From a virus (lineage: Duplodnaviria; Heunggongvirae; Uroviricota; Caudoviricetes): 64,000 bases of DNA. Both the position numbers and the translations under genes were made by a program. The DNA lies in IMG/VR virus record IMGVR_UViG_3300019935_000001, positions 36,145 through 100,144 of that record. The stretch is one strand, 5' to 3'. The notes under the pieces are model-generated. The model ran no database searches. It was not told where the DNA came from and saw nothing but the letters and a program-made list of their open reading frames with translations. Shown piece by piece: positions 1 through 64,000 of the stretch (positions within the stretch are counted from its first letter, which is position 1; each line of letters starts with the position of its first letter).

Positions 1-164
1 TCGTCCGCAGTGTGCCAGTGACGCTCGGCGAAGAGGGCCTTGAGTTCATGGCAGAGCTCCACCGCGCAACTGCAGAGATCGAGAGCGGCAAAACACCGAG
101 CCGAATCCTTGCCGACATGATAGAGCACCCAACCCTTCCAGCTGAAAAGATTTTCAGTAGTCAC
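1..164 (-). CDS. hypothetical protein, N-terminal part only (gene runs off the window start)
   Basis: Minus-strand frame stays open from GTG at 164 (GAGGTG about 9 nt upstream) to the window edge. It starts just downstream of the rep stop. No recognisable motif. Confidence 0.3.
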   Translation of the reverse strand, partial: MTTENLFSWKGWVLYHVGKDSARCFAALDLCSCAVELCHELKALFAERHWHTAD

Positions 165-174
165 TCGCTGCACC

Positions 175-1305
175 TCAGAATCGCGGCGTAACCCACCGAC
201 CGGTTTGGATTAGATTCAAGCAGACGTTGATTCCCTTCTGAACCGGCCACCACTCCATCGAACCAAACTTCAACGACCAGTCGATCTCCCTAAGCAAGGT
301 CTTCACCCGATCTGGAGCAATCCCCATTTTCTCAAGTCTGGTTTTCACCTGCAGACGAATGTGCGGAAACATCTTCCACGAATCGCGCGAATGCGCTCCT
401 GTTGTCGTATAACATATCTCCGTAGGAGATTTATTTACCTTAGTACTTTGTGTCCCAGATTTGCGACCCCCCTGGCTGTCACCTCTGACACCCCCGCTGT
501 GAGTATCTTTTGTCAGTTCGGGCTGACTTGTCAGAGCGTTTCTAAGCGCGTTCAAATGCCGAATTGCTGTATTGTCACTACTTCTCTGTTTGCGCTCGTT
601 CTGAGCTAAAGCAGAGCGTTCTGCGGGCACATTCTCGCCGGGTTTCGGCTGTAGATTTCGATCTGAACAACCTTCTTCACATGTGCTGTGCTGAAAATCA
701 TAGTCGCGGATAGTCGCGATATATTCTGGTTGTTCAATTTGATCTTTGTAGTAGTCGCGGATAGTCTCGCTAATATCGTCTGGTTGCTCGCATAGTCCCG
801 GATAGTCGCGGTATTCATTGATTTTATTGTTAGAGTCGCGAACAGTCGCGGGGCAATCTTTCTTTACCTTCCGAATCTCTTCAAACTCATGTGCCGTTAT
901 CTGCTTGCTGATCACCTCGCGGGGGGTCGCGGACTTTCGTATCTTTTCCATTTCCTTCATCGGTAGTCGCGGACCATAGATGTTAGGCAAACTCTCACCG
1001 TCTGTTCCATTTCTCGTGACCACCAAAAGATAACCACCTTCCCGAAGCTCTTTGATTAATCGCCAGATAGTTGACTCCGACTTGCCTGTCGCAACTTTAA
1101 GGTAAGTCGCGGAGGCTTCAGTCTTCATGCCTGGTTTAAGCGCTGCCAACCTGTAAAGATTCAGCCACAGGATTTTGGCGGCGTCTGACAAGCCTGATCT
1201 CAGAAGCACATGGTCAATTACAGATGTCGCAAGGATGCGATATTCGTATCGCTCGTTGAGATATTGAAGCTGCTTCTCTGAGCAGGGTTCACACGGTCTG
1301 GACAT
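175..1305 (-). CDS. putative replication initiator (winged-helix N-terminal domain; iterons embedded mid-gene, lambda O-like layout)
   Basis: 376 aa. N-terminal wHTH-like segment (LSDAAKILWLNLYRLA...SESTIWRLIKELREGGYLLV). Central linker with repeated (T/S)IRDY peptides encoded by DNA repeats. Sits next to parAB. Confidence 0.6.
   Translation of the reverse strand: MSRPCEPCSEKQLQYLNERYEYRILATSVIDHVLLRSGLSDAAKILWLNLYRLAALKPGMKTEASATYLKVATGKSESTIWRLIKELREGGYLLVVTRNGTDGESLPNIYGPRLPMKEMEKIRKSATPREVISKQITAHEFEEIRKVKKDCPATVRDSNNKINEYRDYPGLCEQPDDISETIRDYYKDQIEQPEYIATIRDYDFQHSTCEEGCSDRNLQPKPGENVPAERSALAQNERKQRSSDNTAIRHLNALRNALTSQPELTKDTHSGGVRGDSQGGRKSGTQSTKVNKSPTEICYTTTGAHSRDSWKMFPHIRLQVKTRLEKMGIAPDRVKTLLREIDWSLKFGSMEWWPVQKGINVCLNLIQTGRWVTPRF
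701..851. repeat. iteron array: four tandem pairs of a 10-bp TAGTCGCGGA-type repeat
   Basis: Pairs start at 701/711, 752/762, 793/803 and 832/842. Core GTCGCG(G/A). An AT-rich patch lies at 812-831. Extra copies at 924, 964, 1103, 2418, 2448, 2488 (reverse) and 3364. Confidence 0.7.
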
Positions 1306-1323
1306 TGCTGTTCCCCTTAAACG

Positions 1324-1348
1324 AAAAAAGGGTCGCGAAGCGCGACCC
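1324..1348 (-). terminator. GC hairpin GGGTCGCG/CGCGACCC plus T6 on the minus strand (intrinsic terminator and/or Rep operator)
   Basis: Minus strand reads AAAGGGTCGCGCTTCGCGACCCTTTTTTCG. The arms are an inverted pair of the iteron core. It lies 25 nt upstream of the rep start codon. Confidence 0.5.
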
Positions 1349-1408
1349 TTTGGTGGTTGAGTAGTGTTGAGGCATTAAAAAAGGCCGCATTAAGCGACCT
1401 TTTCTTGT

Positions 1409-1598
1409 TTTGTCGTACCGGTACGACAAATGCGATTTTGGGTTATCTGGCGGGGGCGTACTGTATCTCATGGCCTCTTCTTCAATTCTGTCGTACCGGT
1501 ACGACAAACCTGCTTTGCCATACCTTTCTGATTTTGTCGTACCGGTACGACAAACGGTTTGTCATACCCTTTTTCTGTTTTGTCGTACCGGTACGACA
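1409..1598. repeat. parS-like centromere: four copies of the perfect palindrome TGTCGTACCGGTACGACA
   Basis: Cores at 1411-1428, 1489-1506, 1535-1552 and 1581-1598. The last three sit in 46-bp tandem units with similar spacers. The array lies directly downstream of the parB stop. Confidence 0.7.
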
Positions 1599-1600
1599 AA

Positions 1601-2659
1601 TTACTTCACTTTGGCTTCTGCCAGCTCCAGTAAGACCTTCAGGCAGTCATCTACAGAGACATGCTCAAGCAGATCCTTGCGCAGAGAGATCGTAGGGGTG
1701 CCATTGCTGTCGTTGCGGACAGTGAAGCACTCCTGACCATTCACCTTCACAGTGTTGGTCTTTGAATTTGTCGTACCGGTACGACAATGCTCTGTCACCT
1801 TGGAAACGCTGATCTTCCCATCACGTATTTTATCTGCGATCTCAACCAGCTTTGGTATGTTCTGCTCATTGTCACTGCAAAGGCGAGAGAGCAGTTTAAC
1901 CATCTTCAGGCCAACACCTGACATTGGGCCAATAGCTTCTATCAGGCCCCCTGGTAACTTTGTGTATGCCAGATGTTCGCTAATAACCCGACGATCCCGC
2001 TCAAGAGCCACTGCCAGTGCAGACTGGCTTTTATAGACGCCATCGTTGAGCAGCTTGCTCCAGAACATGGCGTCAGCCCATGCTGATAAGCCATCACGCT
2101 TGTCATTCTCCAGCTGCTGGACACGAGCTGCCTCGGCATCAGTAAGTGTCCGGACATTGGCCGGTACTTTGATTCCAAGCTCCAGACAGGCTTTCCAGCG
2201 ACGACGGCCCGCGATCACTTCAAATGAACCCGGTTGGGACGTGTCGGGGCGCACGATGATCGGAACCTCAATGCCTTCGGCTATAGACTTAACGAACTCG
2301 TCCCAGTTGCCAAACTCAGACTCCGGGCGATTCGCATACTTCCAGGGTTTGATTTTTTCAGCAGGGATCAGCCGAACCAGAAATTTATCATCTGGCTTTT
2401 GTGTGGACTTATCGTAGGTAGTCGCGGGCCTCTTCTTTCCTGAACTGCCAGTCGCGGTAGATTTTTCAGCTGCCTTGTTTTTGGCAGCCCGCGACTCTTC
2501 TTTCTTTGGCGCAGGTGAATCCGTTTCCGCTGCAGGAATTTCCAGCGCAGACAGGTTCAGGCCACTAATATCTGCCTTCGGAGCTTGTCTGTCCCGGAAT
2601 TGTTCGGACTGTGCCAACATCGCACCCATTGCGCCTGTCAGCTTCTTGTCACCAGCCAT
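1601..2659 (-). CDS. parB: ParB partition protein
   Basis: 352 aa. ParB-box motif FEVIAGRRRWKACLELG. Immediately downstream of parA (3-nt gap). Palindrome array follows. Confidence 0.85.
   Translation of the reverse strand: MAGDKKLTGAMGAMLAQSEQFRDRQAPKADISGLNLSALEIPAAETDSPAPKKEESRAAKNKAAEKSTATGSSGKKRPATTYDKSTQKPDDKFLVRLIPAEKIKPWKYANRPESEFGNWDEFVKSIAEGIEVPIIVRPDTSQPGSFEVIAGRRRWKACLELGIKVPANVRTLTDAEAARVQQLENDKRDGLSAWADAMFWSKLLNDGVYKSQSALAVALERDRRVISEHLAYTKLPGGLIEAIGPMSGVGLKMVKLLSRLCSDNEQNIPKLVEIADKIRDGKISVSKVTEHCRTGTTNSKTNTVKVNGQECFTVRNDSNGTPTISLRKDLLEHVSVDDCLKVLLELAEAKVK
1769..1786. repeat. fifth copy of the TGTCGTACCGGTACGACA palindrome, inside the parB 3' coding region
   Basis: Exact 18-bp core within parB, encoding ...HCRTGTTNSK... 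Confidence 0.6.
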
Positions 2660-2662
2660 TTA

Positions 2663-3826
2663 TTAATCCATCCCCCACACTCGGCAATAATCTTCAAAGA
2701 TCTCGCCGTATACCAGGTTGAAGTTATCGATTGCCCGCTTATAGGACTCACGGCTCGACAGAGGCTTGTTAAGGTCATAGACGCTTGTCAGTTGCTCACA
2801 CGCCTTCTCGACCTCTGTGGTCTGCACAATGGCGTTACTGAGGACGTATTCGCCGTATAATTCCCTGATGTCAGACTCGACCTTCCGGGCCGTCTGAGTG
2901 CCGCTGTGTTTCGTGATCAAGATACGCACGTAGTCCATCTTCTTGTCTACTGCATCGAACAGAACAGACAGGGAGTTGGAGAACATCACGAACGAAGCCA
3001 GGTCGTAGGTGGCCGGAGGCACTGGGATAACCATGGCGTCCGCTGCGATCAGAGCATTCGTTGTAAGAGCGCCCATGTTCGGCGGGCAGTCGATCAGAAT
3101 CAGGTCGTATATAGGGCGGAGGGCATCCACGACGCGCTTCAGGCGAAGTAGAGGCTCACCCATCTTGCGGGAATTGTTAACGTCCCGGTTCGGGAGAGCC
3201 AGGTCAAGATCCTGAATGCCCAGGTTAGCCGGAATCAGATGGACATTCGGAACGTAAGTCTGACGGATCACATTCTGCAGTGCTGAGTAGTCCTCAAGAA
3301 GCACTGGGTGAATGGTATCTTCAATTGTCAGTTCCAGGTCCGGGATGAATGGCCCCAGCGAGAAGGTCGCGGATGCTTGAGGGTCGAGATCGATAACCAG
3401 AACCTTCATGCCTTTGTTCGAGGCCATATAGTGAGCCTCATTGACAACGCTCGTGGTTTTGCCAACGCCACCCTTGAAGTTACTTGATGCCTTTACGATG
3501 GCACCAGTACCAGAGGGTTTCTGAAAGCCTGTACCAAGCTGTTCGCGCAGTTCCTGGATACGATGAAGGGTGTAGATCTTGCGACCGTTTGTGCCTTTCG
3601 GCGTGTCCTTGTCGTGTTCTCGGAGCCAAGGTACAGAGCGACCAATCATGGCTGCGGCTTCGGCAACACCATATGTCCGTGGCTCTTTCAGGGTCTTTGG
3701 GGAAACTATCGAGGCACGTAGCTCTTCGAGTTTTGCGCTCCCTTTACGATTGAAGTTGGCAAAAGTCTCGCCCGCGTTTTCCATGGCAAGCCGTGACTTT
3801 ACTGTATCGAAGAGGTCTTCTGACAT
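2663..3826 (-). CDS. parA: ParA partition ATPase, type Ia (long N-terminal extension)
   Basis: 387 aa. Deviant Walker A KGGVGKTT. Size matches P1 ParA / F SopA. parB lies downstream. Confidence 0.9.
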   Translation of the reverse strand: MSEDLFDTVKSRLAMENAGETFANFNRKGSAKLEELRASIVSPKTLKEPRTYGVAEAAAMIGRSVPWLREHDKDTPKGTNGRKIYTLHRIQELREQLGTGFQKPSGTGAIVKASSNFKGGVGKTTSVVNEAHYMASNKGMKVLVIDLDPQASATFSLGPFIPDLELTIEDTIHPVLLEDYSALQNVIRQTYVPNVHLIPANLGIQDLDLALPNRDVNNSRKMGEPLLRLKRVVDALRPIYDLILIDCPPNMGALTTNALIAADAMVIPVPPATYDLASFVMFSNSLSVLFDAVDKKMDYVRILITKHSGTQTARKVESDIRELYGEYVLSNAIVQTTEVEKACEQLTSVYDLNKPLSSRESYKRAIDNFNLVYGEIFEDYCRVWGMD

Positions 3827-3852
3827 TTGATGGTATCTCTGTACTTTGTCCT

Positions 3853-3873
3853 ATATGGCAAATTTAAAGCCAT
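3853..3873. promoter_or_regulatory. candidate parA operator
   Basis: Inverted repeat TATGGC-N9-GCCATA 27 nt upstream of the parA ATG. ATGGCAAA / GGCAAAAG repeats at about 3855, 3879 and 3905. Confidence 0.35.
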
Positions 3874-3930
3874 AAGTAGGCAAAAGCAAGGTTTTCTCAA
3901 AAATATGGCAAAAGGGTTATTTTAGGGAAA

Positions 3931-3960
3931 ATAAAAGGTGGCATCGAAATGCCACTTTTT
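3931..3960 (-). terminator. hairpin GTGGCAT-CGAA-ATGCCAC flanked by A/T runs
   Basis: 7-bp stem at 3938-3955 with T-rich sequence on both strands. Positioned after the 4068..4502 minus-strand gene. Confidence 0.5.
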
Positions 3961-4067
3961 AACTGCTAAGGCCCAAAATGCTAGTGAAGTTAGGCCTGGA
4001 ATGTTTGCTATAAAGGGCCTGTGTTTACAGTTGTCTACAAGGGATGACCTCTATGAAGCAGAAGCCG

Positions 4068-4502
4068 CTAGTCATTCGACTGGTAATACTCTCTTATCAA
4101 TTGGTCGATTTTGGCCTGCAACTCAGGGTCGTAACTGCGCTTCTTGGTACCAGATTGTCTAAGTGCATTTAGTACCGCCTGCGTTGAGCCAATTTCAAGG
4201 TCAGATTTGGGTAACAGGTTTACTGCATCGAGTGCTGAAGATACGCCGTCCAGGTATTCTCTAATACACAGGATGGCAAAATTTGCTGGGTCTATCTCGA
4301 TAGCTTTTGCCAGCCTGACTGCCTTGTCGATAGGGACTTTGTATTTACCCTGGCGAATCATTGCAATGTTGTTGCCAAGCTTGAAGCCTGCTGCTTCAGC
4401 TATTTCCTGATGTGGCGTCTCTGCAAAGTCATTGAAGACGGTCTTGTCTACAAGCTCAGCGACCGGACACTCAAGGTTTTCGTGCCGTGTTTTACGTCTC
4501 AT
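4068..4502 (-). CDS. putative HTH DNA-binding regulator (XRE-like)
   Basis: 144 aa. HTH-like segment HQEIAEAAGFKLGNNIAMIRQGKYKVP. Lies upstream of the par operon. Confidence 0.5.
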   Translation of the reverse strand: MRRKTRHENLECPVAELVDKTVFNDFAETPHQEIAEAAGFKLGNNIAMIRQGKYKVPIDKAVRLAKAIEIDPANFAILCIREYLDGVSSALDAVNLLPKSDLEIGSTQAVLNALRQSGTKKRSYDPELQAKIDQLIREYYQSND

Positions 4503-4899
4503 TTCTCTGTCTCTCTGTAAAGGCGCATGTGTCCCTTTCGACCAAACCGGATGCCGTCCGAGTTTCCCCTTCCGTTTTGATCACGCTAAGCAAAAGTTTA
4601 TAGAATCAGCTGTTATAAGTAAATCAGCACCTACTAACAATAACGCTTAATTGTTAACGCGGATAGTTTGTCAGTTCTGCCTTATTAAATAGGCATTACA
4701 TTGCCTCGTCAAATTCTATAGGAAATATTCTTAATTTTGACTGATCATTCTGCTTAATATTTACTGACACTTACGAAGCTAAGGAGGGCTTAACTAAGTT
4801 TATAAGTTTGCTCTTACAATCTAACTATTAAACTTGTACTATCCCGTTTCGCTGATTTTTGTCAGCAAAATCGTTTGAAGACTGAGTATTGGATGTATC

Positions 4900-5100
4900 A
4901 TGAATCAAAAACCACAAGCATTGACTGCGGAGCAGTTCGTAGAGTTCCTCGAAATGGCTGTGATCTCCCACTCTGAAAGGATGGGCGCGAACACCATCTA
5001 CACGGTGAGAATCCCGGAGGGTGATGGACACTATGATGCTTCGCTCATTAACTGCTGTGACGGCTCCGACTTCATGATTCGCCATACGTCTGTTTGCTGA
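4900..5100 (+). CDS. hypothetical protein
   Basis: 66-aa ORF in the same orientation as downstream genes. Weak RBS. An antisense ORF of similar size overlaps it. Confidence 0.3.
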   Translation: MNQKPQALTAEQFVEFLEMAVISHSERMGANTIYTVRIPEGDGHYDASLINCCDGSDFMIRHTSVC

Positions 5101-5149
5101 GAACACCATGGGGGGGGCAATTTAGCTCCCTTATTTTTCGGTTTAGTAT

Positions 5150-5169
5150 ATAAGTCAGCTATTACTTAT
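5150..5169. promoter_or_regulatory. dispersed palindrome ATAAGT-N8-ACTTAT (candidate operator/promoter element)
   Basis: ATAAGTCAGCTATTACTTAT, 20 nt upstream of the cobT-like ATG. Confidence 0.5.
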
Positions 5170-5188
5170 ATTAAAGACGAGAGCGAAT

Positions 5189-7360
5189 ATGAACGGAAAG
5201 CAAAAACGTATACAGGTGATCAGAGAAGCGATGCTCAAGGTGGCCCGAATTATGGCCGGTCGTGGAATCAAGATCACTCAGGCGGGCACTGGTGCTTTTG
5301 TTCGGTATAACAGTCACACTGGCTGTATCGAAAGGATCAACATTCCGATGATCCCGGACGATGCCAGCGAAGATTTGATCCACGCAACGCATGGTTTCCT
5401 GGATCACGAGATCGGGCATGTGCTTTTTACTGAGTACGAATGCTTTGCAAAAGCGAACAGGGCCAAATGCGGCGTCTTGTTCAACATTGCGGAAGACACC
5501 TATGTTGAGCGAATGATGCAGTCCGAGTTCACAGGTTCAATCAGTAACCTGGGCAAGTCATGCCAAATCATGACTGAAAGGTACATTGAGCCGAAGCTCC
5601 GGGAGCTGCTGGCGCACACCGTTCCAACCGAAAAGGATTGGTGGGGGCTGTTATGTGCAACCTCTATCCGGGCAATAGCCGGGCAGGAGCACTTCATCGA
5701 TTACATGAACCAGGACGATAAGTGGGATCTGATCCCGAACTTCGGAAAGGTTCTGCGAAAGCACGAAGCTGAGATCAAGGCGATCAGTAGTTCACAGGAT
5801 TCGTATGAAGTGGCATTGAAGATCAAACAGGACATGCTGGCAGCTGAGCCCGAGGAGCAGGACAGTGAGCCAGACCAGTCCGGCGGTGACGATCAGCAGA
5901 GCGGTGGAGAAGGTAAAGCTGAAAAGCCGCAGGGTGACAGTGAAGGCGAAACCGATGATGGCACCCGAGCAGACGATACCTTCTCGAAAGGTGAAGGTGA
6001 AAGCTCTGGCGAAGAAGAAAAAGATGATTCTTCTTCATCTAGTAGCAACACACAACATAACAAAGACAGTGAAGATGATGACCAGTCAGACGAATCGGAT
6101 GCTGATAGCGATGACTCAAAGGGCGAGTCCGGCAGTGCTGGCTCCGATAGCGCTGAAGAAGGTGATGGTGAATCCGACGAAGGCCCTGGTGCCGGTGATA
6201 GTTCGGGGGATGGTTCAGACGATGATGAAGACTCTGAATCAGAAGGCAGATCAGGGGGTGCAGGCTCGTCAGCTGGCGGCGATGACGCAGGTGAAGGCGG
6301 CGATAGCGAGATTGATGCAGATGATGTGATTAATGACCCGATGGCTCCGTTGCTGACTGAATCAGAGGTGGAGAGCATGGGTGAAGACTTCGACGATGCG
6401 ATGACAAAGGTTATCGGCGAGATGTCAGCTGATGCACTTAGAGGCTCTGAAGAATATGTGCCGTTCACACGCGACTGGGACGTTATCGAGCCACTGAAGC
6501 TATCAAGAAACTACGATCCGAATCTGGCCGACAAGGTTGCTGATACAGTCAATTACATGGTTGGCACGATGGCGAAAAGTCTGGAGCGTGCATTTCGTGC
6601 AGCCAACCGATCCCGCTGGGAAGGCGGTAAGAAGTCTGGCCGTATTAACAGCGCCGCACTATCCCGATTACTGGCAAACGACCCACGGGTGATGCGTACC
6701 CGCCAGGAGATGAAGACTCGTGATGTAGCTGTTTCTCTATTGGTGGACTGCTCCGGCTCTATGAGTGGGAAGAAGATGGAGGTTGCGTGTCAGACTGCGT
6801 GGGCGCTGGGCGAGGTGCTATCAAAGCTGAATTTGCCTTGTGAGATACTGGGGTTCACAACCTGCAGAATCAAAAACCAGTTCGACCATTTGGAGAAGGA
6901 GCTGGCTGATGTATTCCGTGACGGTACAGGTCAGCAATTCAGCAGGTTCGAGCCGATCTATATACCTATATTCAAATCATTTGATGAGCGGTTTGGTACG
7001 GCAGCTAAAGCACGCCTTGCGGATGCCGCATACGAGGGTATGCGGCGGAAGATGAACTGCAATATTGATGGCGAATCTCTGCTGTACGCAGCCGAGCGCC
7101 TGCGGAAGCGCCCGGAGCCAGGAAAGGTAATGATTGTGTTGTCAGACGGAGCCCCGGCCGGTGTAGGTAAACAACTTGAAGCTCACCTGAAGAAGGTGGT
7201 CAAAGATCTCAATACCGAAGGCATCAACACTGTCGGGATCGGCATCATGAGTCAGGCGGTGAGATCTTACTACCCCCGCCATGTAATCCTGAACAAAGTA
7301 GAGGACCTCCCAAAGGCAGTTGTAGGGGAGCTGCGGGAGGCAATTCTGGCGAAAGACTGA
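5189..7360 (+). CDS. cobT: CobT-like protein with C-terminal VWA domain
   Basis: 723 aa. MIDAS motif DCSGSMSG. About 160-aa D/E/S/G-rich acidic region (nt about 5843-6329). N-terminal HEIGH (HExxH) at nt 5405-5419. Paired with the CobS-like ATPase. Confidence 0.7.
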   Translation: MNGKQKRIQVIREAMLKVARIMAGRGIKITQAGTGAFVRYNSHTGCIERINIPMIPDDASEDLIHATHGFLDHEIGHVLFTEYECFAKANRAKCGVLFNIAEDTYVERMMQSEFTGSISNLGKSCQIMTERYIEPKLRELLAHTVPTEKDWWGLLCATSIRAIAGQEHFIDYMNQDDKWDLIPNFGKVLRKHEAEIKAISSSQDSYEVALKIKQDMLAAEPEEQDSEPDQSGGDDQQSGGEGKAEKPQGDSEGETDDGTRADDTFSKGEGESSGEEEKDDSSSSSSNTQHNKDSEDDDQSDESDADSDDSKGESGSAGSDSAEEGDGESDEGPGAGDSSGDGSDDDEDSESEGRSGGAGSSAGGDDAGEGGDSEIDADDVINDPMAPLLTESEVESMGEDFDDAMTKVIGEMSADALRGSEEYVPFTRDWDVIEPLKLSRNYDPNLADKVADTVNYMVGTMAKSLERAFRAANRSRWEGGKKSGRINSAALSRLLANDPRVMRTRQEMKTRDVAVSLLVDCSGSMSGKKMEVACQTAWALGEVLSKLNLPCEILGFTTCRIKNQFDHLEKELADVFRDGTGQQFSRFEPIYIPIFKSFDERFGTAAKARLADAAYEGMRRKMNCNIDGESLLYAAERLRKRPEPGKVMIVLSDGAPAGVGKQLEAHLKKVVKDLNTEGINTVGIGIMSQAVRSYYPRHVILNKVEDLPKAVVGELREAILAKD

Positions 7361-7471
7361 TTTACCTGTAAAAACAGAACAAGAAAGTTGAGTCCCCTTG
7401 CTCTGTTTTTTACAATGTAAGCTCTTACTTAGCAATTAAGTAGTAACGACACACTAGAGACGGACAGAAGA

Positions 7472-8683
7472 ATGACGACCAAAGCTATCAACTGCGAAAT
7501 CTGTGGCGCATCGGTTCACACGATCAAAAAGCACCTGCGTGACGAGCACGAAGAGTGGACTCTGGAAAAGTATCAGGAAGAGTTCCCGGACGCTCCAATC
7601 TTCTCTGAGCTGGCGCTGCGGAAGATTGAAGAGGCCCGCAGTAGAACAAAAGCATCGGTCACGCAACTGGCAGAAGCTAATCCGGCTCAGCAGATCATCG
7701 AGCAGCAGAGCGTTAAGGTCGGAAAGATCGAGATGGGCAAAGCGTTCCGTCTGGGCAACACGAAAGCGACAGTCTCCCAAAAGTCTGGAAACCCGATCAT
7801 GATCACTCAGCTGCAGCGGGATAGCGTCAACTCGCCAGATATGATCCCGGAGTTCGATGATGGCTATATCTTCGACATTGAAGTCCTGAAAACGCTGTTG
7901 ATGGGCATCGAGCTGAGCATTCCTACTTACCTGTATGGTCATGCCGGTTTGGGAAAATCAACCATCTTTGAGCAGATTGCATCTGTCACCAACCGCCCGA
8001 TTCGTCGTGTGCAGCATACGGTGAATACAGAGGAATCTCACATCGTTGGTCAGTACGTTGTGAATCATGTGGAAGACCCGAAGACGGGCGAGCTGAAGGC
8101 GAAGACTGAGTTCCAGCTCGGCGATCTGCCGCTGGCGATGATGAACGGTGAGATCTTCCTTGCCGACGAGTACGACCGTGCCTATCCGTCTGTACTGTCT
8201 GTATACCAGGCAGTGCTGGAGGGTAAGCCCCTGCATATCAAGGATGCACCCGAAGAGCTGCGCGTGATCAAACCACATCCGCAATTCAGATTCGTAGCGA
8301 CCGGCAACACAAACGGCGCAGGTGACGACACCGGCTTGTATCAGGCTACGGTCGTACAGGACGCTGCGACATTTGAACGCTTTGGAATCGTTGAACGCAT
8401 CGACTACATGCCGAAGAAGCAGGAGGTTGCAATACTCCGAGCCAAGACCGGTTTGCTGGAAGAAGACGCCTCGGACATCGTGAAGTTTGCTACGCATATC
8501 CGGAAAGACGCCTTCCCGAACGAAGTGTCTCTGACCATCGGCCCGCGTGTGCTACTGAATATTGCCCGCGTCGGTATCGCCCGATTCAACACGCTGAAAG
8601 GTATCGAGGTTGCATACGCGAACCGACTGCCGGAAGCCGAGCGCCAGGCTGCTATGAACTATGCGCAGCGGATCTTCGGCTAA
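7472..8683 (+). CDS. cobS: CobS-like / MoxR-type AAA+ ATPase
   Basis: 403 aa. Walker A GHAGLGKS, Walker B IFLADEYD. N-terminal CxxC..H..H (CEICGASVHTIKKHLRDEH). ACACACTAGAGAC leader 10 nt upstream. Confidence 0.8.
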   Translation: MTTKAINCEICGASVHTIKKHLRDEHEEWTLEKYQEEFPDAPIFSELALRKIEEARSRTKASVTQLAEANPAQQIIEQQSVKVGKIEMGKAFRLGNTKATVSQKSGNPIMITQLQRDSVNSPDMIPEFDDGYIFDIEVLKTLLMGIELSIPTYLYGHAGLGKSTIFEQIASVTNRPIRRVQHTVNTEESHIVGQYVVNHVEDPKTGELKAKTEFQLGDLPLAMMNGEIFLADEYDRAYPSVLSVYQAVLEGKPLHIKDAPEELRVIKPHPQFRFVATGNTNGAGDDTGLYQATVVQDAATFERFGIVERIDYMPKKQEVAILRAKTGLLEEDASDIVKFATHIRKDAFPNEVSLTIGPRVLLNIARVGIARFNTLKGIEVAYANRLPEAERQAAMNYAQRIFG

Positions 8684-8693
8684 GGAGCGCGTC

Positions 8694-9269
8694 ATGACAC
8701 GACCACAAAATGCACCAGGCTGTTACGGCGTGGGCATTGCCTCCATGAAGAGTCCTGTCTGTAAAGAATGCGCAGCTCGTGAGGGTTGCGCAGAACGAGC
8801 TGTAGAGAACCTGCAGCTCGCTTCCGAGACGGTTGATGTAACCGATTACCTCGCAGTACATGGCCTGGCGCCAAAGCATAAGGGCGAGATGCCCCGCCAC
8901 TATCTAGCAAAGGTGAAAGTCCGGAAGGCGACTCAGCAGGAGCTGAGCATGTTCACAACTATGCCCGCAAAGGCTCGATCCATTGCAGAGTCATTGGTGA
9001 AGAAGAACATCTGTCTTCACACGAGCCTATCAACGAACCAGAACCCCTTTAACACAAACAAACCTCAGTACCTGAAGCCCGTATTCGACATGATACTGAA
9101 CTCCGGGGCGGTGTCCCGCCGCTCGATTATCGACGCGATCCGCTTATCTGGCAGCTCTGCTGCAACTCAGCGATCTCAGCTGTCAACTGCAATAGGGCTA
9201 CTGGAAGGCACCGGAGTCCTGATCAGAGATGGCGCTGAAAATTACAAGGTAGCAAACCGTGACATTTAA
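8694..9269 (+). CDS. hypothetical protein (Cys-rich N-terminus)
   Basis: ATG at 8694 preceded by AAGGAG; the track ORF starts at 8661 inside cobS. Contains CYG..CKECAAREGC. Confidence 0.5.
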   Translation: MTRPQNAPGCYGVGIASMKSPVCKECAAREGCAERAVENLQLASETVDVTDYLAVHGLAPKHKGEMPRHYLAKVKVRKATQQELSMFTTMPAKARSIAESLVKKNICLHTSLSTNQNPFNTNKPQYLKPVFDMILNSGAVSRRSIIDAIRLSGSSAATQRSQLSTAIGLLEGTGVLIRDGAENYKVANRDI

Positions 9270-12200
9270 CCTGACGCACTACATTGGTTGCCGCACCCAC
9301 TTCAGTCTGGGCGAAAGCATCCTGTCCCCTAAGCGGGCCGTTAATGAGCTGTCCGGCATTGCGCCGAGCATGACGATTACCGACCTGAACTCTGTAAATG
9401 CTCTGCCGAAGTCCTACAAGGAGGCGAAGAGCGACGATTTGAATCTGAATTTTGGCGCTGTCTTTAAGGTCGTTGATGACCTGGAGTGGCGGAAGCCAAA
9501 GAAGGGTGAGAAAAAGACAGTTAACCATTTCTTCTCACCTCGACTGATCGCCAAGAATGTAGATGGCATGAAGGACATCATGCACTTGCTGTCCGTATCG
9601 AATGATGCAGACCACTTCTACATGACACCACAATGCTCCATTGAGGAGCTGATCGAGGCAGCTTCACGCGGCAACGTGTACGTGACCACCGGGGACACGG
9701 ATTCGCTGTTTGCGCACCCGGAATACAGAACAAAGCTAGTGCAGCTGGTACGCGCTCTGAAAGCGTCTGATTTGCTGTTTGAAGTCGTTCCAGTCTGCAC
9801 GGCATATTATGACCGTCTTAACGAAACGACGATCAGAGTTGCAGAGAGACTGTCTGCAGCCATGATCGTCACGCGACCGATCTATTACAGCTCCAGCATG
9901 AGCGGCACCCGCAACGCCATGTACTGCGTGAAGAATCGTAGCCAGGTAACAGAGCGCTGGCGCTCCGAGCCTGCAGTGAACAACCTGCACCCCCTGGTTG
10001 CTGCAGACATGGAGCAGGAGCTGAGCAACCTGATAGATCGAATGGTGCTGCGCGACCTGGATCGTGATGCTGTGACTGAAGCCCTGCACCGCGCTGTCGA
10101 TACCACCAACGCTCTGCCTGAAAAGCTGAACTACGCCTGGGAACCATATGACATCTGTCTACCTTCCATGAGTGATGATCCGTTTGGTGGGCTGGTAGAG
10201 ATCGTAAAGCAAGGCTGGACAGACCGGATCGAAAAGGTGGTATACGGGTTCCAACCAGATCAGAGCCAGCTACCGGAGTATCGGGAGCGCCTGAAGTACG
10301 AACTATCTGTCTTGAAGCGCATGGGCTTTGAGAACTACTTCCTTCTGGTGCATCAGGTGGTGTCGCAGGCTAAATCCATGAACATCATGGTAGGCCCGGG
10401 ACGAGGATCTGTAGGTGGATCACTCGTCGCATTTTTGATGGGGATCACCGATGTTGACCCTATCCGCTTTGGCCTGATCTTTGAACGATTCATCAACCCG
10501 GATCGACTCGACCTTCCTGATGCCGACCTCGACTTTATGTCCTCCCGCCGTGAAGACATCATTAAATGGTTGGTCAAAGAGTATGGCCAGGATTATGTGT
10601 GTGGCATCAGTAACTACGGTGAGCTTGGTGCATCTTCGGCACTAAGGAGCGCAGGTAAGATCCACGGCCTGACCGAAACCGATGTTTCATGCTCCAAACA
10701 GGTGCCGAAAGAGCACGGTTCCAGCAAGTCACTGGAAGAAGCGAGAGAAGAGGTTCCGGCAATCAAGGTCTTCGCAGATAAGCACCCGGAAGTGTGGGCA
10801 GACGCCTGCAACCTGCAGGGCATCTTCAACGTTTACGGCCAGCACGCTGCAGGTGTTGTAGTGGCCGGCGAACCCATCATTGAACGTGCTGTGGTTGAAG
10901 TCCGCAAAGGCGGTCAGCTCTGCAACTGGGACAAAAGCGTGGTCGAAGAGTTCGGCCTGGTTAAGCTCGATGTGTTGGGCCTGAGTAACCTGGATGTACT
11001 GCGCCTGGCAAAGGACTACATCAAAGAGCGTCATGGCGTAGCAATCGACTACGAGGATGTTCCGCTGGATGATCCGGACGTTCTGGCTGCATTCGGTGAG
11101 GGCAAGACAAACGCCGTGTTCCAGTTCGAGTCTGGCGGTATGAAGGGCCTGCTGAAGTCACTGGCAGAGTCCGGAAGCCTGACGTTTGAAGACATCGCAG
11201 CGGCAACCGCTCTATTCCGTCCGGGCCCAATAGACGCTGGCCTGATGGATCAGTATGTCGCCATCAAAAACGGCAACATGACAGAGACGTACCCGCATCC
11301 GATTTGTGAAGGCGCGCTGCGAGAAACATACGGGGTAATGGTCTATCAGGAGCAGGTAATGCAGATCGCTCGGGATCTGTCGGGCTTCTCGATGGCTGAA
11401 GCTGACAAGCTGCGTAAAGCGATCGGTAAGAAAGACGCCGACCTGATGGCATCAATGGGCGAGAAGTTCGTGCAGGGTGCTCAGGAGTCGGGCATGGCCG
11501 AAGTATCTGCACAGGCATTGTGGGATGACATCCTCGGCTTCGCGGCTTACTCCTTCAACAAGTCTCACTCTGTCGCCTACACGATGATCTCCTACCTGAC
11601 GATGTGGCTGAAGGTAAAGTACCCGGCAGAGTTCTTTGCCGCCTCAATGTCGATCCTGAAAGAAGAGAAGCTGCCTGGCCTGGTGCGTGACTGTACCGAA
11701 GCTGGCTTGATCGTAGTGCCCCCGGACATTAACCGCTCCACTGACAGGTTCGAGATTGGCTATGACGGTGCCAGACAGTGTGATTCTCTGATTATCCCGT
11801 TCCAGCGATTGAAGGGTCTATCCGAGAAGGCGAGCGCGGCGATTGTCGAGGCCCGTGAGAAGCGGAAAGAAGAGCAGGGCGATAGTCGCTTTGTTTCAAA
11901 GAATGACTTCCTGGGCTATGTGGTGAAGCGGGTGTGCAATGTCCGGGTACAAAGTGCCCTGGATGCGGTCGGTGCTTTCGCGGAAATCGAAGGTCAGATT
12001 CCAGCTCTGCACCCGGATCGAATCAAAGATCAGAAGACCCTGCTACCGGGACTGATCGCCAGCAATGTGAAGGCGGACAGAAAGATCGACCTGTCACCTT
12101 TCGTTCGGCGGGAGCTGGTCGGGCTGATGCAGGAAGCAAAAGACTGCTGCGAAACCTTCAAGGGTGAAACCGTTGTCGGCCCAGCAATGGCTAAAGGTCG

Positions 12201-12660
12201 CGTACCGAAATTCATGGTCGTGATGGATGCACCGAACTGGGGCGAGAAAGATGCTGGCGTCATGTTGAAGGGAAAAGCCAGCAGAGACGTGCTGACTGCC
12301 CTGGACGAAGCCGGGCTCAAGCCTAGCGAGGGTTACTTTACGGCTCTGTCGAAAATGATGAAGCCGAAAGGTGAGAAGCAGATACCACAGCAAATGCTGA
12401 TCGACTTTGGCCCTATCCTGGCGCAAGAGATCGAGCTGCTGAAGCCACCGGTGATTGTGGCGCTCGGAACGGCTGCGGCCCGCTTCCTTCTGCCTGATCT
12501 GAAAGGTGGTTGGGAAGAGATCGCAGGTACAAGCCACTACGATGCCAAGCGGGACTGCACGGTGGTGATCGGGTGCAACCCGTCAATGGTGTATTTCGAT
12601 CCCGACCGGATCAACATTATCGTGGACGCATTTGAAAAAGCACGGGAGATGACAGAATGA
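9259..12660 (+). CDS. dnaE: DNA polymerase III alpha-type (DnaE) polymerase with C-terminal UDG-superfamily-like domain
   Basis: 1133 aa. PHP-like N-terminus, then a colinear DnaE core (GPGRGSVGGSLVAFLMGITDVDP, VKLDVLGLSNL, FRPGP, FNKSHSVAY). The last roughly 150 aa resemble family-4 UDG. Confidence 0.9.
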   Translation: MTFNLTHYIGCRTHFSLGESILSPKRAVNELSGIAPSMTITDLNSVNALPKSYKEAKSDDLNLNFGAVFKVVDDLEWRKPKKGEKKTVNHFFSPRLIAKNVDGMKDIMHLLSVSNDADHFYMTPQCSIEELIEAASRGNVYVTTGDTDSLFAHPEYRTKLVQLVRALKASDLLFEVVPVCTAYYDRLNETTIRVAERLSAAMIVTRPIYYSSSMSGTRNAMYCVKNRSQVTERWRSEPAVNNLHPLVAADMEQELSNLIDRMVLRDLDRDAVTEALHRAVDTTNALPEKLNYAWEPYDICLPSMSDDPFGGLVEIVKQGWTDRIEKVVYGFQPDQSQLPEYRERLKYELSVLKRMGFENYFLLVHQVVSQAKSMNIMVGPGRGSVGGSLVAFLMGITDVDPIRFGLIFERFINPDRLDLPDADLDFMSSRREDIIKWLVKEYGQDYVCGISNYGELGASSALRSAGKIHGLTETDVSCSKQVPKEHGSSKSLEEAREEVPAIKVFADKHPEVWADACNLQGIFNVYGQHAAGVVVAGEPIIERAVVEVRKGGQLCNWDKSVVEEFGLVKLDVLGLSNLDVLRLAKDYIKERHGVAIDYEDVPLDDPDVLAAFGEGKTNAVFQFESGGMKGLLKSLAESGSLTFEDIAAATALFRPGPIDAGLMDQYVAIKNGNMTETYPHPICEGALRETYGVMVYQEQVMQIARDLSGFSMAEADKLRKAIGKKDADLMASMGEKFVQGAQESGMAEVSAQALWDDILGFAAYSFNKSHSVAYTMISYLTMWLKVKYPAEFFAASMSILKEEKLPGLVRDCTEAGLIVVPPDINRSTDRFEIGYDGARQCDSLIIPFQRLKGLSEKASAAIVEAREKRKEEQGDSRFVSKNDFLGYVVKRVCNVRVQSALDAVGAFAEIEGQIPALHPDRIKDQKTLLPGLIASNVKADRKIDLSPFVRRELVGLMQEAKDCCETFKGETVVGPAMAKGRVPKFMVVMDAPNWGEKDAGVMLKGKASRDVLTALDEAGLKPSEGYFTALSKMMKPKGEKQIPQQMLIDFGPILAQEIELLKPPVIVALGTAAARFLLPDLKGGWEEIAGTSHYDAKRDCTVVIGCNPSMVYFDPDRINIIVDAFEKAREMTE

Positions 12661-12905
12661 AGATCTATGTGAAAATTGTAGTAATGATCCTGCTGTTTGT
12701 GTCAATGGTATCATCTCTACAGCTCAGTATTGCCGTGGCCACGTTTGTGGCATCGGGTATTGTAAGCGGGTTGGTATTTGGCGTGATGCCGGGCGGTGAC
12801 AACCGATACCTTTGCAAGTTTATAGTGTTGTGCGCAGCTGTAATGGCTTACTGGGGCATGATTGTTACCTTGGTTATTCTCGCTTCTTTATACCTAAATA
12901 AATAA
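12657..12905 (+). CDS. small membrane protein
   Basis: 82 aa, strongly hydrophobic (2-3 predicted TM segments). Start overlaps the dnaE stop (ATGA). Confidence 0.55.
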   Translation: MKIYVKIVVMILLFVSMVSSLQLSIAVATFVASGIVSGLVFGVMPGGDNRYLCKFIVLCAAVMAYWGMIVTLVILASLYLNK

Positions 12906-12917
12906 GTCAGAACTTAC
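12902..12917. promoter_or_regulatory. short-spacer variant of the dispersed palindrome (TAAGT-N4-ACTTA)
   Basis: AATAAGTCAGAACTTAC overlapping the stop codon of the preceding gene. Confidence 0.35.
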
Positions 12918-12921
12918 TTTT

Positions 12922-12960
12922 AATCGACGCTGCTTTTTATTAGTATAAGCAGCGTCGATT
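12922..12960 (+). other. 14-bp-stem hairpin in the leader of the next gene
   Basis: AATCGACGCTGCTT - 11-nt loop - AAGCAGCGTCGATT. Followed by the ACACACACGAGAGAC leader. Confidence 0.5.
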
Positions 12961-12986
12961 GAGACAACACACACGAGAGACAAGCT

Positions 12987-13574
12987 ATGACCACAGATAT
13001 TTCAGATGCCGAGTTAGACGCTATCGCAGCCGAAGCTCTGGCGGAAGAAGGTCTTGAAGAGGTGGAAACTCCGGCTCCGAAAAGGCAAGCGAATCCAGTG
13101 AAGACGTTCATCAAGCAGAGCCAGCTGAAAGAAGACCTTACGTTCTCTCAGCATAACCTGAACGATGCAATGATGAACCAGGCTTCACTGTATTCGTTCT
13201 ATTCCTCCTGCTCAGCGAAGGCACAGCTGCAGGCTGACCGAATGAAAGTTGAAGTGGAGCGAGTAGAGGCGCAGATCGACAATGAGCTGCGCGAAGAAGC
13301 GAATCAGGATGGCAAGAAGGTAACTGAAGCGTTGCTGGCTAAGCAGATCCGCCTGGACCCACGTTATCAGAGGGCTGTTTCTAACCACAACGAAGCGAAG
13401 ATGGTTGCGTCAATGACAAAATCGACCACAGATGCCTTCGCTCAGCGCCGGGATATGCTGGTGCAGTTGGGCAAAGATCAGCGTGAAGAGCGCCTGGGTG
13501 AGTTGCGCGAACGAGCTAATCAGGAGCGGATGACAGACCTCAAAGACGCAGCAATGAGTAAAGTAGGGCGCTGA
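12987..13574 (+). CDS. hypothetical protein (predicted coiled coil)
   Basis: 195 aa. Conserved leader 5 nt upstream. Charged, helical-looking sequence. Confidence 0.55.
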   Translation: MTTDISDAELDAIAAEALAEEGLEEVETPAPKRQANPVKTFIKQSQLKEDLTFSQHNLNDAMMNQASLYSFYSSCSAKAQLQADRMKVEVERVEAQIDNELREEANQDGKKVTEALLAKQIRLDPRYQRAVSNHNEAKMVASMTKSTTDAFAQRRDMLVQLGKDQREERLGELRERANQERMTDLKDAAMSKVGR

Positions 13575-13579
13575 TTGGT

Positions 13580-13610
13580 ATAGAGCTGGTAACTACGTTG
13601 CCAGCTCTAT
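13580..13610 (+). terminator. hairpin ATAGAGCTGG...CCAGCTCTAT (terminator-like, no T-run)
   Basis: 10-bp perfect stem directly after the stop codon and directly before a palindrome copy. Confidence 0.4.
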
Positions 13611-13612
13611 AA

Positions 13613-13632
13613 ATAAGTCAGATCTTACTTAT
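13613..13632. promoter_or_regulatory. dispersed palindrome ATAAGT-N8-ACTTAT
   Basis: ATAAGTCAGATCTTACTTAT(AAT), 64 nt upstream of the SSB gene. Confidence 0.5.
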
Positions 13633-13695
13633 AATTCGTTTTGTCACTGACTGACATACACGAAAACACAACACTACTGAACAAGGCTTAACACT

Positions 13696-14607
13696 ATGTC
13701 TAAAATGTCCATCAAAGACCTGATCGCTCAAAAACAGAAAGACATCTCCGCTAAGAAAGGTCGTGCTCGCACCTGGAAGCCGAAGCCGGGTAAATCCCGT
13801 GTTCGCATTCTGCCAAGCTGGCGCGGTCTGGACGATCCTCACTTCTTCCACGACTTCGGTGTTCACTTCGTTAAGAACGAAAAGAAAGAAACCGATGCAA
13901 TCTACCTGTGTACTGAAGCGACTTTCGGCAAAGAGTGTCCAGTATGTCAGGCGATTGGCCAGGGCATCAAAAACTCTAATGATGATGACCAGATCAAGCT
14001 GCTGAAGTCTGCGAACGCCGGTCAGCGTTACCTGATGAACGTACTGGTTCTGTCCGAAGATGACATTAAGAGCGAGCCGCAGATCATGGAAGTGGGCACC
14101 ACAGTGTTCGAGTCCATCTGTGAAATCATCTCTGAGTACGACGACATTACCAAGCTGGAAGGCGGTGTAGATCTGGTGATCACACGCGAAGGCTCCGGTC
14201 AGTTCGATACCAAGTACACAGTAATGCCTGCTCCGAAGTCTGTGAAGGTGCCGGAATCTGTGTATCAGAAAGTCCACAACCTGGATGAATACGTTGCTCA
14301 GGAGAACGAAGAGAGCCGTAACAAGGCTGTTGCTGCAGTAAGTCGTGCAGCTGGCTTCATGCTCGCAAGCGACGACTCATTCGGTGGCCCAGCTAATGCA
14401 CTGCCAGGCGGCAAAACAGCTGCACTGCCAGACGCTGAGATGGGCTCTGTAATGGACGACATCGATCTGGATGGCATCGAAGATGCTGAAGTTATCGAGT
14501 CTCCTGCTGCAGAAGCGGTGACTGAGCCGATGGGTACATCAAGCGAGGAGGTTGCAACCGACTTCGATGATGATGAACTGGACGATCTGCTGGCTGACTT
14601 GGGCTAA
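13696..14607 (+). CDS. T4 gp32-type single-stranded DNA-binding protein
   Basis: 303 aa. RVRILPS, Zn-site-like LCTE..CPVCQAI, and an acidic tail DDDELDDLLADLG. These parallel T4 gp32 as I recall it (AVIRFLPS, CPVCQYI, DDTDLDDLLNDL). Confidence 0.8.
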   Translation: MSKMSIKDLIAQKQKDISAKKGRARTWKPKPGKSRVRILPSWRGLDDPHFFHDFGVHFVKNEKKETDAIYLCTEATFGKECPVCQAIGQGIKNSNDDDQIKLLKSANAGQRYLMNVLVLSEDDIKSEPQIMEVGTTVFESICEIISEYDDITKLEGGVDLVITREGSGQFDTKYTVMPAPKSVKVPESVYQKVHNLDEYVAQENEESRNKAVAAVSRAAGFMLASDDSFGGPANALPGGKTAALPDAEMGSVMDDIDLDGIEDAEVIESPAAEAVTEPMGTSSEEVATDFDDDELDDLLADLG

Positions 14608-14621
14608 TCAAAGCTGAACAG

Positions 14622-14648
14622 AAGGGGCCGAAAGGCCCTTTCTTCTTC
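14622..14648 (+). terminator. intrinsic terminator
   Basis: AAGGGGCC-GAAA-GGCCCTT followed by TCTTCTTC. Confidence 0.5.
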
Positions 14649-14659
14649 TGGAGACACCA

Positions 14660-15619
14660 ATGACTAAATCTTTCATGCTCATTGATGGAAACAGCCTTGG
14701 TTACGCTGCAGCAAATGCTTCACCGCTGAGCGCAAACGGCCAGCCGGTTCACGCCATTTTTCATACCCTGAAAATGATCCGCTCTGCCATCAACACCTGG
14801 AGCGACGAGTACCGCACTCCGCTCATTCTGTGGGACGGCAAAGAGTATTGGCGTAAAGACCTGTACCCGGAGTACAAGCAGCGCGATGACAACAACGAGA
14901 AGGCAAAAGCTGTCAGTGAAGACTACAAGCGCCAGCGCCCGGAGCTGATCAAGGCTCTGAAGATGCTGGGGCTGACCCAGATGATCGGTCGCAACTATGA
15001 GGCTGACGATCTGGCGGGCTATATCAGCCGTTTCTTTTCGGCAAAAGGGTACAAGGTGTTGCTGGTATCGGGCGACAAAGATTGGATTCAGCTGGTTAAC
15101 AGAAACGTGACCTGGTTCGATCCTATCAGAGATCGCAAATGCACCCGCAACACCATTGAAGATCTGACAGGCTTTGCATCCCCGGCAGACTTTCTGCAGG
15201 GCAAAGCTCTGATAGGTGACACCTCGGATAACATTCCGGGTATCGACGGTATCGGCCCTAAAGCTGCACCGTTGATCATGCAAGAGTTCGGCGGCGTTGA
15301 GGGTCTATTCGAGGCTTTCAATACGCACGGCGAGCTGGACAAGAAAGCAGGCACACTGCCTGAATCTATGAGCCGCTACCGCAAGAAGATTAACGCCTTC
15401 TGTAGCTCTCAGGAACTGCGCGACCGGTACGATCTGAATATTAAGCTGATGAACCTGCTTGATGTTCAGCTATCAATGAGCGATCTGACCACCGTTCAAT
15501 CCGAACCGAACATGTTGGCATTCCGGGAGTTCTGCGAGTACCACGCTTTCGCCTCCATTCTGCGCAATATGCGTGACTGGGAGCGCCTTTTCAAAAACAC
15601 ACTAGAGACGAAATCATGA
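14660..15619 (+). CDS. 5'-3' exonuclease / flap endonuclease (Pol I N-terminal-like)
   Basis: 319 aa. LIDGNSLGY, SGDKDWIQL, and the H3TH motif LIGDTSDNIPGIDGIGPKAA. Confidence 0.85.
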   Translation: MTKSFMLIDGNSLGYAAANASPLSANGQPVHAIFHTLKMIRSAINTWSDEYRTPLILWDGKEYWRKDLYPEYKQRDDNNEKAKAVSEDYKRQRPELIKALKMLGLTQMIGRNYEADDLAGYISRFFSAKGYKVLLVSGDKDWIQLVNRNVTWFDPIRDRKCTRNTIEDLTGFASPADFLQGKALIGDTSDNIPGIDGIGPKAAPLIMQEFGGVEGLFEAFNTHGELDKKAGTLPESMSRYRKKINAFCSSQELRDRYDLNIKLMNLLDVQLSMSDLTTVQSEPNMLAFREFCEYHAFASILRNMRDWERLFKNTLETKS

Positions 15620-16671
15620 GTCAATTCGATGCCCTGTTCGACGCAATTGGTGAGAACGACGAGCGCCAGTCTGTATCCATTTACCTGGATTCCGGCGTAC
15701 CGGAGCTGAACCATGCAGTATCAGGCCGATACCGCGGTGGCTTCGCTGTCGGTCGCCTGTACGAGATCTTTGGCCCTGAATCATGCGGCAAGACTTTCCT
15801 GTCTACCATGCTGATGATCCAGGCTCAGAAGATGGATGGCTTTGCAGGCTTCTCCGATCACGAGCGCAGCTTTGAAGATGGACTGGCTCAGAAGCTGGGC
15901 CTCGAAACCGGCAAGGGTGCTGCATGGGCCTATCGTCGCCCGGACACCCTGGAAGAGTCCTTTGATACGGCTATCGAAGCGATGGCGACGATCCGTGAGA
16001 AGGGGCTGATCCCGGACGAAGCACCGATTGTATGGACGTTCGACTCCATTGCCTCAATGGTTCCGCACTCCGTCCTCTACGACAAGGAAGGCAAGCGCCG
16101 AAAACTGACCTCCCTGAACATGCGTGACAACCTGGGCCTGGCAAAGTCTCTGTCAGATGCGCTGAAACAGTTGTCGGTATTCGCTAACGACTATAACGCG
16201 CTCTGTCTGCTGCTGAATCAGATTCGATTAGATCCGGGAATTATGTTCGGTGATCCGAACGTAACGCCGGGCGGCAAAGCTGCAAAGTTCTACTGTTCAG
16301 GCCGTGTAAGTCTGGGCAAAAAGCACCTGAAAGAAGACAAGAAGGAAACTAAGAAGCTGACCGGTGCCATCGTTTCTGCCCGCACGGTGAAAAACAAAAT
16401 TGTGCACGAAGGCGAAGATGCTCAATGGCGTATGCAGTTCCTGTCCGGTGGTCAGACTATCGTGGACAAGATTGGTACTCTGCTGGACTACTGCATTCGT
16501 GAGAGCTTCATCAAACGTTCTGGTGCTTACCTGGAGTGGGACGGCAAGAAGATCTATGCGAGCCAGCTGAAAACTCAACTGGAGGCTGCTGATGATGGGT
16601 ACGAACAGCTGCTGGCCCTGCTGCCAGAAGACGTTGATCCTGAAGACGGCGATCTGCTGGATGATGTTTGA
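15616..16671 (+). CDS. RecA/UvsX-family recombinase
   Basis: 351 aa. GRLYEIFGPESCGKTFLS (RecA-type Walker A). ATGA overlap with the FEN gene. Leader motif embedded in the FEN 3' end. Confidence 0.8.
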   Translation: MSQFDALFDAIGENDERQSVSIYLDSGVPELNHAVSGRYRGGFAVGRLYEIFGPESCGKTFLSTMLMIQAQKMDGFAGFSDHERSFEDGLAQKLGLETGKGAAWAYRRPDTLEESFDTAIEAMATIREKGLIPDEAPIVWTFDSIASMVPHSVLYDKEGKRRKLTSLNMRDNLGLAKSLSDALKQLSVFANDYNALCLLLNQIRLDPGIMFGDPNVTPGGKAAKFYCSGRVSLGKKHLKEDKKETKKLTGAIVSARTVKNKIVHEGEDAQWRMQFLSGGQTIVDKIGTLLDYCIRESFIKRSGAYLEWDGKKIYASQLKTQLEAADDGYEQLLALLPEDVDPEDGDLLDDV

Positions 16672-16674
16672 GCC

Positions 16675-16878
16675 ATGCACAAAGCCAAAAGGCTGGGGCG
16701 TCTACACGTAGTCCTGCGTGCTGAACGGGAACTCTGGTACGACACACTGGGTACCGGAGCCAGGGTTTACAAACTGCTTGGCCTTAGTTGGTATCGACAC
16801 AAGCAGTTCCGGTCCAAAGTGTGGGCAGTAACGCTGCCGTTTATTTCTCTGCACATCACCTGGTTGAAGTTCACCTAA
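16675..16878 (+). CDS. hypothetical protein
   Basis: 67-aa ORF starting 4 nt after the recA-like stop. No motif. Confidence 0.3.
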   Translation: MHKAKRLGRLHVVLRAERELWYDTLGTGARVYKLLGLSWYRHKQFRSKVWAVTLPFISLHITWLKFT

Positions 16879-16887
16879 CCAGACCAA

Positions 16888-16935
16888 TCTGCTGCTGACC
16901 TCAGACCTTTACAAGATTCTGAGGTCAGCAGCAGA
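16888..16935 (+). terminator. 18-bp perfect inverted repeat (strong hairpin)
   Basis: TCTGCTGCTGACCTCAGA - 12 nt - TCTGAGGTCAGCAGCAGA. It ends the plus-strand operon just before the IS. Confidence 0.5.
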
Positions 16936-17070
16936 CCCTTTCCTCGTCCAAGTAGATGACTTGGCTGGTACGAGACATCTGGAAACGCGCAATGTCTCAG
17001 CTGCCTGCATGGTACTGTGAGCACCCTCCGATCAACGGTTACAAAGCGACTCATCATCGTTGCCAAGGCT

Positions 17071-18372
17071 GGAGGGTGTTCACCGTTCTGTGTCACCGTT
17101 TTATTCACAGGTCGACATACTGGTCGATTCTGTCAGGGAAGTGGATGCTCAGCTGAGACAGCGTGAGGTTCCAGTTCTGCACTGGATGCGTCCACTTCTC
17201 TGAGGCCCTCAATATGCCCGCATAGAGCAGCTTCAGCAGGCTGTTTTCATTGGCGAAGCCACCCTTGGTTTTGGTCAGTTTCCGGAACTGACGGTGCACG
17301 GCCTCAACTGCATTGGTCGTGTAGATCGCACGCCTTACCTGTTCCGGGTACTTGAAGTACACCGACAGGTTCTCCCACTTGCTACGCCATGACTTGATGA
17401 CCAGCGGGTACTGTTTCCCCCACTTTGCCTCCAGCTCGTCCAGCGCCTGCTCTGCGGCGTTTCGCGTCGCCGCCTTGTAGACGCATTTCAGATCCACCAT
17501 AAATGCCTTCTGATTCTTGCTGGCGACGTACTTCATGGAGTTGCGGATCTGGTGAACAATACACAGCTGTACTTCTGTTTCCGGATAGATGCTTTCGATC
17601 GCTTCAGGAAAGCCTTTCAGACCATCCACAGAGGCAATAAGGATGTCTTTCAGACCTCGATTCTGCAGATCTGTCAGGACGCTGAGCCAGTAATGTGCAC
17701 CTTCATTTTCAGACAGATAGAGTCCCAGCAGCTCCTTCTTACCTTCGATGGTTAGCCCAAGAATGGTGTACACCGCTTTGGAGATGAAACGACCATTCTC
17801 TTTCACTTTGTAGTGAATGGCATCCAGCCAGACAAAAGGGTATACCGGCTCCAGATCACGCTCTTGCCAGGCTTTAAGCTCCGGCACCAGGCGATCAGTT
17901 ACGGCGTTAATCATGCCGTTGGAGACGCTCATACCGTACATTTCACAGATATGGTCACGGATGTTCTGGTAACTGCTGCCTAATGCAAACAGAGACAGTA
18001 TCTTGCCTTCCATTTCATCAGTCAGACGGGTCTGATATTTCCTGACAGTCTGGGGCTCAAATGAGCCATTGCGATCTCTCGGCGTCTCCAGCTCGAACTC
18101 GCCAGCAGCGGTTTTGACTGTTTTCTTTGAGGTGCCATTTTTCCGATTGGCGGCCGGATTTTCTGCAAGGTGCTCATCAATCTCTGCACCCAATGCGGCT
18201 TCAGTGATCTGTTTGATCAGTGGTGTCAGGAGGCCATCCTTGCCATTGAGGTTCTGTCCAGATTGCAGCGCTTTGGCAAACGCCTGAATATCGATTTCGT
18301 ACTTGTCAGACATGATGTGTCGCTCCCCGTTTCACTCAGTGTAGGAAACGACACAGAACTCTGAACACTACC
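17071..18372 (-). mobile_element. IS256-family insertion sequence (about 1.3 kb)
   Basis: Single Mutator-type transposase gene. Imperfect terminal inverted repeats: GGTGTTCACCGTTCTGTGTC (about 17075-17094) versus the reverse complement of GACACAGAACTCTGAACAC (18350-18368). No target-site duplication could be identified. Confidence 0.7.
17105..18313 (-). CDS. IS256-family (Mutator-type) transposase
   Basis: 402 aa. Typical family N-terminus (GKDGLLTPLIKQITEAALGAEIDEHL) and core (WLDAIHYKV, VDGLKGFPEAI, CIVHQIRNS). Confidence 0.9.
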   Translation of the reverse strand: MSDKYEIDIQAFAKALQSGQNLNGKDGLLTPLIKQITEAALGAEIDEHLAENPAANRKNGTSKKTVKTAAGEFELETPRDRNGSFEPQTVRKYQTRLTDEMEGKILSLFALGSSYQNIRDHICEMYGMSVSNGMINAVTDRLVPELKAWQERDLEPVYPFVWLDAIHYKVKENGRFISKAVYTILGLTIEGKKELLGLYLSENEGAHYWLSVLTDLQNRGLKDILIASVDGLKGFPEAIESIYPETEVQLCIVHQIRNSMKYVASKNQKAFMVDLKCVYKAATRNAAEQALDELEAKWGKQYPLVIKSWRSKWENLSVYFKYPEQVRRAIYTTNAVEAVHRQFRKLTKTKGGFANENSLLKLLYAGILRASEKWTHPVQNWNLTLSQLSIHFPDRIDQYVDL

Positions 18373-18394
18373 GCACCACTAAATTATGACCTTT

Positions 18395-18856
18395 TTATTG
18401 AGGAGAGCTGCTTGCGTCGAGCGTCTTTGTAGCGTAAGACAAAAACTTCTGCCCATTGCATTCAAAAAACACACCGTTTCCGATTGTTATTATATTAACC
18501 TTGCTGTTCCTTATTTCTGAAAACTTTGACCTTGCCTTAAATGAAAATAATCCTTGTGACTTTTTATACAATGTTGCTGCATAATGTGAAATCTCATATA
18601 TAGTTGATCTTATGCTTGCATCCATTATTTCATTATTAGATATAAGCGCATTGTTCGCCATACCTATTGTTCTTTTTTGTGATGTTTCAATAAGTATATC
18701 TAAATCAGTAGATTTGTTAGTTATTAATGATATTATCTCATGTAAGTCCAAACCTATTGAAACAGAATTTCCCTTTGTGTGTATTTTTCTTAATTCTGAA
18801 AAAAGTTCTGCAGCAGCAATAACTTTACTATCTAGCTCCATTATGGTGTAGTTCAT
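18395..18856 (-). CDS. hypothetical protein in an AT-rich segment
   Basis: 153 aa. The local sequence (about 18390-18960) is visibly much more AT-rich than the flanks. Abuts the IS. Confidence 0.5.
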   Translation of the reverse strand: MNYTIMELDSKVIAAAELFSELRKIHTKGNSVSIGLDLHEIISLITNKSTDLDILIETSQKRTIGMANNALISNNEIMDASIRSTIYEISHYAATLYKKSQGLFSFKARSKFSEIRNSKVNIITIGNGVFFECNGQKFLSYATKTLDASSSPQ

Positions 18857-19214
18857 TCATAACCCTTGTTAAATATAGTGATAATTTGCATTTGAAAGCT
18901 AAAGCTATATATTGAACGATCGATCTTGAAAATGCTAGGAAAATCTGAAATCACATAACAACTGGTACATCTGAAGTTGAGTAAAGGAGGGCCGCTGGCT
19001 GTAGGTTGATCCAGCCCACAGTCTAATTCTGTGAGAGTTCGGCTAAATTGCCTGTAGACCGTCTGACTTTGTACACTTAGCGATCTTTTGTTCTAGTTAG
19101 AACGTTCATTCGGTTGTCCTGAGCCCCTTTGTACTACCAATCTTTCTCGGGCGACTCCCCTGAAACGATCATTCACAATCTGCTTGTAAATCAATGACAG
19201 AGCAAGGATGAACA

Positions 19215-19745
19215 ATGATTGATACCAATGTCAGAGCAGTAAAGCCGAGTGAGTCCGGGTGGTCGCTATCTGTTGACCGGGATCTCTGTGGGCACTGCGG
19301 GAAACAAAGCACCTGTGAGTCACTGGGCTCCTTGAACAGCTGGCGAGAACAGCATGGGCAAACTATTCGCCTGAAAGAGTGCGGCGGGTACTCATATCCG
19401 ATTCTGTTTGTAGATCCGACAGGCACCGATGGCGAGTTCAACACGATCCGCCTGGGTGAAGCCTGGGCTGGCCGCCTGAGTCCGGGGGTAGAGGTCACGC
19501 TGATAGATAAGCCGGGTAATGTGCTGGGCACAGCGGTGGTAGAGCGGGTACATACGGGAGACAAGGAGGAGGTGATTCGAGAGCACGCCTACCAGAACCA
19601 CCTGTATGTAGAGTCAGGCATGGGGCAGGAGGAGGCCGGTGCTGACCTGCTGAGAAGACTGCCGAGCATTTATGGCAACCTGATTATGAAAAGCAACACG
19701 CGAGCCACAGTAATCTACCTCAAGAACAAGGATCTATTAAAGTAA
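19215..19745 (+). CDS. hypothetical protein
   Basis: 176-aa ORF with AAGGATGAACA upstream of the ATG. Contains CGHCG...C. Confidence 0.5.
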   Translation: MIDTNVRAVKPSESGWSLSVDRDLCGHCGKQSTCESLGSLNSWREQHGQTIRLKECGGYSYPILFVDPTGTDGEFNTIRLGEAWAGRLSPGVEVTLIDKPGNVLGTAVVERVHTGDKEEVIREHAYQNHLYVESGMGQEEAGADLLRRLPSIYGNLIMKSNTRATVIYLKNKDLLK

Positions 19746-19761
19746 GGGCTTACTTATCAAT

Positions 19762-19872
19762 ATGAGCCGCATTATGATTCTGGACTCACTCAAAAACATC
19801 GGCGAAACGGGGCTTGTAGCCTTACTCGGTGCTTTCGCTTTTGGTAGTGAAATCATCGGTATTCTTTTCTAA
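19762..19872 (+). CDS. possible 36-aa hydrophobic peptide
   Basis: MSRIMILDSLKNIGETGLVALLGAFAFGSEIIGILF. The ATG lies 5 nt after a CTTACTTAT motif variant. Below the ORF-track cutoff. Confidence 0.25.
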   Translation: MSRIMILDSLKNIGETGLVALLGAFAFGSEIIGILF

Positions 19873-19908
19873 TTACCATTCGATTCCCCAAGGAAAAGCG
19901 TTTATTTC

Positions 19909-19944
19909 GTAAGTCAGAGCTTATAAACTTATGCTCTGACTTAC
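19909..19944. promoter_or_regulatory. extended form of the dispersed palindrome (12-bp arms)
   Basis: GTAAGTCAGAGC-N12-GCTCTGACTTAC, 25 nt upstream of sbcD. Confidence 0.5.
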
Positions 19945-19968
19945 ACACGCACACAGAGGGGACAGAAA

Positions 19969-21045
19969 ATGACCAAACCGTTCGGGGTTGCATCCGATGT
20001 GCATCTCCATAACTGGACCGCTTTTGCTGAGTCCACAGCAGATGGAGTTAACTCCCGTCTGCGCATCATTCTTAACGAGCTGATCCGTGCCGCCCAACAG
20101 ACTCTCAAGTCTGGCGGTAAGCGCATGGTAATCACCGGCGACCTGTTTCACGTTCGCGGCTCTATCACTCCATCCGTACTGAACCCGACACTGGACACTT
20201 TTCGTCAGATCATAGACATGGGCATCGAAGAGGTCGATGTGCTGGCCGGTAATCATGACCTGGAGTCGAAAGACAGCAACGCACTGACTAACGCCTGTGA
20301 AGCGCTGAGCCAGCTGTCGGAAGTCATGGTTGTATCAGCAACAAAGATCGTTGATCGCAATCGGGCGGTGTATGTCCCGTGGTACGACAACAGTGACGAT
20401 CTGCTGGCAGAGATTAACCGTGCAATCGGCGAGCTGCCGGAGCCTGTTGGCGAGTACGACCTGTTCATTCATGCACCGGTGGACGATGTGCTGCCGAACA
20501 TGCCGGGTCACGGGATCAACCCTGATGACCTGAAGAACCTGGGCTTCCGCTATGTTTTCTCCGGCCACTATCACAACCACAAAGAAGTGCGCGATGGCGT
20601 GTTCTCTGTCGGTGCAACAACTCACCAGACGTGGGGTGATGTCGATTCAAAGGCGGGCTTCCTGCTCGTGAATGACAGAGGCGTTAGCTACTGGCCGTCC
20701 GAAGCACCTGCATTCGTAGATCTGAGCGCTGCAACCGTAACTGATGACGTCGAAGCGTGGGATCTGTGTTCTGGCAATTATGTCCGGGTGAAGCTCGATC
20801 AGGTTACTCAGTCCGAAGTGGCCGAGATCAAGAGCTGGCTGATCGACGACATCGGGGCGAAGAACTGCATTATCCAGGCAACTCCGAAGAACAAGGTTGT
20901 CAGTCGCACCAGGTCGTCGAAAGGCGGAACGCTGCGTGAAAGCGTTGGTGACTTTGTAGGCTCGAAAAATATGACAGTTGAAAAGAAAGATGTGCTGGCA
21001 GTGTGCGAAGACATTCTGACGGCGACAGCAGGGGTGACAGTATGA
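19969..21045 (+). CDS. sbcD: SbcD/Mre11-family nuclease
   Basis: 358 aa. Metallophosphoesterase motifs GDLFH, GNHD, GHYHNH. Confidence 0.8.
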   Translation: MTKPFGVASDVHLHNWTAFAESTADGVNSRLRIILNELIRAAQQTLKSGGKRMVITGDLFHVRGSITPSVLNPTLDTFRQIIDMGIEEVDVLAGNHDLESKDSNALTNACEALSQLSEVMVVSATKIVDRNRAVYVPWYDNSDDLLAEINRAIGELPEPVGEYDLFIHAPVDDVLPNMPGHGINPDDLKNLGFRYVFSGHYHNHKEVRDGVFSVGATTHQTWGDVDSKAGFLLVNDRGVSYWPSEAPAFVDLSAATVTDDVEAWDLCSGNYVRVKLDQVTQSEVAEIKSWLIDDIGAKNCIIQATPKNKVVSRTRSSKGGTLRESVGDFVGSKNMTVEKKDVLAVCEDILTATAGVTV

Positions 21046-21368
21046 TTCAGATTAATGGCGTGACGATTAGCGGTGATGTCTCCCGGATGGACATCATAGA
21101 GGGAAAGATCATCGTTGACGGCGCTCAGGTCAACGGTATCGAACCTCCGATTCAGATTACCGGCAATGTTTCAAATCTCAGATGCGACCAGAGCGTAGAG
21201 GTTAACGGCGATGTCGGTAACGTCAGTGCGGGCGGCTCTGTACGTTGCGGGAACGTTTCAGGCAGCGCTGGTGCTGGAGGGTCTGTACGTTGCGGAAACG
21301 TTACCGGTAACGTTAATGCAGGTGGCTCTGTCCGCGTTGGCAGTATTTCCGGGGGGATGAAGCTGTGA
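21042..21368 (+). CDS. beta-helix repeat protein (bactofilin-like repeats)
   Basis: 108 aa from the ATG at 21042 (ATGA overlap with sbcD). Repeats of GNVS..GGSVRCGNV. Its stop overlaps the sbcC GTG start. Confidence 0.5.
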   Translation: MIQINGVTISGDVSRMDIIEGKIIVDGAQVNGIEPPIQITGNVSNLRCDQSVEVNGDVGNVSAGGSVRCGNVSGSAGAGGSVRCGNVTGNVNAGGSVRVGSISGGMKL

Positions 21369-23290
21369 AGTTCAAGAGCCTGAAAATCGAAAATTTTCTG
21401 ACAGTCGGGGTTATCGAAGCGGGCCTAGCCAATAAGGGGTTGGTGCTTGTACAGGGGGAGAACCGTGATGACACCAGTCAGGACAGCAATGGGTCGGGCA
21501 AGTCTTCATTCGTGGATGCACTGTGTTGGTGTCTTTATGGATCGACAGCCCGAGGTGTTTCGGGTGATGCCGTAATCAACGACACGGCGGGCAAGAACTG
21601 CCGGGTTGTGGCCTCTATCGAATTTGATGGCGAAGAGTACAAGATCTCCCGCCACCGCAAATACACCAAGATGCGCAACCGCCTGATCGTTGAAGGCCCA
21701 TCCGGCGATCTGACACTGGGCACAGATAAGCTGACGCAGGAGGTCGTGAATAAACTGGTCGGTGCCACTGCAGATGTCTTCTGTGCGTCCGTATACGCGG
21801 GCCAGGAAAACGTCCCGGATCTGCCGGGCATGACAGATGTGAACCTGAAAGCAATCGTCGAAGAAGCAGCCGGTATTAACCAGCTCGATGCCGCTCATAA
21901 GCTGGCCCGCGATAAGAAGAACGCCATTCAGCGTGATCTGGAGAACGATAATCGTGATCTCCAGTACAACGAGCAGAAGCTGCAGGATCTGAACAGCAAT
22001 CTCGCCACTACAGAAGCCCGGCTCAAGCAGTGGAAGAGCAACCACGAAGTTCGGGTTGAAGAGGCAAAGCGAAACCTTTTTTCGGTGAAAGTCGAAAAGG
22101 AAAAGCTGACGAGCGACGCGGAGACAGCCCGGACGGTTGAGGAGATCACTGCTGACCTGAATGCGTTGTCTGCACAGCTGACTGATCACGGGACTGCAAC
22201 TAAGCAGCGACAGATGCTTACTCAGGAGGCGGTTGCTGTCGAGAAGAAGGCGGCCGTTCAGGGTGCAAAAGTCGCCACAGTCACTACAGAGGTGAAGCGC
22301 CTGAAGAACAAGCTCGACGCTGTGACCGGAAAGCTCGGAGAGCCATGCTCTGAGTGTGGCCGTGATCACGACGAGTCAACCCTGGGTGTCGCTCACCAAA
22401 CTGTCAAATCTGAGCTGAAAAGCAAAGCGCTTGAAATGAAGAGCGAGAAAGCAGAGTTGGCGAGACTCACAGAAGCGTATCAGAGCGCTGTACAGCGCGT
22501 TTCAGAGTTCACCGATGCGATGACCGATGTTAGCGAGATAATCGCCGCACAGAGCGAACTGAGCGAAGAGAGAGCCGCTGCCAGCGCCCGTAACGCGAAG
22601 GTAGAGGCAGCGAGCGAAAAACTGGGCCAGTGCGCTCGCACCTACAAGGCCGTTCTGCACGAAAACAACCCTTATGCGGACTCCTATGCGGACATTGCCG
22701 AGCAAATCAGAAGTCAGTCTGCCCTGATCGATGATGCCCGGACTGCGATCAAGGCCAAGGAATACAAGCTCGAAGTCGCAGAAGAGGCTGTGCATGTGTT
22801 CGGCCCGGCGGGTGTACGTGCTCATATCCTGGACACAGTGACTCCGTTCCTGAACGACAAGACCTCTGAGTACCTGTCTGTGCTTTCCGACGGCAACATT
22901 CAGGCCGTATGGAACACGCTCGGGACAACTGCGAAGGGTGAGGTTCGGGAGAAGTTCAATATTGAAGTCACCAGCGAAACCGGTGGCGACTCCTTCAAGA
23001 AACTGTCAGGTGGTGAGAAGCGAAAAGTTCGCCTGGCAACGTCTATGGCCCTGCAAGATCTGGTAGCGAGCCGAGCAACAAAGCCTATCGACCTATTCAT
23101 TGCAGACGAGGTTGATGCAGCTATCGACGAATCCGGGTTGGAACGACTGATGACAATCCTGAAAAGCAAGGCCGAACAGGTTGGTACTGTTCTGGTGATT
23201 TCTCACTCGGACCTGAAGAGCTGGATCAGCAACAGTGTGACGGTTGTGAAAGAGAAGGGCATGGCGCGTCTGGAAGGGTATGCACTGTGA
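21365..23290 (+). CDS. sbcC: SbcC/Rad50-family ATPase
   Basis: 641 aa. Walker A NGSGKSS, long coiled coil with a CSEC zinc hook, signature LSGGEKRKV, Walker B LFIADEVD. Confidence 0.85.
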   Translation: MKFKSLKIENFLTVGVIEAGLANKGLVLVQGENRDDTSQDSNGSGKSSFVDALCWCLYGSTARGVSGDAVINDTAGKNCRVVASIEFDGEEYKISRHRKYTKMRNRLIVEGPSGDLTLGTDKLTQEVVNKLVGATADVFCASVYAGQENVPDLPGMTDVNLKAIVEEAAGINQLDAAHKLARDKKNAIQRDLENDNRDLQYNEQKLQDLNSNLATTEARLKQWKSNHEVRVEEAKRNLFSVKVEKEKLTSDAETARTVEEITADLNALSAQLTDHGTATKQRQMLTQEAVAVEKKAAVQGAKVATVTTEVKRLKNKLDAVTGKLGEPCSECGRDHDESTLGVAHQTVKSELKSKALEMKSEKAELARLTEAYQSAVQRVSEFTDAMTDVSEIIAAQSELSEERAAASARNAKVEAASEKLGQCARTYKAVLHENNPYADSYADIAEQIRSQSALIDDARTAIKAKEYKLEVAEEAVHVFGPAGVRAHILDTVTPFLNDKTSEYLSVLSDGNIQAVWNTLGTTAKGEVREKFNIEVTSETGGDSFKKLSGGEKRKVRLATSMALQDLVASRATKPIDLFIADEVDAAIDESGLERLMTILKSKAEQVGTVLVISHSDLKSWISNSVTVVKEKGMARLEGYAL

Positions 23291-23835
23291 GTGCAGATCA
23301 GATCATCAAGGGGATATTCCGGAGGCACGACATTTGCGTGTTGGGCGAGGATACCGTCGCCCAACTATGGCAGATGGTTGACGGCTTTGAGGGTGATGTG
23401 ACCGAGGAAATGGCAAAACACCTGTCTGAGGAGGTTCAGCAGGAGATAGATGATGTTCTGCAGGGGCTATCACACTGGATTGATGCACGCTTGGTAGGGC
23501 CTGACCCCGTTAGTGCTGCTATCAAAGGCTCCCGCGACAGTGTGCGGGTTCTGTCCCCGACAAAGAGAGACAGCTATCGGGTTGAAGTAGTGGACGCCAA
23601 GGATGGAGGCGCTATTGATCGGCTAACTCGCAGTACGAAGTGGTTGGCGACAAACACTGACATTTTGAATCGGATGAATCCGAAAATCAGAGGGTCACAG
23701 GCAACGGCGGTATTTGTAGATGAATTTAACGAGTGGGGAAGCGAGGATTCTGGCTGCTCTGAACAGGAGCGGCGGTCGAGTGCTCAGTCCAGAAGAGACG
23801 AACGGTACGGGGAAGCCTATGGTGCCTTCGCTTAA
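23287..23835 (+). CDS. hypothetical protein ending in ...YGAFA
   Basis: 182 aa. GTGA overlap with sbcC. Confidence 0.5.
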   Translation: MSADQIIKGIFRRHDICVLGEDTVAQLWQMVDGFEGDVTEEMAKHLSEEVQQEIDDVLQGLSHWIDARLVGPDPVSAAIKGSRDSVRVLSPTKRDSYRVEVVDAKDGGAIDRLTRSTKWLATNTDILNRMNPKIRGSQATAVFVDEFNEWGSEDSGCSEQERRSSAQSRRDERYGEAYGAFA

Positions 23836-24295
23836 AGCATACAGCCAGGAAGATCTGGCAGCGATCGCTCAGTACCTGGAAGACAACCCGAGCGAGGAGT
23901 TTGAGGTCGAACCTCCATCCAGCGGAATCTACACGGTGAAAACGGAAAACGGCCAATACAGAAGGCGCCCATTTACCAAAAGCAGCGTTGGAGGGCTTCG
24001 CTGCGTTGGCGGATACCTGGGGACGAGAGGCGACACGATCTTCCAGTTTAGGCAGGGCATGGAGCACATCCCCGTTGAAGTCCACGGCGAGCGCAGCTGG
24101 GTTATGGAGATCGGCAGCAAAGAGACTGCCCGTGAAGGGATGGGGCCCTTTATCGAAAGCATGATGGCGAAGGTGATGGAGTACAGGGCCAATCTTGCAG
24201 CTCTTGCAGCTCGGAAAGCAGAGGAAGAGAGCGGGGTCGACCACAGCATGATGTCCCGCTACTCCGACCAGGAAGATTTTGGTGCGTTCGCCTGA
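23720..24295 (+). CDS. hypothetical protein ending in ...FGAFA (alternative start at 23819)
   Basis: 191-aa ORF overlapping the previous gene by 116 nt. The overlap frame encodes a wHTH-like GEARILAALNRSGGRVLS. The ATG at 23819 would cut the overlap to 17 nt. Confidence 0.45.
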   Translation: MNLTSGEARILAALNRSGGRVLSPEETNGTGKPMVPSLKAYSQEDLAAIAQYLEDNPSEEFEVEPPSSGIYTVKTENGQYRRRPFTKSSVGGLRCVGGYLGTRGDTIFQFRQGMEHIPVEVHGERSWVMEIGSKETAREGMGPFIESMMAKVMEYRANLAALAARKAEEESGVDHSMMSRYSDQEDFGAFA

Positions 24296-24324
24296 GCGCA
24301 CCGTTGTACCAACACACATACGAG

Positions 24325-24924
24325 ATGACCATGATTATAAACGTACTGGGTTGTGACCCGGCTCTGAGTAACTTTGGCCTGGCGCAGGCACAGATCGATA
24401 CTGACACTGGCGAGATTAAGCCGCTCCGTCTGGATCTGGCGGAAACCGCCCCCTCCAAGAACAAAAAGGTTCGCAAGAACAATGACGACCTTGAGCGGTG
24501 TCGAAAACTGACCGAGGCGCTGAGAAAGAACAGTAACGGCGCTTCTGTTTGTTTTGTAGAAATGCCGGTCGGCAGTCAGTCAGCGAGAGCAATGGCCTCA
24601 TATGGTGCATGTATGGGCATTCTGTCGGGCAGTCCGCTTCCGCTGATTCAGCTGACACCAAAAGAAGTGAAAGAGGCTGCGGTCGGAAACCCGAACGCCT
24701 CAAAAGAAGAGATGATTGCCTGGGCCTATGAGAAGTACCCGGATCTGAACTGGATTAAAGGGGATAGCCGAAGCAAAAACCCTGGCAATCTCGCCAACAA
24801 GAATGAGCACCTTGCCGATGCTATCGCGACCCTGCACGCGGGCGTTAACCATGAAGACTTCCGGTCTGTTGTCTCTATCCTGCGAATGACGCAGAGCGGG
24901 GGGTTCGGTGAGTTCGCACATTAA
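24325..24924 (+). CDS. RuvC-like Holliday junction resolvase
   Basis: Start chosen at the ATG after the CAACACACATACGAG leader. Motifs VLGCDPAL (D), FVEMPV (E), NEHLADAIATLHAG (H..D), in the order of the RuvC fold. Confidence 0.6.
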   Translation: MTMIINVLGCDPALSNFGLAQAQIDTDTGEIKPLRLDLAETAPSKNKKVRKNNDDLERCRKLTEALRKNSNGASVCFVEMPVGSQSARAMASYGACMGILSGSPLPLIQLTPKEVKEAAVGNPNASKEEMIAWAYEKYPDLNWIKGDSRSKNPGNLANKNEHLADAIATLHAGVNHEDFRSVVSILRMTQSGGFGEFAH

Positions 24925-25003
24925 ACTGCGCATTTGAGATTGGAGGGTATTCGCCTGATCACGAAAAAGGGCGTGGGGAGGGGGCATCAGCTCCCTTCTT
25001 GGG

Positions 25004-25393
25004 CTATGACTTGTCGTTGACCCCGAAGAGACCTTTAAGGATGAAGCCAACCAGCCCGACGACGATTGTCATCGAGGTTAGCATAGCTAAGGCTACGGTC
25101 TCAGGTATGGGTAAGTTAAGCTTCACCTGATGGTTCATGTAATAGAGCAGGCCAAACACTACAACCACGCACCACCAACACATGAAAAGAAATACGTGTC
25201 TTGCGAGATCTTCTTTCAATCGATTGTTCGTATGCTGCCCTTCAGCATGAGCGCGTGTAAGCGCTGCATTCGCTTTGGCCTGCACATAGTTGTAATCATG
25301 CCCTTGCTCGTTAAGTACAGACCCTTCTGTTTCCTGGACCTGTCGAGGGCTGTTGGAGCCCGCTCTGCCTCCTGCAAATGGCCCTTCTGTCAC
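25004..25393 (-). CDS. small membrane protein, candidate toxin partner of the Panacea-domain protein
   Basis: 129 aa with two C-terminal hydrophobic helices. Start overlaps the upstream gene's stop (ATGA). Confidence 0.5.
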   Translation of the reverse strand: MTEGPFAGGRAGSNSPRQVQETEGSVLNEQGHDYNYVQAKANAALTRAHAEGQHTNNRLKEDLARHVFLFMCWWCVVVVFGLLYYMNHQVKLNLPIPETVALAMLTSMTIVVGLVGFILKGLFGVNDKS

Positions 25394-25920
25394 AGTCCTT
25401 TCACGCTCTTTGGGTTTTCTACAACTTTCTGAAAGTGGTCACGAATTAGGGCGTTTGGTATATTCGCAAACGGGCGATCTTTTCCACCATTCTTGTTCCA
25501 AACTTCGTCCCACGGTGTGTCAGCCCGGTGGGTTAGATCCACGAGATCCATAGCCTCCTGTTCACCATAAAGATCAAGAACGCCTCTGATGACCGTCATA
25601 TCATCCTGACTGAAATGGACGGAAGGGGGCCCAAATTCACGGATCTTGCTTGAGCCATGATGCTTGTATTCATGGTAGATGGCTTGAATCACAGGCCCGA
25701 ATTTCCAAGCCTGGGTGTCATCCATGTACAAAGCTCTTCCTCTCCAGCCAAGCATATAGCCGTGCGCAATGTACGTCAGTTTTTGCAGCTGAAGGTTTGA
25801 AAGGAAAATACTCTTCTGTGCTGCCACATGAAGCATCATCTGAGCCACATCGGTGGCATTGTGCAAAATGCCGGTTTCCTGCTCGACAGCGGAGCTGGCT
25901 GTGCTGGATGTATTTGTCAT
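25390..25920 (-). CDS. Panacea (DUF4065, SocA/GepA-like) domain protein, putative antitoxin
   Basis: 176 aa. LQLQKLTYIAHGYMLGWRGRALYMDDTQAWKFGPVIQAIYHEYK matches the DUF4065 core pattern as I recall it. GGAGGG RBS. Confidence 0.75.
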   Translation of the reverse strand: MTNTSSTASSAVEQETGILHNATDVAQMMLHVAAQKSIFLSNLQLQKLTYIAHGYMLGWRGRALYMDDTQAWKFGPVIQAIYHEYKHHGSSKIREFGPPSVHFSQDDMTVIRGVLDLYGEQEAMDLVDLTHRADTPWDEVWNKNGGKDRPFANIPNALIRDHFQKVVENPKSVKGL

Positions 25921-26321
25921 ACCTAACCCTCCGTTGTGTTGGGTTTTACTGTATATATTGACAGTGTTAGATCATTTGATTTTATGTTGGAGAGAGCCTG
26001 CGTGCAAATTTAATTGAGTTAAATTTATGACATCCGGCGTGTAGATTGAGGTTGCGCTGACAGAACAAGATAGAGGGGGTTATGATGCTGCAAGGGATTC
26101 AGTGGTCATATCGATACTGCGACATGATAAGAATATTGGCCGTGACGAATGGTTAATCGAAAAGACTTTTCTTTGACCCTTTCGTGTGAGCGCGAAGTAC
26201 GGATATTGATCTGTAGGGTCAGGCCCTAGTGGCCTGAATAGCTAGCTAGTCTAGCTACTGTGCAAGCCTGAGAAAAGCAGGCTGCAGATCTTCGCTTTAG
26301 CTGCTGCCAATCAGCGTAATT

Positions 26322-26567
26322 TTACTGGTAACAGTCCTCCTCGGGGCAATCGATTTCTCCTTCCCCGTCGCATTTTTCGCACTCAACCTCATAAAGAACC
26401 CCCTCTCCATCACATGAGTGACAGCTCTTGAGTCTCCCCTCATCATCCGGGTACAGCCCTGTGCCATTGCACTGGTGGCAATCCCGATCTAGCAAGCCTC
26501 CATTACAGTTATCGCAGTGAATTTTTCCTGTATCCATACATGTTGTGCATTTAATAGCTTTACACAC
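26322..26567 (-). CDS. stand-alone DnaJ-type cysteine-rich zinc-finger protein
   Basis: 81 aa with five CxxCxGxG-like units (CTTCMDTG, CDNCNGG, CHQCNGTG, CHSCDGEG, CEKCDGEG). Confidence 0.6.
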   Translation of the reverse strand: MCKAIKCTTCMDTGKIHCDNCNGGLLDRDCHQCNGTGLYPDDEGRLKSCHSCDGEGVLYEVECEKCDGEGEIDCPEEDCYQ

Positions 26568-27355
26568 AGCGTTTGCCTCATAGTGAGTTGGTGATTTGAT
26601 CCCTCACTACGTCCAAGCTGCACGCGACTACCCTGAGACAGCCGAGGGTCAGTTTGGCAACTTGTGACGCAGAGGGGATACGACCTTCGCGTCAGTGCCA
26701 AAGCACCGGCCTTATTTATATGGGGGGTGGAACGTAGAATCCAAGAGGCTTTAGACTGAAAAGTGGCAGATCTAACCTGTATGGCGAGAAATGCCGCTTA
26801 ATTCGTAAGTTGAGACTACGGAATCAAAAATAAAACTATATTCAATATCGACCTCCGTCTCGTACAGAAAGCAGGAGTTTATGTACAAAGTAGACACCAC
26901 TATATCGGATACGAGCGGCCCCTGACTCTGCATCGGGAGATCGCTATTGCCGCACAGGTACGACCAATTGCAGGCGTGAACTTTAGTCGCTAGGTAACCA
27001 GCTAACCGGCGGCCTCTTTTTCCGAGCCAAAATGTAGTTATCCAGACAAACCCGGCGATGCAAGGCTCTTGTCTGGATGGGATAGATGGGATTAAAGAGA
27101 GAGCTTCAGAGAGAGCTTCAGAGAGCCGAAGAGGGAGCCGACTGAGTTTTTGCCATTCATTTAGTGCTTGAAAGCCGAAACGCCGGGCTCGCCTTATTCC
27201 CCTTGAGGTCGGCTTCTTGTTTGGCTGGTCGAATAGTGAAAGTCCCATCCTTGATTCCTACTTACAGATCGCAACAGACAAATCCTAGATTAGCATTCTG
27301 TAAATTCCAGTAAATTCCCAGCTTTTTAAGCTAAACCATAAATGAGCCTTTATAA

Positions 27356-27375
27356 ATAAGTAGTAACTGACTTAT
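27356..27375. promoter_or_regulatory. dispersed palindrome ATAAGT-N8-ACTTAT
   Basis: ATAAGTAGTAACTGACTTAT, 27 nt upstream of the nrdA ATG. Confidence 0.5.
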
Positions 27376-27401
27376 AAACTTTGTAACATGCTGCGCACTC
27401 A

Positions 27402-29669
27402 ATGAGTCACACACATGGGAGACAAACTTTGACCATCAATGTAGTAAAACGCGATGGCCGTATTGAGCCGCTGGATCTGGAAAAGATACACCGCGTTTTG
27501 AATTGGGCGGCCCTGGGTCTGAACGTATCCGTATCTGAAGTAGAGCTGCGCTCCCAGCTGCAGTTCATGGACGGAATCAAAACTGAAGACATCCATGCAA
27601 CACTGATCAAAACCGCTGCAGATCTGATCTCCGAAGAGGCTCCGGACTACCAGTGGCTCGCTGCGCGTCTGAAGATTTACCACATGCGCAAGCAAGCGTT
27701 CGGTCGTTTCACTCCACCGCAGCTGATTAACCACGTACAGGACAATACCCGCAAGGGCCTGTATGACCCGCACCTGCTTGAAGACTATGACCTGCTGGAA
27801 TGGGCAGCGATGGAATCTATGCTCGACCACGAGCGCGACATGACCTTTGCATACGGTGCCACTGTACAGCTGCGTGAGAAGTACCTGGTTCAGAACCGTG
27901 TAACCGGTCAACTGTACGAAAGCCCGCAGATTGCATACATGCTGATTGCTGCTGCGCTGCACTCTAAAGAAGACAAAGCGGTTCGTATGCAGAAGATTCG
28001 CCGCTTCTATGACGCTGCATCAATGCACAAGCTGTCATTGCCGACACCGATCATGGCCGGTGTACGTACTCCGACCCGTCAGTTCAGCTCCTGCGTGAAG
28101 ATTGAGATTGGTGACAGTCTTGATTCTATCAACGGTGGCGTTGGCGCAATCGTGAAGTACATCAGCCAGCGGGCCGGTATTGGCATTGGTGCCGGTGCTC
28201 TGCGTGGTAAGGGTGCAGAGATCCGCAACGGCGAGGCGTATCATACTGGCGCCATCCCGTTCTACAAGCACTTCCAGACTGCTGTTAAGTCCTGCTCCCA
28301 GGGCGGTGTCCGCGGTGGCTCTGCTACAGTCTTCTACCCGCTGTGGACATGGGAAATTGAGTCTCTGCTGGTACTGAAGAACAACCGGGGCACCGAAGAG
28401 AACCGTGTTCGCCACGTTGACTACGGTGTTCAGTTGAACCGCCTGATGTACGACCGCCTGATCAATGGCGAAAATATCACCCTGTTCAGCATGGAGCAGG
28501 TGCCGGATCTACTGGGTGCCTTCTACGCAGATCAGCCTGAGTTCGAGCGCCTGTATGTTCAGTACGAAAACGACCCGGACGTTCGCAAGCATTCGGTGCC
28601 AGCAGTAGAGCTGTTCGGCAGCCTGGCGGCAGAGCGAGCACAAACTGGCCGAATCTACATTCAGAATATTGACCACTGTAATACCCACGGCGCATTCGAT
28701 CCGACGGTGGCACCGGTCAAACAGTCCAACCTGTGCATGGAGATTGCACTGCCTACCAAGCCGCTGGATGCGTTCGACATGAGCAAGGGCGAGATTGCCC
28801 TGTGTACCCTGTTGGCGTTCAACCTGGGTGCGCTTGAGAGCCTGGACGAGCTGGAGGACCTGTCAGAAATTGCAGTGAACGCCCTCGACAACCTGCTCGA
28901 CTATCAGAACTACCCACACCCGGCTGCTCTGCACGCCAAAGGCCGCCGTGCCCTGGGTATCGGTATTTCCAATTTCGCATACTACCTGGCAAAGAATGGC
29001 TGCAAGTACAGCGATGGCTCCGGTATCGATCTGACTCACCGCACTATGGAGGCAATTCAGTATTACCTGCTGAAAGCGTCCAACAAACTGGCAGAAGAGC
29101 GTGGCGCATGTGATTTGTTCCACGAGACACGCTATGCAAATGGCGAGCTGCCGATTGATCATTACCGCAAAGACCTGGATGAAGTCTGCAAAACACCACT
29201 GATGATGCCGTGGGAAGGTCTGCGCGCTGGCATTAAGCAGTTCGGTTTGCGCAACAGTACCTTGACAGCTCTCATGCCGTGCGAAACCTCGTCTCAGATC
29301 ACCAACTCCACCAATGGCATTGAGCCGCCGCGTGGCTTTGTGAGTGTGAAGAGCAGCAAGGATGGCACATTCAAGCAGGTGGTGCCGGAGTACGAGCGGC
29401 TAAAAGGCCAGTACGAGTTGCTGTGGGACATTCCGAACAACACCGGCTACCTGAATCTGGTTGCAGTAATGAGTAAGTTCGTGGATCAGGCTATTTCTGC
29501 GAACACCAACTATGACCCGAAGCGCTTCCCCGGTGAAAAGGTTCCGATGCGCGCCATCGTTGGCGACATTCTGGTCGCCTATAAGTACGGCGTTAAGAAC
29601 CTGTACTACCACAACACCCGCGATGGTGCCGGTGAAGAAGTAGACGCCTGCGATAACTGCAAAGTCTGA
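27402..29669 (+). CDS. nrdA: class Ia ribonucleotide reductase alpha subunit
   Basis: 755 aa. ATP-cone N-terminus (VVKRDGRIEPLDLEKIHRVL), active-site SNLCMEIALPT, C-terminal CDNCKV. An in-frame TTG at 27429 after a CACACACATGGGAGAC leader is an alternative start. Confidence 0.95.
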   Translation: MSHTHGRQTLTINVVKRDGRIEPLDLEKIHRVLNWAALGLNVSVSEVELRSQLQFMDGIKTEDIHATLIKTAADLISEEAPDYQWLAARLKIYHMRKQAFGRFTPPQLINHVQDNTRKGLYDPHLLEDYDLLEWAAMESMLDHERDMTFAYGATVQLREKYLVQNRVTGQLYESPQIAYMLIAAALHSKEDKAVRMQKIRRFYDAASMHKLSLPTPIMAGVRTPTRQFSSCVKIEIGDSLDSINGGVGAIVKYISQRAGIGIGAGALRGKGAEIRNGEAYHTGAIPFYKHFQTAVKSCSQGGVRGGSATVFYPLWTWEIESLLVLKNNRGTEENRVRHVDYGVQLNRLMYDRLINGENITLFSMEQVPDLLGAFYADQPEFERLYVQYENDPDVRKHSVPAVELFGSLAAERAQTGRIYIQNIDHCNTHGAFDPTVAPVKQSNLCMEIALPTKPLDAFDMSKGEIALCTLLAFNLGALESLDELEDLSEIAVNALDNLLDYQNYPHPAALHAKGRRALGIGISNFAYYLAKNGCKYSDGSGIDLTHRTMEAIQYYLLKASNKLAEERGACDLFHETRYANGELPIDHYRKDLDEVCKTPLMMPWEGLRAGIKQFGLRNSTLTALMPCETSSQITNSTNGIEPPRGFVSVKSSKDGTFKQVVPEYERLKGQYELLWDIPNNTGYLNLVAVMSKFVDQAISANTNYDPKRFPGEKVPMRAIVGDILVAYKYGVKNLYYHNTRDGAGEEVDACDNCKV

Positions 29670-29722
29670 TAACAACTGGGGGGGGGGCTTAGCGCCCCCA
29701 CCTTCCACACTAGAGAAGATCA

Positions 29723-30835
29723 ATGACCAACTACAGCACATTTCCACGCACCCGCAACGACCAGCTGAACGAACCAATGTTCTTTGGTCAGAATGTGAAT
29801 GTGGCCCGCTATGACCAGCAGCGTTACCCGCAATTTGAGAAGCTGATTGAAAAGCAGCTGTCGTTCTTCTGGCGCCCTGAAGAGGTTGACCTGAGTATGG
29901 ATAGAAAGGACTTTCTTTCAATGCCAGCTCACGAGCAGCACATCTTCCTGAGCAACCTGAAGTACCAGATATTGCTGGATTCTGTTCAGGGGCGTTCACC
30001 GAATATTGCTCTGCTGCCGGTCGTTTCCCTGCCAGAGCTTGAGACATGGATCGAAACCTGGTCTTTCAGTGAGACAGTTCACAGTCGTTCATATACGCAC
30101 ATTGTCCGCAACGTTCTGGATCACCCGGATCAGGTCTTCAACGACATCGTTGAAAACGAGGAAATCATCCGCCGTGCTGAGGCTGTAACTGCCCACTACG
30201 ACACGTTCATCACCATGGTTCAGGAGTACCAGCTGAAGGGCAAACCGGCTGATCGCAATCTACGCCGCGCCCTAATGACACTAATGGCTTCCGTGTTCAT
30301 CTTGGAAGGTTTGCGCTTCTACGTCAGCTTTGCCTGCTCATTCTCCTTTGCCGAGCGAGCGGTGATGGAGGGTAACGCCAAGATCATCAAGCTGATTGCC
30401 CGCGATGAATCACTGCATAAGCAGGGCAATCAGTTCATGTTCCAGTTCTGGCGCTCAGGTCGCGACGACCCTGAAATGAAGTCGGTCTATGAGGAACTGA
30501 AGGCAGACGGCACCTTCGACCGCCTGTTCGATGATGCGGTAAAGGAGGAGACCGAGTGGGCCGATTACCTGTTCAAAGATGGCTCTATGATTGGCTTGTC
30601 TGCGCCTATTTTGAAGTCCTACGTTGCACATATTGCGGACAACTGCCGTCGGCAGCTCGGCTTAGAGCGCCGTTACAATGGCGAGCATAATCCGCTGCCG
30701 TGGATGGGTGCGTGGCTGTACAGCGACAAGGTTCAGGTTGCGCCGCAGGAGACTGAGATCAGCTCATACCTGACCGGTGCCGTTGAGAACGACCTGAGTG
30801 AAGCTGACTTCAGCGGATTCTCCGTAAGCCTGTAA
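29723..30835 (+). CDS. nrdB: ribonucleotide reductase beta subunit
   Basis: 370 aa. FWRPEEVDLS and di-iron ligand motifs (SETVHSRSY, ARDESLH). Confidence 0.9.
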   Translation: MTNYSTFPRTRNDQLNEPMFFGQNVNVARYDQQRYPQFEKLIEKQLSFFWRPEEVDLSMDRKDFLSMPAHEQHIFLSNLKYQILLDSVQGRSPNIALLPVVSLPELETWIETWSFSETVHSRSYTHIVRNVLDHPDQVFNDIVENEEIIRRAEAVTAHYDTFITMVQEYQLKGKPADRNLRRALMTLMASVFILEGLRFYVSFACSFSFAERAVMEGNAKIIKLIARDESLHKQGNQFMFQFWRSGRDDPEMKSVYEELKADGTFDRLFDDAVKEETEWADYLFKDGSMIGLSAPILKSYVAHIADNCRRQLGLERRYNGEHNPLPWMGAWLYSDKVQVAPQETEISSYLTGAVENDLSEADFSGFSVSL

Positions 30836-30862
30836 GTACCCTTTCTAAAAAACTTTGAAGCC

Positions 30863-30904
30863 CAGCGCTTAGTTGTTAGTATCTTCATTAGTAACTAAGC
30901 GCTG
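30863..30904 (+). terminator. 12-bp-stem hairpin after nrdB
   Basis: CAGCGCTTAGTT - 18 nt - AACTAAGCGCTG, running into a GACTTAC motif. Confidence 0.4.
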
Positions 30905-30932
30905 ACTTACTAACTAAGACAGAAGAAAAATC

Positions 30933-31226
30933 ATGACTATCAACACACAACACCCTGACGAACTGGATCACATTATCGGCCAGATGCTGGACGAGAACAT
31001 GGGTCTGAGACGCCGACTGGCTTCAGCAGAGATCGCCGAAGAGGAGACACTTAATAAGCTGGTCCAGCTGCAGAAGCGCTACGACAGCGACACTCAGGGC
31101 CTGGCCGGTAGCGTTAATACTCTGGTGAACGAACTGAATGATCTGCGCGACAAGTTGGCTGTTGTGACTGCCCAGCGTGATGACGCTTTCCAGCAAATCT
31201 CCTTAATCGAAAGCACCGGAGCTTAA
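30933..31226 (+). CDS. hypothetical coiled-coil protein
   Basis: 97-aa ORF in operon context. Confidence 0.5.
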   Translation: MTINTQHPDELDHIIGQMLDENMGLRRRLASAEIAEEETLNKLVQLQKRYDSDTQGLAGSVNTLVNELNDLRDKLAVVTAQRDDAFQQISLIESTGA

Positions 31227-31228
31227 AC

Positions 31229-31549
31229 GTGAACCTCGAAGTAACCCCTTATTCCCTGATTGTTGTTCTTGTATGCGGAGCCCTGACCCTGGCGGCCTGG
31301 TACTCGGTTTACAAGGGTCGTATGAAGACCGCGATAGCGGTTGTCGTAGCGTGCCTGGTCTTCATGTGGGCGGCCCCGGTACGAATGACAGTCGATACCG
31401 ATGCAGTCAACGCACGAGCTGACCAGCAGATCATGCGTCAGCACAAAGAGAACCTGAAAGAACTGCCTCCTCGCATCGTTGTTGAGGAAGAGTCCTACGA
31501 AGAAATGCTGCGTCGCAAAGAGAAAGAAATCGCAGCGCCAACTGAATAA
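31229..31549 (+). CDS. membrane protein
   Basis: 106 aa, GTG start 3 nt after the previous stop. Two N-terminal hydrophobic segments. Confidence 0.45.
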   Translation: MNLEVTPYSLIVVLVCGALTLAAWYSVYKGRMKTAIAVVVACLVFMWAAPVRMTVDTDAVNARADQQIMRQHKENLKELPPRIVVEEESYEEMLRRKEKEIAAPTE

Positions 31550-31564
31550 CCAACACACATAGAG

Positions 31565-32455
31565 ATGACCACCATGAAAAAGATTATTGCCCTGATTACC
31601 GTTGCCGCCACTGTAGCACTGGCAGGCTGCTCCCAGCCGGTTCCTCCTGCTCACAAAGGTAAGAAGCTAGATCCTACCGGCTATGCACCCGACATCTACC
31701 CGCCGGGCCGCGTCAACGGCTTTGGCCCGTTTTCACGGAGCCAGCTGATTTTGATCGAAACCGGCTCCCGCACCATGAAAGAGACAGTCACAGTGAAGCT
31801 GAAGGATCGTGCGGAGCTGACTTTTGATTTGCGCTTCCGTACTCGCATTGATGGCAGCGACACGGTGATTAACAGCATGTTCAACGACATCGTGCCGGTT
31901 AACAACCTGGTGACCCTGAACATGGTGTACGACACCTATGGCCGAATGATTGTCCGTAATAAGGCCCGTGAAGTGATCAACGATTACAGCCTGGAAGAGA
32001 TCAATCTGAACTACGACCGGATCAGCTCTGAAATGGCGATTGAGATTGAGAAATCGTTCAAGTCGATCCCACTAGAGATGTCTGATGTTGCCCTGGGCAA
32101 TATTCGTTGGCCTGAAGAGGTGACAGAGGCAATCAATGCCGCTCTGAAATCTAAGGCTGACATCGCCCGCATTGAGGCAGACAAGGCCAAAGAAATCGCC
32201 AGTGCACAATCACGAAAGGCCATTGCTGATGCTAACTACGCTGCCGACCAGTCCGAAGCTCGCTCTGTCCGTGACTACAACAAAACTGTGGGCGCCGGTA
32301 TCTCCGAGCAGTTCCTGCGATACAAGGCTCTGATGCTGCAGGAGAAGATGATTGCTCAGATGGGCAAGGACTCCGGCTCCAAGGTCGTCTACATGCCATA
32401 CGACGCTATGGGCACCATGGGTGCTCAAATGCAGATGTTCGGCAGCCAGAAGTAA
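31565..32455 (+). CDS. SPFH/band-7-like lipoprotein
   Basis: Signal peptide with lipobox (MKKIIALITVAATVALAGC); the start may be the ATG at 31574. C-terminal A/E/K-rich helices typical of the SPFH family. Confidence 0.6.
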   Translation: MTTMKKIIALITVAATVALAGCSQPVPPAHKGKKLDPTGYAPDIYPPGRVNGFGPFSRSQLILIETGSRTMKETVTVKLKDRAELTFDLRFRTRIDGSDTVINSMFNDIVPVNNLVTLNMVYDTYGRMIVRNKAREVINDYSLEEINLNYDRISSEMAIEIEKSFKSIPLEMSDVALGNIRWPEEVTEAINAALKSKADIARIEADKAKEIASAQSRKAIADANYAADQSEARSVRDYNKTVGAGISEQFLRYKALMLQEKMIAQMGKDSGSKVVYMPYDAMGTMGAQMQMFGSQK

Positions 32456-32545
32456 TACCCCTCGGGCGACCCCGGTCGCCCTCTTTCTGAAGCATCCGAA
32501 ACCGGGTGTTTCGAGAAAGAGAAAGACCACACACTGGAGACGACC

Positions 32546-33541
32546 ATGTTTGTTAAGAAATCAAGCCACCCCGACCACACGTATATGGCTATGGTTGAAC
32601 AGATCCTCACAGAGGGCGAAGTTCGAGAAGACCGCACAGGTACTGGCACCATTTCGTTGTTCGGCCCGCAGATGCAGTTCGACCTGCTCGATGGCTTCCC
32701 GCTGCTGACGACCAAAAAAGTGAGCTGGAAGAATATCTGGACTGAGCTGTTCTGGTTCCTGAAGGGCGACACCAACATCAAGTTCCTGAACGGTGAAGGC
32801 AACCACATCTGGGACGAGTGGACTAATGATGAAGGCGACCTCGGCCCTGTATACGGCGCGATGTGGCGTAACTGGCCAAGCGAGAATGGTCCGATAGATC
32901 AGATCAACCAGCTGATCAAAAACCTGCGTGATAACCCCCTGAGTCGCCGCCACGTTATCTCCGGCTGGAACCCGGCTCTGCTGCCAGACGAAAACGAAGA
33001 CCACGCTACAAACGTAGCCAACGGCCGCCAGGCTCTGCCGCCGTGTCACACGCTGTTCCAGTTCTACGTGCAGAAAATGAGCACAGCAGATCGCCTGCGC
33101 TACCTGAAAAACATGCTGGGTGTTGATCCGGAGGACTGCGAGCTGCTGAAGCAGGCCGGTGATGCCGCTATCAATCAGTGTGCCGATGAACATCTGGTTC
33201 CGACTCAAAAGCTGAACTGCAAGCTGTACCAGCGCAGCGCCGACATGTTCCTGGGTGTGCCGTACAACATTGGCAGCTATGCAATGCTGACCGGCCTGAT
33301 CGCAGAGATGTGTGACATGGGCCCGGGCAACTTTATCCCTTCTTTTGGTGATGCCCATGTGTACAGCAACCATATCGAGCAGCTGCACACTCAGGCCAAG
33401 CGCTCTGCGAAGCACCTGCCGTTCCTGGATATTGATGAACGTGTTCGTGGCTATGAGTCTATCGACGAGCTGCGCCTGGACGATCTGCGTGTTGTTGGCT
33501 ACCAGAGCCATCCGGCCATCAAAGGGGCAGTTGCTGTATGA
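32546..33541 (+). CDS. thyA: thymidylate synthase (ThyA family, with insertions)
   Basis: 331 aa. REDRTGTGTISLFG, catalytic LPPCHTLFQFYV, YQRSADMFLGVPYNIGSYAML. About 45-aa insertion after FYV. Confidence 0.9.
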   Translation: MFVKKSSHPDHTYMAMVEQILTEGEVREDRTGTGTISLFGPQMQFDLLDGFPLLTTKKVSWKNIWTELFWFLKGDTNIKFLNGEGNHIWDEWTNDEGDLGPVYGAMWRNWPSENGPIDQINQLIKNLRDNPLSRRHVISGWNPALLPDENEDHATNVANGRQALPPCHTLFQFYVQKMSTADRLRYLKNMLGVDPEDCELLKQAGDAAINQCADEHLVPTQKLNCKLYQRSADMFLGVPYNIGSYAMLTGLIAEMCDMGPGNFIPSFGDAHVYSNHIEQLHTQAKRSAKHLPFLDIDERVRGYESIDELRLDDLRVVGYQSHPAIKGAVAV

Positions 33542-34098
33542 ACGTAACAGCCATGGCTGCGGTCGGGCCGAACTGGGAGCTGGGGTTCAAAGGGGATCTC
33601 ATTTACCGGAACAGCGATGACCTGATGATGTTCAAGGCATTCACGATGGGCAAGGTTGTTGTGGTTGGTCGCAAAACCTATGAGTCGATGCCACCGCTGA
33701 AGGGCCGGACAGTTATCTGTCTGACCCGAAGCAAGAGCGTTCAGCCAAAGCAGGATGGTGATCTGATTCTGCGCACACGCCGGGGCGGTAAGTCGCCTTG
33801 GCCGCAGATCAAAAAGATTGCTGAACGGGCAGGGCAGGATGTTGTTGTAGCTGGCGGTGCAGAGATCTATGCACTGATGGCCCAGAACGTCACCAGTTTG
33901 CTTCTGACGCTGTTTTCAGATGGTGCGACATACGCTGACACCTATTTCCCAAAAGACGCCTACAGTGAGCTGCTGGCGTTTAACAGCTCCAAATACATAT
34001 GGGGCGATCAAAGCGACGAGATCTATGCGACTCAGCTTTTTGAAAAGGGCCTGACAACTCAGCGGGCCACCGAATTACTTCAACCGATCTACTTTTGA
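33538..34098 (+). CDS. folA: dihydrofolate reductase
   Basis: 186 aa. DHFR-like pattern (AAVGPNWELGFKGDL..., VVVGRKTYESMPPLKGR). ATGA overlap with thyA. Confidence 0.75.
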   Translation: MNVTAMAAVGPNWELGFKGDLIYRNSDDLMMFKAFTMGKVVVVGRKTYESMPPLKGRTVICLTRSKSVQPKQDGDLILRTRRGGKSPWPQIKKIAERAGQDVVVAGGAEIYALMAQNVTSLLLTLFSDGATYADTYFPKDAYSELLAFNSSKYIWGDQSDEIYATQLFEKGLTTQRATELLQPIYF

Positions 34099-34110
34099 GA
34101 GACAAACGAC

Positions 34111-34683
34111 ATGGCACGTAGCAAAGCCGATAGCTTCAACATGGTTAACGAGTTCCACACGCTGGCAGATCAACCGGTCGCAGGCAAAGGTGCTGCACAG
34201 ATCCCGGATCTTCGAGCGGTTCGATTCCGTGAGCACTTCAAGATAGAGGAGCTGATTGAAGGTCTTGAGGCTCTGACGGCAAAGGGTAGCGTAACTGCCC
34301 AGCGCACGATTGACCTGCTGCGCCAGGCACAGAGCAAATGGATGGAGCTGCAGGAAAGTGATCTCGATGTGGATCTGGTTGAGTACGCTGATAGCCTTGG
34401 TGATCTGCGATACGTTACGGACGGTGCGGCGCACTATTACAACATCGACATGAACAAGGTGATGCCGGCCATCCACACTGGCAACATGACCCGGTTCCCG
34501 CGCAACGAAGAAGAGCTGGCTGCAACTCTGCAGAAGGCTGAAGAGATGGGCGTAGAGGTCGATCACCACCTCTCCGAGGAACACGGTGTGTATGTTGTGA
34601 CCCGCAGAGACACCGGCAAAGTCTTCAAAAACGCAATGCACACGCTGCCAGACCTGACACCTATCCTGGGGGTTAATGGCTAA
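34111..34683 (+). CDS. MazG-like all-alpha NTP pyrophosphohydrolase (putative)
   Basis: 190 aa. EExxE (KIEELIEGLE) and ExxD (VEYADSLGD) motif pair. Nucleotide-metabolism neighbourhood. Confidence 0.45.
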   Translation: MARSKADSFNMVNEFHTLADQPVAGKGAAQIPDLRAVRFREHFKIEELIEGLEALTAKGSVTAQRTIDLLRQAQSKWMELQESDLDVDLVEYADSLGDLRYVTDGAAHYYNIDMNKVMPAIHTGNMTRFPRNEEELAATLQKAEEMGVEVDHHLSEEHGVYVVTRRDTGKVFKNAMHTLPDLTPILGVNG

Positions 34684-35288
34684 TGGGTTTAGGACTCGCA
34701 GGTACGCATCGAACCGGCAAGACGACTCTGGCAAAGGCCGTAGCTGAAAAGCTCGGCCTTCCCTTCCTGCAGTCAGAGGTCGCCGGTGTACTGGATGACA
34801 TGGGTATTAGTGCAGACCAGCAGATGGACTTCAGAACACGAATGAAGGCCCAGTTTGCGATTCTGGAGCATCACTCAAAGCTATGGCGTGAAAGCCCCAC
34901 CTTCGTGGCGGACAGAACACCTCTGTGCTTCATGATGTACACGCTTTCAGACATTCAGCCGCAGGGTTGGGATCAGAGCGTTCTGGAGGATTATGTAGAG
35001 TCGTGCTTTCAGGTTGCCAACCGTCACTTCTCTACCATCGTCCTGCTGCAACCCGGCATCCCGGTTGTTAAAGCGAGCAAGAACACCGGGCGTCTCAGTG
35101 AGGCTCTGATGTTCAAACAGAACTATTTGGCCAAGGGACTCCTGTCAGACGAGCGCCTGTTGGCCAAAGCCAGTTTCATTCGGGAGAGCCTGATCGACCT
35201 GGAGAGCCGGGTCGATGCAGTCAGCGCCATGTACGCTGAGGACAGGAAGTTGGCCGCGATTTTCAGTACCCAACAAATTCTTCATTGA
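34683..35288 (+). CDS. P-loop NTPase, possible nucleotide kinase
   Basis: 201 aa. N-terminal Walker A GTHRTGKTT. Confidence 0.45.
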   Translation: MGLGLAGTHRTGKTTLAKAVAEKLGLPFLQSEVAGVLDDMGISADQQMDFRTRMKAQFAILEHHSKLWRESPTFVADRTPLCFMMYTLSDIQPQGWDQSVLEDYVESCFQVANRHFSTIVLLQPGIPVVKASKNTGRLSEALMFKQNYLAKGLLSDERLLAKASFIRESLIDLESRVDAVSAMYAEDRKLAAIFSTQQILH

Positions 35289-35341
35289 CATCCATAGCTT
35301 ACTTATTGAGACACCAGTATCTGATCTTTAGAATGCTTTAT

Positions 35342-35361
35342 ATAAGTAAGCTATTACTTAC
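35342..35361. promoter_or_regulatory. dispersed palindrome (ATAAGT-N8-ACTTAC)
   Basis: ATAAGTAAGCTATTACTTAC, 27 nt upstream of the next ATG. Confidence 0.45.
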
Positions 35362-35387
35362 CAATACACGCATAGCAGAGATAAATC

Positions 35388-35837
35388 ATGACCGCACAAG
35401 CTATATGGGATGTACCGGATGTCGGCGAGGAGCTGAATAGGAAGGTGCTGGAGACGCTCGACTATCTGGAAAAGAAGAAGAGCAGCGGGGAAATACTGGA
35501 GCGGGACTTCTGTGTTGCCCTGCTAACGCTCAATCAAGTCGCTCTGGGCCTGTACGACCGGGATCTTGCGGAGTGGGTTAGCACGTACCTTTCTGAGAAT
35601 GGGCGTGTACTGAAGCCGATCACCGCCCGCCGTGTATTCGCAGCACCGGCTGCCACCTTTGTCGTTGAATACGAAACAGGCTCTGCTGAGCTGAGAATCT
35701 TCCGGGTTCAGGATGGCGCAGTGAAGCTGCTGAAGCACCTGGATTCATCTGACCAGATAGACGGCATCCGCATCGCCCATAGCAAGTACGTTCGCACAGT
35801 GCGGGAACTTTCAGACAAATATACGGAGGTTCGATAA
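35388..35837 (+). CDS. hypothetical protein
   Basis: 149-aa ORF preceded by the palindrome and a leader-like ACACGCATAGCAGAGA. Confidence 0.5.
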   Translation: MTAQAIWDVPDVGEELNRKVLETLDYLEKKKSSGEILERDFCVALLTLNQVALGLYDRDLAEWVSTYLSENGRVLKPITARRVFAAPAATFVVEYETGSAELRIFRVQDGAVKLLKHLDSSDQIDGIRIAHSKYVRTVRELSDKYTEVR

Positions 35838-36448
35838 TGCGCGAACTGATTGTAAATGTTACCGATATTGAAACTACTGGCCTGAAGCAGGAAGACGGCC
35901 ATCGCATCATTGAGGTTGCGATGGCCCTGCTGAAGATCCAGTTCAACGACGACAACACCTTTGCTGGCTATAAGCGAGTAGGCAAAACCTGGTGTCAGCG
36001 AATCAATCCGTGCCGGAACATCGATGCAGCTGCACAGGCTGTTCACGGTATCAGCTTATCGAGTCTGCGCGGCGAGCCGGTCTGGGAAGATGTAGCCGGG
36101 CGTGTTGCAAAGATCCTGGCGGCGAGTGATGTCGCGGTGGCTCACAATGTTGAGTTTGATATGCCGTTCATTGCTCTGGAGCTGGTACGCATTGGCCAAG
36201 AGATCCCGGACTTCGAAACCTTCTGTACTTTGGAAGGCGGGCGATCTGCTACGGGCCTGGGCACAGTACCTAGCCTGCAGAAGCTATGTTGGGCCATGGG
36301 TGTGCCGTACAACCCGGATGAAGCCCACGCTGCTGATTACGATGTGGACTGCACAGTTGATGCGCTGGTCAAGGGTTTGAATCTGGGATACTTCAGCTTC
36401 GCTGATGTCCTGAACGAAAAGTATGGTGAAGCCAGTGCTGAAGTTTGA
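35837..36448 (+). CDS. DnaQ-like DEDDh 3'-5' exonuclease
   Basis: 203 aa. Exo I VTDIETTGL, Exo II VAHNVEFDMPF, Exo III HAADYDVDC. Confidence 0.8.
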   Translation: MRELIVNVTDIETTGLKQEDGHRIIEVAMALLKIQFNDDNTFAGYKRVGKTWCQRINPCRNIDAAAQAVHGISLSSLRGEPVWEDVAGRVAKILAASDVAVAHNVEFDMPFIALELVRIGQEIPDFETFCTLEGGRSATGLGTVPSLQKLCWAMGVPYNPDEAHAADYDVDCTVDALVKGLNLGYFSFADVLNEKYGEASAEV

Positions 36449-36479
36449 AAGCCGCCGGGGCAGTTACCTGAATAACTGG

Positions 36480-36683
36480 ATGAGCTATTTGGGCCTTTGC
36501 TTCATGATGCCGCTAATGATCAGCAAGATCATTAGCTACGGACGCCAGGCTGGCGGAATGACCGGAGCGCTCAAGGGCATTTTGGCTGCGATTGTTGTTC
36601 TGGCTCTTTTGCCAACGATTTACCTTGCTATGGCTATTCTGGGGAAAGCCCCCAAGGAGCCTAAACGAAAGATGCCTGTTTAG
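36480..36683 (+). CDS. small membrane protein
   Basis: 67 aa from the internal ATG (the track ORF starts at 36423 and overlaps the exonuclease gene). Two hydrophobic helices. Confidence 0.35.
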   Translation: MSYLGLCFMMPLMISKIISYGRQAGGMTGALKGILAAIVVLALLPTIYLAMAILGKAPKEPKRKMPV

Positions 36684-36828
36684 GCTTCGATCAGGTAATT
36701 GTAAAAGCAGTAATTTGGGGCGATAATGCACGGAGATTCAGATCGTTTGGTCACGGTTTGTCTCTATGTGTGTGGCGCGGCTCTTCGGGGTCGCGCCTTT
36801 TATTTGCCCGTAGCACACTGGAGACGCC

Positions 36829-37470
36829 ATGACGACCCTTCTCAAAATGACCCACCCGTCACTCCGACAGCTTAAAAAGAGCCGCCCGGAGCTAAACGGT
36901 AAAATGCTCGGGCGCGGATCTTTTACCGTCGTTTACCCGCGTGACCAGCATTCTGTCTGGAAGCTGAGCATTGACCCCTATAACTACGGCCTAGCCACCA
37001 GTGACCTGAATCGTCAATCCGAGCATTTCATTGGCGCTGTAGATAATCGTGGCATTGTCGGCTATCTGGAAGAGCTGCCGATCTACCTGTACGCCGTTGA
37101 GCGCCTGTATCCGGTTAAGGACTGCAAGATCACCAATCACCTGGTTAAGGACTTCAGCAGGCGGTATGAGGTCGGCTCATTGCTCGATTGCCCGCGCCAT
37201 CCTCGTGATGACCATGCCGGGATAGCTCAGGGTATGGCACAGAACATGAGCACGCCTGGCAGTCTGCGCCATGCAATGACCCTACTGCACCGGTACATCA
37301 TGGACAACGACTGCTCCCTTGATCTCGGGAACCGGGCTAACTTTATGCGCCACCCGGACGGCCGCCTCATTCTCAGCGATCCGATCTATCACGAGACAAT
37401 GCTGGATGAATACATGGAGATTCTGAACCCGCCTGGGGATGAACTGTTCGACGACGAGAACTGGATATGA
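36829..37470 (+). CDS. hypothetical protein with protein-kinase-like motifs
   Basis: 213 aa. G-loop-like GRGSFTVV, a following VWK Lys, catalytic-loop-like DLGNRANFM, then LSDP. GCACACTGGAGAC leader. Confidence 0.45.
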   Translation: MTTLLKMTHPSLRQLKKSRPELNGKMLGRGSFTVVYPRDQHSVWKLSIDPYNYGLATSDLNRQSEHFIGAVDNRGIVGYLEELPIYLYAVERLYPVKDCKITNHLVKDFSRRYEVGSLLDCPRHPRDDHAGIAQGMAQNMSTPGSLRHAMTLLHRYIMDNDCSLDLGNRANFMRHPDGRLILSDPIYHETMLDEYMEILNPPGDELFDDENWI

Positions 37471-37643
37471 ACCTGATCGATGCTGAGATCCTGAAGATCC
37501 TGCGTGAGCCTTATCACCGGTACTCGCACTGGTTCGTAGAGGCTGAGGTCACTGCATATGGTGTGAACTCCGAGACAACCTTGATGTTCAAAACTGAGGG
37601 CCGCGCAAAGGCTTGCAAGGTGGGTGATCAGGTTCAAATCTGA
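37467..37643 (+). CDS. possible 58-aa protein
   Basis: ATGA overlap with the previous gene, same strand. The 3' end contains a 9-bp-stem hairpin. Confidence 0.3.
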   Translation: MNLIDAEILKILREPYHRYSHWFVEAEVTAYGVNSETTLMFKTEGRAKACKVGDQVQI

Positions 37644-37750
37644 TCACCACGCGCCAACCGAGATTCACCATAGTCAGATCTCTATCATGTGCAACATCTG
37701 CTGAGCAACGAAGCAAACAGTAGCACTATGCACACATAGAGGATTGAAAG

Positions 37751-38533
37751 ATGACAACCACTTCTGTTGTAGCCGAAGCCGAAACTGATGCACTGTCCGC
37801 TATCCTGGAGATTCAGGATATGGAAATCGAGGACTCTCTGGAGTCTTTGATGGCCGCCGAAATGGCTGATGACACTCTGGCTGGTCTCGTAGATGCTGAA
37901 AAGGAGCAGTCTGCAGAACCGGAACCGGAGATCGACGAAGACCAGATTCTGGCAGAGATCGAGCTGGATGATGTGAAGACACAGGCTTATGAAGAGCAGG
38001 GCGCAAAAGCTACAGACGACCTCGACCCGGAGGCTGTAACTGCAGCCGAAGCGCAGGCACCTGTCGCTGTCAAAAAGAAGCGAGCGGTAAAGCGTACCAG
38101 CACAGCGTCAATGGCCAAGTCCGAAGCTATCGTGCATAAACTTGGCGAGAGCCGCTATGAAGTCTGCGTTCTGACAAATGAGATGGCAGACATGGACGAT
38201 GACACCCGGAAGGGGGCCATTGATGACTTTATTGTCAGCATAGACAGTCTACCGAAGAAGGTGGGCGAGAAGGTACTGAACCTGCTGTGTCACGTAGCGA
38301 ACGAAGATACGCTATCCACCTATACCGACATCGCCATCCAGATGCTGAAGGATGACGGCGAGCTGACCACAGAAACACTGCGCAACAAGTACCTCGATCG
38401 ACCGTATTCCATCGGAACGTCCGGTGCTCAATCGAGCCAGATGATGTCCTTGTTGCCAGCCATGGGTCTAGCCACCCGAAGCGGGCGAACCCTCACGAAG
38501 AACCCTAATTCTGTCCTAATTGATCTGCTCTAA
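37751..38533 (+). CDS. hypothetical protein with acidic N-terminal half
   Basis: 260 aa. GCACACATAGAGGA leader. Followed by a terminator. Confidence 0.55.
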   Translation: MTTTSVVAEAETDALSAILEIQDMEIEDSLESLMAAEMADDTLAGLVDAEKEQSAEPEPEIDEDQILAEIELDDVKTQAYEEQGAKATDDLDPEAVTAAEAQAPVAVKKKRAVKRTSTASMAKSEAIVHKLGESRYEVCVLTNEMADMDDDTRKGAIDDFIVSIDSLPKKVGEKVLNLLCHVANEDTLSTYTDIAIQMLKDDGELTTETLRNKYLDRPYSIGTSGAQSSQMMSLLPAMGLATRSGRTLTKNPNSVLIDLL

Positions 38534-38540
38534 TGTGTGC

Positions 38541-38563
38541 AGCGCCCTTCGGGGCGCTTTTTT
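38541..38563 (+). terminator. intrinsic terminator
   Basis: AGCGCCC-TTCG-GGGCGCT followed by TTTTT. Confidence 0.7.
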
Positions 38564-38707
38564 ATGACCGCCAGTAACTTACTGTTTTTAATAATGTTTT
38601 TGATTTTGGTTTCAAAAAGGTTGTAGCTTAGTTGCATTAATATCGGTGCTTTCGTTACAACTTTTGAACGCTGTACAGCGCTCTGTATTGCGTTCAGAAC
38701 GCATTTG

Positions 38708-38727
38708 ATAAGTCAGTTATAACTTAT
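38708..38727. promoter_or_regulatory. dispersed palindrome ATAAGT-N8-ACTTAT
   Basis: (G)ATAAGTCAGTTATAACTTAT(C) in a 290-bp AT-rich intergenic region. A second CTTACTTATATAAT half-copy lies at about 38779-38792. Confidence 0.5.
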
Positions 38728-38825
38728 CACGCAATAAATTATTAATATAAATTTGTATGTTTTCTTTTGTTTGTACTAACTTACTTATATAATAAATTCT
38801 CTAACACACACAGAGACAGACCGAA

Positions 38826-39074
38826 ATGACCTATCGAAGTAATCCGCGACGCGCCGGGGTTGACGCTTCAGCTCGCAGACGCTCAGTTGCTAATGCGATT
38901 CGCGATGTTGTGACCAAAACATGCAGAGGCCCCGGATGCACCACCAGATCGTCTCAGACGATCTTCATTGGTGATTACTGCCCGTCCTGTCATGAGAAGC
39001 GACTGGCTGCTGAAGCGGCACGGGAAGAGCAATTGAAGCACTACTCAAGCCTTGGATTTGGAGACTTCGCATGA
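38826..39074 (+). CDS. small Cys-containing protein ending in ...GFGDFA
   Basis: 82 aa. AACACACACAGAGACAGAC leader. CRGPGC...CPSC. Confidence 0.6.
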   Translation: MTYRSNPRRAGVDASARRRSVANAIRDVVTKTCRGPGCTTRSSQTIFIGDYCPSCHEKRLAAEAAREEQLKHYSSLGFGDFA

Positions 39075-39349
39075 GCAGCTGGCATGAGTACCGAAAAGTA
39101 GGCCCGAAGGTACGGATCAAACGCTTTGAACCGAGCATGGCGGACAAAGTAGTTAAGGGTGACACCAAAGACATCTACTACATCAAAACCCGTGAAGGCT
39201 ATCGTCTGGTCGACGAGGGTATGTATGTAGCGGACAAAGGCCGGGGCTACAAGCACCCTATGTCCGCAGAGGTTTATCGCTCTCTCTATGTACCTGCAGA
39301 GAACCTGGATGGTGTGAGTCTGGAAAACAGTAGCGCAGCCAGTTGCTGA
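39071..39349 (+). CDS. hypothetical protein
   Basis: 92 aa, ATGA overlap with the previous gene. Confidence 0.5.
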   Translation: MSSWHEYRKVGPKVRIKRFEPSMADKVVKGDTKDIYYIKTREGYRLVDEGMYVADKGRGYKHPMSAEVYRSLYVPAENLDGVSLENSSAASC

Positions 39350-39398
39350 TCCGGTAGATTTGCCCGGTCCGAGAGTAGCCATAGAACGGAGTGAAGAT

Positions 39399-39869
39399 AT
39401 GCCCCTTAGTTTTCGCATAGCGAACGGAACGTCTGGCGTGTTTGGAAAGAAGCAGGCCAAAGAGCGAGCTGGAGAGATTTATCGCCAGCTGCAGACCCTG
39501 AAAGACCTGCAGAGCCGGTTAGGCAAGAGTAACGCTGAGTCCCTTGATGAGGTAACAGTGGACATGCAGGAGGAGCTAAACAACCTGTTGGAGCTTTGCC
39601 GCCCGGCTGTTCCGACTGAAGCAAAGGCTCAGTTAGTCGCCTTCGGTGAAGGCAAGAGCCTTGCCGACATCGCAGCAGAGGCAGATACAACCCGTCAGGC
39701 CGTATCACGCCGGATGCTCGGCACTGCTCAGACCCTGGCAGAATATGCAGCAATGATGGGCGTAGATCTGCCGATCACACGATTCGTTGAAGACATTCAA
39801 CCACGAGTTCCCGACTTCCTTGAGTTCATTGAAAAGCTGGAAGTCATGAAAGGAAACTGCAACAAATAA
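39399..39869 (+). CDS. hypothetical protein with sigma-70 region-4-like HTH
   Basis: ATG at 39399 after GGAGTGAAG (the track ORF starts at a TTG at 39360). HTH-like SLADIAAEADTTRQAVSRRMLGTAQTL. Confidence 0.45.
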   Translation: MPLSFRIANGTSGVFGKKQAKERAGEIYRQLQTLKDLQSRLGKSNAESLDEVTVDMQEELNNLLELCRPAVPTEAKAQLVAFGEGKSLADIAAEADTTRQAVSRRMLGTAQTLAEYAAMMGVDLPITRFVEDIQPRVPDFLEFIEKLEVMKGNCNK

Positions 39870-39887
39870 CACACTGGAGACAAACAA

Positions 39888-40382
39888 ATGACCATTTCTG
39901 CTAACGCAAAGACCGTATCCGAGAAGGACTTTTCTGAACTGGCTGGGCGCTTAGGCGTACTGATTGATGAAGCGGCTGAAAAGGGTTGCTTCGCCCAGTT
40001 CACAATGATCGCCAAGAACGATGAAGACAGTGAGGCAGTAGCTGGCGGTGCCGCTGGCCCGATAGGTCTTGCGCTGGTCGCTCAGCAGGGCGAATCCGCT
40101 TTGTCTATGGCTCCAGCTCTGTGCAGCATCCTTCCTAATGTGCTGGAGGGTGGCGAAGACGTTGCCCTGACAGTGACCATCGGAGAAGACGAGGTTTCAT
40201 CTATCACAGCGCGGGCCAACATATGGAACCTGCGCCCTCTGATGCAGCAGTGCATGAGTGAAGGCGTGTTCCCGTTTGGCAGTAAAGAAGCCTTTTACAC
40301 TGTCATCAATACAGAAGGCGTAGCGGGTGCTAAGGCGATGCTTGAACAGGCTCTGACGAAGGCTGACAAGGTGGATGCGTAA
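39888..40382 (+). CDS. hypothetical protein
   Basis: 164 aa. AACACACTGGAGAC leader. Confidence 0.6.
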   Translation: MTISANAKTVSEKDFSELAGRLGVLIDEAAEKGCFAQFTMIAKNDEDSEAVAGGAAGPIGLALVAQQGESALSMAPALCSILPNVLEGGEDVALTVTIGEDEVSSITARANIWNLRPLMQQCMSEGVFPFGSKEAFYTVINTEGVAGAKAMLEQALTKADKVDA

Positions 40383-40596
40383 ATTCCTGGTAATCTATCT
40401 GAAGCCCGGCATTGGTCAGCTGCAGAAGATTGTAGAGGCAACGAACTGGTACAGCGTTACCAACGAGGCCACTGAGCAATTGCAAATCACTGAATCGCAG
40501 ATATTGAGCATAGATGAAACGCCCCGGTCTATCCGGGAGTCGCAAGCATTTTGATCAGAGAAGGAGGGCGTTAAGCCCTCCTTTGAGGACAGACAG

Positions 40597-40851
40597 ATGG
40601 AACAGCACCTTTACCACGTTCAAATGACTCGTGATGTTACCGAATCCTGCACAGTGGCTGTGTGGGCCAGCAGCCCGGATCAGGCCGAAGACAAGGCGTA
40701 TATGGCAGCGACCGGTGCCGCCGATGATCGCACTGCACATGTCGGCCCCTGGAGCCTGAATGAAGGCAGTTGCGGGGCTGAAGCGCCATACATAGCTGAT
40801 TCGGGCGAGGACATTAAGCAGGTCAGCCGAGGCTCGTCCGTAGCCATGTGA
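40597..40851 (+). CDS. hypothetical protein
   Basis: 84 aa. GAGGACAGACAG directly upstream of the ATG. Confidence 0.5.
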   Translation: MEQHLYHVQMTRDVTESCTVAVWASSPDQAEDKAYMAATGAADDRTAHVGPWSLNEGSCGAEAPYIADSGEDIKQVSRGSSVAM

Positions 40852-40926
40852 TACTCACCTTAGTCAATTTGAGAGAATTACATTGTCAGAGCTGACTTAG
40901 CTTTTGCACACATACAGGAGCAAACT

Positions 40927-41247
40927 ATGACCACCTGCAATGTAACTTTCTCCACCGCCAGCGTGACGCTGGTTCTCAGCAATCGACCGTACAGCGGTCG
41001 TACCTCAATTATCGACATCAATGATCTCCTCGAAGCCATGTGCGAAGAGCAGGACGGGGCCAAGGCGACAGCCGGTGTCCTGGAGCGCATCACTATTGGC
41101 AACGACGGGGATCTCGTCCTCCACATGACATACGAGAGCCCAGAAGATCTGATGCTGGTCGATGTGGACGCGGACAAGATTCGGACGTTTTTAAATGAAG
41201 CCTGGGACGACGATGAAGAGTCATCTCTGGCTGCAGTGGGTTTGTGA
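40927..41247 (+). CDS. hypothetical acidic protein
   Basis: 106 aa. GCACACATACAGGAGC leader. Confidence 0.55.
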   Translation: MTTCNVTFSTASVTLVLSNRPYSGRTSIIDINDLLEAMCEEQDGAKATAGVLERITIGNDGDLVLHMTYESPEDLMLVDVDADKIRTFLNEAWDDDEESSLAAVGL

Positions 41248-41250
41248 ATT

Positions 41251-41766
41251 ATGAGCAGTAAAAAGAAGAAGCCACGCAATCGGAAGTACACACCTGGACG
41301 GCACATGATTCCGGGATTTCAGAAGGACATCGAGAAGTTCTGGGTTATGAGAACCTGGAACATGAATCAGCTGGCCTGGGGTGGCTTGAACCCGAACGTA
41401 TCGTATTACCAGATGCTGTGTGACCACCTGATTATCACACCGCAGTGCTGGACAGTCCTTGTTGCATCTCTGCAGAAGGATGAACACGGAAACACATGGA
41501 CCAACTTCGAGCAGTACAGCCTGAAAGAGCCGGTACTGCCCCGCCACATCCAAGATGCTCTGAGCGAGAAGCTGGAGAATCTGCACAAGGGTCGAAATGA
41601 GAAGCACCGGGTTGGTGCCGCTTGGTATGCAGTACCGAAGGCTGATGCTGATTTGCTGGCTGACTCGGTACGGATCGAAGAGAAGTTCCGGTCGGTGGGC
41701 GCTTTTGATCGCAAGCAGTCACCTGGCAAGCATGTGTCGAAGCCCTCAGTAGGGAAGGCGGCATGA
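41251..41766 (+). CDS. hypothetical protein
   Basis: 171 aa, starts 4 nt after the previous stop. Confidence 0.5.
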   Translation: MSSKKKKPRNRKYTPGRHMIPGFQKDIEKFWVMRTWNMNQLAWGGLNPNVSYYQMLCDHLIITPQCWTVLVASLQKDEHGNTWTNFEQYSLKEPVLPRHIQDALSEKLENLHKGRNEKHRVGAAWYAVPKADADLLADSVRIEEKFRSVGAFDRKQSPGKHVSKPSVGKAA

Positions 41767-42023
41767 AGGGCTTTAAGCGTTACTTTTTCCAGCAGCGCAG
41801 AAACACCAGTGTGTGGAGAACGCTGCCCGTCATTGTCCGCAGCAGAGAAGATTTGGCGGCTTTGGTTCAGCACTGGTCTGTACTGGGCCAACGGGGCGGG
41901 TGGCAATACCGCGCGCTGATGACGTTGCCCGAGGACCTGACCCGCCAGGAGAACAAGAACCTGGAATTTATAGTCGAGGCCCGCGTTCATCGGGGTCATA
42001 TCGGATACAGCGAGGAGTCGTAA
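41763..42023 (+). CDS. hypothetical protein
   Basis: 86 aa, ATGA overlap. Confidence 0.45.
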   Translation: MKGFKRYFFQQRRNTSVWRTLPVIVRSREDLAALVQHWSVLGQRGGWQYRALMTLPEDLTRQENKNLEFIVEARVHRGHIGYSEES

Positions 42024-42025
42024 CG

Positions 42026-42367
42026 ATGTTGTTTAGCCAGAAACAGGTGGCTGATTTCGTAGCAGAATGCACCGCCCTTCATACCCTGAATTGTCTTCCT
42101 GCCGATCCGGATGACACGCCTGACTTTGATGCTTTTGAGGTGCAGCTGGTCGTGTCTATGCAGGACGGCGACGGTGGCTTCTTCTGTGAGCCTGTGTCCG
42201 AACGGGAGGCTGCTGCCGAGATCTCCTCTGACCGGTTCGACGCTCTGATGTGGACGCTCTATGCCCACTGTCAGGACGGCGGCGTTGAGGCTCTGCACGA
42301 CTTTCACAGCAAAGCCGAAGCAGAGGAAATCTACAAGGCACTTCACGCCAAATTCGTGGCCGATTGA
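42026..42367 (+). CDS. hypothetical acidic protein
   Basis: 113 aa from the ATG at 42026 with a GAGGAG RBS. The longer track ORF (41813) overlaps the previous gene. Confidence 0.5.
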   Translation: MLFSQKQVADFVAECTALHTLNCLPADPDDTPDFDAFEVQLVVSMQDGDGGFFCEPVSEREAAAEISSDRFDALMWTLYAHCQDGGVEALHDFHSKAEAEEIYKALHAKFVAD

Positions 42368-42443
42368 TAGCCACTTCTGATCTACCTGTTGCCGATTGAG
42401 AAAATACATTCATCGGCAACAACACACATAGAGACAGAGAATT

Positions 42444-42728
42444 ATGACCGCTAAGTTGATGACCCTTCCCCCGAAGGGTCGAACCATCTCTACACCGAAA
42501 GGTGGCTGGAAGAAGCAGACGTACTACGTGGTAAACGTGTCTGTGAATCGGAACAACCCGATCTTCCGGGCGATCTTCTACTCCGGATTCCTGGAGAAGG
42601 GCGGACTGCCCGGTGCCTACGCTGCAGCATGGGCGGGCGCTTGCGATGAAACACCGATCCATGAACTTCACTTCCTGGAAGTGGTTTCTGAGATCGACAT
42701 GGGTACTGACGTGGAGGATTCACTGTGA
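42444..42728 (+). CDS. hypothetical protein
   Basis: 94 aa. AACACACATAGAGACAGAG leader. Confidence 0.6.
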   Translation: MTAKLMTLPPKGRTISTPKGGWKKQTYYVVNVSVNRNNPIFRAIFYSGFLEKGGLPGAYAAAWAGACDETPIHELHFLEVVSEIDMGTDVEDSL

Positions 42729-43369
42729 GAAGTGTGAACCTGATTGTCAGAGAAGACCCTGCGACTGGTGCAACCGGCCTGATGTGCAAGGACGTTCGGG
42801 TTATCGATGCCCCGATGGTCGCTGTAACTGGCTCAACCATTGCTCACGACATCATTGAGCACCAGAACGGACTGAGAGCGATCGGCTCCATCGGTGACGA
42901 GCTGGAGGCGCTGGGTGGTCTGTGGTTCTGCCGGGGGCAACTATGTGATCTGGGCAACGGGTGGATGTCGAATACGCAGACCGTATCCGGCGATGTAGAC
43001 AACCTGTTCAGCCTGTATGCCAGCGGCGTTCCGGTTCGCTCCGAAGTTAAGCGCCTGCACCGTGCCCCGGACTACATCGAAGACGACATCGGCGAGATCC
43101 TGGCTCATGTGGGCGTCAGTGACTGTGAGCGGGATCAGTGGGGTGACTTCAAAGAGGCTGCTTTCCGGCTGATCAGCCGGGGCTACAACAAAGCTGTTCG
43201 CCGATTCAAAGATAACGCTATCGCCGCGCATAACCAGTTCTGCACGATTGAGATGGCAGTCAATGATCTACTGATCGGCGATCTGCACCTGGGCCAGGAG
43301 TTCACACTGGTGTACGGGGAAGGTCGAGCACGCACTTTCGGGGAGTACGAAGACAATGCCTGGTACTAA
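42725..43369 (+). CDS. hypothetical protein
   Basis: 214 aa, GTG start overlapping the previous stop. Confidence 0.5.
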   Translation: MRSVNLIVREDPATGATGLMCKDVRVIDAPMVAVTGSTIAHDIIEHQNGLRAIGSIGDELEALGGLWFCRGQLCDLGNGWMSNTQTVSGDVDNLFSLYASGVPVRSEVKRLHRAPDYIEDDIGEILAHVGVSDCERDQWGDFKEAAFRLISRGYNKAVRRFKDNAIAAHNQFCTIEMAVNDLLIGDLHLGQEFTLVYGEGRARTFGEYEDNAWY

Positions 43370-43724
43370 TCGAAAACCTTGCAAGCGCCCGTGTGCTAAC
43401 TGCCCGTGGAAGAAGGACTCGGCTCGCGGCTATCTGGGAGGCAACAGTGTTGGTGTGTACGCAGACTCTATTCGATCTGACCGCCGCCTTGCCTGCCACA
43501 GCCGAGCCCCAGGGTCTGAGAGCCTGCCGTCCGAGCTTATCGCAGCGGCTGACGTATGCACGGGTTACGTTATGGCCCGAGTAAATGACTTCAAGAGTAG
43601 TGCCGATCCAGTGCTGCGCCAGCTTGAAGTGATGCACCGCGAAAGCAGTCACCGTGGTGAGATCTTCTCGTTTCCGGTTCATGAGGGTTTCGCGGGCCAC
43701 CACGGTTTGGAGATCGCAGTATGA
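43356..43724 (+). CDS. hypothetical protein with Cys-rich N-terminus
   Basis: 122 aa. CKRPCANCPW. 14-nt overlap with the previous gene. Confidence 0.5.
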   Translation: MPGTNRKPCKRPCANCPWKKDSARGYLGGNSVGVYADSIRSDRRLACHSRAPGSESLPSELIAAADVCTGYVMARVNDFKSSADPVLRQLEVMHRESSHRGEIFSFPVHEGFAGHHGLEIAV

Positions 43725-44032
43725 AGACACGTATCGAGAAGGTACTGAAGCGCGATGATGGCACCCGGGCAAAGATCGAAGTCTGGCTGTCTGCGGGCTA
43801 CCTGGAGAAGAGTGCGAAATACCATTACGAGGTCGAGTTTAAGCCACCACGCGCCCGAAACTGGCGACCGGTCTATGATCGCAGCGGCTACGACTATCGC
43901 AGGCTGTCGTATGAAGAGCGCCCGGCCTACATCCAAAAGATGAGCCTGGAGCATGTGACAGAAGAAGAGATCCACACCGCAATGCTGGAACTGTGGGAGC
44001 AACTGAAGCCGGGGGTACTCGACCATGATTAA
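43721..44032 (+). CDS. hypothetical protein
   Basis: 103 aa, ATGA overlap. Confidence 0.5.
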   Translation: MKTRIEKVLKRDDGTRAKIEVWLSAGYLEKSAKYHYEVEFKPPRARNWRPVYDRSGYDYRRLSYEERPAYIQKMSLEHVTEEEIHTAMLELWEQLKPGVLDHD

Positions 44033-44210
44033 TCCGAACAAGTGGCCGACCCTTCCCACCACAAAACTCAAAGGCGGCGTTCGCCGTGGTGAGCTGGCAG
44101 TTACCTGCACTGGCATCGGCAAACCGAAGACCTGTACCAGCGGGCTGCTGAAGATCATCGAAAAGTCAGGTGCTGGCAGAAAGAAGGGGGTTGTTCGTTA
44201 TGAACCATGA
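44025..44210 (+). CDS. hypothetical small basic protein
   Basis: 61 aa, 8-nt overlap with the previous gene. Confidence 0.35.
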   Translation: MINPNKWPTLPTTKLKGGVRRGELAVTCTGIGKPKTCTSGLLKIIEKSGAGRKKGVVRYEP

Positions 44211-44637
44211 AGCAGGCATGAGCGGTGAAGAGCTGAAGGCAAAGTACGAAGAGCTGCAGCCGGGTGATCACTGGGCTGAGCACCCCGAGTTCTCGCTGGG
44301 GGCTTGGCGTGAGGAAGTCAGCGAAGAGAACACGCTGCAGGGATACTGGGACTGGGTGGCAGCGCAGGCTCATGAGGCCAACATGACCCGGATCGAGCAG
44401 CTGCTGGAGCAAGATGGCGACCGAATCGAAACGGTTTACTGCTCCAAGAAGCACCCGCATGGCTCTGCATATGTGGCCGTAACTGCTCAGGGCAGATGGC
44501 TTGTTGGTAGAGAACAGGCGTTGATTGATGTGTTCTATGGCTCTGCCCGTGTAGCGTATGACGCCTATTTCCGGAAGGCAGAGCAGGGCGATCACGGAGC
44601 CTGGAACATCTGCTATGTGCTGGAGGATCACTTGTGA
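44200..44637 (+). CDS. hypothetical protein
   Basis: 145 aa from the ATG at 44200 (AAGAAGGGGG upstream). The track ORF starts at a GTG at 44170. Confidence 0.5.
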   Translation: MNHEAGMSGEELKAKYEELQPGDHWAEHPEFSLGAWREEVSEENTLQGYWDWVAAQAHEANMTRIEQLLEQDGDRIETVYCSKKHPHGSAYVAVTAQGRWLVGREQALIDVFYGSARVAYDAYFRKAEQGDHGAWNICYVLEDHL

Positions 44638-44763
44638 GTGCGGCGCTGGTGCCGACCTGACGAATGCCGAGGGGAGTCCCGAACCATCGCTTACTCCCCT
44701 TTTGAGTATTGCGACAATAGATCCCGTTGAAGCAACAACGCTATTACACACAGAGAGACGGAA

Positions 44764-45048
44764 ATGATGACCGACTTTACAGAGCTTTTTGAACGCGCAA
44801 AGACAGAGCAGACCCTGGAGATTATGGTTCGCGGCCGCTGCCGCAAAATGAAGGTGAGCTGCAATCTGTCAGATTACACTTACGCTACGCTGGCTAATTA
44901 CTATCGCGAAGACGCTTTCGCCTCTGTGCGCTGTATGCTCCAGGCCGCTGCAGATCGGCTGACCGAGATCCGTGAAGAGGCAAGCGCTGCTGCTCGCCGC
45001 GAAGCGCTTGCTAAAGATCTTGCGAAGCTGTCCGGGGCCAAATCATGA
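44764..45048 (+). CDS. hypothetical protein
   Basis: 94 aa. TTACACACAGAGAGACGG leader. Confidence 0.55.
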   Translation: MMTDFTELFERAKTEQTLEIMVRGRCRKMKVSCNLSDYTYATLANYYREDAFASVRCMLQAAADRLTEIREEASAAARREALAKDLAKLSGAKS

Positions 45049-45395
45049 AAGCAATTCTGATCGACCCGGAGGAGCGCACTGTTAGCGCTGTCGAACATGG
45101 TAACGAGCTGCGTGACTTCTATAGCTTGCTCGACTGTGAGCGAATCGAGTTCATAGATGTTGAACCTGGCATCTCTGTGATCGTTGATGGCGATGCGTTG
45201 CTCCGGGATGCGCCGCCGCCACCTTTTCTGTTCGACTATATGCGGGTACTCATTTTCGGCAAAGGCCTGATTGTCGGGATCTGCGGTAGCGATGTAGCAG
45301 AGTGCACGATGTCCATGTCAGATGCGTGGCTCAGGACATACTGGACAGATAGTGGCATCGCAGAGTGTGCCGCTGATTATCGGGGGCGGATCTGA
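45045..45395 (+). CDS. hypothetical protein
   Basis: 116 aa, ATGA overlap. Confidence 0.5.
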   Translation: MKAILIDPEERTVSAVEHGNELRDFYSLLDCERIEFIDVEPGISVIVDGDALLRDAPPPPFLFDYMRVLIFGKGLIVGICGSDVAECTMSMSDAWLRTYWTDSGIAECAADYRGRI

Positions 45396-45580
45396 TGAAC
45401 CTGTTGTTTTCATATGGTGCTGACCGTGATAACGAGCTGAATGCGCAGGGTCATATTTTTCTGGGCGCAGGTGAAGACTCAAATGAAGGTGAGGTTCACG
45501 TGTTTCTAAAGGCCGGCGAAGAGCGACAGCTGCCGGGCGACAATATGGTCCTCAACCTGAGCGCCGAAGCCAATGACTGA
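45395..45580 (+). CDS. hypothetical protein
   Basis: 61 aa, TGATG junction with the previous gene. Confidence 0.4.
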   Translation: MNLLFSYGADRDNELNAQGHIFLGAGEDSNEGEVHVFLKAGEERQLPGDNMVLNLSAEAND

Positions 45581-45830
45581 TGTGGTATGCGGTGTATTCA
45601 TTGAGTTCACAGAGAACGAGCACTCTGACAAGGAGCTGTCAGCTGGGCCTTTCTTTACCGGCACCCGAGCAGACTGCAGCAGCTGGCTGCACCGGAACTC
45701 TGAGCTGATGGAAAAACTGAAGGAAATGGCAATTGGCCTGACAGAGTACGGGTCAAACCAGAACTACAGCTGCGAAGATTTTGACATATTTATTGAGAAG
45801 GTAGATGAAAATGGAAAATGGCGTAGTTAA
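45573..45830 (+). CDS. hypothetical protein
   Basis: 85 aa, 8-nt overlap. Confidence 0.45.
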   Translation: MTDVVCGVFIEFTENEHSDKELSAGPFFTGTRADCSSWLHRNSELMEKLKEMAIGLTEYGSNQNYSCEDFDIFIEKVDENGKWRS

Positions 45831-46038
45831 TCGAGCGGGGCAGCCTTGGACAGGGCGAGAGGAGGAAGAGCTGCGTGATTTGTTCGATCAAGCTGAGAGC
45901 ATTACAAATATTGCTTCATGGCATAGACGCTCAATCGGAGCGATCACCAGCCGCCTTGCTCGTTTAAACCTGATTGAGCATAGTCGCCAGGGGTGGCTCC
46001 GCAAAGATACCAGCGAAGTCTATTATCGCTGGTTCTGA
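45805..46038 (+). CDS. hypothetical protein (possible Myb/SANT-like HTH)
   Basis: 77 aa. W..REEEELRDLF...IASW pattern. Last gene before a terminator. Confidence 0.4.
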   Translation: MKMENGVVNRAGQPWTGREEEELRDLFDQAESITNIASWHRRSIGAITSRLARLNLIEHSRQGWLRKDTSEVYYRWF

Positions 46039-46064
46039 CCCCGACAACCAATCCCCCCCCTAAA

Positions 46065-46087
46065 AGCCTGCATCATGCAGGCTTTTC
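46065..46087. terminator. bidirectional hairpin terminator
   Basis: AAAAGCCTGCA-TCA-TGCAGGCTTTT. Confidence 0.65.
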
Positions 46088-46853
46088 TGTTGCTTTCTGA
46101 TACTGAGAGCAGACCTGTTGAATATGCTGCGCCATGAACGATGTAGAAAATGCCCTTTTTGACTCAGAAGTGTCCCCGGCCAGCCCCAAACTTATCATTG
46201 CTGATAGTTGGCCCTTGATATACCCCCGGAATACCCCCAGCGAGTGAAGAGTCATCGCTCGTATTTGCTCAGAAGAAGCGCCAGCTATAACCAGGTCAGC
46301 TTCAGCCTGCTGAATGTCTTCCGTTATCTGGTGAGTATCCAGATCCAGACCTGCATATGTCTTACCTCCTCTTTTTTTCATATTTGAGGAGAAGAGACAA
46401 GCGGTTGGAGTGTATAGCCGCTTCAGATGCTCCTGGTACGCCGCATGAAGCGTTGGATAGTACTCCACTGTTGAAGTCACTTCATTAGCGTGGCTAGAGC
46501 CAGTGTCGCCATAGACTTTTTAAGCATCTGTATTGTCCCTTTGATTCAACGCAGGCCGTATAGTAATTGAATCAACGATCACTTACAAAGACAGTCAGAC
46601 CAGCATCTCTGCACTACATCGACAGACTCATCTGAAAGCATCGCTGTATCGTCCGCAGAACAGCGCACAGCAAGCGCACACAGAAGATACGAGCAATCAC
46701 ACTGCTCGGCTATTCGGGCGCTCAGAACGCAATACAGAAAGCCGATCCATTCCGCTACCAAAAGCACTGCAGGATACCCAGCTGCCAGCTCTGATCAGCC
46801 TGATCCCGCTTGAGAAAATACAAGCGTCACAACGACACACAAGGAGACAAATT

Positions 46854-47174
46854 ATGACCACCTTGAGAATCCCGGTTGAAGCTGCCCGGAAGTTGCTGAT
46901 GCACTGTGAAAAGATCGGATCGGATCAGCTCGCATTTCATGCGTCAGCAACAGACGGGGCATTCTTCAGCACGGAGCACGATAGTAACCCGCTGTATCAT
47001 GTGCCGGGCTACGAACCCGGCAGCAAGCATTGGCAGCAAGAGATAGAGGCAACGTTCGGTATCGAGCCTGTTTCTATCAATGTGCCACTGCAGCTGCTGC
47101 AGCGCCAGCTCGACAACCATGACACCGGCGTGTTCTCTGTGAGGATAGATCGGGAGAACTCAATCATCACCTAA
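46854..47174 (+). CDS. hypothetical protein
   Basis: 106 aa. GACACACAAGGAGAC leader. Confidence 0.55.
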   Translation: MTTLRIPVEAARKLLMHCEKIGSDQLAFHASATDGAFFSTEHDSNPLYHVPGYEPGSKHWQQEIEATFGIEPVSINVPLQLLQRQLDNHDTGVFSVRIDRENSIIT

Positions 47175-47582
47175 CCTATAAGCAGCGCGATCTGCACCGG
47201 TTGTAAATGACCTGATTTTGTAGACCGCGCTGCAACCGAGCACTAACCCGGATACACCCGAAACCGGTACCAGGCTATCACTCCCGTATAACCCCCATAC
47301 AACCAAATTTAACCTGATCACCGAGAGATCCTCCCCCGCTGTCCATTCAAGGAAAACTCTGACCCCCAGATCAATCAGACACCACATGATTTTTCACGCT
47401 ACCAATTAAACCAAAATGCCTACCGACACGAGCATTACCCCTCTATAGGGAACCTTCATGCCCGCTATGGGAATTTACGTGGTCAAATGAGCCAAATTGT
47501 TTACCAGCACCATCAACACCAATTCCGCTCAAACCCTCATAAACGCTGACACTCCGGCCATTTCTCTCACCACCAACCATAC

Positions 47583-47736
47583 ATAGAGCACCATAGAGCC
47601 CCTATAGACACATACCATAGAGAAACACACGCCTATAGAGGCAACTATACCCATAGGGACACATACACACGCTCGCACAGGACATACGAACATAGAGGCT
47701 CACGCTCGTATAGAGGAGACATAGACCGGTATGGAG
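47583..47736 (+). repeat. array of ten same-strand ATAGAG-type hexamers in a CA-rich non-coding stretch
   Basis: Copies start at 47583, 47593, 47604, 47617, 47635, 47653, 47692, 47710, 47721 and 47731 (ATAGAG x6, ATAGAC x2, ATAGGG, ATGGAG). Confidence 0.7.
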
Positions 47737-48285
47737 ACACGCAGGGTACATGTAAGAAAAAGCGTTGGAGCCGGATCGCCAGCTTGCCTCTGTCAACCTT
47801 CAAAATATTTTGCTTATGGATAAGCCAGAGGTTCTTGAGTGGTTGACCATGGCCTGCATGCTGACAGGGTGTCCTGTTTACAGAAGGTTCCCCAGCAGAG
47901 CCAGTGTTTGAATCAAGGCTCATGGCTGCCATGTCGGTATCTGTGAGGTTATCCATGGCCAGACCAATCACCGGCGGCTTCCCTACAGGATATGACCCAT
48001 AGAGAGGATCAGGTGACCTGTGTATGGCTGGCAGCCCCTTATCGGTTATGTCCATAGTATTTTGCTCATATAAGTCAGAGCGCTGGGTAGGTTTACCAGA
48101 GGCTTGCCCATGGTTGACCTGCTCCAATTGAGCCTATGGGTCACATCCGGATCAGCTTCAGGACGCCATGATTTCGACTGGGGTAGCTGAGCAAAGCCTG
48201 ACGATGCCATGAGCCATCGCTTAGTAGACCAGCAACTCATCTGTACTATTACTGCATTAGTTAAGCACGGACAAGGACCGTAAGT

Positions 48286-48576
48286 ATGAAACAAGAAGCG
48301 ATGATTGAACTGATGACTGTGGCTGTGGCGCAAGAGCTGATGGAAGCTGCAGAGGGATTACTGGTGGAGTATGCAGAGGGTAAGGACGTTCTGCACTCTA
48401 GCCCGCGCAGTAAGATCCGTCGCCTATCGCGTGCATCCATGTTTGTAGATGCACTGCCGGGTATGGATGGGGCTGCAGTCGGACACATGATCAATGAGCT
48501 GGACGATCTGGGAGTGATCGACCGCATGGAGGGCTGTTCAAAGGAACGTGTCGCTGAAGGACTCGTGCTTAGCTAA
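48286..48576 (+). CDS. hypothetical protein
   Basis: 96-aa ORF followed by a terminator. Confidence 0.5.
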   Translation: MKQEAMIELMTVAVAQELMEAAEGLLVEYAEGKDVLHSSPRSKIRRLSRASMFVDALPGMDGAAVGHMINELDDLGVIDRMEGCSKERVAEGLVLS

Positions 48577-48606
48577 ACCAAATTCTCAGTGTGTGTGAAT
48601 ACTTTT

Positions 48607-48630
48607 GCCCGGCCATGTGTCGGGCTTTTT
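48607..48630 (+). terminator. intrinsic terminator
   Basis: GCCCG-9 nt-CGGGC followed by TTTTT. Confidence 0.55.
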
Positions 48631-48634
48631 AGTT

Positions 48635-48859
48635 TCACTGCATCATTGTTCTTATAGGCTCCTGCTGCTTTCGTGAACCTCGCGAGCCTGCATCAACGCT
48701 GACTTCTGCACTGGAGACGTCATCCTCTGGTGTATGAACTACACCTAATACTCGAAATACTTCCTTGCCTAATGCAACCCCCTCTTGTGGCAGAGGGACA
48801 CGGGTCAACTCAACTAGCTGGCCGGAGTTATCTGGGAATGCGAGACGTATCTTTACCAT
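48635..48859 (-). CDS. hypothetical protein
   Basis: 74 aa from the internal ATG (MVKIRLAFPD...). The longer track ORF overlaps the divergent gene. Weak RBS. Confidence 0.3.
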   Translation of the reverse strand: MVKIRLAFPDNSGQLVELTRVPLPQEGVALGKEVFRVLGVVHTPEDDVSSAEVSVDAGSRGSRKQQEPIRTMMQ

Positions 48860-48925
48860 CAGTGTAATGCCTGTTTCAGAGTGACATAATGCGAACAGTG
48901 TAACGTGACATGAGAGGAGTAGTAC

Positions 48926-49213
48926 ATGAGTCACAGCAATCATCCGCTGTACCCAAAGATGAAGGGCCTTGTTTATCACCGTCTTGAAGCCATTACGGCC
49001 AAGACAACACCTGACTGTATAGCAGCGGGGCACAAGGACATCTGGGACTGGGTAATGAAGGACACCGACAGCATCGCCTTCGCCATGCTGATTCGGGAGA
49101 TCCCTGGCATTCTGTCTGAGAAGCAGAGCCAGATCCTCCTGGACGGGCTGGCAGAGGAATACGCCGGGGTAGAGAACTGGGTGGCGTTCGTTGACCAGGA
49201 GTGTCAGGACTAA
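48926..49213 (+). CDS. hypothetical protein
   Basis: 95 aa with a GAGAGGAG RBS. Confidence 0.55.
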   Translation: MSHSNHPLYPKMKGLVYHRLEAITAKTTPDCIAAGHKDIWDWVMKDTDSIAFAMLIREIPGILSEKQSQILLDGLAEEYAGVENWVAFVDQECQD

Positions 49214-49502
49214 CCAGGGAGCCGCAGGGATGCGGTTTTGCCTTCAAATCGGGTAGGTTTACCTTGGCAACACCTCCCAAGACCCTCGCTTCACTGCAGG
49301 CAAAGACAGTCTTCCTAAACGTGGCTACGTGCACGTATGAGGTCGTCACAGGATTACCTGCATCATTTGCTGTCTGACAGATCAAGTCCCGTCATATGGC
49401 CCCCTATGTGGCTTCTGAGAGGTCTTCCAGCCGCCAGATCTGATTCGCTATAGCAGTGTTGATAAAATGTAAGCTCAAACTTACAAACACATAGAAACTG
49501 CT

Positions 49503-49745
49503 ATGAACATGACCAGCATCGACCCTCGCTCTGAGGTGGCAAGATCAACCACGAATCTGGTGGCCCGGATTGACCTGTTGGATCAGGTCAGCTTCGATAC
49601 CGACGATTTCGAGACATCCAAGCTCCTGTCAGAGGGCGATAGTCCTGACCACCTGCTGTACGACCATTTCCCCTATCTGTATCGAAGCCAGGGCCATTTG
49701 GAAGATCCGGAGCGTATAGGGCGCTTGGTGAGTGTGGTCACTTGA
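49503..49745 (+). CDS. hypothetical protein
   Basis: 80 aa. GTAAGCTCAAACTTAC palindrome variant plus an AAACACATAGAAAC leader. Confidence 0.5.
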   Translation: MNMTSIDPRSEVARSTTNLVARIDLLDQVSFDTDDFETSKLLSEGDSPDHLLYDHFPYLYRSQGHLEDPERIGRLVSVVT

Positions 49746-50328
49746 TGGAGCAGGGTGCAGGGATGCACCTGGTAAGGCCAGACAGGGTAGGTGAACCAGA
49801 GGAGTGAGGCAGGTCAACCTTCGGCAATTAGGGCAGCCACAGGTTCGCCAGGATTTGCCATGGCAACATTTTTTTTATAAGGCTCGCCAAACCAGGAATG
49901 GTTCGAGGTCTAAAACGGGAAAGGTGCGAAACAGAGGTGCACCTGCGGGCGTCCCGTGATCGGGCGCGGGCGTGCGGGGGCATCGCGTGTCTGCATCGGG
50001 GCGTGTGATCCGTACCCGTCTGCGATCAGGCGTGCGGCGCGTTTGTGTGTGGGGTCGGTGTCTGCTGTATCGTTTCGTGTTCTCCGTGTTGCCGTTGACT
50101 TAGGAGCTATTCTACAGCATTCGGTTTTCAGCGCAACACTTTTTTAATAAAAATTTGTTGCGCCGCTTTTTAGCAACAGGGGCTTGGCCCCCTTGCCCTT
50201 TAGAGAACGTTCCAGTCAAATGCGAACGTTTCGTAATTATGTACCTCTTCGCTGATGCGGTGCCAGTAAACGAAGTGATCCCAGAGCGTCGCTACCTGCG
50301 CCTCTCGCATCCCGGTTGCTTCCGCAAT

Positions 50329-50490
50329 CTACTCTGTCGTTTCCAGCGGCCCCCAGATCAGTGCCCGGTGCGCTGCTTTAATTCGCTCCTCTTTGATCCC
50401 GGTGCGCTCCGCGATCATAACCGCGTAACGATCAACAACTGTATCTGAAGCGTAAAGGAAGTGGCGAACGCCTTTTTTCAGAGTGGTCAT
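50329..50490 (-). CDS. 53-aa protein, possible small DNA-binding regulator
   Basis: Below the track cutoff. MTTLKKGVRHFLYASDTVVDRYAVMIAERTGIKEERIKAAHRALIWGPLETTE. Perfect leader CACAACACACATATAGAGACAGAAT before the ATG. Divergent from the 50731 gene. Confidence 0.45.
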   Translation of the reverse strand: MTTLKKGVRHFLYASDTVVDRYAVMIAERTGIKEERIKAAHRALIWGPLETTE

Positions 50491-50730
50491 ATTCTGTCTC
50501 TATATGTGTGTTGTGTCCGGGCACCGTGCCCCGACTGCATGTGCATATTAATAAGCTCTGACTTACTTTGCAACTCTTTTTAGATAAATAAAAAACAAAA
50601 AAATATTAAAAAAGTGTTGCGTTAAAAAATGGATTCGGTACTATACATCACATCGGCGACACGGGGAGCACATAGCCCGGCCCGATGTCAAACGTGACCA
50701 AAAAACTGAATCAGACAGAGAGTAGAAATT

Positions 50731-51354
50731 ATGACTACTAAAGCAGCAGCTCCAAAACAGACTATCGCTCAGAAACTGGAAGCACTGAATACGGCACTGG
50801 AACGCGAAATGCAGTTGCAGAAAGCACGACAGGAAACAGCAGCAGAGAAGCTGGAAAGCGTTCAAGACCCGGAAAGCGTGAAGGAACAAAGCTCAATTAT
50901 CAGCAACGCTAATCAGCGCATTAAGCGAGTGAGCAAAGTTCAAAAAGGCAGCGATGAATTTAAAAAGACTCTGCTGAAGCACTTCCAGAATATTACAGAC
51001 CTGGTTGCACCCTCTGACATCTACGCATGGGATACCGCTTTGCTGTACATCAAAGCCGCCGAAAACAAAGCAGACATTAAAGATTGCCTGTGTGACTTTT
51101 TTGTTCCATTCAAGCGTAGCCTGACTATCACCGGATCAGAGATTAAAGACCATCTGGCACGCCCTAGCAGCAGCGTTAAGGGATCTGCAAGCCGATGGAC
51201 CAGTGCACCGGCTTGGGCACTGGAAAAGCTCGGAGCGGCTACCATAGAGCGTAACACGCGAGGCACTGTAGCGGCGGTGACTCTGAACCCACGTAGCAAG
51301 CTGATTAAAGCGCTTGTGGAGGGCGCATACATCGGCAATCTGGCCGAAGCGTAA
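50731..51354 (+). CDS. hypothetical protein
   Basis: 207 aa. CAGACAGAGAGTAGAAATT upstream of the ATG. Confidence 0.55.
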   Translation: MTTKAAAPKQTIAQKLEALNTALEREMQLQKARQETAAEKLESVQDPESVKEQSSIISNANQRIKRVSKVQKGSDEFKKTLLKHFQNITDLVAPSDIYAWDTALLYIKAAENKADIKDCLCDFFVPFKRSLTITGSEIKDHLARPSSSVKGSASRWTSAPAWALEKLGAATIERNTRGTVAAVTLNPRSKLIKALVEGAYIGNLAEA

Positions 51355-51477
51355 CACCGGACAAACAGCGCTCTTTCGGGGGCGCTTCTCTGATTACAGT
51401 TCAAGCCCCGGATCATCTGTCAATAGTTTAGATTTTGAACAATATTTGTGACCCTGATGGCGCCATTATGCCAGGGG

Positions 51478-51650
51478 TTTGGGGGACACCCTTATACTAA
51501 GGATTCGACCTGTGGGGACAGTGAAACGTTGGGAGCCTGCACCAGGTAAGGCTTTGGGGATCTGGGACAGTTGGGTCGTTGGGAGGTTTGGATTGTGAGA
51601 GGTTGGGGGACGCTGGAAGAAGGAAATCCAACAGGAACATTGGAAATCCC
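51478..51650 (+). repeat. G-rich short-repeat cluster (TTGGGRR / TGGGGACA / GGAAATCC)
   Basis: TGGGGACA-like at about 51480, 51513, 51562 and 51604. (C)GTTGGGAG at 51528 and 51578 (and 51740). GGAAATCC at 51622 and 51642. Lies between convergent genes. Confidence 0.6.
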
Positions 51651-51670
51651 CCTTCCTTATATATGCCGTC

Positions 51671-51850
51671 TTACACTTTGCCCCGTGGGAGCAGCCCCTG
51701 GAGCCCAAGCGGGACTCGGCTTCGCCTCGCCGCTGGCATATTGGGAGCCTGAAGGTCTTCGCTGGAATCGACCACTCGATCTTTGAACAGTGAGGCCGCG
51801 ATCTGCTGAATCTGAGCCGTGCTCAGGCTGTCAATCGCCAGCTTTGGCAT
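51671..51850 (-). CDS. hypothetical protein
   Basis: 59 aa from the ATG at 51850 (MPKLAIDSLS...). 20-nt overlap with the upstream gene. Confidence 0.35.
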   Translation of the reverse strand: MPKLAIDSLSTAQIQQIAASLFKDRVVDSSEDLQAPNMPAARRSRVPLGLQGLLPRGKV

Positions 51851-52076
51851 TGTTCTTTCTTCCCTGGACAATCAGGCCACCGAGCCCCAGTACCGCTGTT
51901 GCTCCCCACAGCAACTTGATGTGAAACCACGCATCCTTGACCTCGCCGAGTGTGAAGGGCTGGGGTGTGCCGTATAGCTCTGCACTGATGAACTCTTTGA
52001 CTGTGGGGTATTCCGCCATCATGAAGCCCGCGACTGTGGCCGTGAGGGATGCACCGACGTACAACAAAACGTGCAT
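51831..52076 (-). CDS. small membrane protein
   Basis: 81 aa, two hydrophobic helices. GGAGAC RBS and a palindrome copy 23 nt upstream. Confidence 0.55.
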   Translation of the reverse strand: MHVLLYVGASLTATVAGFMMAEYPTVKEFISAELYGTPQPFTLGEVKDAWFHIKLLWGATAVLGLGGLIVQGRKNNAKAGD

Positions 52077-52098
52077 GTTTTACCGTCTCCTGTTGAAT

Positions 52099-52118
52099 AT
52101 AAGTCAGAACTGACTTAT
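52099..52118. promoter_or_regulatory. dispersed palindrome ATAAGT-N8-ACTTAT
   Basis: ATAAGTCAGAACTGACTTAT. Confidence 0.5.
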
Positions 52119-52235
52119 AGTAGGCTTGTTCCGTTCGGAACGTTCAAAACTGTACTACTCTGTCTGTAGCCACCTGAATAAGGTGGCCCATTTTTTCTGC
52201 TTTTGTGCCGTCTCAGTTGCCTGAGAAAGGCGTGA

Positions 52236-52829
52236 TCAGGGCGACTCGCCTTTCTCACCAATCAAAGGGTGCACATGTCGATAGTATGATGACCTGCTGA
52301 TCTCAAATTCACTGCACACATTGGCAATGGACTCGTCCGGGTTAGCAGAAACATACGCCGCAATTGCGCGACGTCGCTCCTTTGATAGAACTTTGGGGCG
52401 CCCACCCACGCGTCCCCTTGCTCTCGCAGATTCCAGACCAGCTTTGGTTCTTTCCTTCAATCGACTCACTTCAAGCTCTGCGAGCGCAGCGAACATATGG
52501 AAGATGAACTGGCCTGTTGGTGTGGTGGTATCGAACTTTTCCGTGGTCGATACAAAGTGAAGCTCTCTTCGTTTAAGCTCCATGGTTGTAGACACAAGAT
52601 CAATGAGCGAACGCCCCAACCGATCCAGTTTCCAAACGACGATGGCGTCCCCGGGTCTTGCAAACTCCAGCATTTCATCAAAGACCTGTCGTGACCAGGT
52701 AGAGCTGGTGCCCGTCACCTTCTCTACGAATACTTTCTCAACGCCTTCTCGCTCGAAGGCATCCAGCTGCAAAAGCAACTTCTGGTCGTCAGAAGATACC
52801 CTTCCGTACCCGAGCTTCACACGCCGCAC
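52236..52829 (-). CDS. small serine recombinase (Hin/resolvase family)
   Basis: 197 aa. GYGRVSSDDQ (catalytic Ser), VVWKLDRLGRS, GRVGGRPK, C-terminal HTH. Confidence 0.9.
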   Translation of the reverse strand: MRRVKLGYGRVSSDDQKLLLQLDAFEREGVEKVFVEKVTGTSSTWSRQVFDEMLEFARPGDAIVVWKLDRLGRSLIDLVSTTMELKRRELHFVSTTEKFDTTTPTGQFIFHMFAALAELEVSRLKERTKAGLESARARGRVGGRPKVLSKERRRAIAAYVSANPDESIANVCSEFEISRSSYYRHVHPLIGEKGESP

Positions 52830-53362
52830 CTTTTGAAGATCATCATTTGGGCCAGTTCTTCATTGGTGTATCGGCTCAGTAGCAGGTCCGTTGCGGCCGT
52901 TGTTGTTTGGGCAGTGCCTGTCTCTATCATTTTGAGGCTCAAATCGTGAAATAAAATGGTTGTCTCGGGATGCCAGGTAAAGGATCGCAGAGCTTTGGTG
53001 ATGCCGCTCCTCATCTCGATCAATGCAAAAGACATTACCAGGCGTTCACCCGGTTCTGGCTCTTCGATGCTTCTATCGCTGTCTGGTATCCGCTTCGGGT
53101 CGAATGGGCAACAGAACCATACCGAGCGTCCCTTTCTGTCCCGAAACTGAAACATGATGATCATAGCGCCGCCCCGAATCAACAGTCCGATGTCTACCGG
53201 GCTTTCGCGAAATGTACGAATCTCTGCTGGTGTCAGATCAGGAAGTCCTGCAACAAACAGGTTGTTTCCGTGATCCAGGAGGTGCAGCTGGGAGAACTCT
53301 GGCAATGGCGGGATGATGCCGGGCCACTTCTTACCCAGCTCTATCTTGGTGTAGTCGTCCAT
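52817..53362 (-). CDS. hypothetical protein co-transcribed with the recombinase
   Basis: 181 aa. Leader ACAGACAGAGACAGAGAAAACACC before the ATG. 13-nt overlap with the recombinase start. Confidence 0.55.
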   Translation of the reverse strand: MDDYTKIELGKKWPGIIPPLPEFSQLHLLDHGNNLFVAGLPDLTPAEIRTFRESPVDIGLLIRGGAMIIMFQFRDRKGRSVWFCCPFDPKRIPDSDRSIEEPEPGERLVMSFALIEMRSGITKALRSFTWHPETTILFHDLSLKMIETGTAQTTTAATDLLLSRYTNEELAQMMIFKRCGV

Positions 53363-53423
53363 GGTGTTTTCTCTGTCTCTGTCTGTACTACAGCCTGATT
53401 AGTCTCAGGCTTGACTGTGCACT

Positions 53424-53556
53424 GTCTCAAAAACGGTAACAGCACCACTCAATTGAAACATAGTTTTTGAGACGGGAAAAGAAACAGGTTTCAGCTACCT
53501 ATCCATGTATTTCGACTGCCTACTTAATTTGTTTCAAAAACGATCGTTTTTGAGAC
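53424..53556. promoter_or_regulatory. hix/res-like site cluster in a divergent promoter region
   Basis: 26-bp GTTTCAAAAACG-AT-CGTTTTTGAGAC (53531-53556). Half-sites GTCTCAAAAACG (53424-53435) and GTTTTTGAGAC (53463-53473). Confidence 0.5.
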
Positions 53557-53592
53557 ACGCTTGGCGGCAAATTCATACAGGGAGCGGAAGGG

Positions 53593-55095
53593 ATGTTGTA
53601 CCGGATTATTGTCGCCAAGGGTGCTAACTATGGCCGGGTGCTGGGAGCCCACGTTTCAGATTCCGCTGCAGGTCGTGCCCTGGGCAAAAACAAGCAGGAG
53701 TTTGGAACAGGCTCGGTACTACTAATCGAAACAGACGAGCGACTGGTGCAGGGTGTGTGTTACCCGGATGTTGCCGATCAGGGTATTGCCGATCATCACC
53801 ATAAGTCAGGTATGCGCCTGATGGAACTGGTCATTAAAAACCGGGCCACCGGTGAAGTGCCGGATTGGGTGATTGCCAGCATCATAGATGAAGGCTGGAC
53901 GATGGATTCGCTGAGCCAAGAGTTTGGGCCGCTGGTTCACCAGAAAATGGAGCAGGAGCGCCGCGAGCACCAGAAGCGGGCAGAGCGCTCTGCAATGATT
54001 CACGCAGGTCGCCTCTGGATGAAGAAAGAGATCGATGACCACGTTATCGAGCTGCCAGCCATTACAGGAACCCAAGCTCGCCGCCAATTCTTCACCGTTC
54101 AGATGACTCTGCAGCAGGTTGACCGGCTTTTGACTGCAGATCACAACGATCTGGCCCCTGAAGATCGCAGCCAGCGCAAACTGAACCCGGCACGGGGCAA
54201 AAAGCTGGGCGGGTACATTGTTGGGAACCACGACAGCTACGTTCTGCCGGCCATCACCGTCTGTATCGATCCGGATATGACCTTTGACCCGATTGAAGGG
54301 TTCGGCGGGGCAGTTGGCACCCTGAAAATACCGGTAACGTCTCTGGTCTATATCATTGACGGCCAGCACCGGCGTGAAGGTATCCGGTGGGCCTTGTCCG
54401 CTCAGTCGCTCCGCTGGCAGATGCAGAAGGAGACGATTGCGGTCACCATTTACTACGATGAAGGGCCTGAACGGCGTCAGCAGATGTTCTGTGACATCAA
54501 CTATCCAGCTGTCCGGGTGTCATCCTCTTTGAACATGCTCTACGACCGCCGAAACTCACTGAACCACTGGATTCTCGATATTTTGGCTAAAAATCAGTCA
54601 ATTTGGGGTCGAATTGAGCTGGATAGCGCGAGCGTAGGTGCCCAAAGTTCCAAATTGTGGGCCGTAGTCGCCATGAAGAAGGCTCTCCTCACGGTTTTGG
54701 GGTTGTCAGAAGTGCAATTTTTCACCAAAACCGATGAAAATCGGGCCGAAATGGAAAAGGTGGTCGATAGGTTCTTCGACACTCTGGCAGAATATCTGCC
54801 GCGCTGGGGCATGGTGATAGACCCGGATTGCTCCGCTCCGGACATCAGGAGCGACTATATTGTTGGCCACGCTGTTTTCCTGCAGGCGCTAGCTATCGTT
54901 GCCCGCAAAGCCCAGGAAGAAGAGGGCGGCTGGCAGAAGCTGTCCGGGCTGGCCAAGCTCGACGTAGCGCGAGATTCAGAAGTGTGGGAAGGTAAATGTG
55001 TCGTCAATGGAAGGATGAACCGGTCGGCAGCCGGGGCCAACGCCACTGCGGCAGAAATTTGTAGCCAGATTGGCATAGAAATGGACTGGAGTTGA
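53593..55095 (+). CDS. DGQHR-domain (DndB-like, ParB/Srx fold) protein with about 165-aa unknown N-terminal domain
   Basis: 500 aa. YIIDGQHRREGIRWAL and QQMFCDINYPAV (the DndB-family QxFxDxN motif). Confidence 0.75.
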   Translation: MLYRIIVAKGANYGRVLGAHVSDSAAGRALGKNKQEFGTGSVLLIETDERLVQGVCYPDVADQGIADHHHKSGMRLMELVIKNRATGEVPDWVIASIIDEGWTMDSLSQEFGPLVHQKMEQERREHQKRAERSAMIHAGRLWMKKEIDDHVIELPAITGTQARRQFFTVQMTLQQVDRLLTADHNDLAPEDRSQRKLNPARGKKLGGYIVGNHDSYVLPAITVCIDPDMTFDPIEGFGGAVGTLKIPVTSLVYIIDGQHRREGIRWALSAQSLRWQMQKETIAVTIYYDEGPERRQQMFCDINYPAVRVSSSLNMLYDRRNSLNHWILDILAKNQSIWGRIELDSASVGAQSSKLWAVVAMKKALLTVLGLSEVQFFTKTDENRAEMEKVVDRFFDTLAEYLPRWGMVIDPDCSAPDIRSDYIVGHAVFLQALAIVARKAQEEEGGWQKLSGLAKLDVARDSEVWEGKCVVNGRMNRSAAGANATAAEICSQIGIEMDWS

Positions 55096-55098
55096 GAT

Positions 55099-55344
55099 AT
55101 GGACACAATAGGCCGAATGGTGTCGCAGTGGGCGACTGAAGATAAGGAACAGATCAATGCGCTGGTTGAGCAGCATGGGGATCTGGTAGTGGAAGTCACC
55201 GGTGCCGACGATGGTTGTGTTTATGCCACCGCGGGCACCTATCGTCTGTCTCTGAACCCGGAGGCTGTCAACGAAGAGGTAGACAACAAGTCTATTAGCG
55301 ACATTCGCCACCTGATCCTGAAAGTGTACCCAACGGTCGATTAG
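55099..55344 (+). CDS. small acidic hypothetical protein
   Basis: 81 aa. Starts 4 nt after the DGQHR gene stop. The ATPase ATG follows 11 nt after its stop. Confidence 0.5.
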   Translation: MDTIGRMVSQWATEDKEQINALVEQHGDLVVEVTGADDGCVYATAGTYRLSLNPEAVNEEVDNKSISDIRHLILKVYPTVD

Positions 55345-55354
55345 ATTGGTAACA

Positions 55355-56185
55355 ATGAAAATCAGAAGACTGAAGATCAACAACTTCCGGGCATTCGGCC
55401 AGTTTGAATGCGAGTTCGAGCCTGGGATCACCGTTCTGACAGGGCTGAACAGCTCAGGAAAAACAGCGGTTCTGAAAGCCATCATCGTGGCAGCTGGCCA
55501 GGACAGAAAGATTCAGACTTCTGATATTCGCCAGACTCGTTCCTCTGCAGGTTCGGGTCTGATCTCTACAGAGCACCACCTTCCTGTGAACATTGAGGTG
55601 TGGGAAGACAGCGACACAGACCCGATCCTGGTCGCATCCCGTCAAAAGCTGAAAGGCAGAACCTCTCAAGCCGGATACATTGGCCCAATCTGCTACTACG
55701 ACAGTGGCAGGCGGAATATCGACAATCCCTCACCTGAATCCCTGGCCCTGGCCAGACAGGCACTGGACATCGTTCTGGAGCCTGTTGGCTGGAGCAACGT
55801 GCGGTACATTCCCGGTATCGATCAGATCTGTGCAGACCATGACGCTCAGGGTACAGCCCCAGTGGCCGCAATAGGTGGAATCGGAAGTGTCATTGATATG
55901 GTGGCCGGGATCGCCCAGCAGGGCAGCCAGCTGGCTTTGATCGACGGGATAGATTTACACCTGCACCCCAAATGGCAGCAGATGATCCTGCCTGGTCTGG
56001 CAGCGGCCTTTCCCGATCTGCAGCTTATCGTGACGACTCACAGCCCATTAGTGCTGTCTACTGTGAGCCGGAGTCAGATCCGGGTGCTTCCAGATTTCGG
56101 AAATGGAGAGTGCGCAACCGTCCCAGCATGTGAGACGCTGGGCAAAGCCTGCGACGACCTGCTCACTGAGGCGATGGGAAATTAA
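55355..56185 (+). CDS. compact ABC/RecF-like ATPase (AAA_15/21-like)
   Basis: 276 aa from the ATG at 55355. MKIRRLKINNFRAFG, Walker A GLNSSGKT, Walker B/H-loop LALIDGIDLHLHP, TTHSPLVL. Confidence 0.7.
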   Translation: MKIRRLKINNFRAFGQFECEFEPGITVLTGLNSSGKTAVLKAIIVAAGQDRKIQTSDIRQTRSSAGSGLISTEHHLPVNIEVWEDSDTDPILVASRQKLKGRTSQAGYIGPICYYDSGRRNIDNPSPESLALARQALDIVLEPVGWSNVRYIPGIDQICADHDAQGTAPVAAIGGIGSVIDMVAGIAQQGSQLALIDGIDLHLHPKWQQMILPGLAAAFPDLQLIVTTHSPLVLSTVSRSQIRVLPDFGNGECATVPACETLGKACDDLLTEAMGN

Positions 56186-56299
56186 CCAAACAGATTACAG
56201 CAGGCCAGCGGCTTGACGGCAGCTGCGCTCAAGAATTGTTAATACTTTCACCCCAACCAAAAACCTGCATGGCAGAGTACATTCCGAATATAGAGTCCT

Positions 56300-56503
56300 C
56301 TATCGACCATCGTCAGTGCTCACTTTTTTCTTGCTGGACGAGTCAAGTATCTCTTGGCTCAGTACCGACGTAAATGCACTATAGAAGTCCGCTTCAAACT
56401 TGCTCATGTTTGTATCAGCGTCAATGTCCTTTACATTGACACCAACAATAGGCCTGCTTGCAAAAAACTCAAATTTCATCTTTACCTTCCTTTGGTTTGA
56501 CAA
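56300..56503 (-). CDS. hypothetical protein
   Basis: 67-aa ORF downstream of mazF on the same strand. The start codon is uncertain. Confidence 0.3.
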   Translation of the reverse strand: MSNQRKVKMKFEFFASRPIVGVNVKDIDADTNMSKFEADFYSAFTSVLSQEILDSSSKKKVSTDDGR

Positions 56504-56520
56504 AACAAGCCTCTATGCTC

Positions 56521-56892
56521 CTACTCAGCTAGATATTTTTCAAGTATCTCTGGTATACCCAGGCTTATAGCCAGCTTCAGAAGGGACTCTTCCAGAACCT
56601 CCGGCTCTGCCTTTACTGCGAACTCAACCTTCCGAGCCTTCCAGTCAAAGGTCTGTGGCATGTTGGAAACAACAACGCAGGCCTGGTCCAGATTGTTGAC
56701 CTTCACCTCTTCAGTGCCACCGTAAATCGAAGTGCTCACCGGCAGCACAGTGGCGCGTCCGGATTTGTTTTGTTCCTTTGTTGAGATAACAAGTGCGGGC
56801 CTGCGCTTGCCAATCTCTTTTCCTGCCTTCGGGTCAAACGTCACGATTACTAAATCGCCCTGACCCGGGATGTATCGACTTACCGATCCCAT
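56521..56892 (-). CDS. mazF: MazF/PemK-family toxin
   Basis: 123 aa. IPGQGDLVIVTFDPKAGKEIGKRRPALVIS. Confidence 0.8.
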   Translation of the reverse strand: MGSVSRYIPGQGDLVIVTFDPKAGKEIGKRRPALVISTKEQNKSGRATVLPVSTSIYGGTEEVKVNNLDQACVVVSNMPQTFDWKARKVEFAVKAEPEVLEESLLKLAISLGIPEILEKYLAE

Positions 56893-57167
56893 TCTGTCTC
56901 CACAGTTTCAAATAGATCGTCAGCCCGAAGGTTAGCCGGAGTCATCCCCGCAATCAGTTCATCCTGAGTGAAGGGAAGTTTATACCTCGGCTTCGCGCGC
57001 GGCGTGACAGCCTTAATGATGATCTCAGTACCTTGCGCCGCGATTTCTACTTCAGCGCCTTTTGTGATACCGGCTCTTTTCATCAGCGCAGCGGGCAGCC
57101 TAATAGCAGAGCTGTTGCCCCACTGACTGACCTGGCCAATGACCCTTCGGGTTTCTCGTGTCGCCAT
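56880..57167 (-). CDS. mazE: MazE/AbrB-fold antitoxin
   Basis: 95 aa. SQWGNSSAIRLPAALMKRAG. 13-nt overlap with mazF. Confidence 0.75.
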   Translation of the reverse strand: MATRETRRVIGQVSQWGNSSAIRLPAALMKRAGITKGAEVEIAAQGTEIIIKAVTPRAKPRYKLPFTQDELIAGMTPANLRADDLFETVETEWDR

Positions 57168-57198
57168 GAAAATTCTTGCCCATCTGGTTAATGCGGAA

Positions 57199-57273
57199 AA
57201 TAGCCCCTGCCAGCGAACAACGCTTCAGGCTATTAATCGGGTCTTTTTAGATCGCCCGACTTGTATATACAAG
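57199..57273. promoter_or_regulatory. candidate mazEF operator region
   Basis: AATAGCC-N22-GGCTATT (57199-57234). 16-bp perfect palindrome ACTTGTATATACAAGT (57259-57274) upstream of mazE. Confidence 0.35.
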
Positions 57274-57295
57274 TATATACGTTTTGATCTTCGGA

Positions 57296-58270
57296 TCAAG
57301 AAGAGGTTGATTCTTCCGCATCCGGTATGCGCTGCTCCAGATTCTTGATGGTTGCCAGGTGAGCCCGGATTTCTTCCTTCAATTGATCGACAGTTTCTCT
57401 GGCCTGATCCCGCTGGTTTGCTGCGATGTCGAGCCGGGTGTTCAGGCTGCTGATCTGCTCGCTCTGGCTATCGATACGCTCACTGAGACTTTTCTTAACC
57501 ATCTCGTGACCAGATGTCAGCTCAGCAAGTAGGGTCGCATGAGCGTCTTTGGTTTCGGCAAGGACTTGGCTGTGCATCTCTCTCAGCTCCTCCTTCTGGT
57601 CGGTCATGGCCATCTGGCGCTCTGTCTCCAGGGATCTGCAGTGCAGCTCGTGCTTTCCTGTTAGGTCTGCCAATTCATTCCGCGCTACCTGAAGCTGGGC
57701 CTCAGCGGTCTGTGCCCTGGCCTGCACCTTGTCGTGCCGCTCGCCCACTGTTTTGAGTTGCCCCTGCAGCTCGCTTATGGTGCGGAGATTGCCGCTCTCT
57801 GTACGTTGGAGCGCCTGCACTGCTGCCTCCCGCTCCTCTAACGTTTTGCCAAGGCTGTCTACTTTCGCCTCCAGCTCTGACACTGCATCAGCTGCATCAG
57901 AAAGCTCTGCCTCTGCACTCTCTTGCCTCTCGCGTGCATCCTTGACGGCCTCCGTTGTACGCCGCTCAGCGGTCATCACGGCGATATGGTTGACCCGGAC
58001 TGCCATCGCTCGCATCTGATCGCCCATGCCAGTGACCACTTCCTCAAGCGTCTCCATCACATCGACCGGAAGTTCATGCACCAGTTCAGCTTCTGCAGCT
58101 TCGCTGACCTCCCCAGTTTCGTGACCTTCCCAGATAGCCTTGATGCGCTGGACGTTTCCTCCACCCATGTGGTTTCGGATACCAAAAGCGGTGACGCGCT
58201 TACCCTCTTGCTGCAGCCGGACTCCGGCCTCCACGATCATGTCATCTGTAAATTCCGCTGGCCGTGCCAT
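57296..58270 (-). CDS. kfrA: KfrA-like protein (N-terminal DNA-binding domain plus long coiled coil)
   Basis: 324 aa. N-terminus FTDDMIVEAGVRLQQEGKRVTAFGIRNHMGGGNVQRIKAIWE. The rest is an A/E/Q-rich coiled coil. Confidence 0.65.
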   Translation of the reverse strand: MARPAEFTDDMIVEAGVRLQQEGKRVTAFGIRNHMGGGNVQRIKAIWEGHETGEVSEAAEAELVHELPVDVMETLEEVVTGMGDQMRAMAVRVNHIAVMTAERRTTEAVKDARERQESAEAELSDAADAVSELEAKVDSLGKTLEEREAAVQALQRTESGNLRTISELQGQLKTVGERHDKVQARAQTAEAQLQVARNELADLTGKHELHCRSLETERQMAMTDQKEELREMHSQVLAETKDAHATLLAELTSGHEMVKKSLSERIDSQSEQISSLNTRLDIAANQRDQARETVDQLKEEIRAHLATIKNLEQRIPDAEESTSS

Positions 58271-58282
58271 TTCTGCCCCCTG

Positions 58283-58322
<40 letters not shown>

Positions 58323-58355
58323 GTCATTGAGTGTAATGCCGACGGGAGAGGACAG

Positions 58356-59036
58356 CTAATTCCCTTGAGAGCGGCTTCTTTCTATCCTTCTACTGCGCTC
58401 TATCTCCCAATCATCAACAGGGTCTGACTTTGCCCAAGCATCAAACAGCTTTCGCTGCTTCTTGCTGATTCGAATCCCATACTTCTCTGACATATAAAAA
58501 TATGTCCGGGCTATATCCCCACGAATGTGGGGGGCTGGCTCAACAATTCTGGACTTGAAGTCAACTTCAACATCGCATGCGCCATATACGCGACGCTCAC
58601 CCGCGATCATTCCATATCGGTAGTTTGACCGATCACCATTAACTTCACCGATGGCCGGTACTAAATTGTACATGTCAGCCTCCATTTTCTTGAACCGGGC
58701 ATCTTTCCGACAGGCTTTTCGCCCCCCTTCTTGCCAACACTGTAATTGGTGACCAAATTCCCATGCAGGCACCAAATGCTCCCACTCTATCCGGGCCGCC
58801 CTCTTCGCTTGCTTTCGAGGTGTATAACCGCAGCTTTCCCAGTTTGGGGTCAGGTGTTTTCTGGAGCTCCCAGGCTTGTTCTTTAGGGAGTAATCACAGC
58901 CACAGTAGAACGAAACTTGATGGTCAGCATATATCTGCTTGGCGAGAATCTTTTTAGACTTAGAAAACGAGGGGTCTGCAGCTACCACTGAAGGTAGAGC
59001 AAACAAAATAATGCAGGTAACAATCTTAATCTTCAT
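58356..59036 (-). CDS. endA: secreted endonuclease I (EndA/Vvn family)
   Basis: Start at the ATG giving the signal peptide [57 protein letters not shown]. Confidence 0.85.
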
Positions 59037-59116
59037 CCAGCAGCCTTCCCTTATCCGCTCATTAGACAATCCTGTGCTGCAGTATAACCAAACGCGAATG
59101 TACTTCGAGCGGGCAC

Positions 59117-59140
59117 AAAAAAGGGGCCTCGCAAGGCCCC
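59117..59140 (-). terminator. intrinsic terminator (minus strand)
   Basis: Minus strand reads GGGGCC-TTGCGA-GGCCCC followed by TTTTTT. Confidence 0.7.
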
Positions 59141-59205
59141 GTCAGGAATCGTAATGGCAAATCAGAAACGCATAGCAACAAACATCTGTGGTCGCAGGAC
59201 TAAAT

Positions 59206-59225
59206 ATAAGTCAGTTCTGACTTAG
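59206..59225. promoter_or_regulatory. dispersed palindrome (ATAAGT-N8-ACTTAG)
   Basis: ATAAGTCAGTTCTGACTTAG. Its centre is the inverse of the 52099 copy. Confidence 0.5.
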
Positions 59226-59248
59226 TTTCAAGCGACTTTTGTTGCCTA

Positions 59249-59722
59249 TCAATCTATCGAGAACGTCGAGGAGTCAGACGAACCCCCTGGTCCGCTGCCA
59301 GAGCAACTACCAGTCCAACCAGAAGCCCCCAGGGTACATGAAGATTCGCTGGAGCTGCCGGATTCGCTAGCTCGACTGCTGGAGCTATTAGAGGATGGCA
59401 TTATCCCGGCTGCAACGGAAGCAGTATCCATAACATCATCTTCACGCTGGCTGCGACGCTCCTCCCGCCCCCGGCGGCGTGCCCTCGCCTGTTGCAATTC
59501 GGCCTGGCGAGACGCTTCTGCCTTGCGAGCTTTGCGGCCCTTTCGGCTAAAGCGGGACAGTATGAAGCTATTGAGAGCCTGACGCTTCGCACCTGTCTTG
59601 TAACACCAGTCCGGATCGGCCTTGTCCTTTCGACTGATGATCCACAGCGCGGTAGCGGCGATAACCCAGAGGCCAACCATGAAGTAAGGCAGTACAGAAC
59701 CTGGATTAAGTACGGTTTCCAT
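59249..59722 (-). CDS. membrane-anchored protein with basic and Ser-rich regions
   Basis: 157 aa. N-terminal TM helix, R/K-rich middle, S/G-rich tail. Confidence 0.5.
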   Translation of the reverse strand: METVLNPGSVLPYFMVGLWVIAATALWIISRKDKADPDWCYKTGAKRQALNSFILSRFSRKGRKARKAEASRQAELQQARARRRGREERRSQREDDVMDTASVAAGIMPSSNSSSSRASESGSSSESSCTLGASGWTGSCSGSGPGGSSDSSTFSID

Positions 59723-59734
59723 ATTATTTCCCTC

Positions 59735-60058
59735 TTAATGAAATGAGCCTGGCAGTTGGCCCAAGGCACCATACTTGTCGTTGAACCAGCGGGCGACACG
59801 AGCCACCGCCGGCTTATCAAGGCGCTTATTGCCAGAGTAGCTCTTCACGGCCTGCTCCAGCAGGTGCATCAGGGACTGCTCCTGGGCAAATTCATCGGGC
59901 GCCAGAGGGTCAGGCATTAGCACGACTGGACACTGACCGTACTTTTCAGCGTATTGTTTCGCAATGGCATCGACTGGGTGCGTCTGCGCCTCCTGGGATT
60001 CTGGCATGTGCGCCGGTGCTGTTTCGATTGCTTGTGGGTTTTCAATTTCGTTGCTCAT
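59735..60058 (-). CDS. hypothetical protein
   Basis: 107 aa from the ATG at 60058 (the longer track ORF overlaps the upstream gene). Confidence 0.45.
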   Translation of the reverse strand: MSNEIENPQAIETAPAHMPESQEAQTHPVDAIAKQYAEKYGQCPVVLMPDPLAPDEFAQEQSLMHLLEQAVKSYSGNKRLDKPAVARVARWFNDKYGALGQLPGSFH

Positions 60059-60068
60059 AGGCTTTCTC

Positions 60069-60638
60069 TCAGCTTCTAACTTTGCGAGCAGCCAACTGCT
60101 GCATCGCTGATTTCTTGGTGGATTTCTTGACCATGCCAATCACCTTGTCCCGGTGGGGCTTATGTGCCAGGTTGAGCAGGGGCACGTTGCCCAGCTCGGC
60201 GACCCGGACCTGAAAGGCGATCTCTTTCGGAGTGGCTGCGGTCAGGGTAGAAATAGAATAGGCCCCGTCAGCCGACCAGATCACGATCATTCGTGAAGGG
60301 GCCAGTGTCTCAGGGCCAAAGGTTCGCGCAACGGCAACCCGAGCCAGGCTCCGGTCGGATTCGGACATCTCAACCATGCCAGGGATCATGCGGATTGCCT
60401 TCTGGTGTGTACTGGGCGAATCAGCACTCAGAGACAGGAGGTGACTACCCTCCCCGTCTGGAATAATGAAGTGGCCTTCCTGTACCGCGGCTTCCATAGC
60501 AGCTTCGCTCATTCGATCAGAACCAGCCCGCAACTGGTAACCACGCTTGCGCATTCGCTCGGCAAAGTGCGCCATCAGCTTTACCAGCTTGTCTGGCGAG
60601 CCCTTACTGCTCGCCACGGTGTAGAAGGCCCCACTCAT
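60069..60638 (-). CDS. hypothetical protein
   Basis: 189-aa ORF in the operon. No motif I can name with confidence. Confidence 0.5.
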   Translation of the reverse strand: MSGAFYTVASSKGSPDKLVKLMAHFAERMRKRGYQLRAGSDRMSEAAMEAAVQEGHFIIPDGEGSHLLSLSADSPSTHQKAIRMIPGMVEMSESDRSLARVAVARTFGPETLAPSRMIVIWSADGAYSISTLTAATPKEIAFQVRVAELGNVPLLNLAHKPHRDKVIGMVKKSTKKSAMQQLAARKVRS

Positions 60639-60919
60639 GCGCCCAGGTCGCCAGCAATGAGCCGTTCGATCTGCTCAGGCGTCAGGTTGCTCATGGCACG
60701 CTTCACCTGCTCTTGGCGTTGCCGCTCTTTGGCCTTTGATACCTTCAGGCGGGTAACGTGGCGGCGGGCAGCCTCACCCATCTTCTGGGAGTCAGCGATA
60801 CCGACCAGGAAGTTAAATACCTCGTCATTGGACGGAAAGCCCCAGGCTTCCCGCAGCTCGCCAACCTTGGCTCGGTTGGCTTCGGTGATTCGCAGAGAGG
60901 TGCGGTTCTCCTTGCTCAT
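60635..60919 (-). CDS. hypothetical protein (possible ribbon-helix-helix)
   Basis: 94 aa. N-terminal TSLRITEANRAKVGELREAWG. ATGA-type overlaps on both sides. Confidence 0.45.
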   Translation of the reverse strand: MSKENRTSLRITEANRAKVGELREAWGFPSNDEVFNFLVGIADSQKMGEAARRHVTRLKVSKAKERQRQEQVKRAMSNLTPEQIERLIAGDLGA

Positions 60920-61149
60920 TTCACCACCTTCACCAGCTGATCGAAGCCGCCGATGAACTCGTCATCAACGAAGACTGCAGGGAACGTACTGAAGCCCGGT
61001 GTCTTCTGCTGCAGCTCTTCCAGCTGATAGTCTGAGCCCAGCTGCAGGTATGTGTAGTCGAGGTCGCGGATGTCGCAGACCTGCTTTGCATTGTCACAGT
61101 ACGGGCAAGAGGTCTTGCCGTAGATTTCAATCTTCATATGGTTCCTCAA
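60916..61149 (-). CDS. glutaredoxin / NrdH-like redoxin
   Basis: 77 aa. KIEIYGKTSCPYCDNAK. Confidence 0.8.
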   Translation of the reverse strand: MRNHMKIEIYGKTSCPYCDNAKQVCDIRDLDYTYLQLGSDYQLEELQQKTPGFSTFPAVFVDDEFIGGFDQLVKVVK

Positions 61150-62858
61150 ACGGCCTGGAAGCCGTACTTCTGAAAGTTGAAAGGTGCCTTGACGACGTTT
61201 TCGGCAAAGCCCGGTGTAGAGTTGACGATCTCCCGGCGGGCCATTGCGTGGCCTTTCAGGTGCTTGTTGTCGCCATCTTCAAAGTCGATGATGAAGCAGA
61301 CATTCGGGCCAGACTTCTTCGCTCGAAGGCCACGACCGATACGCTGGCGCATTGCCACTTCTGCTTTGCCACCACCGGCCAGAATCACCATTCCGACAGC
61401 AGGCACATCGACACCGACATCCAGGATGGTCGAACCGATCAGGACATCGATCCTTCCGGCTCCCAGATTGTCCAGGGAAGACTGGCGGCTATCCTGCCTG
61501 TGCTCACCACTGATGAACTCGGCGTTCAGCCCGGCTGCTTTCAGCATCTTCAGGAGGCGTTTGCCGTGGGCTGTGTGCTGGATCAGGATCATCACTGGCA
61601 GGCCGTACTTCTTAGCCCGCTGAGCTTCGGAAACGATGAAGGCATTCCGGCCGTCACTCTCAACCACACCGACCTTATAAGCCCGCTGCCAGGGTGTACC
61701 CCGGAACAGGGTTTTAGGTTTTTCAGCGCTGTGGTAGTAGAAATACGGTTTGGCCAGGATGCCTTTGTCGATCAGGTCTTTCTCGCTGATCTGAATGCCG
61801 ATAGGTCCGGTAACGGCCATAAGGCGCATGTTGGCCTCTTCGTCATCCTTCATGAACGGAGTGGCAGTCAGGGCCATCCTGTAAACAGCGTTATGGCACT
61901 GATTCAGGATGTCGTAGAAGCCGTTACCGGATACCTCGTGCGCTTCCTCCAGGGTCACAAACTCCATGGAGCGAAGGAACTCGATAGTTTCGGCACGGCG
62001 ATCAGCCTGACGTTGGACGGCGGCCTTGGCCTTTTTGGCAATCTCTTCGTGCGGGTACTTCGAGCGAACCTTCTTTTCGATGGACTGACGGTACGCTTTG
62101 ATCTGATCCCGAATGTGCTGAGGGGCAATCTTCAGGGCCTGATCGGACGTTGGCAGGTTTTTCTTCTTGAAAATGGTTTCGACAGTCTCTGTGACCTCTT
62201 TTTCGATGGCCTCCAGCTGCTTATCGACCTCCTTTTCAAAAGTCTTCTTCTCCAGTCGTGATGTCAGCGTATCCACGATGGCGAAGTTGATACCGGCCGG
62301 TTCCGGGTTCCACGTTCCGTCACCCAGGATGCCGATCGGTCGATTCTGCTCGCCCATTTGAGCGGCCATCTGGTACATCAGGGACTTCCGGGTCGTGATA
62401 AACAGAGTCGGTCGGTAGATGCGAGCACATGCAAGGCGGAAGATGCGGGACTTACCACCACCGGTGGCCACCCGGGCGATCATCGCCTTCAGATTCACCA
62501 GACGGCGAACCGTATCGAGCTGATATGCGTAGTTCGGATTCTCCGGGAAGTTATCGACCTTCGGGTTTTCCGGCCCCAGGGGCTCGGGAACCGACTTTCT
62601 GACAACCTTCGTGCGAACGCCGCGGGTTTCCAGCTTCTTTTTGATGTAGCGAACGAAGCCCGCCGGGAACGAATCCGTTTTCATCTGATAGAACGAGCTG
62701 TGACCGTCCCAGGAGCCGTTACTGAACATACTTGTGTGCTCGGCACCGGCCACCTTGTACGTCAGCAGATCACTGACGAGCAGACGCACATCGCGATCTG
62801 GGTTAACCAGCTTGGCGACAACTGCGTTGTGCTTGATTGTGGCGATTTTTCCTTTCAT
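61146..62858 (-). CDS. SF2 DEAD/DEAH-like DNA helicase
   Basis: 570 aa. Motif I ATGGGKS, motif II LEEAHE, motif III TATP, motif VI QRIGRGLR. Confidence 0.85.
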   Translation of the reverse strand: MKGKIATIKHNAVVAKLVNPDRDVRLLVSDLLTYKVAGAEHTSMFSNGSWDGHSSFYQMKTDSFPAGFVRYIKKKLETRGVRTKVVRKSVPEPLGPENPKVDNFPENPNYAYQLDTVRRLVNLKAMIARVATGGGKSRIFRLACARIYRPTLFITTRKSLMYQMAAQMGEQNRPIGILGDGTWNPEPAGINFAIVDTLTSRLEKKTFEKEVDKQLEAIEKEVTETVETIFKKKNLPTSDQALKIAPQHIRDQIKAYRQSIEKKVRSKYPHEEIAKKAKAAVQRQADRRAETIEFLRSMEFVTLEEAHEVSGNGFYDILNQCHNAVYRMALTATPFMKDDEEANMRLMAVTGPIGIQISEKDLIDKGILAKPYFYYHSAEKPKTLFRGTPWQRAYKVGVVESDGRNAFIVSEAQRAKKYGLPVMILIQHTAHGKRLLKMLKAAGLNAEFISGEHRQDSRQSSLDNLGAGRIDVLIGSTILDVGVDVPAVGMVILAGGGKAEVAMRQRIGRGLRAKKSGPNVCFIIDFEDGDNKHLKGHAMARREIVNSTPGFAENVVKAPFNFQKYGFQAV

Positions 62859-62915
62859 TTCGGGCCTGTCTGGTGTCTGGACGCCTTGCCATTGGAAAGG
62901 CTTATAGAAATAATA

Positions 62916-62935
62916 GTAAGTCAGTCCTTACTTAT
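62916..62935. promoter_or_regulatory. dispersed palindrome (GTAAGT-N8-ACTTAT) in a divergent intergenic region
   Basis: GTAAGTCAGTCCTTACTTAT. 27 nt upstream of the 62962 ATG and 58 nt from the helicase ATG. Confidence 0.5.
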
Positions 62936-62961
62936 AGTAAACACATTGTATCGAGTGACAT

Positions 62962-63648
62962 ATGGAAAAACTACATCTCACCTACGCAGACCCAGCTGAT
63001 CTCCAAGAAAATCCATGGAATCCGAACGAAATGGACGCCATCAATGAGGGAAAGCTGGAGAACTCTATCGACGAGCTGGGCTTTGTAAGCCCAATCAAGG
63101 TACGAGAGCTGGAAGACGGCACTCTGCAGATCATTGGCGGCCAGCACCGGAGCCGCTACGCCCTGCGCAACAACATGAATCAGGTGCCAGTGATCAACTT
63201 TGGCCGAATCAGCGACGACATGGCCCAGAAGATTGGCCTCGTGGATAACGGCCGCTATGGCGAAGACAACCTGGACAAATTGAACGCCTTGTTCGTTGAG
63301 GCCGGTTGGTCGCAGGACGAAATCATCAACATCATGCCGATGGATGAATCCGACTTTGAAAACATCTTTGCCCACTCCACCGAAGAGCTGGATCTGGATG
63401 ACCTGATGGGCGGGATCGAAGACGAGGAGCAGGATGCGGAAGCCGCGGTCATCGACACCGACATGCCAGCTGTGAAAACGCACCAGATCATGCGCTTCAA
63501 GGTGCCAGTTGAAGACGCCCCGGCCATCCAGGCTTTCATTTCCCGACTCCAGCGCGAGCAGGGGTTCACCGATTCTGACCAGCTGACCAACGCAGGCGAT
63601 GCCCTGGTGTATGGCCTTGGTACCCACCCGGAGTTCGACCGTGATTAA
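62962..63648 (+). CDS. ParB-like nuclease-domain protein
   Basis: 228 aa. ENPWNPNEM and IIGGQHRSRYAL. Acidic C-terminal half. Confidence 0.7.
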   Translation: MEKLHLTYADPADLQENPWNPNEMDAINEGKLENSIDELGFVSPIKVRELEDGTLQIIGGQHRSRYALRNNMNQVPVINFGRISDDMAQKIGLVDNGRYGEDNLDKLNALFVEAGWSQDEIINIMPMDESDFENIFAHSTEELDLDDLMGGIEDEEQDAEAAVIDTDMPAVKTHQIMRFKVPVEDAPAIQAFISRLQREQGFTDSDQLTNAGDALVYGLGTHPEFDRD

Positions 63649-63713
63649 CCAGAACTATTTCACTGGCTGGCGCCATCAGTGCAGCGACGATACTGACCAT
63701 GGGGTGTGCGACT

Positions 63714-64000
63714 ATGACTGAGCAGAAAGTAGCTGAAGCCGTCGATCTGCCAATCGAATGGTGGGACATCGACCGGCTGAAGCCATACACCAAAAACGCC
63801 AAGAACCACCCGAAGAAGCAGGTTCAGCAACTGGCCAATTCGATGCGCGAGTTTGGCTTTGCTGCCAACAAAGCAATCGAGGTGGAGCCGGATGGCACGA
63901 TCATCAACGGCCACGGCCGCCGTCTGGGTGCATACGAAGCTGAGCTGAAGAAGGTGCCAATCGTCGTGCGCTCCGATCTGACTCCAACTCAGATTAAGGC
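63714..64000 (+). CDS. ParB-like N-terminal domain protein, 3'-truncated by the window end (possibly a ParB-methyltransferase fusion)
   Basis: Frame open from the ATG at 63714 to the window end. IDRLKPYTKNAKNHPKKQVQQLANSMREFGF...INGHGRRLGA, the pattern seen at the N-terminus of phage/plasmid DNA methylases. Confidence 0.6.
   Translation, partial: MTEQKVAEAVDLPIEWWDIDRLKPYTKNAKNHPKKQVQQLANSMREFGFAANKAIEVEPDGTIINGHGRRLGAYEAELKKVPIVVRSDLTPTQIK

Follow-up and report, generated by a model that had tools for sequence, protein, structure and literature searches.

A shared CA-rich leader before many genes of a marine phage-plasmid and a conserved candidate small RNA gene antisense to it

Why does a viral genome place nearly the same short leader before so many of its start codons, and at which level does this sequence act? 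The question arises from a stretch of 64,000 nt (the window) of an uncultured marine element, a distant SSU5-type phage-plasmid whose host is probably Photobacterium. An initial annotation had described an ACACA..(A/G)GAGAC block ahead of more than 17 starts, interpreted it as a translation-initiation signal and likened it to CA-repeat enhancers. The analogy agrees with published work, in which ACA or CA tracts beside the Shine-Dalgarno (SD) sequence are proven enhancers that the GU-rich seed of the small RNA (sRNA) GcvB silences (Yang, Figueroa-Bossi & Bossi 2014, PMC3879156).

The shared leader has turned out to be real. The pattern ACAC-N0-12-RGAGAC has 25 overlapping matches in the window, about eight times as many as in 100 dinucleotide-preserving shuffles (3.1 ± 1.9), none of which reaches 25. 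A stricter two-block pattern, CACAC-N1-4-RGAGAC, occurs at 16 sites, 13 of which end 3–12 nt 5′ of a start in our gene set, as called by a simple codon-usage ORF picker written for this analysis; with two further sites adjoining ATG 38826 and GTG 36754 (minus strand), 15 of 16 are start-linked. Taken singly, 14 of 37 ACACAC copies lie at most 30 nt upstream of a start, a zone of less than 2% of the sequence, and 18 of 60 RGAGAC copies lie 3–12 nt before one, a distance at which AGGAG has been found only four times. Across the copies, information content is restricted to about −8..+5 around RGAGAC, with no conserved sequence at −12..−34. The annotated block stands but had been drawn too short on its 3′ side: the full motif reads (A)ACACAC-W-N-RGAGAC-N4-10-AUG-ACC, and Met-Thr starts (AUG-ACN) are found in 13 of 17 CACAC genes versus 8 of 61 others (Fisher p = 1.3e-6). 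This AUG-ACN extension had been overlooked, as had the variant copy before 35388 and a conserved antisense small RNA gene.

Regarding the individual copies (Table 1), 12 of the 20 sites first listed fit the strict pattern (7448, 12967, 15596, 27408, 32528, 36814, 38803, 39868, 42421, 44744, 46834 and 50490 on the minus strand), and seven are clear variants, namely 19943 (AGAGGGGAC), 24309 (CGAGAT), 29705 (CCACAC..AGAGAA), 31552 (AGAGAT), 37730 (AGAGGA), 40906 (CAGGAG) and 49485 (AAACAC..AGAAAC); only 53362 (minus) is weak and lacks CACAC. The purine block matches the anti-SD as poorly as had been stated, AGAGAC offering only GAG and GGAGAC only GGAG. Of the start codons refined with the motif, TTG 27429 for nrdA coincides with the public gene call (746-aa product) and ATG 31574 agrees with the MKKI start of its ortholog; the ruvC-like start proposed at 24325 is probably two codons off, as ATG 24331 (MIINVLG) fits better with orthologs that begin MIIN or MIVN.

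Most motif genes belong to DNA replication, recombination and nucleotide metabolism (cobS, recA, sbcD, ruvC, nrdA, nrdB, thyA), joined by small genes without assigned function. The motif marks genes that follow an intergenic gap and not translationally coupled ones: it precedes 16 of 48 genes with a gap of more than 5 nt versus 1 of 29 coupled genes. Copies within operons or coding sequence have distances to the upstream gene of −4 (15616), 18 (39888) and 24 nt (31574). The copy at 15596 lies, as noted initially, within the 3′ coding end of the upstream gene, here a 5′-3′ exonuclease gene (14660–15619) that overlaps the next start by 4 nt. In fold predictions, translation initiation regions (TIRs) with the motif come out more open than the remaining leaders, with a mean unpaired probability of 0.64 vs 0.50 (p = 3e-5) and an MFE of −10.2 vs −15.2 kcal/mol (p = 0.004).

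A CA tract followed by AGAG also precedes orthologous genes in four related marine metagenomic lineages. CACAC at −35..−8 has been found in 11–37% of called genes in the window, L095/L108, L097/L104, L101 and L103 (29% of plus-strand genes in the window), often before orthologs such as cobS, sbcD, nrdB and thyA. The tract is kept before sbcD in L095 and L097, before nrdB in L095, L097 and L103, before thyA in L103, L104 and L108, and before orthologs of the 37751 gene in L101, L103 and L104. At the same position, relatives without the motif show CACAC in 0 of 29 (L107), 0 of 32 (L109) and 1 of 58 genes (SSU5), and it has not been seen before genes in Photobacterium chromosomal loci.

Table 1. 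Leader copies, candidate sRNA gene and antisense-like modules in the window. Energies are predicted for the duplex of sRNA seed and leader (kcal/mol).
Feature	Position	Strand	Energy or basis
Leader GACACACTAGAGAC, N10, ATG-ACG (cobS-like AAA ATPase)	7448–7474	+	−24.2
Leader ACACACACGAGAGAC, N5, ATG-ACC (195-aa protein, no Pfam match)	12967–12989	+	−25.6
Leader AACACACTAGAGAC, N6, ATG (RecA-like)	15596–15618	+	−22.0; gap −4
Variant leader ACACACGCACACAGAGGGGAC, N5, ATG-ACC-AAA (SbcD-like)	19943–19971	+	−21.8
Variant leader AACACACATACGAGAT-GACC-ATG (ruvC-like; likely start ATG 24331)	24311–24333	+	−22.0
Leader CACACACATGGGAGAC, N5, TTG-ACC (NrdA, start TTG 27429)	27408–27431	+	−25.9
Variant leader CCACACTAGAGAA, N5, ATG-ACC-AAC (NrdB)	29705–29725	+	−17.7
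Leader AACACACATAGAGAT-GACCACC-ATG (SPFH/Band-7 protein, start ATG 31574)	31552–31576	+	−25.8; 13-nt perfect sRNA complement
Leader CACACACTGGAGAC-GACC-ATG (ThyA)	32528–32548	+	−23.2
Variant leader ACACGCATAGCAGAGAT, N5, ATG-ACC (start 35388); additional to the initial annotation	35366–35390	+	−22.8
sRNA promoter, sigma-70-type, TTGTAA, N17, GATAAT	36699–36727	+	sequence
Candidate anti-leader sRNA, about 71 nt	36735–36805	+	promoter, fold, covariation, homologs
sRNA first stem-loop (SL1), hexaloop UUGGUC	36739–36760	+	predicted fold
sRNA single-stranded seed UCUCUAUGUGUGU	36761–36773	+	predicted fold
sRNA intrinsic terminator hairpin, then UUUUAUUU	36774–36797	+	predicted fold
Leader CACACTGGAGAC, N3, ATG-ACG-ACC (213-aa protein)	36814–36831	+	−21.5
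Variant leader GCACACATAGAGGA, N7, ATG-ACA-ACC	37730–37753	+	−21.1; 11-nt perfect complement
Second antisense-like module CUGCUCUAAUGUGUG, then terminator 38541–38558	38522–38566	+	weak R1 match, E about 1
Leader AACACACACAGAGAC, N8, ATG-ACC	38803–38828	+	−29.1; best predicted target
Leader AACACACTGGAGAC, N6, ATG-ACC; 18 nt past upstream gene	39868–39890	+	−24.5
Variant leader GCACACATACAGGAGC, N6, ATG-ACC	40906–40929	+	−20.3
Leader AACACACATAGAGACA, N8, ATG-ACC	42421–42446	+	−27.0; 15-nt perfect sRNA complement
Leader TTACACACAGAGAGAC, N4, ATG-ATG-ACC	44744–44769	+	−22.0
Leader GACACACAAGGAGAC, N5, ATG-ACC	46834–46856	+	−24.0
Third antisense-like module AUUCUCAGUGUGUGU, then terminator 48607–48625	48575–48633	+	sequence
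Weak variant AAACACATAGAAAC, N4, ATG-AAC-ATG-ACC	49485–49511	+	pattern and complementarity scan
Leader ACACAACACACATATAGAGAC, N5, ATG-ACC (53-aa ORF)	50488–50516	−	−25.5
Doubtful copy ACAGACAGAGACAGAGAAAACACC-ATG; GAGAC without CACAC tract	53360–53386	−	−15.8, no outlier

The new element is a candidate sRNA gene at 36.7 kb, spanning 36699–36805 with its promoter. Its unpaired stretch GUCUCUAUGUGUGU is perfectly antisense to the consensus leader; bases 36747–36773 are the exact antisense of ACACACAUAGAGACAAACCGUGACC. The RNA has a stable predicted fold (z = −4.65) and its family comprises five lineages, in which the covariance model R1 gives rough E-values of 1e-16 to 5e-21 for the sequences used in building it, and 9e-7 (L103) and 2e-6 (L104), at the same position, for lineages outside model building. 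Each of the five lineages with the motif has one strong match per genome, always in the same intergenic position, and the gene is absent from SSU5 and L109, both of which are without the motif. In the alignment fitted to R1, 94.7% of cells are paired and two-sided changes occur in 11 of 16 pairs (100% and 6 of 8 for SL1), values that 0 of 500 shuffles reach, and slid controls collapse. The plus strand folds far better than the minus strand in four of five lineages, and because of G-U pairs it has been assigned as the folding strand; in L104 both strands fold equally well. The promoter is kept in the common form TTGNNN-N17-(G/A)ATAAT, with TTGCTT-N17-GATAAT in L101 and L108, TTGATT-N17-AATAAT in L103 and TTGCAA-N17-GATAAT in L104. 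No Rfam family matches the sRNA, and the U-tail of its terminator is short in the window (UUUUAUUU); the 36814 leader, whose 213-aa product is 50% identical to its L104 ortholog, begins 9 nt past this tail. On the minus strand, the region can be read as a full TIR in which GTG-ACC opens an ORF of 24 codons (36680–36754). The sRNA gene is very probably genuine; its promoter use and RNA ends are predictions.

Nine of ten plus-strand sites with a perfect sRNA complement of at least 9 nt lie in TIRs. In duplex energy with the 19-nt seed, 18 of 78 TIRs rank below the 0.1 percentile of 3000 random windows, where about 0.08 would be expected; this complementarity is partly circular, since any inverted TIR copy would score as perfect antisense. 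Seed and TIR appear to change together across lineages in part: the seed UCUAUGUG occurs together with TIRs CACAUAGA in the window, UCUUGUG with CACAAGAG in L103 and L108, UCUGUGUG with CACACAGA in L104 and UGUGUUAGCG with CGCUAACACA in L107. The window, L103 and L107 match best within their own lineage; L101, L104 and L108 do not. The second antisense-like module overlaps the stop codon of gene 37751–38533, whose ortholog is followed by similar modules in L107 and L103; whether this module and the third belong to the sRNA system is uncertain.

The explanation that we moderately favour combines both elements: a CA/ACA enhancer with a weak SD that doubles as the common target of an sRNA encoded by the element itself. 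The motif would be the common TIR of about 20 phage-plasmid genes, which must recruit ribosomes on their own because an intergenic gap precedes them, and would consist of a CA tract, a weak SD, a short A-rich spacer and AUG-ACC; the unstructured CA/ACA tract would act as an enhancer and offset an SD whose core is only GAG or GGAG. The leaders are uniform also at bases outside the SD, namely the AC of GAGAC, the AUAG junction and the ACC codon, and this uniformity may be best explained by a common trans-acting partner, the ~71-nt sRNA. Its seed and the 3′ half of SL1 would pair with the leader consensus over the enhancer and the SD, reaching the start codon in the best targets, and would thereby block initiation on the whole gene set together. 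That the candidate sRNA regulates these leaders seems probable. The conserved sRNA gene antisense to the leader is new here, and would give leader uniformity a second and possibly its main reason.

Rather unlikely, yet the most serious alternative, is that the leader is only a strong, host-adapted TIR (CA/ACA enhancer, weak SD, favourable AUG-ACC) without any RNA regulator. In that case the 36.7-kb element would be a terminator-bearing 3′UTR, a leader through which the next gene is attenuated, or an sRNA that acts on other targets. ACA enhancers work without any sRNA (PMC3879156), and the CA tract would need nothing more than a CA enhancer to account for it; from lineage to lineage this tract is kept whereas the SD-like part drifts. 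The openness of the motif TIRs and the only partial seed specificity between lineages point the same way. However, this leaves unexplained the uniform non-SD positions within the genome and a promoter-driven, covarying, terminator-ended exact antisense at one conserved position. The presence of the sRNA in every motif-bearing lineage and its absence from motif-less SSU5 and L109 speak against it as well, and the divergent L107 seed, which fits the divergent L107 leaders, is likewise left without a reason.

A signal in the DNA is highly improbable, whether as part of a promoter or start site used by host or phage RNA polymerase or as the operator of a DNA-binding regulator. The motif loosely resembles the −9..+5 core of SP6/K11-type promoters, and many copies have a promoter-like box 5–40 nt upstream of them (TAAGTCAG..CTGACTTA palindromes, TTGAGAAAAT, TATAAT). 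Directly 5′ of the SbcD-like leader (19943) stands the palindrome GTCAGAGC..GCTCTGAC. A cluster of ATAGAG repeats at 47.55–47.75 kb shows that this word can form arrays resembling binding sites. The spacing of the motif is nevertheless fixed to the start codon (4–10 nt), whereas upstream boxes stand anywhere between 0 and about 60 nt away; some copies are internal to operons and one lies in a coding 3′ end, and the strict strand bias follows gene direction. Single-subunit RNA polymerase promoters require about 23 conserved bp, whereas nothing is conserved upstream of the leader, and no RNA polymerase gene has been found among the large ORFs of the window. Together with the predicted openness, these features bear out the earlier view that the leader acts in translation and not as a promoter, which we regard as very likely. 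The CA tract may have a role at the 5′ end of transcripts, because several copies lie just downstream of promoter-like boxes.

The leader might instead be the site of a protein acting on many mRNAs, such as an ACA-specific MazF-type toxin, a RegA-like translational repressor or a RegB-like endoribonuclease with cleavage sites in SD regions. One uniform TIR before a functionally coherent set of early-type genes, as in the T4 RegA/RegB regulons, and the several ACA triplets within the CA tract would suit such a protein, yet no candidate for it has been identified in the window and a conserved, ready-made RNA partner exists; we consider this a slim prospect, although it is compatible with sRNA control and both could hold. 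Scarcely credible is a recombination linker, a mobile cassette boundary like the PeSL elements of T4-type phages that spreads along with shuffled genes and is not selected for expression. Small accessory ORFs of the mosaic region 36–50 kb do make up many motif genes and the copies are nearly identical over 14–25 nt, but core syntenic genes (cobS, sbcD, nrdAB, thyA) with orthologs only about 50–72% identical also carry the motif, flanking intergenic DNA is not conserved between lineages, and for homologous recombination a 14-nt stretch is very short.

One of the closest known systems is GcvB: its GU-rich seed is said, in work by Sharma et al. from 2007, to silence C/A-rich translational enhancers. 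Common to both are a CA/ACA tract just 5′ of the SD in many mRNAs and a multi-target sRNA with a single-stranded GU-rich seed beside the terminator that pairs with this tract, with a predicted block of initiation. The sRNA of the window is not GcvB, having no Rfam match and another architecture, and its seed also covers SD, spacer and start codon in near-perfect matches of up to 15–25 nt, in contrast to the short, imperfect pairings of GcvB; its targets are DNA-metabolism genes and not amino-acid transporters. For CA-repeat enhancers placed around the start codon or 3′ of it (Martin-Farmer & Janssen 1999, cited in PMC3879156), the exact position matters little to the stimulation of translation. 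The tract in the window, in contrast, is nearly fixed 1–4 nt 5′ of the purine block, and is natural and genome-wide instead of engineered. The c4 RNA of P1/P7 and sar of P22 are antisense immunity RNAs of temperate phages, P1 being a phage-plasmid as well, and there too a phage small RNA pairs with the ribosome-binding region of a phage mRNA and keeps phage functions off; each acts on one operon with adjacently encoded sites, whereas the RNA described here matches about 18–20 TIRs dispersed over at least 45 kb. Phage T4 controls a gene class globally after transcription through a common TIR feature, by RegA, a translational repressor, and RegB, an endonuclease cutting GGAG in early SD regions; these effectors are proteins, whereas the candidate here is an RNA, and its common sequence is longer and more specific. 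As in type I toxin-antitoxin pairs (hok/sok), the small RNA is antisense to the TIR of a tiny ORF, the 24 minus-strand codons at 36680–36754, but this ORF is not hydrophobic, is not conserved (L101 and L108 are without a usable start) and has no evident minus-strand promoter. If sRNA control of the shared leader is true, one phage-plasmid RNA could silence the translation of all ~20 leader genes, by a logic that resembles GcvB but that a phage-plasmid would have turned on its own genes.

Judged by its gene content, the window comes from an uncultured SSU5/pHCM2-type phage-plasmid. It encodes ParA/ParB, a CobT-like VWA protein, a CobS-like AAA ATPase, a DnaE-type polymerase, a gp32-like SSB, a 5'-3' exonuclease, RecA, SbcD/SbcC, NrdA/NrdB, an SPFH protein and ThyA; its gene order parallels that of the known phage-plasmid SSU5, with the ParAB partition genes joined by a syntenic CobT-CobS-DnaE-SSB-exonuclease-RecA-SbcDC-NrdAB-ThyA series. 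DNA identity to SSU5 is about 68% and occurs in nrdAB only. No near match to the window has been found among INPHARED phages or PLSDB plasmids, and distant searches with 35.8-39.9 kb have returned nothing useful; the window's proteins also occur on a 102,745-bp ENA metagenome contig (ERZ27248054:k141_120701). An IS256-family (Mutator-type) transposase insertion (17105-18313, minus strand), at which another assembly of the same element has a contig break, separates the recA block from sbcD. As IS256 transposases at least 90% identical are carried by several Photobacterium species and the window G+C is 52%, the evidence points to a host in the Vibrionaceae, with Photobacterium as the likeliest genus judging by the IS256 copy. 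Searches with RecA and the DnaQ-like exonuclease have yielded syntenic marine metagenomic relatives, with orthologous proteins of ∼50-72% identity and a G+C of 41-46%. Two further loci of the window may be mentioned here: a DndB-like protein (PF14072) followed by an AAA/SMC-type ATPase (53593-56185, plus strand), a pair that may be associated with defence or DNA modification, and a tetranucleotide-like repeat AGTTAGTTGGTTAGTTAGTTAGTTAGTT (∼58271-58300) directly 5' of the Shine-Dalgarno sequence (SD) of a KfrA_N-like coiled-coil gene (57296-58270, minus strand), which might be centromere-like, an operator or prone to slippage.

The leader motif, a CA-rich tract followed by RGAGAC, is concentrated in front of start codons, as the initial annotation had held. 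A loose pattern matches 25 times in the window vs 3.1 ± 1.9 times in shuffles, and of 16 sites with the two-block pattern CACAC-N1-4-RGAGAC, 13 end 3-12 nt 5' of a start taken from a home-made gene caller; two further two-block sites lie before ATG 38826 and before a minus-strand GTG at 36754. Inspection of the 20 places where the motif had been located has recovered 12 strict copies, 7 variants and a doubtful one on the minus strand at 53362. ACACAC is concentrated about 20-fold within 30 nt 5' of starts, the CA/ACA tract stands 11-26 nt 5' of ∼20 starts in a strand-specific manner, and CACAC and RGAGAY are tightly associated (p = 6.6e-6). In the aligned copies the information content is confined to ∼14 nt, with no conservation further upstream. 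The leader itself has been seen as proposed, its limits have not: the motif runs further 3', into AUG-ACN (Met-Thr), mostly ACC, which opens 13 of 17 CACAC genes vs 8 of 61 others (p = 1.3e-6). For the ruvC-like gene, the start proposed at 24325 agrees less well with the sequences than ATG 24331 (MIINVLG), most likely the true one from sequence comparison, with orthologs beginning MIIN or MIVN and a GAG-to-ATG spacing of 6 nt.

Several features support a role of the leader at the RNA level, in translation initiation, and with it the earlier preference for a translation signal over a promoter. The motif precedes 16 of the 48 genes separated from the preceding one by more than 5 nt and only one of 29 tightly coupled genes; this one is recA, whose leader copy falls within the last codons of the exonuclease gene. 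The distance from copy to start codon stays within 4-10 nt, and leaders with the motif come out as more open than the rest in structure prediction (unpaired probability 0.64 vs 0.50, p = 3e-5). If the anti-SD is the canonical 3'-AUUCCUCC, standard in Vibrionaceae, the purine block can pair with it only via GAG or GGAG, which bears out the poor match noticed before; RGAGAC stands before 18 starts and canonical AGGAG before four. The suggested likeness to CA-type enhancers agrees with experiments in which ACA/CA tracts beside an SD enhance translation (PMC3879156). These properties would also suit the main rival reading, a translation-initiation region (TIR) that acts as an enhancer without any RNA regulator.

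A promoter or operator is a weaker explanation. Some leader copies do lie 3' of promoter-like boxes, at distances from 0 to ∼60 nt, but two others lie 18 and 24 nt 3' of the preceding stop codon, which leaves too little space for a promoter. Single-subunit promoters of the T7/SP6 type comprise ∼23 conserved bp (-17 to +6) and come with a cognate RNA polymerase gene, whereas only ∼14 nt are conserved here, with nothing further upstream, and no such polymerase has been found among the large ORFs scanned in the window, ∼39 kb of the replicon lying beyond it. A protein-binding or cleavage site is likewise weaker. Explanations of the CA tract by CsrA, Hfq-Crc or MazF have been dropped, as most copies have no GGA and the AAnAAnAA pattern is not seen. 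A recombination linker is again a weaker reading; the intergenic DNA around the leaders is not conserved between lineages.

The leader recurs in four further motif-bearing lineages (L095/L108, L097/L104, L101 and L103), where CACAC is found at -35 to -8 in 11-37% of the called genes, usually with AGAG after it, and where the CACAC-led orthologs include cobS, sbcD, nrdB, thyA and the genes named 36829, 37751 and 38826 by their start coordinates. At the same position it is found in 0 of 29 genes of L107 and 0 of 32 of L109, two more distant relatives, and in 1 of 58 of SSU5. The two-block motif is absent from 62 IMG/VR CobS loci (at most ∼50% identical) and the motif likewise from 29 loci of a GTDB genome scan with NrdB (mostly host chromosomes). 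A host-wide habit has been rejected, since ACACAC does not stand 5' of starts in a small sample of Photobacterium chromosomal loci. Given this distribution, the leader is, on comparative grounds, a clade-specific trait that has been kept through substantial divergence. SSU5 has been discarded as a motif carrier, as its SDs are of the AAGGAG type and its intergenic repeat is a different one. That inverted repeat, CAAGAAAACAA-NN-TTGTTTA, lies just 5' of the SD of many small genes in SSU5 (L001, 50-100 kb), and many SSU5 leaders also end in AAACAC-ATG; the repeat is another answer to the shared need to coordinate dispersed genes.

One strict copy of the leader, on the minus strand at 36760-36773, has only a 24-codon ORF behind it. 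Read on the plus strand, the same locus is by its sequence a textbook small-RNA gene, with promoter, stem-loop, seed and terminator in order (see the table). Bases 36747-36773 of the candidate sRNA are the exact reverse complement of ACACACAUAGAGACAAACCGUGACC, the full consensus leader with spacer, start codon and ACC. An equivalent arrangement has been observed at the same intergenic position in L101, L108, L103 and L104, directly 5' of the ortholog of gene 36829 (50% identity). In this family of five lineages, the promoter TTGNNN-N17-(G/A)ATAAT and the intergenic setting are found in five of five, and the U-tails have 4-6 U, in line with a trans-acting, terminator-ended bacterial sRNA gene of the Hfq type. 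Every copy has a stem-loop with the hexaloop UU(A/G)GUC (in L104 a heptaloop, CUUGUCA), the seed (C/U)CUCU-N0-2-UGUGUGUG and then a terminator that differs in sequence.

A covariance model (R1) built from three of the copies, with rough E-values, finds the two copies left out at E ∼1e-6 and gives one strong match per genome; searches of SSU5, L107 and L109 with it have given no match. As the MAFFT alignment of the sRNAs was not structure-consistent, it has been replaced by a model-based one, in which 94.7% of the cells are paired and both partners have changed in 11 of 16 pairs; this alignment comprises five sequences and was itself fitted to the model. The first stem-loop (SL1) is 100% paired, with covariation in 6 of 8 pairs; none of 500 shuffles matches the observed values, and slid controls collapse. 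The plus strand alone folds well in four of the five lineages, because of G-U pairs.

At the gathering score no Rfam family, GcvB (RF00022) included, has been detected in the window, and E ≤ 10 gives only chance-level BTnc201 and ncS025 at the locus; membership in the GcvB family has been dismissed on this basis. No tRNAs have been found in the window. The minus-strand ORF (36680-36754, MTKRSESPCIIAPNYCFYNYLIEA) has no start codon in L101 and L108, and the L103 and L104 peptides are dissimilar; it is probably no gene but a side effect of the sRNA sequence, and this lack of conservation disfavors a small gene or a type I toxin-antitoxin locus. A JGI metagenome scan with an exonuclease profile (80 loci) has brought up the L101 lineage once more and, beyond it, only a weak GU-rich terminator element in L111/L112, and an IMG/VR pattern scan for more homologs gave four chance-like matches.

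Of the 10 plus-strand sites in the window that complement the seed region perfectly over 9 nt or more, 9 fall in TIRs. By predicted energy of the 19-nt seed duplex, 18 of 78 TIRs lie below the 0.1 percentile of 3000 random windows, with ∼0.08 expected: those of cobS, recA, sbcD, ruvC, nrdA, thyA, the SPFH gene and eleven genes of unknown function, the nrdB TIR being just outside the cut, at the 1st percentile. In silico, the CA tract is a predicted target of the GU-rich seed, in a match that is partly circular because the sRNA equals the antisense of the consensus. Independent evidence comes from the conservation of the sRNA gene and from a hint of co-variation at the junction, where the seed UCUAUGUG of the window goes with the TIR CACAUAGA, UCUUGUG of L103 and L108 with CACAAGAG, and UCUGUGUG of L104 with CACACAGA. 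In L107, a terminator-linked, GU-rich element of divergent sequence (UGUGUUAGCG) fits the shorter leaders found there (CGCUAACACAG), and the match of seed and TIR from the same lineage is best in the window, L103 and L107 and near best in the others. The SL1 hexaloop could pair with AUGAC(C/U)AA; as only 2-3 genes per lineage qualify, loop-to-codon covariation has been dropped as evidence.

We consider the chances about even that an element-encoded "master anti-TIR" sRNA is at work in this clade of marine phage-plasmids, an RNA whose seed is antisense to the TIR consensus of the element's own replication, recombination and nucleotide-metabolism genes and which co-evolves with ∼20 dispersed TIRs, so that pairing and not the ribosome shapes the consensus and one transcript gates the early programme post-transcriptionally. 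The CA/ACA enhancer with its weak SD would let uncoupled genes recruit ribosomes, and the element-encoded sRNA would pair across enhancer, SD and, in good targets, start codon, repressing the whole leader-bearing gene set. The uniform non-SD bases and the Met-Thr bias would then come from pairing, and the action could be silencing in the plasmid state or a late shut-off. The sRNA could in addition be an attenuating leader of the downstream gene, and host GcvB could use the same CA tracts. The logic resembles that of GcvB on CA-rich targets, but here a phage-plasmid RNA would act on its own regulon; it also resembles that of T4 RegA/RegB on early TIRs, with an RNA taking this part in a phage-plasmid.

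The window has other boxes and repeats as well. The palindromic boxes of the table lie 20-70 nt 5' of the first genes of operons, occur in relatives including L107, and probably combine a promoter with an operator on which the element's repressor or activator acts. At places equivalent to the CTGATC-class boxes the relatives have TTGAGATAAT, and a GATAAT -10 box is common to this class and the sRNA promoter. The YATAGR cluster sits within a ∼1-kb non-coding, C/A-rich stretch (47.2-48.2 kb) and could represent iterons at a replication origin or, if transcribed, a sponge with many CAUAGAG seed matches for the sRNA. GU tracts similar to those of the window occur in L107 (8370-8426) and L103 (13062-13124); such tracts may derive from 3'UTRs as siblings of the sRNA, or may act in cis by pairing with leaders.

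Positions of the candidate sRNA gene and of other boxes and repeats in the window
Feature	Position	Strand	Remarks
sRNA promoter, sigma-70-type, TTGTAA-N17-GATAAT	36699-36727	+	from sequence
sRNA body	∼36735-36805	+	8-bp stem-loop, single-stranded seed, terminator; fold z = -4.65
Single-stranded seed UCUCUAUGUGUGU	36761-36773	+	predicted fold
Strong intrinsic terminator, then UUUUAUUU	36774-36797	+	from sequence
Palindromic box TAAGTCAG-N2-3-CTGACTTA(T) or half-palindrome TAAGTCAGAnCTTACTTAT, ∼14 copies	near 5150, 12898, 13609, 19905-19945, 27355, 30895, 35340, 38710, 40885, 50562(-), 52095, 59202, 62912		intergenic
Second promoter-like class, CTGATC...TTGAGAAAATACA (or TTGATAAAATG)	42377-42410, 46791-46825, 49440-49470		each in a small hairpin just 5' of a motif leader
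Nine YATAGR repeats, six of them ATAGAG	47551-47750	+	within 200 nt; no other cluster of this kind in the window
Further anti-leader GU tracts CUCUAAUGUGUG and UCUCAGUGUGUGU	38522-38566 and 48575-48633	+	directly before intrinsic terminators, at gene 3' ends

Should the sRNA reading be wrong, the motif would still offer a clean natural dataset of CA/ACA enhancers with weak SDs in Vibrionaceae, and it already corrects several start codons. If it is true, the compact and portable pair of a 14-25 nt leader and a 71-nt RNA would be a candidate orthogonal translational switch. Lytic gene control in temperate phages and phage-plasmids is thought to rest mainly on repressors and antiterminators, and the phage antisense RNAs known to us act on single operons. 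With one sRNA fitted to a TIR consensus across the genome, there would be an RNA equivalent of T4 RegA/RegB, and its targets would form a natural regulon defined by a designed-looking common leader. Uniform ribosome-binding regions could then reflect co-evolution with a riboregulator and not ribosome preference, which would bear on start-site prediction and on the odd SD motifs of metagenomic viruses.

Follow-up and report, generated by a model that had tools for sequence, protein, structure and literature searches.

A DnaE variant in which the OB fold and the C-terminal domain (CTD) are replaced by a UDG domain of Pfam family PF03167 has been described by Timinskas et al. (2014), who reported this 'DnaEX' variant in Yersinia pestis and Salmonella enterica (PMC3919608). 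It is one of at least three cases in which UDG folds were recruited to replicative polymerases: in trans by poxvirus and other B-family enzymes, at the N-terminus of A-family enzymes of phages, and at the C-terminus of C-family enzymes. In the A- and B-family structures the UDG module contacts the template strand before it enters the active site. Among UDG domains fused to PolA, those of the N4-like type are devoid of catalytic residues, while the SPO1-like and SP15-like ones are active. Cryo-EM structures are known for the SP15-like/SPO1-like PolA of phiLo and YerA41 with their UDG domain, and a positive surface has been described for the UDG domains of SP15-like PolA. For the free family-4 enzyme UDGa of Thermus thermophilus (Tth), the roles of individual residues have been defined: N80 forms bidentate hydrogen bonds to N3 and O4 of uracil, F54 is responsible for stacking, H155 acts at O2 and stabilises the leaving base, and N89 positions the water molecule (PMC5387724).

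The gene analysed here is located in a window of 64 kb, the whole stretch of DNA under study, and specifies a C-family polymerase, the replicase of a phage or phage-plasmid related to SSU5 and nickie. Its domains are listed in Table 1. PHP, Pol III core, fingers, and (HhH)2 domains were all detected by Pfam, as expected for a C-family polymerase of the DnaE type, and the score for the superfamily model TIGR00594 was 620.8 bits, above the cut-off of 434.35. For PRK05673, the equivalog of bacterial replicative DnaE1, 660.9 bits were obtained, which is below its cut-off of 1002. The (HhH)2 domain is the final segment in common with bacterial DnaE. The match to PRK05673 (NCBIfam) covers the model only up to position 886 of 1146. 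OB fold and tau-binding CTD are therefore considered absent, and neither gave a Pfam or NCBIfam match in the 1133-aa protein. Judged by sequence, these two domains have been swapped for a descendant of the family-4 (Fe-S) UDG enzymes. The profile phrog_405 ('DNA polymerase'), which represents the DnaE-UDG architecture end to end, matches residues 9 to 1130 (E = 5.7e-268), and an identical gene call of 1133 aa is present on ENA contig ERZ27248054. An artefact of assembly or a read-through can be ruled out, as complete genomes of phages and plasmids contain the fusion repeatedly.

Table 1. Location of the polymerase gene, its domains, and its sequence motifs in the window
Feature	Residues (aa)	Position	Strand	Remarks
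DnaE-UDG fusion polymerase gene	1133 aa	9259..12660	+	GTG start, stop codon counted in; from ORF list
PHP domain, Pfam-matched part	11-154	9289..9720	+	PF02811, 31.5 bits (cut-off 26.4)
Pol III alpha catalytic core	313-574	10195..10980	+	PF07733, E = 3.4e-69
Fingers domain	577-744	10987..11490	+	PF17657, E = 6.9e-53
(HhH)2 / beta-binding-type domain	816-911	11704..11991	+	PF14579, E = 1.3e-10
Family-conserved linker motif RIKDQKTLLPGL	921-932	12019..12054	+	sequence verified
UDG-fold domain	944-1133	12088..12657	+	family-4 UDG-derived; in place of OB fold and tau-binding CTD
Motif 1 remnant MDAPN	989-993	12223..12237	+	site of GE[AG]PG; alignment, translation
Motif 3 region YFTALSKMMK	1026-1035	12334..12363	+	site of Y-I-T-N-V-V-K-C-R-P
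Motif 2 remnant NPS	1107-1109	12577..12585	+	site of HP[SA]; alignment, translation

The first-pass annotation had proposed a UDG-superfamily domain with altered catalytic motifs at the C-terminus of a DnaE-type polymerase, and would have been contradicted by profile searches without a UDG hit. PF03167 was matched with 31.6 bits by the whole protein and with 35.7 bits by the isolated C-terminus, in both cases above the gathering cut-off of 24.3, which assigns the domain to the UDG superfamily. An alpha/beta UDG fold with intact pocket-forming loops was predicted by AF2 (pLDDT 96), using an input built without sequences taken from phage loci. Scores for the family-4 profile TIGR00758 were 36.8 and 41.6 bits and remained below its curated cut-off of 125.3. 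A cross-linking enzyme of the UdgX type was ruled out, as TIGR03914 yielded 26.5 and 30.9 bits versus a cut-off of 189.95. By profile and predicted structure, the C-terminal part of approximately 190 residues is thus a UDG fold, derived from family 4 and joined to a C-family polymerase, and this proposal was confirmed. Both motifs quoted in it, MDAPN and NPS, were found where they had been placed, and the changes from GE[AG]PG and HP[SA], respectively, were verified.

To what extent the residues required for uracil excision are conserved was determined for 46 full-length DnaE-UDG fusion proteins, and seven residues of Tth UDGa served as reference for pocket and catalytic positions. In the window protein F54, N80, N89, and H155 are not kept; the equivalents are L1003, A1029, G1038, and N1107, respectively. 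E41 is changed to Asp (D990), the residue found in 42 of the 46 proteins, and the position of E47 is occupied by Glu or Asp in 43. These two acidic positions could mean that some residual or altered chemistry is retained. The Gly that starts the family-4 signature G-E-[AG]-P-G is missing from motif 1 in all 46, and the site of motif 1 that positions water, Asp or Asn in active solutions, is Ala, Cys, or Gly throughout the family. The column corresponding to the uracil-binding N80 contains Ala, Ser, Gly, or Thr and never Asn, Phe at the F54 position is restricted to three proteins, and Asn at the N89 position to one. The catalytic His of motif 2 was not detected at all; Asn (30), Ser (10), and Thr (5) are found instead. 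The iron-sulfur site is affected as well. None of the 46 proteins has all four cysteines. A CxxC...C remnant is kept by 19 relatives and is lost in the window protein, in which there is no CxxC, and M1033 and F1050 occupy the other two ligand positions, M1033 that of C84 (Cys in 2/46).

Asn in motif 2 is compatible with glycosylase activity, as in the family-2 enzyme MUG, and therefore NPS alone is no proof of inactivity. Considering the loss of uracil-binding, leaving-base, and water-positioning residues together, the domain most likely no longer excises uracil.

Charge and conservation of the domain were also considered. Its net charge is -2, with a family mean of -1.3. Net charge turned out to be uninformative as a proxy for DNA binding, because the (partial) segments of the active reference enzymes have similar values, -2 for Tth and +2 for Sto. 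Comparing conserved columns with the former active-site and DNA loops gave 8/39 against 13/120 (Fisher p = 0.10), and column entropy in these loops did not differ significantly from the rest (Mann-Whitney p = 0.12). A charge close to neutral and a conservation not significantly focused on these loops are a counterpoint to a function in gripping DNA.

The (HhH)2 and UDG domains are connected by a linker with the consensus R-x-[KR]-D-Q-x-x-L-[LM]-P-G-[LIV]. R921 is present in 42, Q925 in 43, L928 in 36, and P930 as well as G931 in 38 of the 46 proteins. Alignments to Pol III alpha of E. coli and Taq obtained with phmmer end before this motif. E. coli alpha carries QADMF, a beta-clamp-binding motif, and the linker was considered as its counterpart. 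In the AF2 model the linker is predicted to be ordered, with a helix from residue 919 to 928 (pLDDT 92-95) inside a rigid HhH-UDG unit, and such a helix would fit an interdomain connector better than a free peptide for clamp binding.

A word-indexed homolog search with the UDG domain returned only two proteins; an exhaustive representative search yielded 117 sequence clusters at E<=1e-10. The window protein could be aligned over its full length with 45 relatives. The fusion was detected in 33 phage records, comprising several phage genera, and in 949 plasmid records of SSU5/pMT1/pHCM2-type phage-plasmids, the hosts being Klebsiella, Escherichia, Acinetobacter, Yersinia pestis (pMT1), and Salmonella (pHCM2-type). 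The first-pass annotation had called such a fusion unusual on DnaE. This applies to cellular DnaE, but not to the phage and phage-plasmid lineage, in which it is standard according to these numbers, to phrog_405, and to PMC3919608. By megablast against phages and plasmids, no close relative was found among deposited sequences: the dnaE gene had no match in phages, and with 12 kb only patches of 157 bp from Aeromonas plasmids were obtained.

The element has a size of 102.7 kb, which fits the setting of phage or phage-plasmid replication modules of about 100-120 kb, and the order of genes is that of nickie and SSU5 (Rep, ParB, ParA, CobT, CobS, dnaE, SSB, FEN, RecA, SbcCD, RuvC, NrdAB). Also encoded in the window are a separate DnaQ-like exonuclease at 35837-36448, SSB at 13696-14607, and a helicase. 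Genes for ThyA, DHFR, a MazG-like protein, and a thymidylate-kinase-like protein are present in the element; ThyA and DHFR suggest ordinary thymine DNA. Evidence of a polymerase-linked pathway for base modification was not obtained.

From these analyses, the reading we consider most probable, at roughly 55%, is that the UDG domain is a non-catalytic module for nucleic acid handling or architecture, which forms a rigid unit with the HhH domain and substitutes for OB fold and CTD. After loss of the latter two, a family-4 UDG descendant has taken their place, retaining the fold and losing the residues for uracil binding (N80, F54), the leaving base (H155), and water (N89), in the window protein also the Fe-S cysteines. 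Close to the polymerase, the module would hold on to the template or the primer-template, and may supply part of the work of OB fold and CTD, that is DNA contact, processivity, or replisome geometry. By analogy to other polymerase-associated UDG modules, we infer that it may bind DNA and participate in processivity or template handling. A counterpoint is that the window covers 64 kb of the element of about 103 kb, so that genes for a clamp or a different partner may be situated beyond it. By comparison, it is unlikely that the domain serves chiefly as an adaptor between proteins that replaces the tau-binding CTD and for which DNA contact would be irrelevant, with the phage helicase, primase, SSB, DnaQ-like exonuclease, or the host beta clamp as candidates for tethering. 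In favour of an adaptor, its position is exactly that of the partner-binding CTD of cellular DnaE, conserved residues occur all over the domain and are not centred on the former active-site loops, the charge is not positive, and three of these candidates are encoded in the window. No partner was identified, however. In addition, the UDG module contacts DNA in every characterised polymerase-associated case (SP15-like PolA, poxvirus D4/E4), and with the CTD the DNA-binding OB fold was lost, so that some DNA-contact function needs replacing.

A domain that is still a glycosylase with another catalytic solution, for example Asp990/Glu996 plus Asn1107, appears quite unlikely. Such an enzyme would clear the template of uracil or a different base before it is copied, which is what the active UDG domains of SPO1- and SP15-like PolA do. 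The conserved acids at the E41 and E47 positions, the predicted intact fold and pocket loops, the existence of active UDG domains fused to phage PolA, and the Asn of MUG-type enzymes are in favour of this possibility. On the other hand, three known water-positioning solutions of the superfamily (Asp or Asn in motif 1, Asn in motif 3) are all absent, the leaving-group His and the uracil-specific Asn are missing from all 46 proteins, the stacking aromatic residue is Leu in the window protein, and in Tth UDGa the H155S exchange alone reduces k2/Km more than 1000-fold (PMC5387724). The sensor of uracil or modified bases suggested in the first-pass annotation, which would read ahead and stall or modulate the polymerase without cutting, much as archaeal family-B polymerases do with their uracil pocket, is highly improbable. 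The geometry would be plausible, as PolA and poxvirus polymerases work with UDG domains that scan the 5' template, and a pocket without catalytic residues could hold a flipped base without excision. N80, F54, and H155 have given way to small or aliphatic residues or Asn, both here and in nearly all members of the family, which indicates that canonical uracil recognition is gone, and the uracil version of the proposal was not supported. For modified bases nothing was found in support: the four nucleotide metabolism genes mentioned above are consistent with ordinary dT DNA, and a polymerase-linked modification pathway was not detected. A further speculation, which we regard as improbable, is that the domain is not passive and performs read-ahead base flipping and inspection via a remodelled hydrophobic pocket, or is a new glycosylase built on Asp990. 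The pocket would be lined by Ala/Ser at the N80, Leu/Met at the F54, and Asn at the H155 position. If true, template surveillance would be coupled directly to DnaE-type replication, a coupling so far established for polymerases of the A and B families alone.

The C-family fusion is found in about 950 sequenced plasmids and several phage genera. Its UDG domain could be an inactive grip on DNA, a device for processivity, or an enzyme with cryptic activity, and the answer would show how genomes of 100 kb are replicated by a DnaE without OB and tau-binding domains. The value of the window protein is mainly its very divergent sequence, which sharpens the view of the residues that the family really conserves.

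Comparisons with known systems place the domain as follows. In E. coli Pol III alpha (DnaE1), OB fold and tau-binding CTD directly follow (HhH)2, as the UDG domain does here, but the folds are unrelated. The family-4 UDGa references from Thermus thermophilus (1ui0), Thermotoga maritima (1l9g/1vk2), and Sulfolobus tokodaii (4zbx) are free enzymes, whereas the window UDG is a domain of a polymerase. With N4-like PolA it shares a UDG domain without catalytic residues on a phage polymerase. Unlike the PolA-fused domains, which are N-terminal on A-family enzymes, it is C-terminal on the unrelated C family and replaces OB fold and CTD, and it is about neutral, in contrast to the positive surface of the SP15-like ones. 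The poxvirus UDG (vaccinia D4, mpox E4) is a subunit of the polymerase processivity factor; D4 is of the family-1 type, catalytically active, separately encoded, and bridged by A20, and the relation is one of functional analogy only. The closest counterparts are the DnaE-UDG ('DnaEX') proteins of phages and phage-plasmids. They share the order PHP-Pol3-fingers-(HhH)2-UDG(PF03167) without OB fold and CTD, matching substitutions at the catalytic positions, and the neighbourhood of CobT-like, CobS/MoxR-like, small ORF, and dnaE, followed by SSB, 5'-3' exonuclease, and RecA. Identity of the window UDG domain to the phage and plasmid collections, however, does not exceed about 45%, and is only 26% to SSU5. 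The DnaE-UDG architecture is already published (PMC3919608), and the window protein is a very divergent member.

The C-terminal region of the 1133-aa DnaE-type polymerase had been described in a first-pass annotation as a UDG-superfamily domain with altered catalytic motifs, and this fusion, rightly spotted, is a real feature of the protein. PF03167 scored 31.6 bits in the whole protein and 35.7 bits in a scan restricted to the C-terminal 199 aa, both above the Pfam gathering cut-off of 24.3 bits. NCBIfam models agreed: TIGR00594 (Pol III alpha superfamily) reached 620.8 bits (cut-off 434); PRK05673, the E. coli-type equivalog, scored below its own cut-off, its match stopping at position 886 of the 1146 in the model. 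The C-terminal tail matched family-4 UDG TIGR00758 (E 1e-10), archaeal type-4 UDG and UdgX, all far below their cut-offs. After the HhH domain 222 residues remain, about 190 of which make up the UDG fold, and neither the OB fold nor the tau-binding C-terminal domain (CTD) of cellular DnaE was detected in the protein by Pfam or NCBIfam models. The C-terminal domain is a UDG fold of family-4 descent, which took the place of OB fold and CTD. DnaE-UDG architecture is already in print (Timinskas et al. 2014, PMC3919608), and the fusion is a divergent addition to this very widespread architecture; it does not represent a novel type.

Features of the window and of the DnaE-UDG protein, with the split Acinetobacter gene
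Feature	Position	Strand	Remarks
Rep/DnaD-like, ParB, ParA	175-3826	-	
CobT-like (VWA), CobS/MoxR-like AAA+, small ORF (phrog_3616)	5189-9269	+	immediately upstream of dnaE
dnaE-UDG gene	9259-12660	+	single unbroken ORF, 1133 aa, GTG start
PHP	aa 11-154		Pfam
DNA_pol3_alpha	aa 313-574		Pfam, E 3e-69
Fingers	aa 577-744		Pfam, E 7e-53
HHH_6	aa 816-911		Pfam
Linker motif R-x-[KR]-D-Q-x-x-L-[LM]-P-G-[LIV]	aa 921-932; 12019-12054		RIKDQKTLLPGL in the window protein
UDG superfamily PF03167	aa 984-1110		Pfam, C-terminal
Hydrophobic 82-aa ORF, predicted membrane protein	12657-12905	+	ATG overlaps dnaE stop codon
gp32-type SSB, 5'-3' exonuclease, RecA/UvsX			beyond dnaE-UDG
IS-type transposase ORF	17105-18313	-	phrog_2331, E 5e-150; between RecA/UvsX and SbcD
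SbcD, SbcC, RuvC			
NrdA, NrdB			
ThyA, DHFR, MazG-like pyrophosphohydrolase, thymidylate-kinase-like protein	32546-35288	+	nucleotide-metabolism cluster
DnaQ/epsilon-like 3'-5' exonuclease	35837-36448	+	PF00929 E 4e-20; phrog_192 'DNA polymerase exonuclease subunit'
SF2 helicase			
DndB-family protein, then PtuA-like (Septu) AAA ATPase ORF	53593-56185	+	PF14072 E 6e-76; PADLOC DndB E 9e-79
Split dnaE	L007 2348-6591		Acinetobacter baumannii plasmid p5759_1, NZ_CP096711.1

The motif strings quoted earlier, with the remnants MDAPN and NPS, occur in ORF and translation exactly where they had been placed, and their alteration is as described. According to Xia et al. 2017 (PMC5387724), the pocket of Thermus thermophilus (Tth) UDGa consists of E41, G42, E47, F54, N80 and H155; H155 stabilises the leaving base, and k2/Km is 10^3- to 10^4-fold lower in H155S, while the water that attacks is held in position by N89. 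In an alignment of the window domain, 45 relatives of full length and three segments of family-4 reference UDGs, these pocket residues correspond to D990, A991, E996, L1003, A1029 and N1107, and N89 to G1038 in a column consisting mostly of gaps. Among the 46 fusions, the E41 position is Asp in 42, the N80 position is A, S, G or T and never Asn, and the F54 position is mostly M, L, G or A (Phe in three); at the H155 position N (30/46), S (10/46) and T (5/46) are found, His in none. Three solutions for water positioning have been described (PMC5387724): an Asp (UNG) or an Asn (MUG) in motif 1, or an Asn in motif 3 (UDGa/UDGb). None of them is present here. The canonical combination of Glu, Asn and His was nearly confined to the most distant of 151 retrieved proteins, mainly free-standing UDGs 160-280 aa long. 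Across the DnaE-UDG family, the residues needed to recognise and excise uracil are missing.

The complete set of four 4Fe-4S cysteines is kept in none of the 46 fusions. Three of the four, the CxxC pair and the fourth Cys, are present in 19, including that of nickie, none of which has the 'VKC' cysteine, and nothing of the pattern is left in 23, the window protein among them. The pattern looks like a step-by-step loss of the site since a true Fe-S ancestor in family 4; alternatively, some members may retain a remnant metal site. In the window protein the corresponding positions are aa 962-967, 1033 and 1050, and the whole set is lost.

A structure model of aa 745-1133 (pLDDT 91.9, pTM 0.84) places the UDG domain in predicted rigid coupling to the HhH domain. 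The 33-residue linker between them is ordered in the AF2 prediction (pLDDT 92-95, helix at aa 919-928), which suggests that both form one rigid unit. Nothing in the C-terminal third is conserved more strongly than the motif within this linker, whose Q925 is found in 43 of the 46 fusions; the motif may resemble those that bind the beta clamp, or it may serve to connect the two domains.

Within a large lineage, this fusion is the usual form. phrog_405 ('DNA polymerase') spans aa 9-1130 (E 6e-268), and tblastn with the domain matched 33 phage records, nearly all in genes labelled only 'DNA polymerase III alpha': nickie-like Pseudomonas phages (about 40% identity), RHEph10-like Rhizobium phages, Stenotrophomonas phages and SSU5-like phage-plasmids (26%). 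The domain also matched 949 plasmid records, mainly non-mobilizable plasmids of about 100-120 kb (Klebsiella 308, Escherichia 215, Acinetobacter 154, Enterobacter 90, Yersinia 63, Salmonella 49), the best match being an Aeromonas plasmid (45%). Searched exhaustively with HMMER, 1.84 billion representatives yielded 382 matches with E<=1e-3, or 117 with E<=1e-10; two sizes of protein predominate, one of about 1080-1155 aa in which the domain is C-terminal, the other of about 380-420 aa. The latter, and phrog_4335, are explained by Acinetobacter phage-plasmids, in which a NUMOD4 homing-endonuclease-like gene separates dnaE into a 785-aa N-terminal and a 421-aa C-terminal piece (HhH and UDG-like), the second annotated 'uracil-DNA glycosylase family protein'. 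The UDG domain is kept under constraint, to about the same degree as the other non-catalytic parts; mean pairwise identities in the family alignment are 0.33 for the UDG domain, 0.25 for PHP, 0.39 for HhH and 0.26 for the linker.

The window is a module for replication and partition from an SSU5/nickie-like element. Gene order around dnaE is the same as in nickie and SSU5, and a 102.7-kb metagenome contig carries identical genes. Rep/DnaD-like protein, ParB and ParA indicate plasmid-like (phage-plasmid) maintenance, as in SSU5-type elements. The CobT-like gene, the CobS/MoxR-like gene and the small ORF likewise precede dnaE in nickie, in SSU5 (where the label is 'porphyrin biosynthetic protein') and in Acinetobacter plasmids ('MoxR family ATPase'), and are thus in conserved synteny with the polymerase. 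The 82-aa ORF is called as a gene on the contig too (L008 1962-2210). This contig stops about 500 bp downstream of RecA, just short of the position of the IS transposase ORF, as would be expected if the assembly had broken at a repeat. In the window this ORF adjoins a dip in GC (0.447 at 18-20 kb). The DnaQ-like exonuclease, encoded separately, is a likely proofreading partner of the polymerase. The DndB and PtuA-like genes may be a cargo module associated with defence or DNA modification, and truncation of the ATPase is possible (279 aa vs about 440 aa for the models). Since ThyA and DHFR are encoded, ordinary dT in the element's DNA is suggested, not uracil-derived hypermodification.

For the UDG fold on this C-family replicase we favour, at slightly better than even odds (about 0.55), the role of a non-catalytic DNA-handling or architectural module, which would provide DNA contact, processivity or geometry instead of OB fold and CTD. 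This reading has three caveats: the conserved Asp990 and the acid at 996 could be a sign of altered chemistry, the charge of the domain is neutral, and conserved columns of the family alignment are not significantly concentrated in the former active-site loops (p = 0.10). That the domain is an adaptor between proteins, in place of the tau-binding CTD, is unlikely, and a cryptic glycosylase somewhat more so. The sensor of uracil or modified bases proposed in the first-pass annotation is improbable because the uracil-recognising residues are gone.

Literature searches found no publication testing the DnaE-linked UDG domain. For SPO1 and T5 PolA, a UDG domain was proposed as intrinsic processivity factor after vaccinia D4-A20, and phages with C-family polymerases lack a beta-clamp homolog with one exception (Kazlauskas & Venclovas, NAR 2011, PMC3201878); no sliding-clamp homolog was found among the larger ORFs scanned in the window. 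Fused UDG domains are active in SPO1-like and SP15-like PolA and without catalytic residues in N4-like PolA, and cryo-EM showed the template's 5' strand gripped by a type-IV UDG domain in front of the polymerase site, much as by mpox E4 (2025 preprint, 10.1101/2025.03.26.645540). The non-catalytic role proposed here for the DnaE-UDG domain is modelled on poxvirus D4 and on the inactive UDG domain found in N4-like PolA.

What the first reader, a model, noticed from the sequence alone, without database searches (positions are those of the whole stretch)
19969..23290. A beta-helix repeat protein translationally coupled between SbcD and SbcC
The 108-aa ORF at 21042-21368 overlaps the sbcD stop (ATGA) and the sbcC start (GTGA). 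It consists of repeats such as GNVS..GGSVRCGNV, typical of bactofilin-like beta-helices. I do not know of a third subunit in characterised SbcCD, gp46/47 or Mre11-Rad50 operons. The tight coupling suggests a stoichiometric partner or regulator.
Basis: partly seen in the sequence, partly recalled or inferred. Interest (0 to 1): 0.5.

Follow-up and report, generated by a model that had tools for sequence, protein, structure and literature searches.

The report
Accessory beta-helix gene inside phage sbcCD operon
A real 108-residue bactofilin-like beta-helix gene sits between the two nuclease genes sbcD and sbcC of a marine phage, but it is a wandering accessory phage gene that landed in a habitually variable slot, not a conserved third subunit of the nuclease.

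Summary
ORF X (21042-21368, +, 108 aa) overlaps the sbcD stop (ATGA) and the sbcC start (GTGA). It has three 15-residue GGSVR repeats and is modelled confidently as a right-handed beta-helix closest to bactofilin, MinC-C and an antifreeze beta-helix.

- Five of the nearest relatives (SbcD 50-60% identical) and phage nickie have sbcD abutting sbcC with nothing between.
- Other relatives carry unrelated small ORFs in that slot. These include T4 (46.2 and 46.1, also with 4-nt overlaps) and an SPO1-like phage.
- X belongs to phrog_3163, an uncharacterised family with about 3,000 clusters at 50% identity. Members occur in KVP40-like, Bastille-like and jumbo phages and in some long, chromosome-sized contigs.
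- In 44 further loci carrying a family member, none had sbcC or sbcD nearby, and no partner gene was conserved.
- Four-base overlaps occur at 14 of 60 same-strand gene junctions in the window, so the coupling is not distinctive.

Best reading: X is an accessory early gene encoding a self-associating, bactofilin-like beta-helix. Its target is unknown. This is an ordinary, low-interest case.

The parts
19215..19745 (+). Conserved 176-aa ORF upstream of sbcD (phrog_2105, function unknown). Listed as context: this is the small neighbour that really is conserved with sbcCD in this lineage.
   Evidence: phrog_2105 E 2.2e-22. It is 35-52% identical to the ORF at the same position in L013, L014, L016, L017, L019, L021 and phage nickie.
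19969..21045 (+). sbcD / Mre11-like nuclease subunit (358 aa)
   Evidence: Pfam Metallophos E 8.4e-6; phrog_100 E 1.2e-58. There are 915 homologues at E<=1e-20, and an identical protein lies on a 102,745-bp metagenome contig.
21042..21368 (+). ORF X: a 108-aa bactofilin-like right-handed beta-helix protein, member of phrog_3163. It overlaps sbcD (ATGA) and sbcC (GTGA) by 4 nt each.
21215..21331 (+). 45-nt (15-aa) tandem repeat inside X. It encodes the three xGNVxAGGSVRCGNV windings of the beta-helix.
   Evidence: Tandem Repeats Finder: period 45, 2.6 copies, 72% matches, score 136. GGSVR occurs at residues 64, 79 and 94. The strand pattern of the model repeats every 15 residues.
21365..23290 (+). 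sbcC / Rad50-like ATPase subunit (641 aa), GTG start
   Evidence: Pfam AAA_23 and SMC_N; phrog_77 E 1.3e-124. It is about 40% identical to SbcC of phages nickie, SSU5 and RHEph10.
23287..23835 (+). 182-aa ORF that overlaps the sbcC stop by 4 nt and is not conserved in relatives. It shows that 4-nt coupling does not imply partnership.
   Evidence: coordinates. blastp against the downstream ORFs of 11 relatives gives nothing better than E 0.026.

Best explanation
X is a genuine protein-coding accessory gene. It belongs to a large, uncharacterised family of small proteins (phrog_3163) found in phages and in some long, chromosome-sized contigs. In this one phage lineage it occupies the sbcD-sbcC junction, a slot that is empty in many relatives and filled with unrelated small ORFs in others.

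Shown: X is co-transcribed with sbcD and sbcC, since no promoter- or terminator-like site lies on the + strand inside the block. Its start and stop overlap the neighbouring genes by 4 nt, as at many other junctions of this genome. It is predicted to fold into a compact right-handed beta-helix with 15-residue windings and no flanking tails, closest to the bactofilin core and the MinC C-terminal domain.

Inferred: like those folds, it probably works by self-association through the open ends or faces of the helix. It would act as a small scaffold or target-binding module early in infection, independently of the SbcCD nuclease. The cellular target is unknown.

The window itself is the replication and recombination module of a roughly 103-kb marine phage or phage-plasmid of the SSU5/nickie type.
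For: Position is not conserved.
- sbcD directly abuts sbcC in L013, L014/L015, L017/L018 and L019 (SbcD 50-60% identical) and in phage nickie.
- Unrelated ORFs fill the slot in L016 (183 aa, helical), L020 (111 aa), L021 (106 + 114 aa), L022 (103 + 107 aa), SSU5 (63 aa), RHEph10 (116 + 101 + 77 aa), the SPO1-like phage Goe10 (four ORFs) and T4 (46.2 and 46.1).
- The X-family HMM finds nothing in any of those loci.

The family is found elsewhere.
- A profile search gives 3,089 cluster representatives at E<=1e-3.
- tblastn finds it in 89 phage records, which are KVP40-like, Bastille-like, jumbo or other large phages and none SSU5-like.
- In Sundance, BCSR5, BCP78, 6E35.1a, Xoo-sp15, KVP40, Arash and four metagenome contigs it sits among small early or DNA-metabolism genes, never next to sbcCD.
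- 0 of 35 IMG/VR loci with a family member have an SbcC or SbcD homologue in the stretch held.
- The only recurrent neighbours come from about ten loci that share the same gene order.

Fold and self-association.
- AlphaFold2 pLDDT 86.7.
- Sub-threshold to threshold Pfam Bactofilin hits in homologues.
- BFVD neighbours include a protein annotated 'Bactofilin'.
- Fusions of the repeat to XRE-type HTH domains would fit an oligomerisation module.

Coupling is not special.
- 14 of 60 same-strand junctions in the window can overlap by 4 nt.
- No + strand promoter- or terminator-like site lies within 19969-23290.
Against: No experiment or interaction prediction was possible, so a lineage-specific interaction with SbcCD is not excluded.

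The gene is inserted with both overlaps intact, and its GC content equals that of its neighbours (0.538 against 0.542 and 0.544). It is therefore not an obviously recent, unadapted insert.

Self-association is inferred only from fold resemblance. X itself has no Pfam Bactofilin hit even at E<=10. Foldseek found no significant PDB match.

The junction survey covers about 15 genomes, not the whole clade. The IMG/VR loci held uneven flanks of 2-14 kb, and SbcC/SbcD were sought there only with single-sequence phmmer.
Confidence: 0.62

Rival explanations
1. One reading: X is a lineage-specific stoichiometric partner or regulator of the phage SbcCD (Mre11-Rad50-like) nuclease. Translational coupling would deliver it in matched amounts.
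For: X lies exactly between the two subunit genes with 4-nt overlaps on both sides, and no internal + strand promoter- or terminator-like site was found. Its GC content matches its neighbours. Phage proteins that modulate MR-type nucleases do exist, for example TelN of N15 (abstract of PMC12624138, listed).
Against: X is absent from the junction in every relative examined. The family occurs in 44 other loci without sbcCD nearby. The slot hosts at least six unrelated ORF families. Four-base overlaps are common in the window, and sbcC shares one with the unconserved downstream ORF. The abstract of PMC12343972 states that Mre11 and Rad50 are the conserved core and that Nbs1/Xrs2 is present only in eukaryotes.
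Confidence: 0.08
2. X is a host-takeover or anti-defence effector that binds a host protein through its beta-helix surface. One version is a MinC-C-like inhibitor of cell division (FtsZ/MinD). Another is a mildly acidic DNA-mimicking rod.
Confidence: 0.2
3. X is a minor virion structural or decoration protein, as many phage beta-helices are.
For: One homologue, in Bacillus phage vB_BanH_Emiliahah, is annotated 'structural protein'. Beta-helices are common in phage fibres, and tail-fibre and baseplate entries appear among the weak fold hits.
Against: In every context examined the gene lies in replication, nucleotide-metabolism or early-gene blocks, not in morphogenesis modules. It is only 108 aa, with no attachment domain. 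All other annotated homologues are 'hypothetical protein'.
Confidence: 0.05

Closest known systems
Bactofilin (Pfam PF04519; e.g. Thermus thermophilus bactofilin 6ria, Caulobacter BacA 2n3d)
   Different: X has no PF04519 hit even at E<=10. Its windings are 15 residues long. It has no disordered N- or C-terminal tails. It is phage-encoded in a recombination operon. Polymerisation is untested.
T4 genes 46.2 and 46.1 (between gene 47, sbcD-like, and gene 46, sbcC-like)
   Same: Small ORFs sandwiched between the two nuclease subunit genes, with 4-nt overlaps at both outer junctions. No function is annotated for them in the T4 record.
   Different: No homology to X: the X-family HMM finds nothing in the T4 locus. 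There are two ORFs of 68 and 87 aa rather than one beta-helix protein.
phrog_3163 (e.g. KVP40.0139, BCP78_0070, Sundance gp116)
   Same: Direct sequence family of X. The PHROG hit is E 2.7e-15, and HMM hits to these phage genes range from E 4e-35 to 9e-20. They share the N-terminal MxxIxINGxTY...DG segment followed by AGGSVxC windings.
   Different: Those members lie in early or hypothetical gene clusters, not in sbcCD operons. They are 35-50% identical to X or to the family member used as query.
MinC C-terminal domain
   Different: There is no sequence-family match, and no N-terminal FtsZ-inhibiting domain. A partner such as MinD is neither known nor encoded nearby.

Membership tests
phrog_3163 (uncharacterised phage protein family) | Significant full-length match to the family HMM | tested here: met
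   E 2.7e-15, 57.4 bits, residues 2-98 of X against profile positions 16-118 of 121. Reciprocal profile searches recover phage members.
Bactofilin (PF04519) | Sequence match to PF04519 at or above the gathering score of 27.9 bits | tested here: not met
   X has no hit at E<=10. Homologues score from about 12 to 28.4 bits, and only P0085 exceeds the cut-off.
Bactofilin (PF04519) | Right-handed beta-helical core | tested here: met
Bactofilin (PF04519) | Nucleotide-independent polymerisation into filaments | not testable with these tools
   Needs purified protein examined by EM, or in-vivo imaging.
Bactofilin (PF04519) | Unstructured terminal tails flanking the core, with an N-terminal membrane-targeting peptide in many members (from general knowledge of bactofilins) | tested here: not met
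   The model has strands from residue 2 to residue 102 of 108, with no low-confidence tail. Some homologues (P0002, P0003, P0006) do carry an N-terminal extension of about 25 aa, MF(D/S)W(F/L)KN....
Third subunit or obligate partner of SbcCD / Mre11-Rad50 | Conserved co-occurrence and adjacency with sbcC/sbcD across related genomes | tested here: not met
   X is absent from the junction in all relatives surveyed. 0 of 35 further X-family loci have sbcC or sbcD in the stretch held.
Third subunit or obligate partner of SbcCD / Mre11-Rad50 | Physical interaction with SbcC or SbcD | not testable with these tools
   No multimer prediction or biochemistry was available.
MinC C-terminal domain | Sequence-family match to MinC_C, together with a MinD or FtsZ context | tested here: not met
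   No Pfam or NCBIfam MinC hit for X or for 46 homologues. There is fold similarity only.
Known anti-phage defence proteins (PADLOC) | HMM match | tested here: not met
   No hit for X at E<=0.01. SbcC gives only generic SMC/ABC-ATPase hits such as LmuB and PbeC.

The most novel reading that the evidence does not exclude
The sbcD-sbcC junction of phage Mre11-Rad50 operons would be a dedicated docking slot for interchangeable small modulators of the nuclease. These would include X here, 46.2 and 46.1 in T4, the two Vibrio-clade families and SSU5_074. X would be a beta-helical cap or tether that tunes this phage's SbcCD activity or localisation.
Probability: 0.07. Interest if true: 0.6.

Novelty: new member of a known kind. 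Interest (0 to 1): 0.2.

Why it matters
As a claim about SbcCD it matters little. The evidence indicates that the nuclease remains a two-subunit enzyme and that X is a passenger.

Two modest points remain useful.

First, phrog_3163 is a very widespread bactofilin-like mini beta-helix family: about 3,000 clusters at 50% identity, including members in KVP40-like and Bastille-like phages. I found no solved relative by sequence search of the PDB and no paper describing it in two full-text searches. A function for one member would annotate thousands of phage genes.

Second, the junction between the two nuclease genes is a recurrent insertion slot across distant phage lineages (T4, SPO1-like, SSU5/nickie-like). 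That is a caution for annotation: 4-nt overlaps and operon position are weak evidence of partnership in phages.

Tried and rejected
- megablast of the 3.3-kb block against phages, plasmids and E. coli genomes found no match.
- The search for related loci with X or SbcC as single proteins confirmed nothing in viral or genome contigs.
It was replaced by a degenerate DNA pattern for AGGSVxCxxVxGxVxAGGSV, which gave 35 IMG/VR loci.
- The afdb50 library was unavailable.
- Profile searches of PDB sequences with A1 and A2 found no significant relative.
- Pfam, NCBIfam and PADLOC gave no family for X.
- Literature searches for phage bactofilin-like or 'polymer-forming cytoskeletal' proteins returned nothing relevant.
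- A conserved partner gene next to X-family members was considered. It was rejected because recurrent neighbours came only from about ten loci that share the same gene order.
- The strongly acidic DNA-mimic idea was considered and given low weight, because X has a net charge of -1.
- The upstream GTG at 21003 was considered as the start of X. It was rejected because homologues begin at the position of the ATG at 21042.
Full report
1. What is there

On the + strand the window carries sbcD (19969-21045, 358 aa), a 108-aa ORF referred to here as X (21042-21368), and sbcC (21365-23290, 641 aa). The X start ATG shares ATGA with the sbcD stop. The X stop shares GTGA with the sbcC GTG start.

sbcD matches Pfam Metallophos and phrog_100 (E 1.2e-58). 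sbcC matches AAA_23/SMC_N and phrog_77 (E 1.3e-124). The same three genes with the same overlaps were called independently on a 102,745-bp ENA metagenome contig that carries an identical SbcD. No promoter-like or terminator-like site lies on the + strand inside the block, so the three genes are co-transcribed.

X contains GGSVR at residues 64, 79 and 94. This corresponds to a 45-nt tandem repeat of 2.6 copies at 21215-21331.

2. X is a real gene with a beta-helix fold

X hits phrog_3163 (function unknown) at E 2.7e-15. It has nine word-indexed homologues of 40-51% identity. A profile of these found 3,089 cluster representatives at E<=1e-3 and 1,508 at E<=1e-10 among 1.84 billion representatives. 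Most are stand-alone proteins of 104-125 aa.

The family shares an N-terminal MxxIxINGxTYxG...DG segment followed by AGGSVxC..V.G.V windings. This also fixes the start of X at the ATG at 21042.

AlphaFold2 with the ten-sequence alignment gives an all-beta model: mean pLDDT 86.7, pTM 0.74, and 14 short strands with a 15-residue period in the C-terminal half.

Left-handed LbH proteins align only at rmsd 8-10 A. Foldseek against the PDB gave nothing significant. Against BFVD it recovered homologous viral proteins, one of them named 'Bactofilin'.

At sequence level X has no Pfam family even at E<=10. Among homologues, Bactofilin and FapA appear only weakly. A few members reach 23.6-28.4 bits against a cut-off of 27.9. 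There is no solved relative by sequence. 'Bactofilin-like beta-helix' is therefore right as a fold statement. Membership of PF04519 is not met for X itself.

3. Genomic setting

The window is a replication and recombination module. It encodes CobT-like and porphyrin-related proteins, a DNA polymerase III alpha-type polymerase, an SSB, a 5'-3' exonuclease, a RecA/UvsX-like recombinase, sbcD-X-sbcC, a RuvC-like resolvase and NrdA.

SbcC is about 40% identical to that of Pseudomonas phage nickie, Rhizobium phage RHEph10 and the SSU5-type phage-plasmids. Closer SbcD relatives (46-60% identical) come from marine metagenomes, including a TARA assembly (L014), and from Vibrio contigs of 110-119 kb. 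An IS256-family element upstream is 81% identical to one on a Photobacterium plasmid. The source is most likely a marine gammaproteobacterial phage or phage-plasmid of about 103 kb.

It is not. The content of the junction in each relative is as follows.

| Genome or locus | SbcD identity | Between sbcD and sbcC |
|---|---|---|
| L013 | 60% | nothing (gap of 1-3 nt) |
| L014/L015 | 60% | nothing (gap of 1-3 nt) |
| L017/L018 | 57% | nothing (gap of 1-3 nt) |
| L019 | 50% | nothing (4-nt overlap) |
| Phage nickie | n/a | nothing (4-nt overlap) |
| L016 | 59% | 183-aa helical ORF |
| L020 (Vibrio splendidus MAG) | 50% | 111-aa ORF |
| L021 (V. owensii) | 48% | 106 + 114 aa |
| L022 | 46% | 103 + 107 aa |
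| SSU5 | n/a | 63 aa |
| RHEph10 | n/a | 116 + 101 + 77 aa |
| SPO1-like phage Goe10 | n/a | four small ORFs |
| T4 | n/a | 46.2 and 46.1 between genes 47 and 46, with 4-nt overlaps at both outer junctions |

All-against-all blastp shows that the Vibrio-clade inserts form two families, in swapped order between L021 and L022. Everything else, including X, is unrelated. An HMM of the X family finds no member anywhere in these loci.

The junction is therefore a recurrently variable slot. X occupies it only in the genome of the window.

5. Where else is the X family?

tblastn with a family member finds 89 phage records: 45 Vibrio (KVP40-like and other large phages), 39 Bacillus (Bastille-like and others), plus Brevibacillus Sundance, Xanthomonas Xoo-sp15, Sinorhizobium jumbo phage Phosso and Salmonella phage Arash. 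None is SSU5-like. X itself also hits Burkholderia phage BCSR5.

In all annotated contexts the gene sits among small hypothetical early genes or nucleotide-metabolism genes, never by sbcCD. In KVP40 and 6E35.1a, for example, it lies downstream of a methyltransferase and upstream of rIIA/rIIB. The same holds for four metagenome contigs.

A degenerate DNA pattern for the repeat recovered 35 IMG/VR loci. All 35 encode a family member, and none has an SbcC or SbcD homologue in the stretch held. Clustering of the ORFs within 3 kb of X across 44 loci found recurrent neighbours only within about ten loci that share the same gene order. Some members lie on long contigs of up to 6.4 Mb, including a Polaromonas record. 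Longer proteins fuse the repeats to XRE-type HTH domains.

6. Is the coupling informative?

A crude gene set for the window has 60 same-strand neighbour pairs. Fourteen can overlap by 4 nt, one by 1 nt, and nine lie within 20 nt. sbcC overlaps the next ORF (23287-23835) in the same way, and that ORF is not conserved in relatives. The overlaps therefore reflect compact phage gene packing.

By contrast, the 176-aa ORF upstream of sbcD (19215-19745, phrog_2105) is conserved at that position in all relatives tested, at 35-52% identity.

7. Most likely mechanism

Shown:
- X is a real member of a widespread phage family.
- It is co-transcribed with sbcCD.
- It is predicted to form a right-handed beta-helix.
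- Its position is not conserved.

Inferred:
- X acts independently of SbcCD as a small self-associating or target-binding beta-helix expressed with early and replication genes.
- Self-association is suggested only by resemblance to bactofilin and MinC-C, and by fusion of the repeat to HTH repressor-type domains, where an oligomerisation module would be expected.

The family is mildly acidic (median pI 4.8), but X itself has a net charge of -1. A strongly acidic DNA-mimic role is therefore not favoured. No defence-system family matches X.

8. Comparison with what is known

According to the abstract of PMC12343972, Mre11 and Rad50 are the conserved core and Nbs1/Xrs2 is present only in eukaryotes. 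T4 gp46/gp47 is described as a complex of those two proteins (PMC3016280).

X is best filed as a new member of phrog_3163, a bactofilin-like but not Pfam-bactofilin family of unknown function.

9. Verdict

Interest is low (0.2). The residual novel reading, that junction ORFs are interchangeable modulators of phage MR nucleases, has a probability of about 0.07.

Noticed in passing
window 19215-19745 (+): A 176-aa ORF (phrog_2105, unknown function, with a CGHCG...C motif) lies directly upstream of sbcD. It is conserved at that position in all relatives checked (35-52% identity, from nickie to L014). It is a better candidate than X for a lineage-conserved small protein associated with SbcCD.
   Followed up: partly
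window 17105-18313 (-), flanks about 17000-18950: An IS256-family (Transposase_mut) element is inserted between the recA-like gene and the conserved ORF upstream of sbcD. It is 81% identical at nucleotide level to an IS256 on a Photobacterium sp. TY1-4 plasmid. Relatives lack it, and the public contig of the same genome ends beside it.
   Followed up: partly
L020 5092-5427; L021 5100-5757; L022 5092-5723: In the Vibrio-associated clade the sbcD-sbcC slot holds two conserved small-ORF families: L020_111 ~ L021_114 ~ L022_103, and L021_106 ~ L022_107. Their order is swapped between L021 and L022.
   Followed up: partly
L029 2982-3432 (T4 record 34981-35431): T4 genes 46.1 (DUF5487) and 46.2 lie between gene 47 (sbcD-like) and gene 46 (sbcC-like), with 4-nt overlaps at both outer junctions. 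This is a textbook precedent for small ORFs in this slot.
   Followed up: yes
L017 867-3182: The RecA homologue of one relative is 771 aa and carries an intein with a LAGLIDADG homing endonuclease domain.
   Followed up: no
window 23287-23835 (+) and 23720-24295 (+): The 182-aa ORF that overlaps the sbcC stop by 4 nt has no family and no conserved counterpart in relatives. It also overlaps a 191-aa ORF in another frame, so the gene model between sbcC and the RuvC-like gene (24304-24924) is uncertain.
   Followed up: partly
P0010, P0011, P0012, P0018, P0028, P0060, P0367, P0368: Proteins of 196-621 aa fuse an N-terminal XRE-type HTH domain to several copies of the same AGGSVxC beta-helix repeat. 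This fusion is not annotated as a family.
   Followed up: no
P0002, P0003, P0006 (L003 6001-6399): Some X-family members carry an N-terminal extension of about 25 aa beginning MF(D/S)W(F/L)KN. From memory, it resembles the short membrane-targeting peptides of bactofilins.
   Followed up: no
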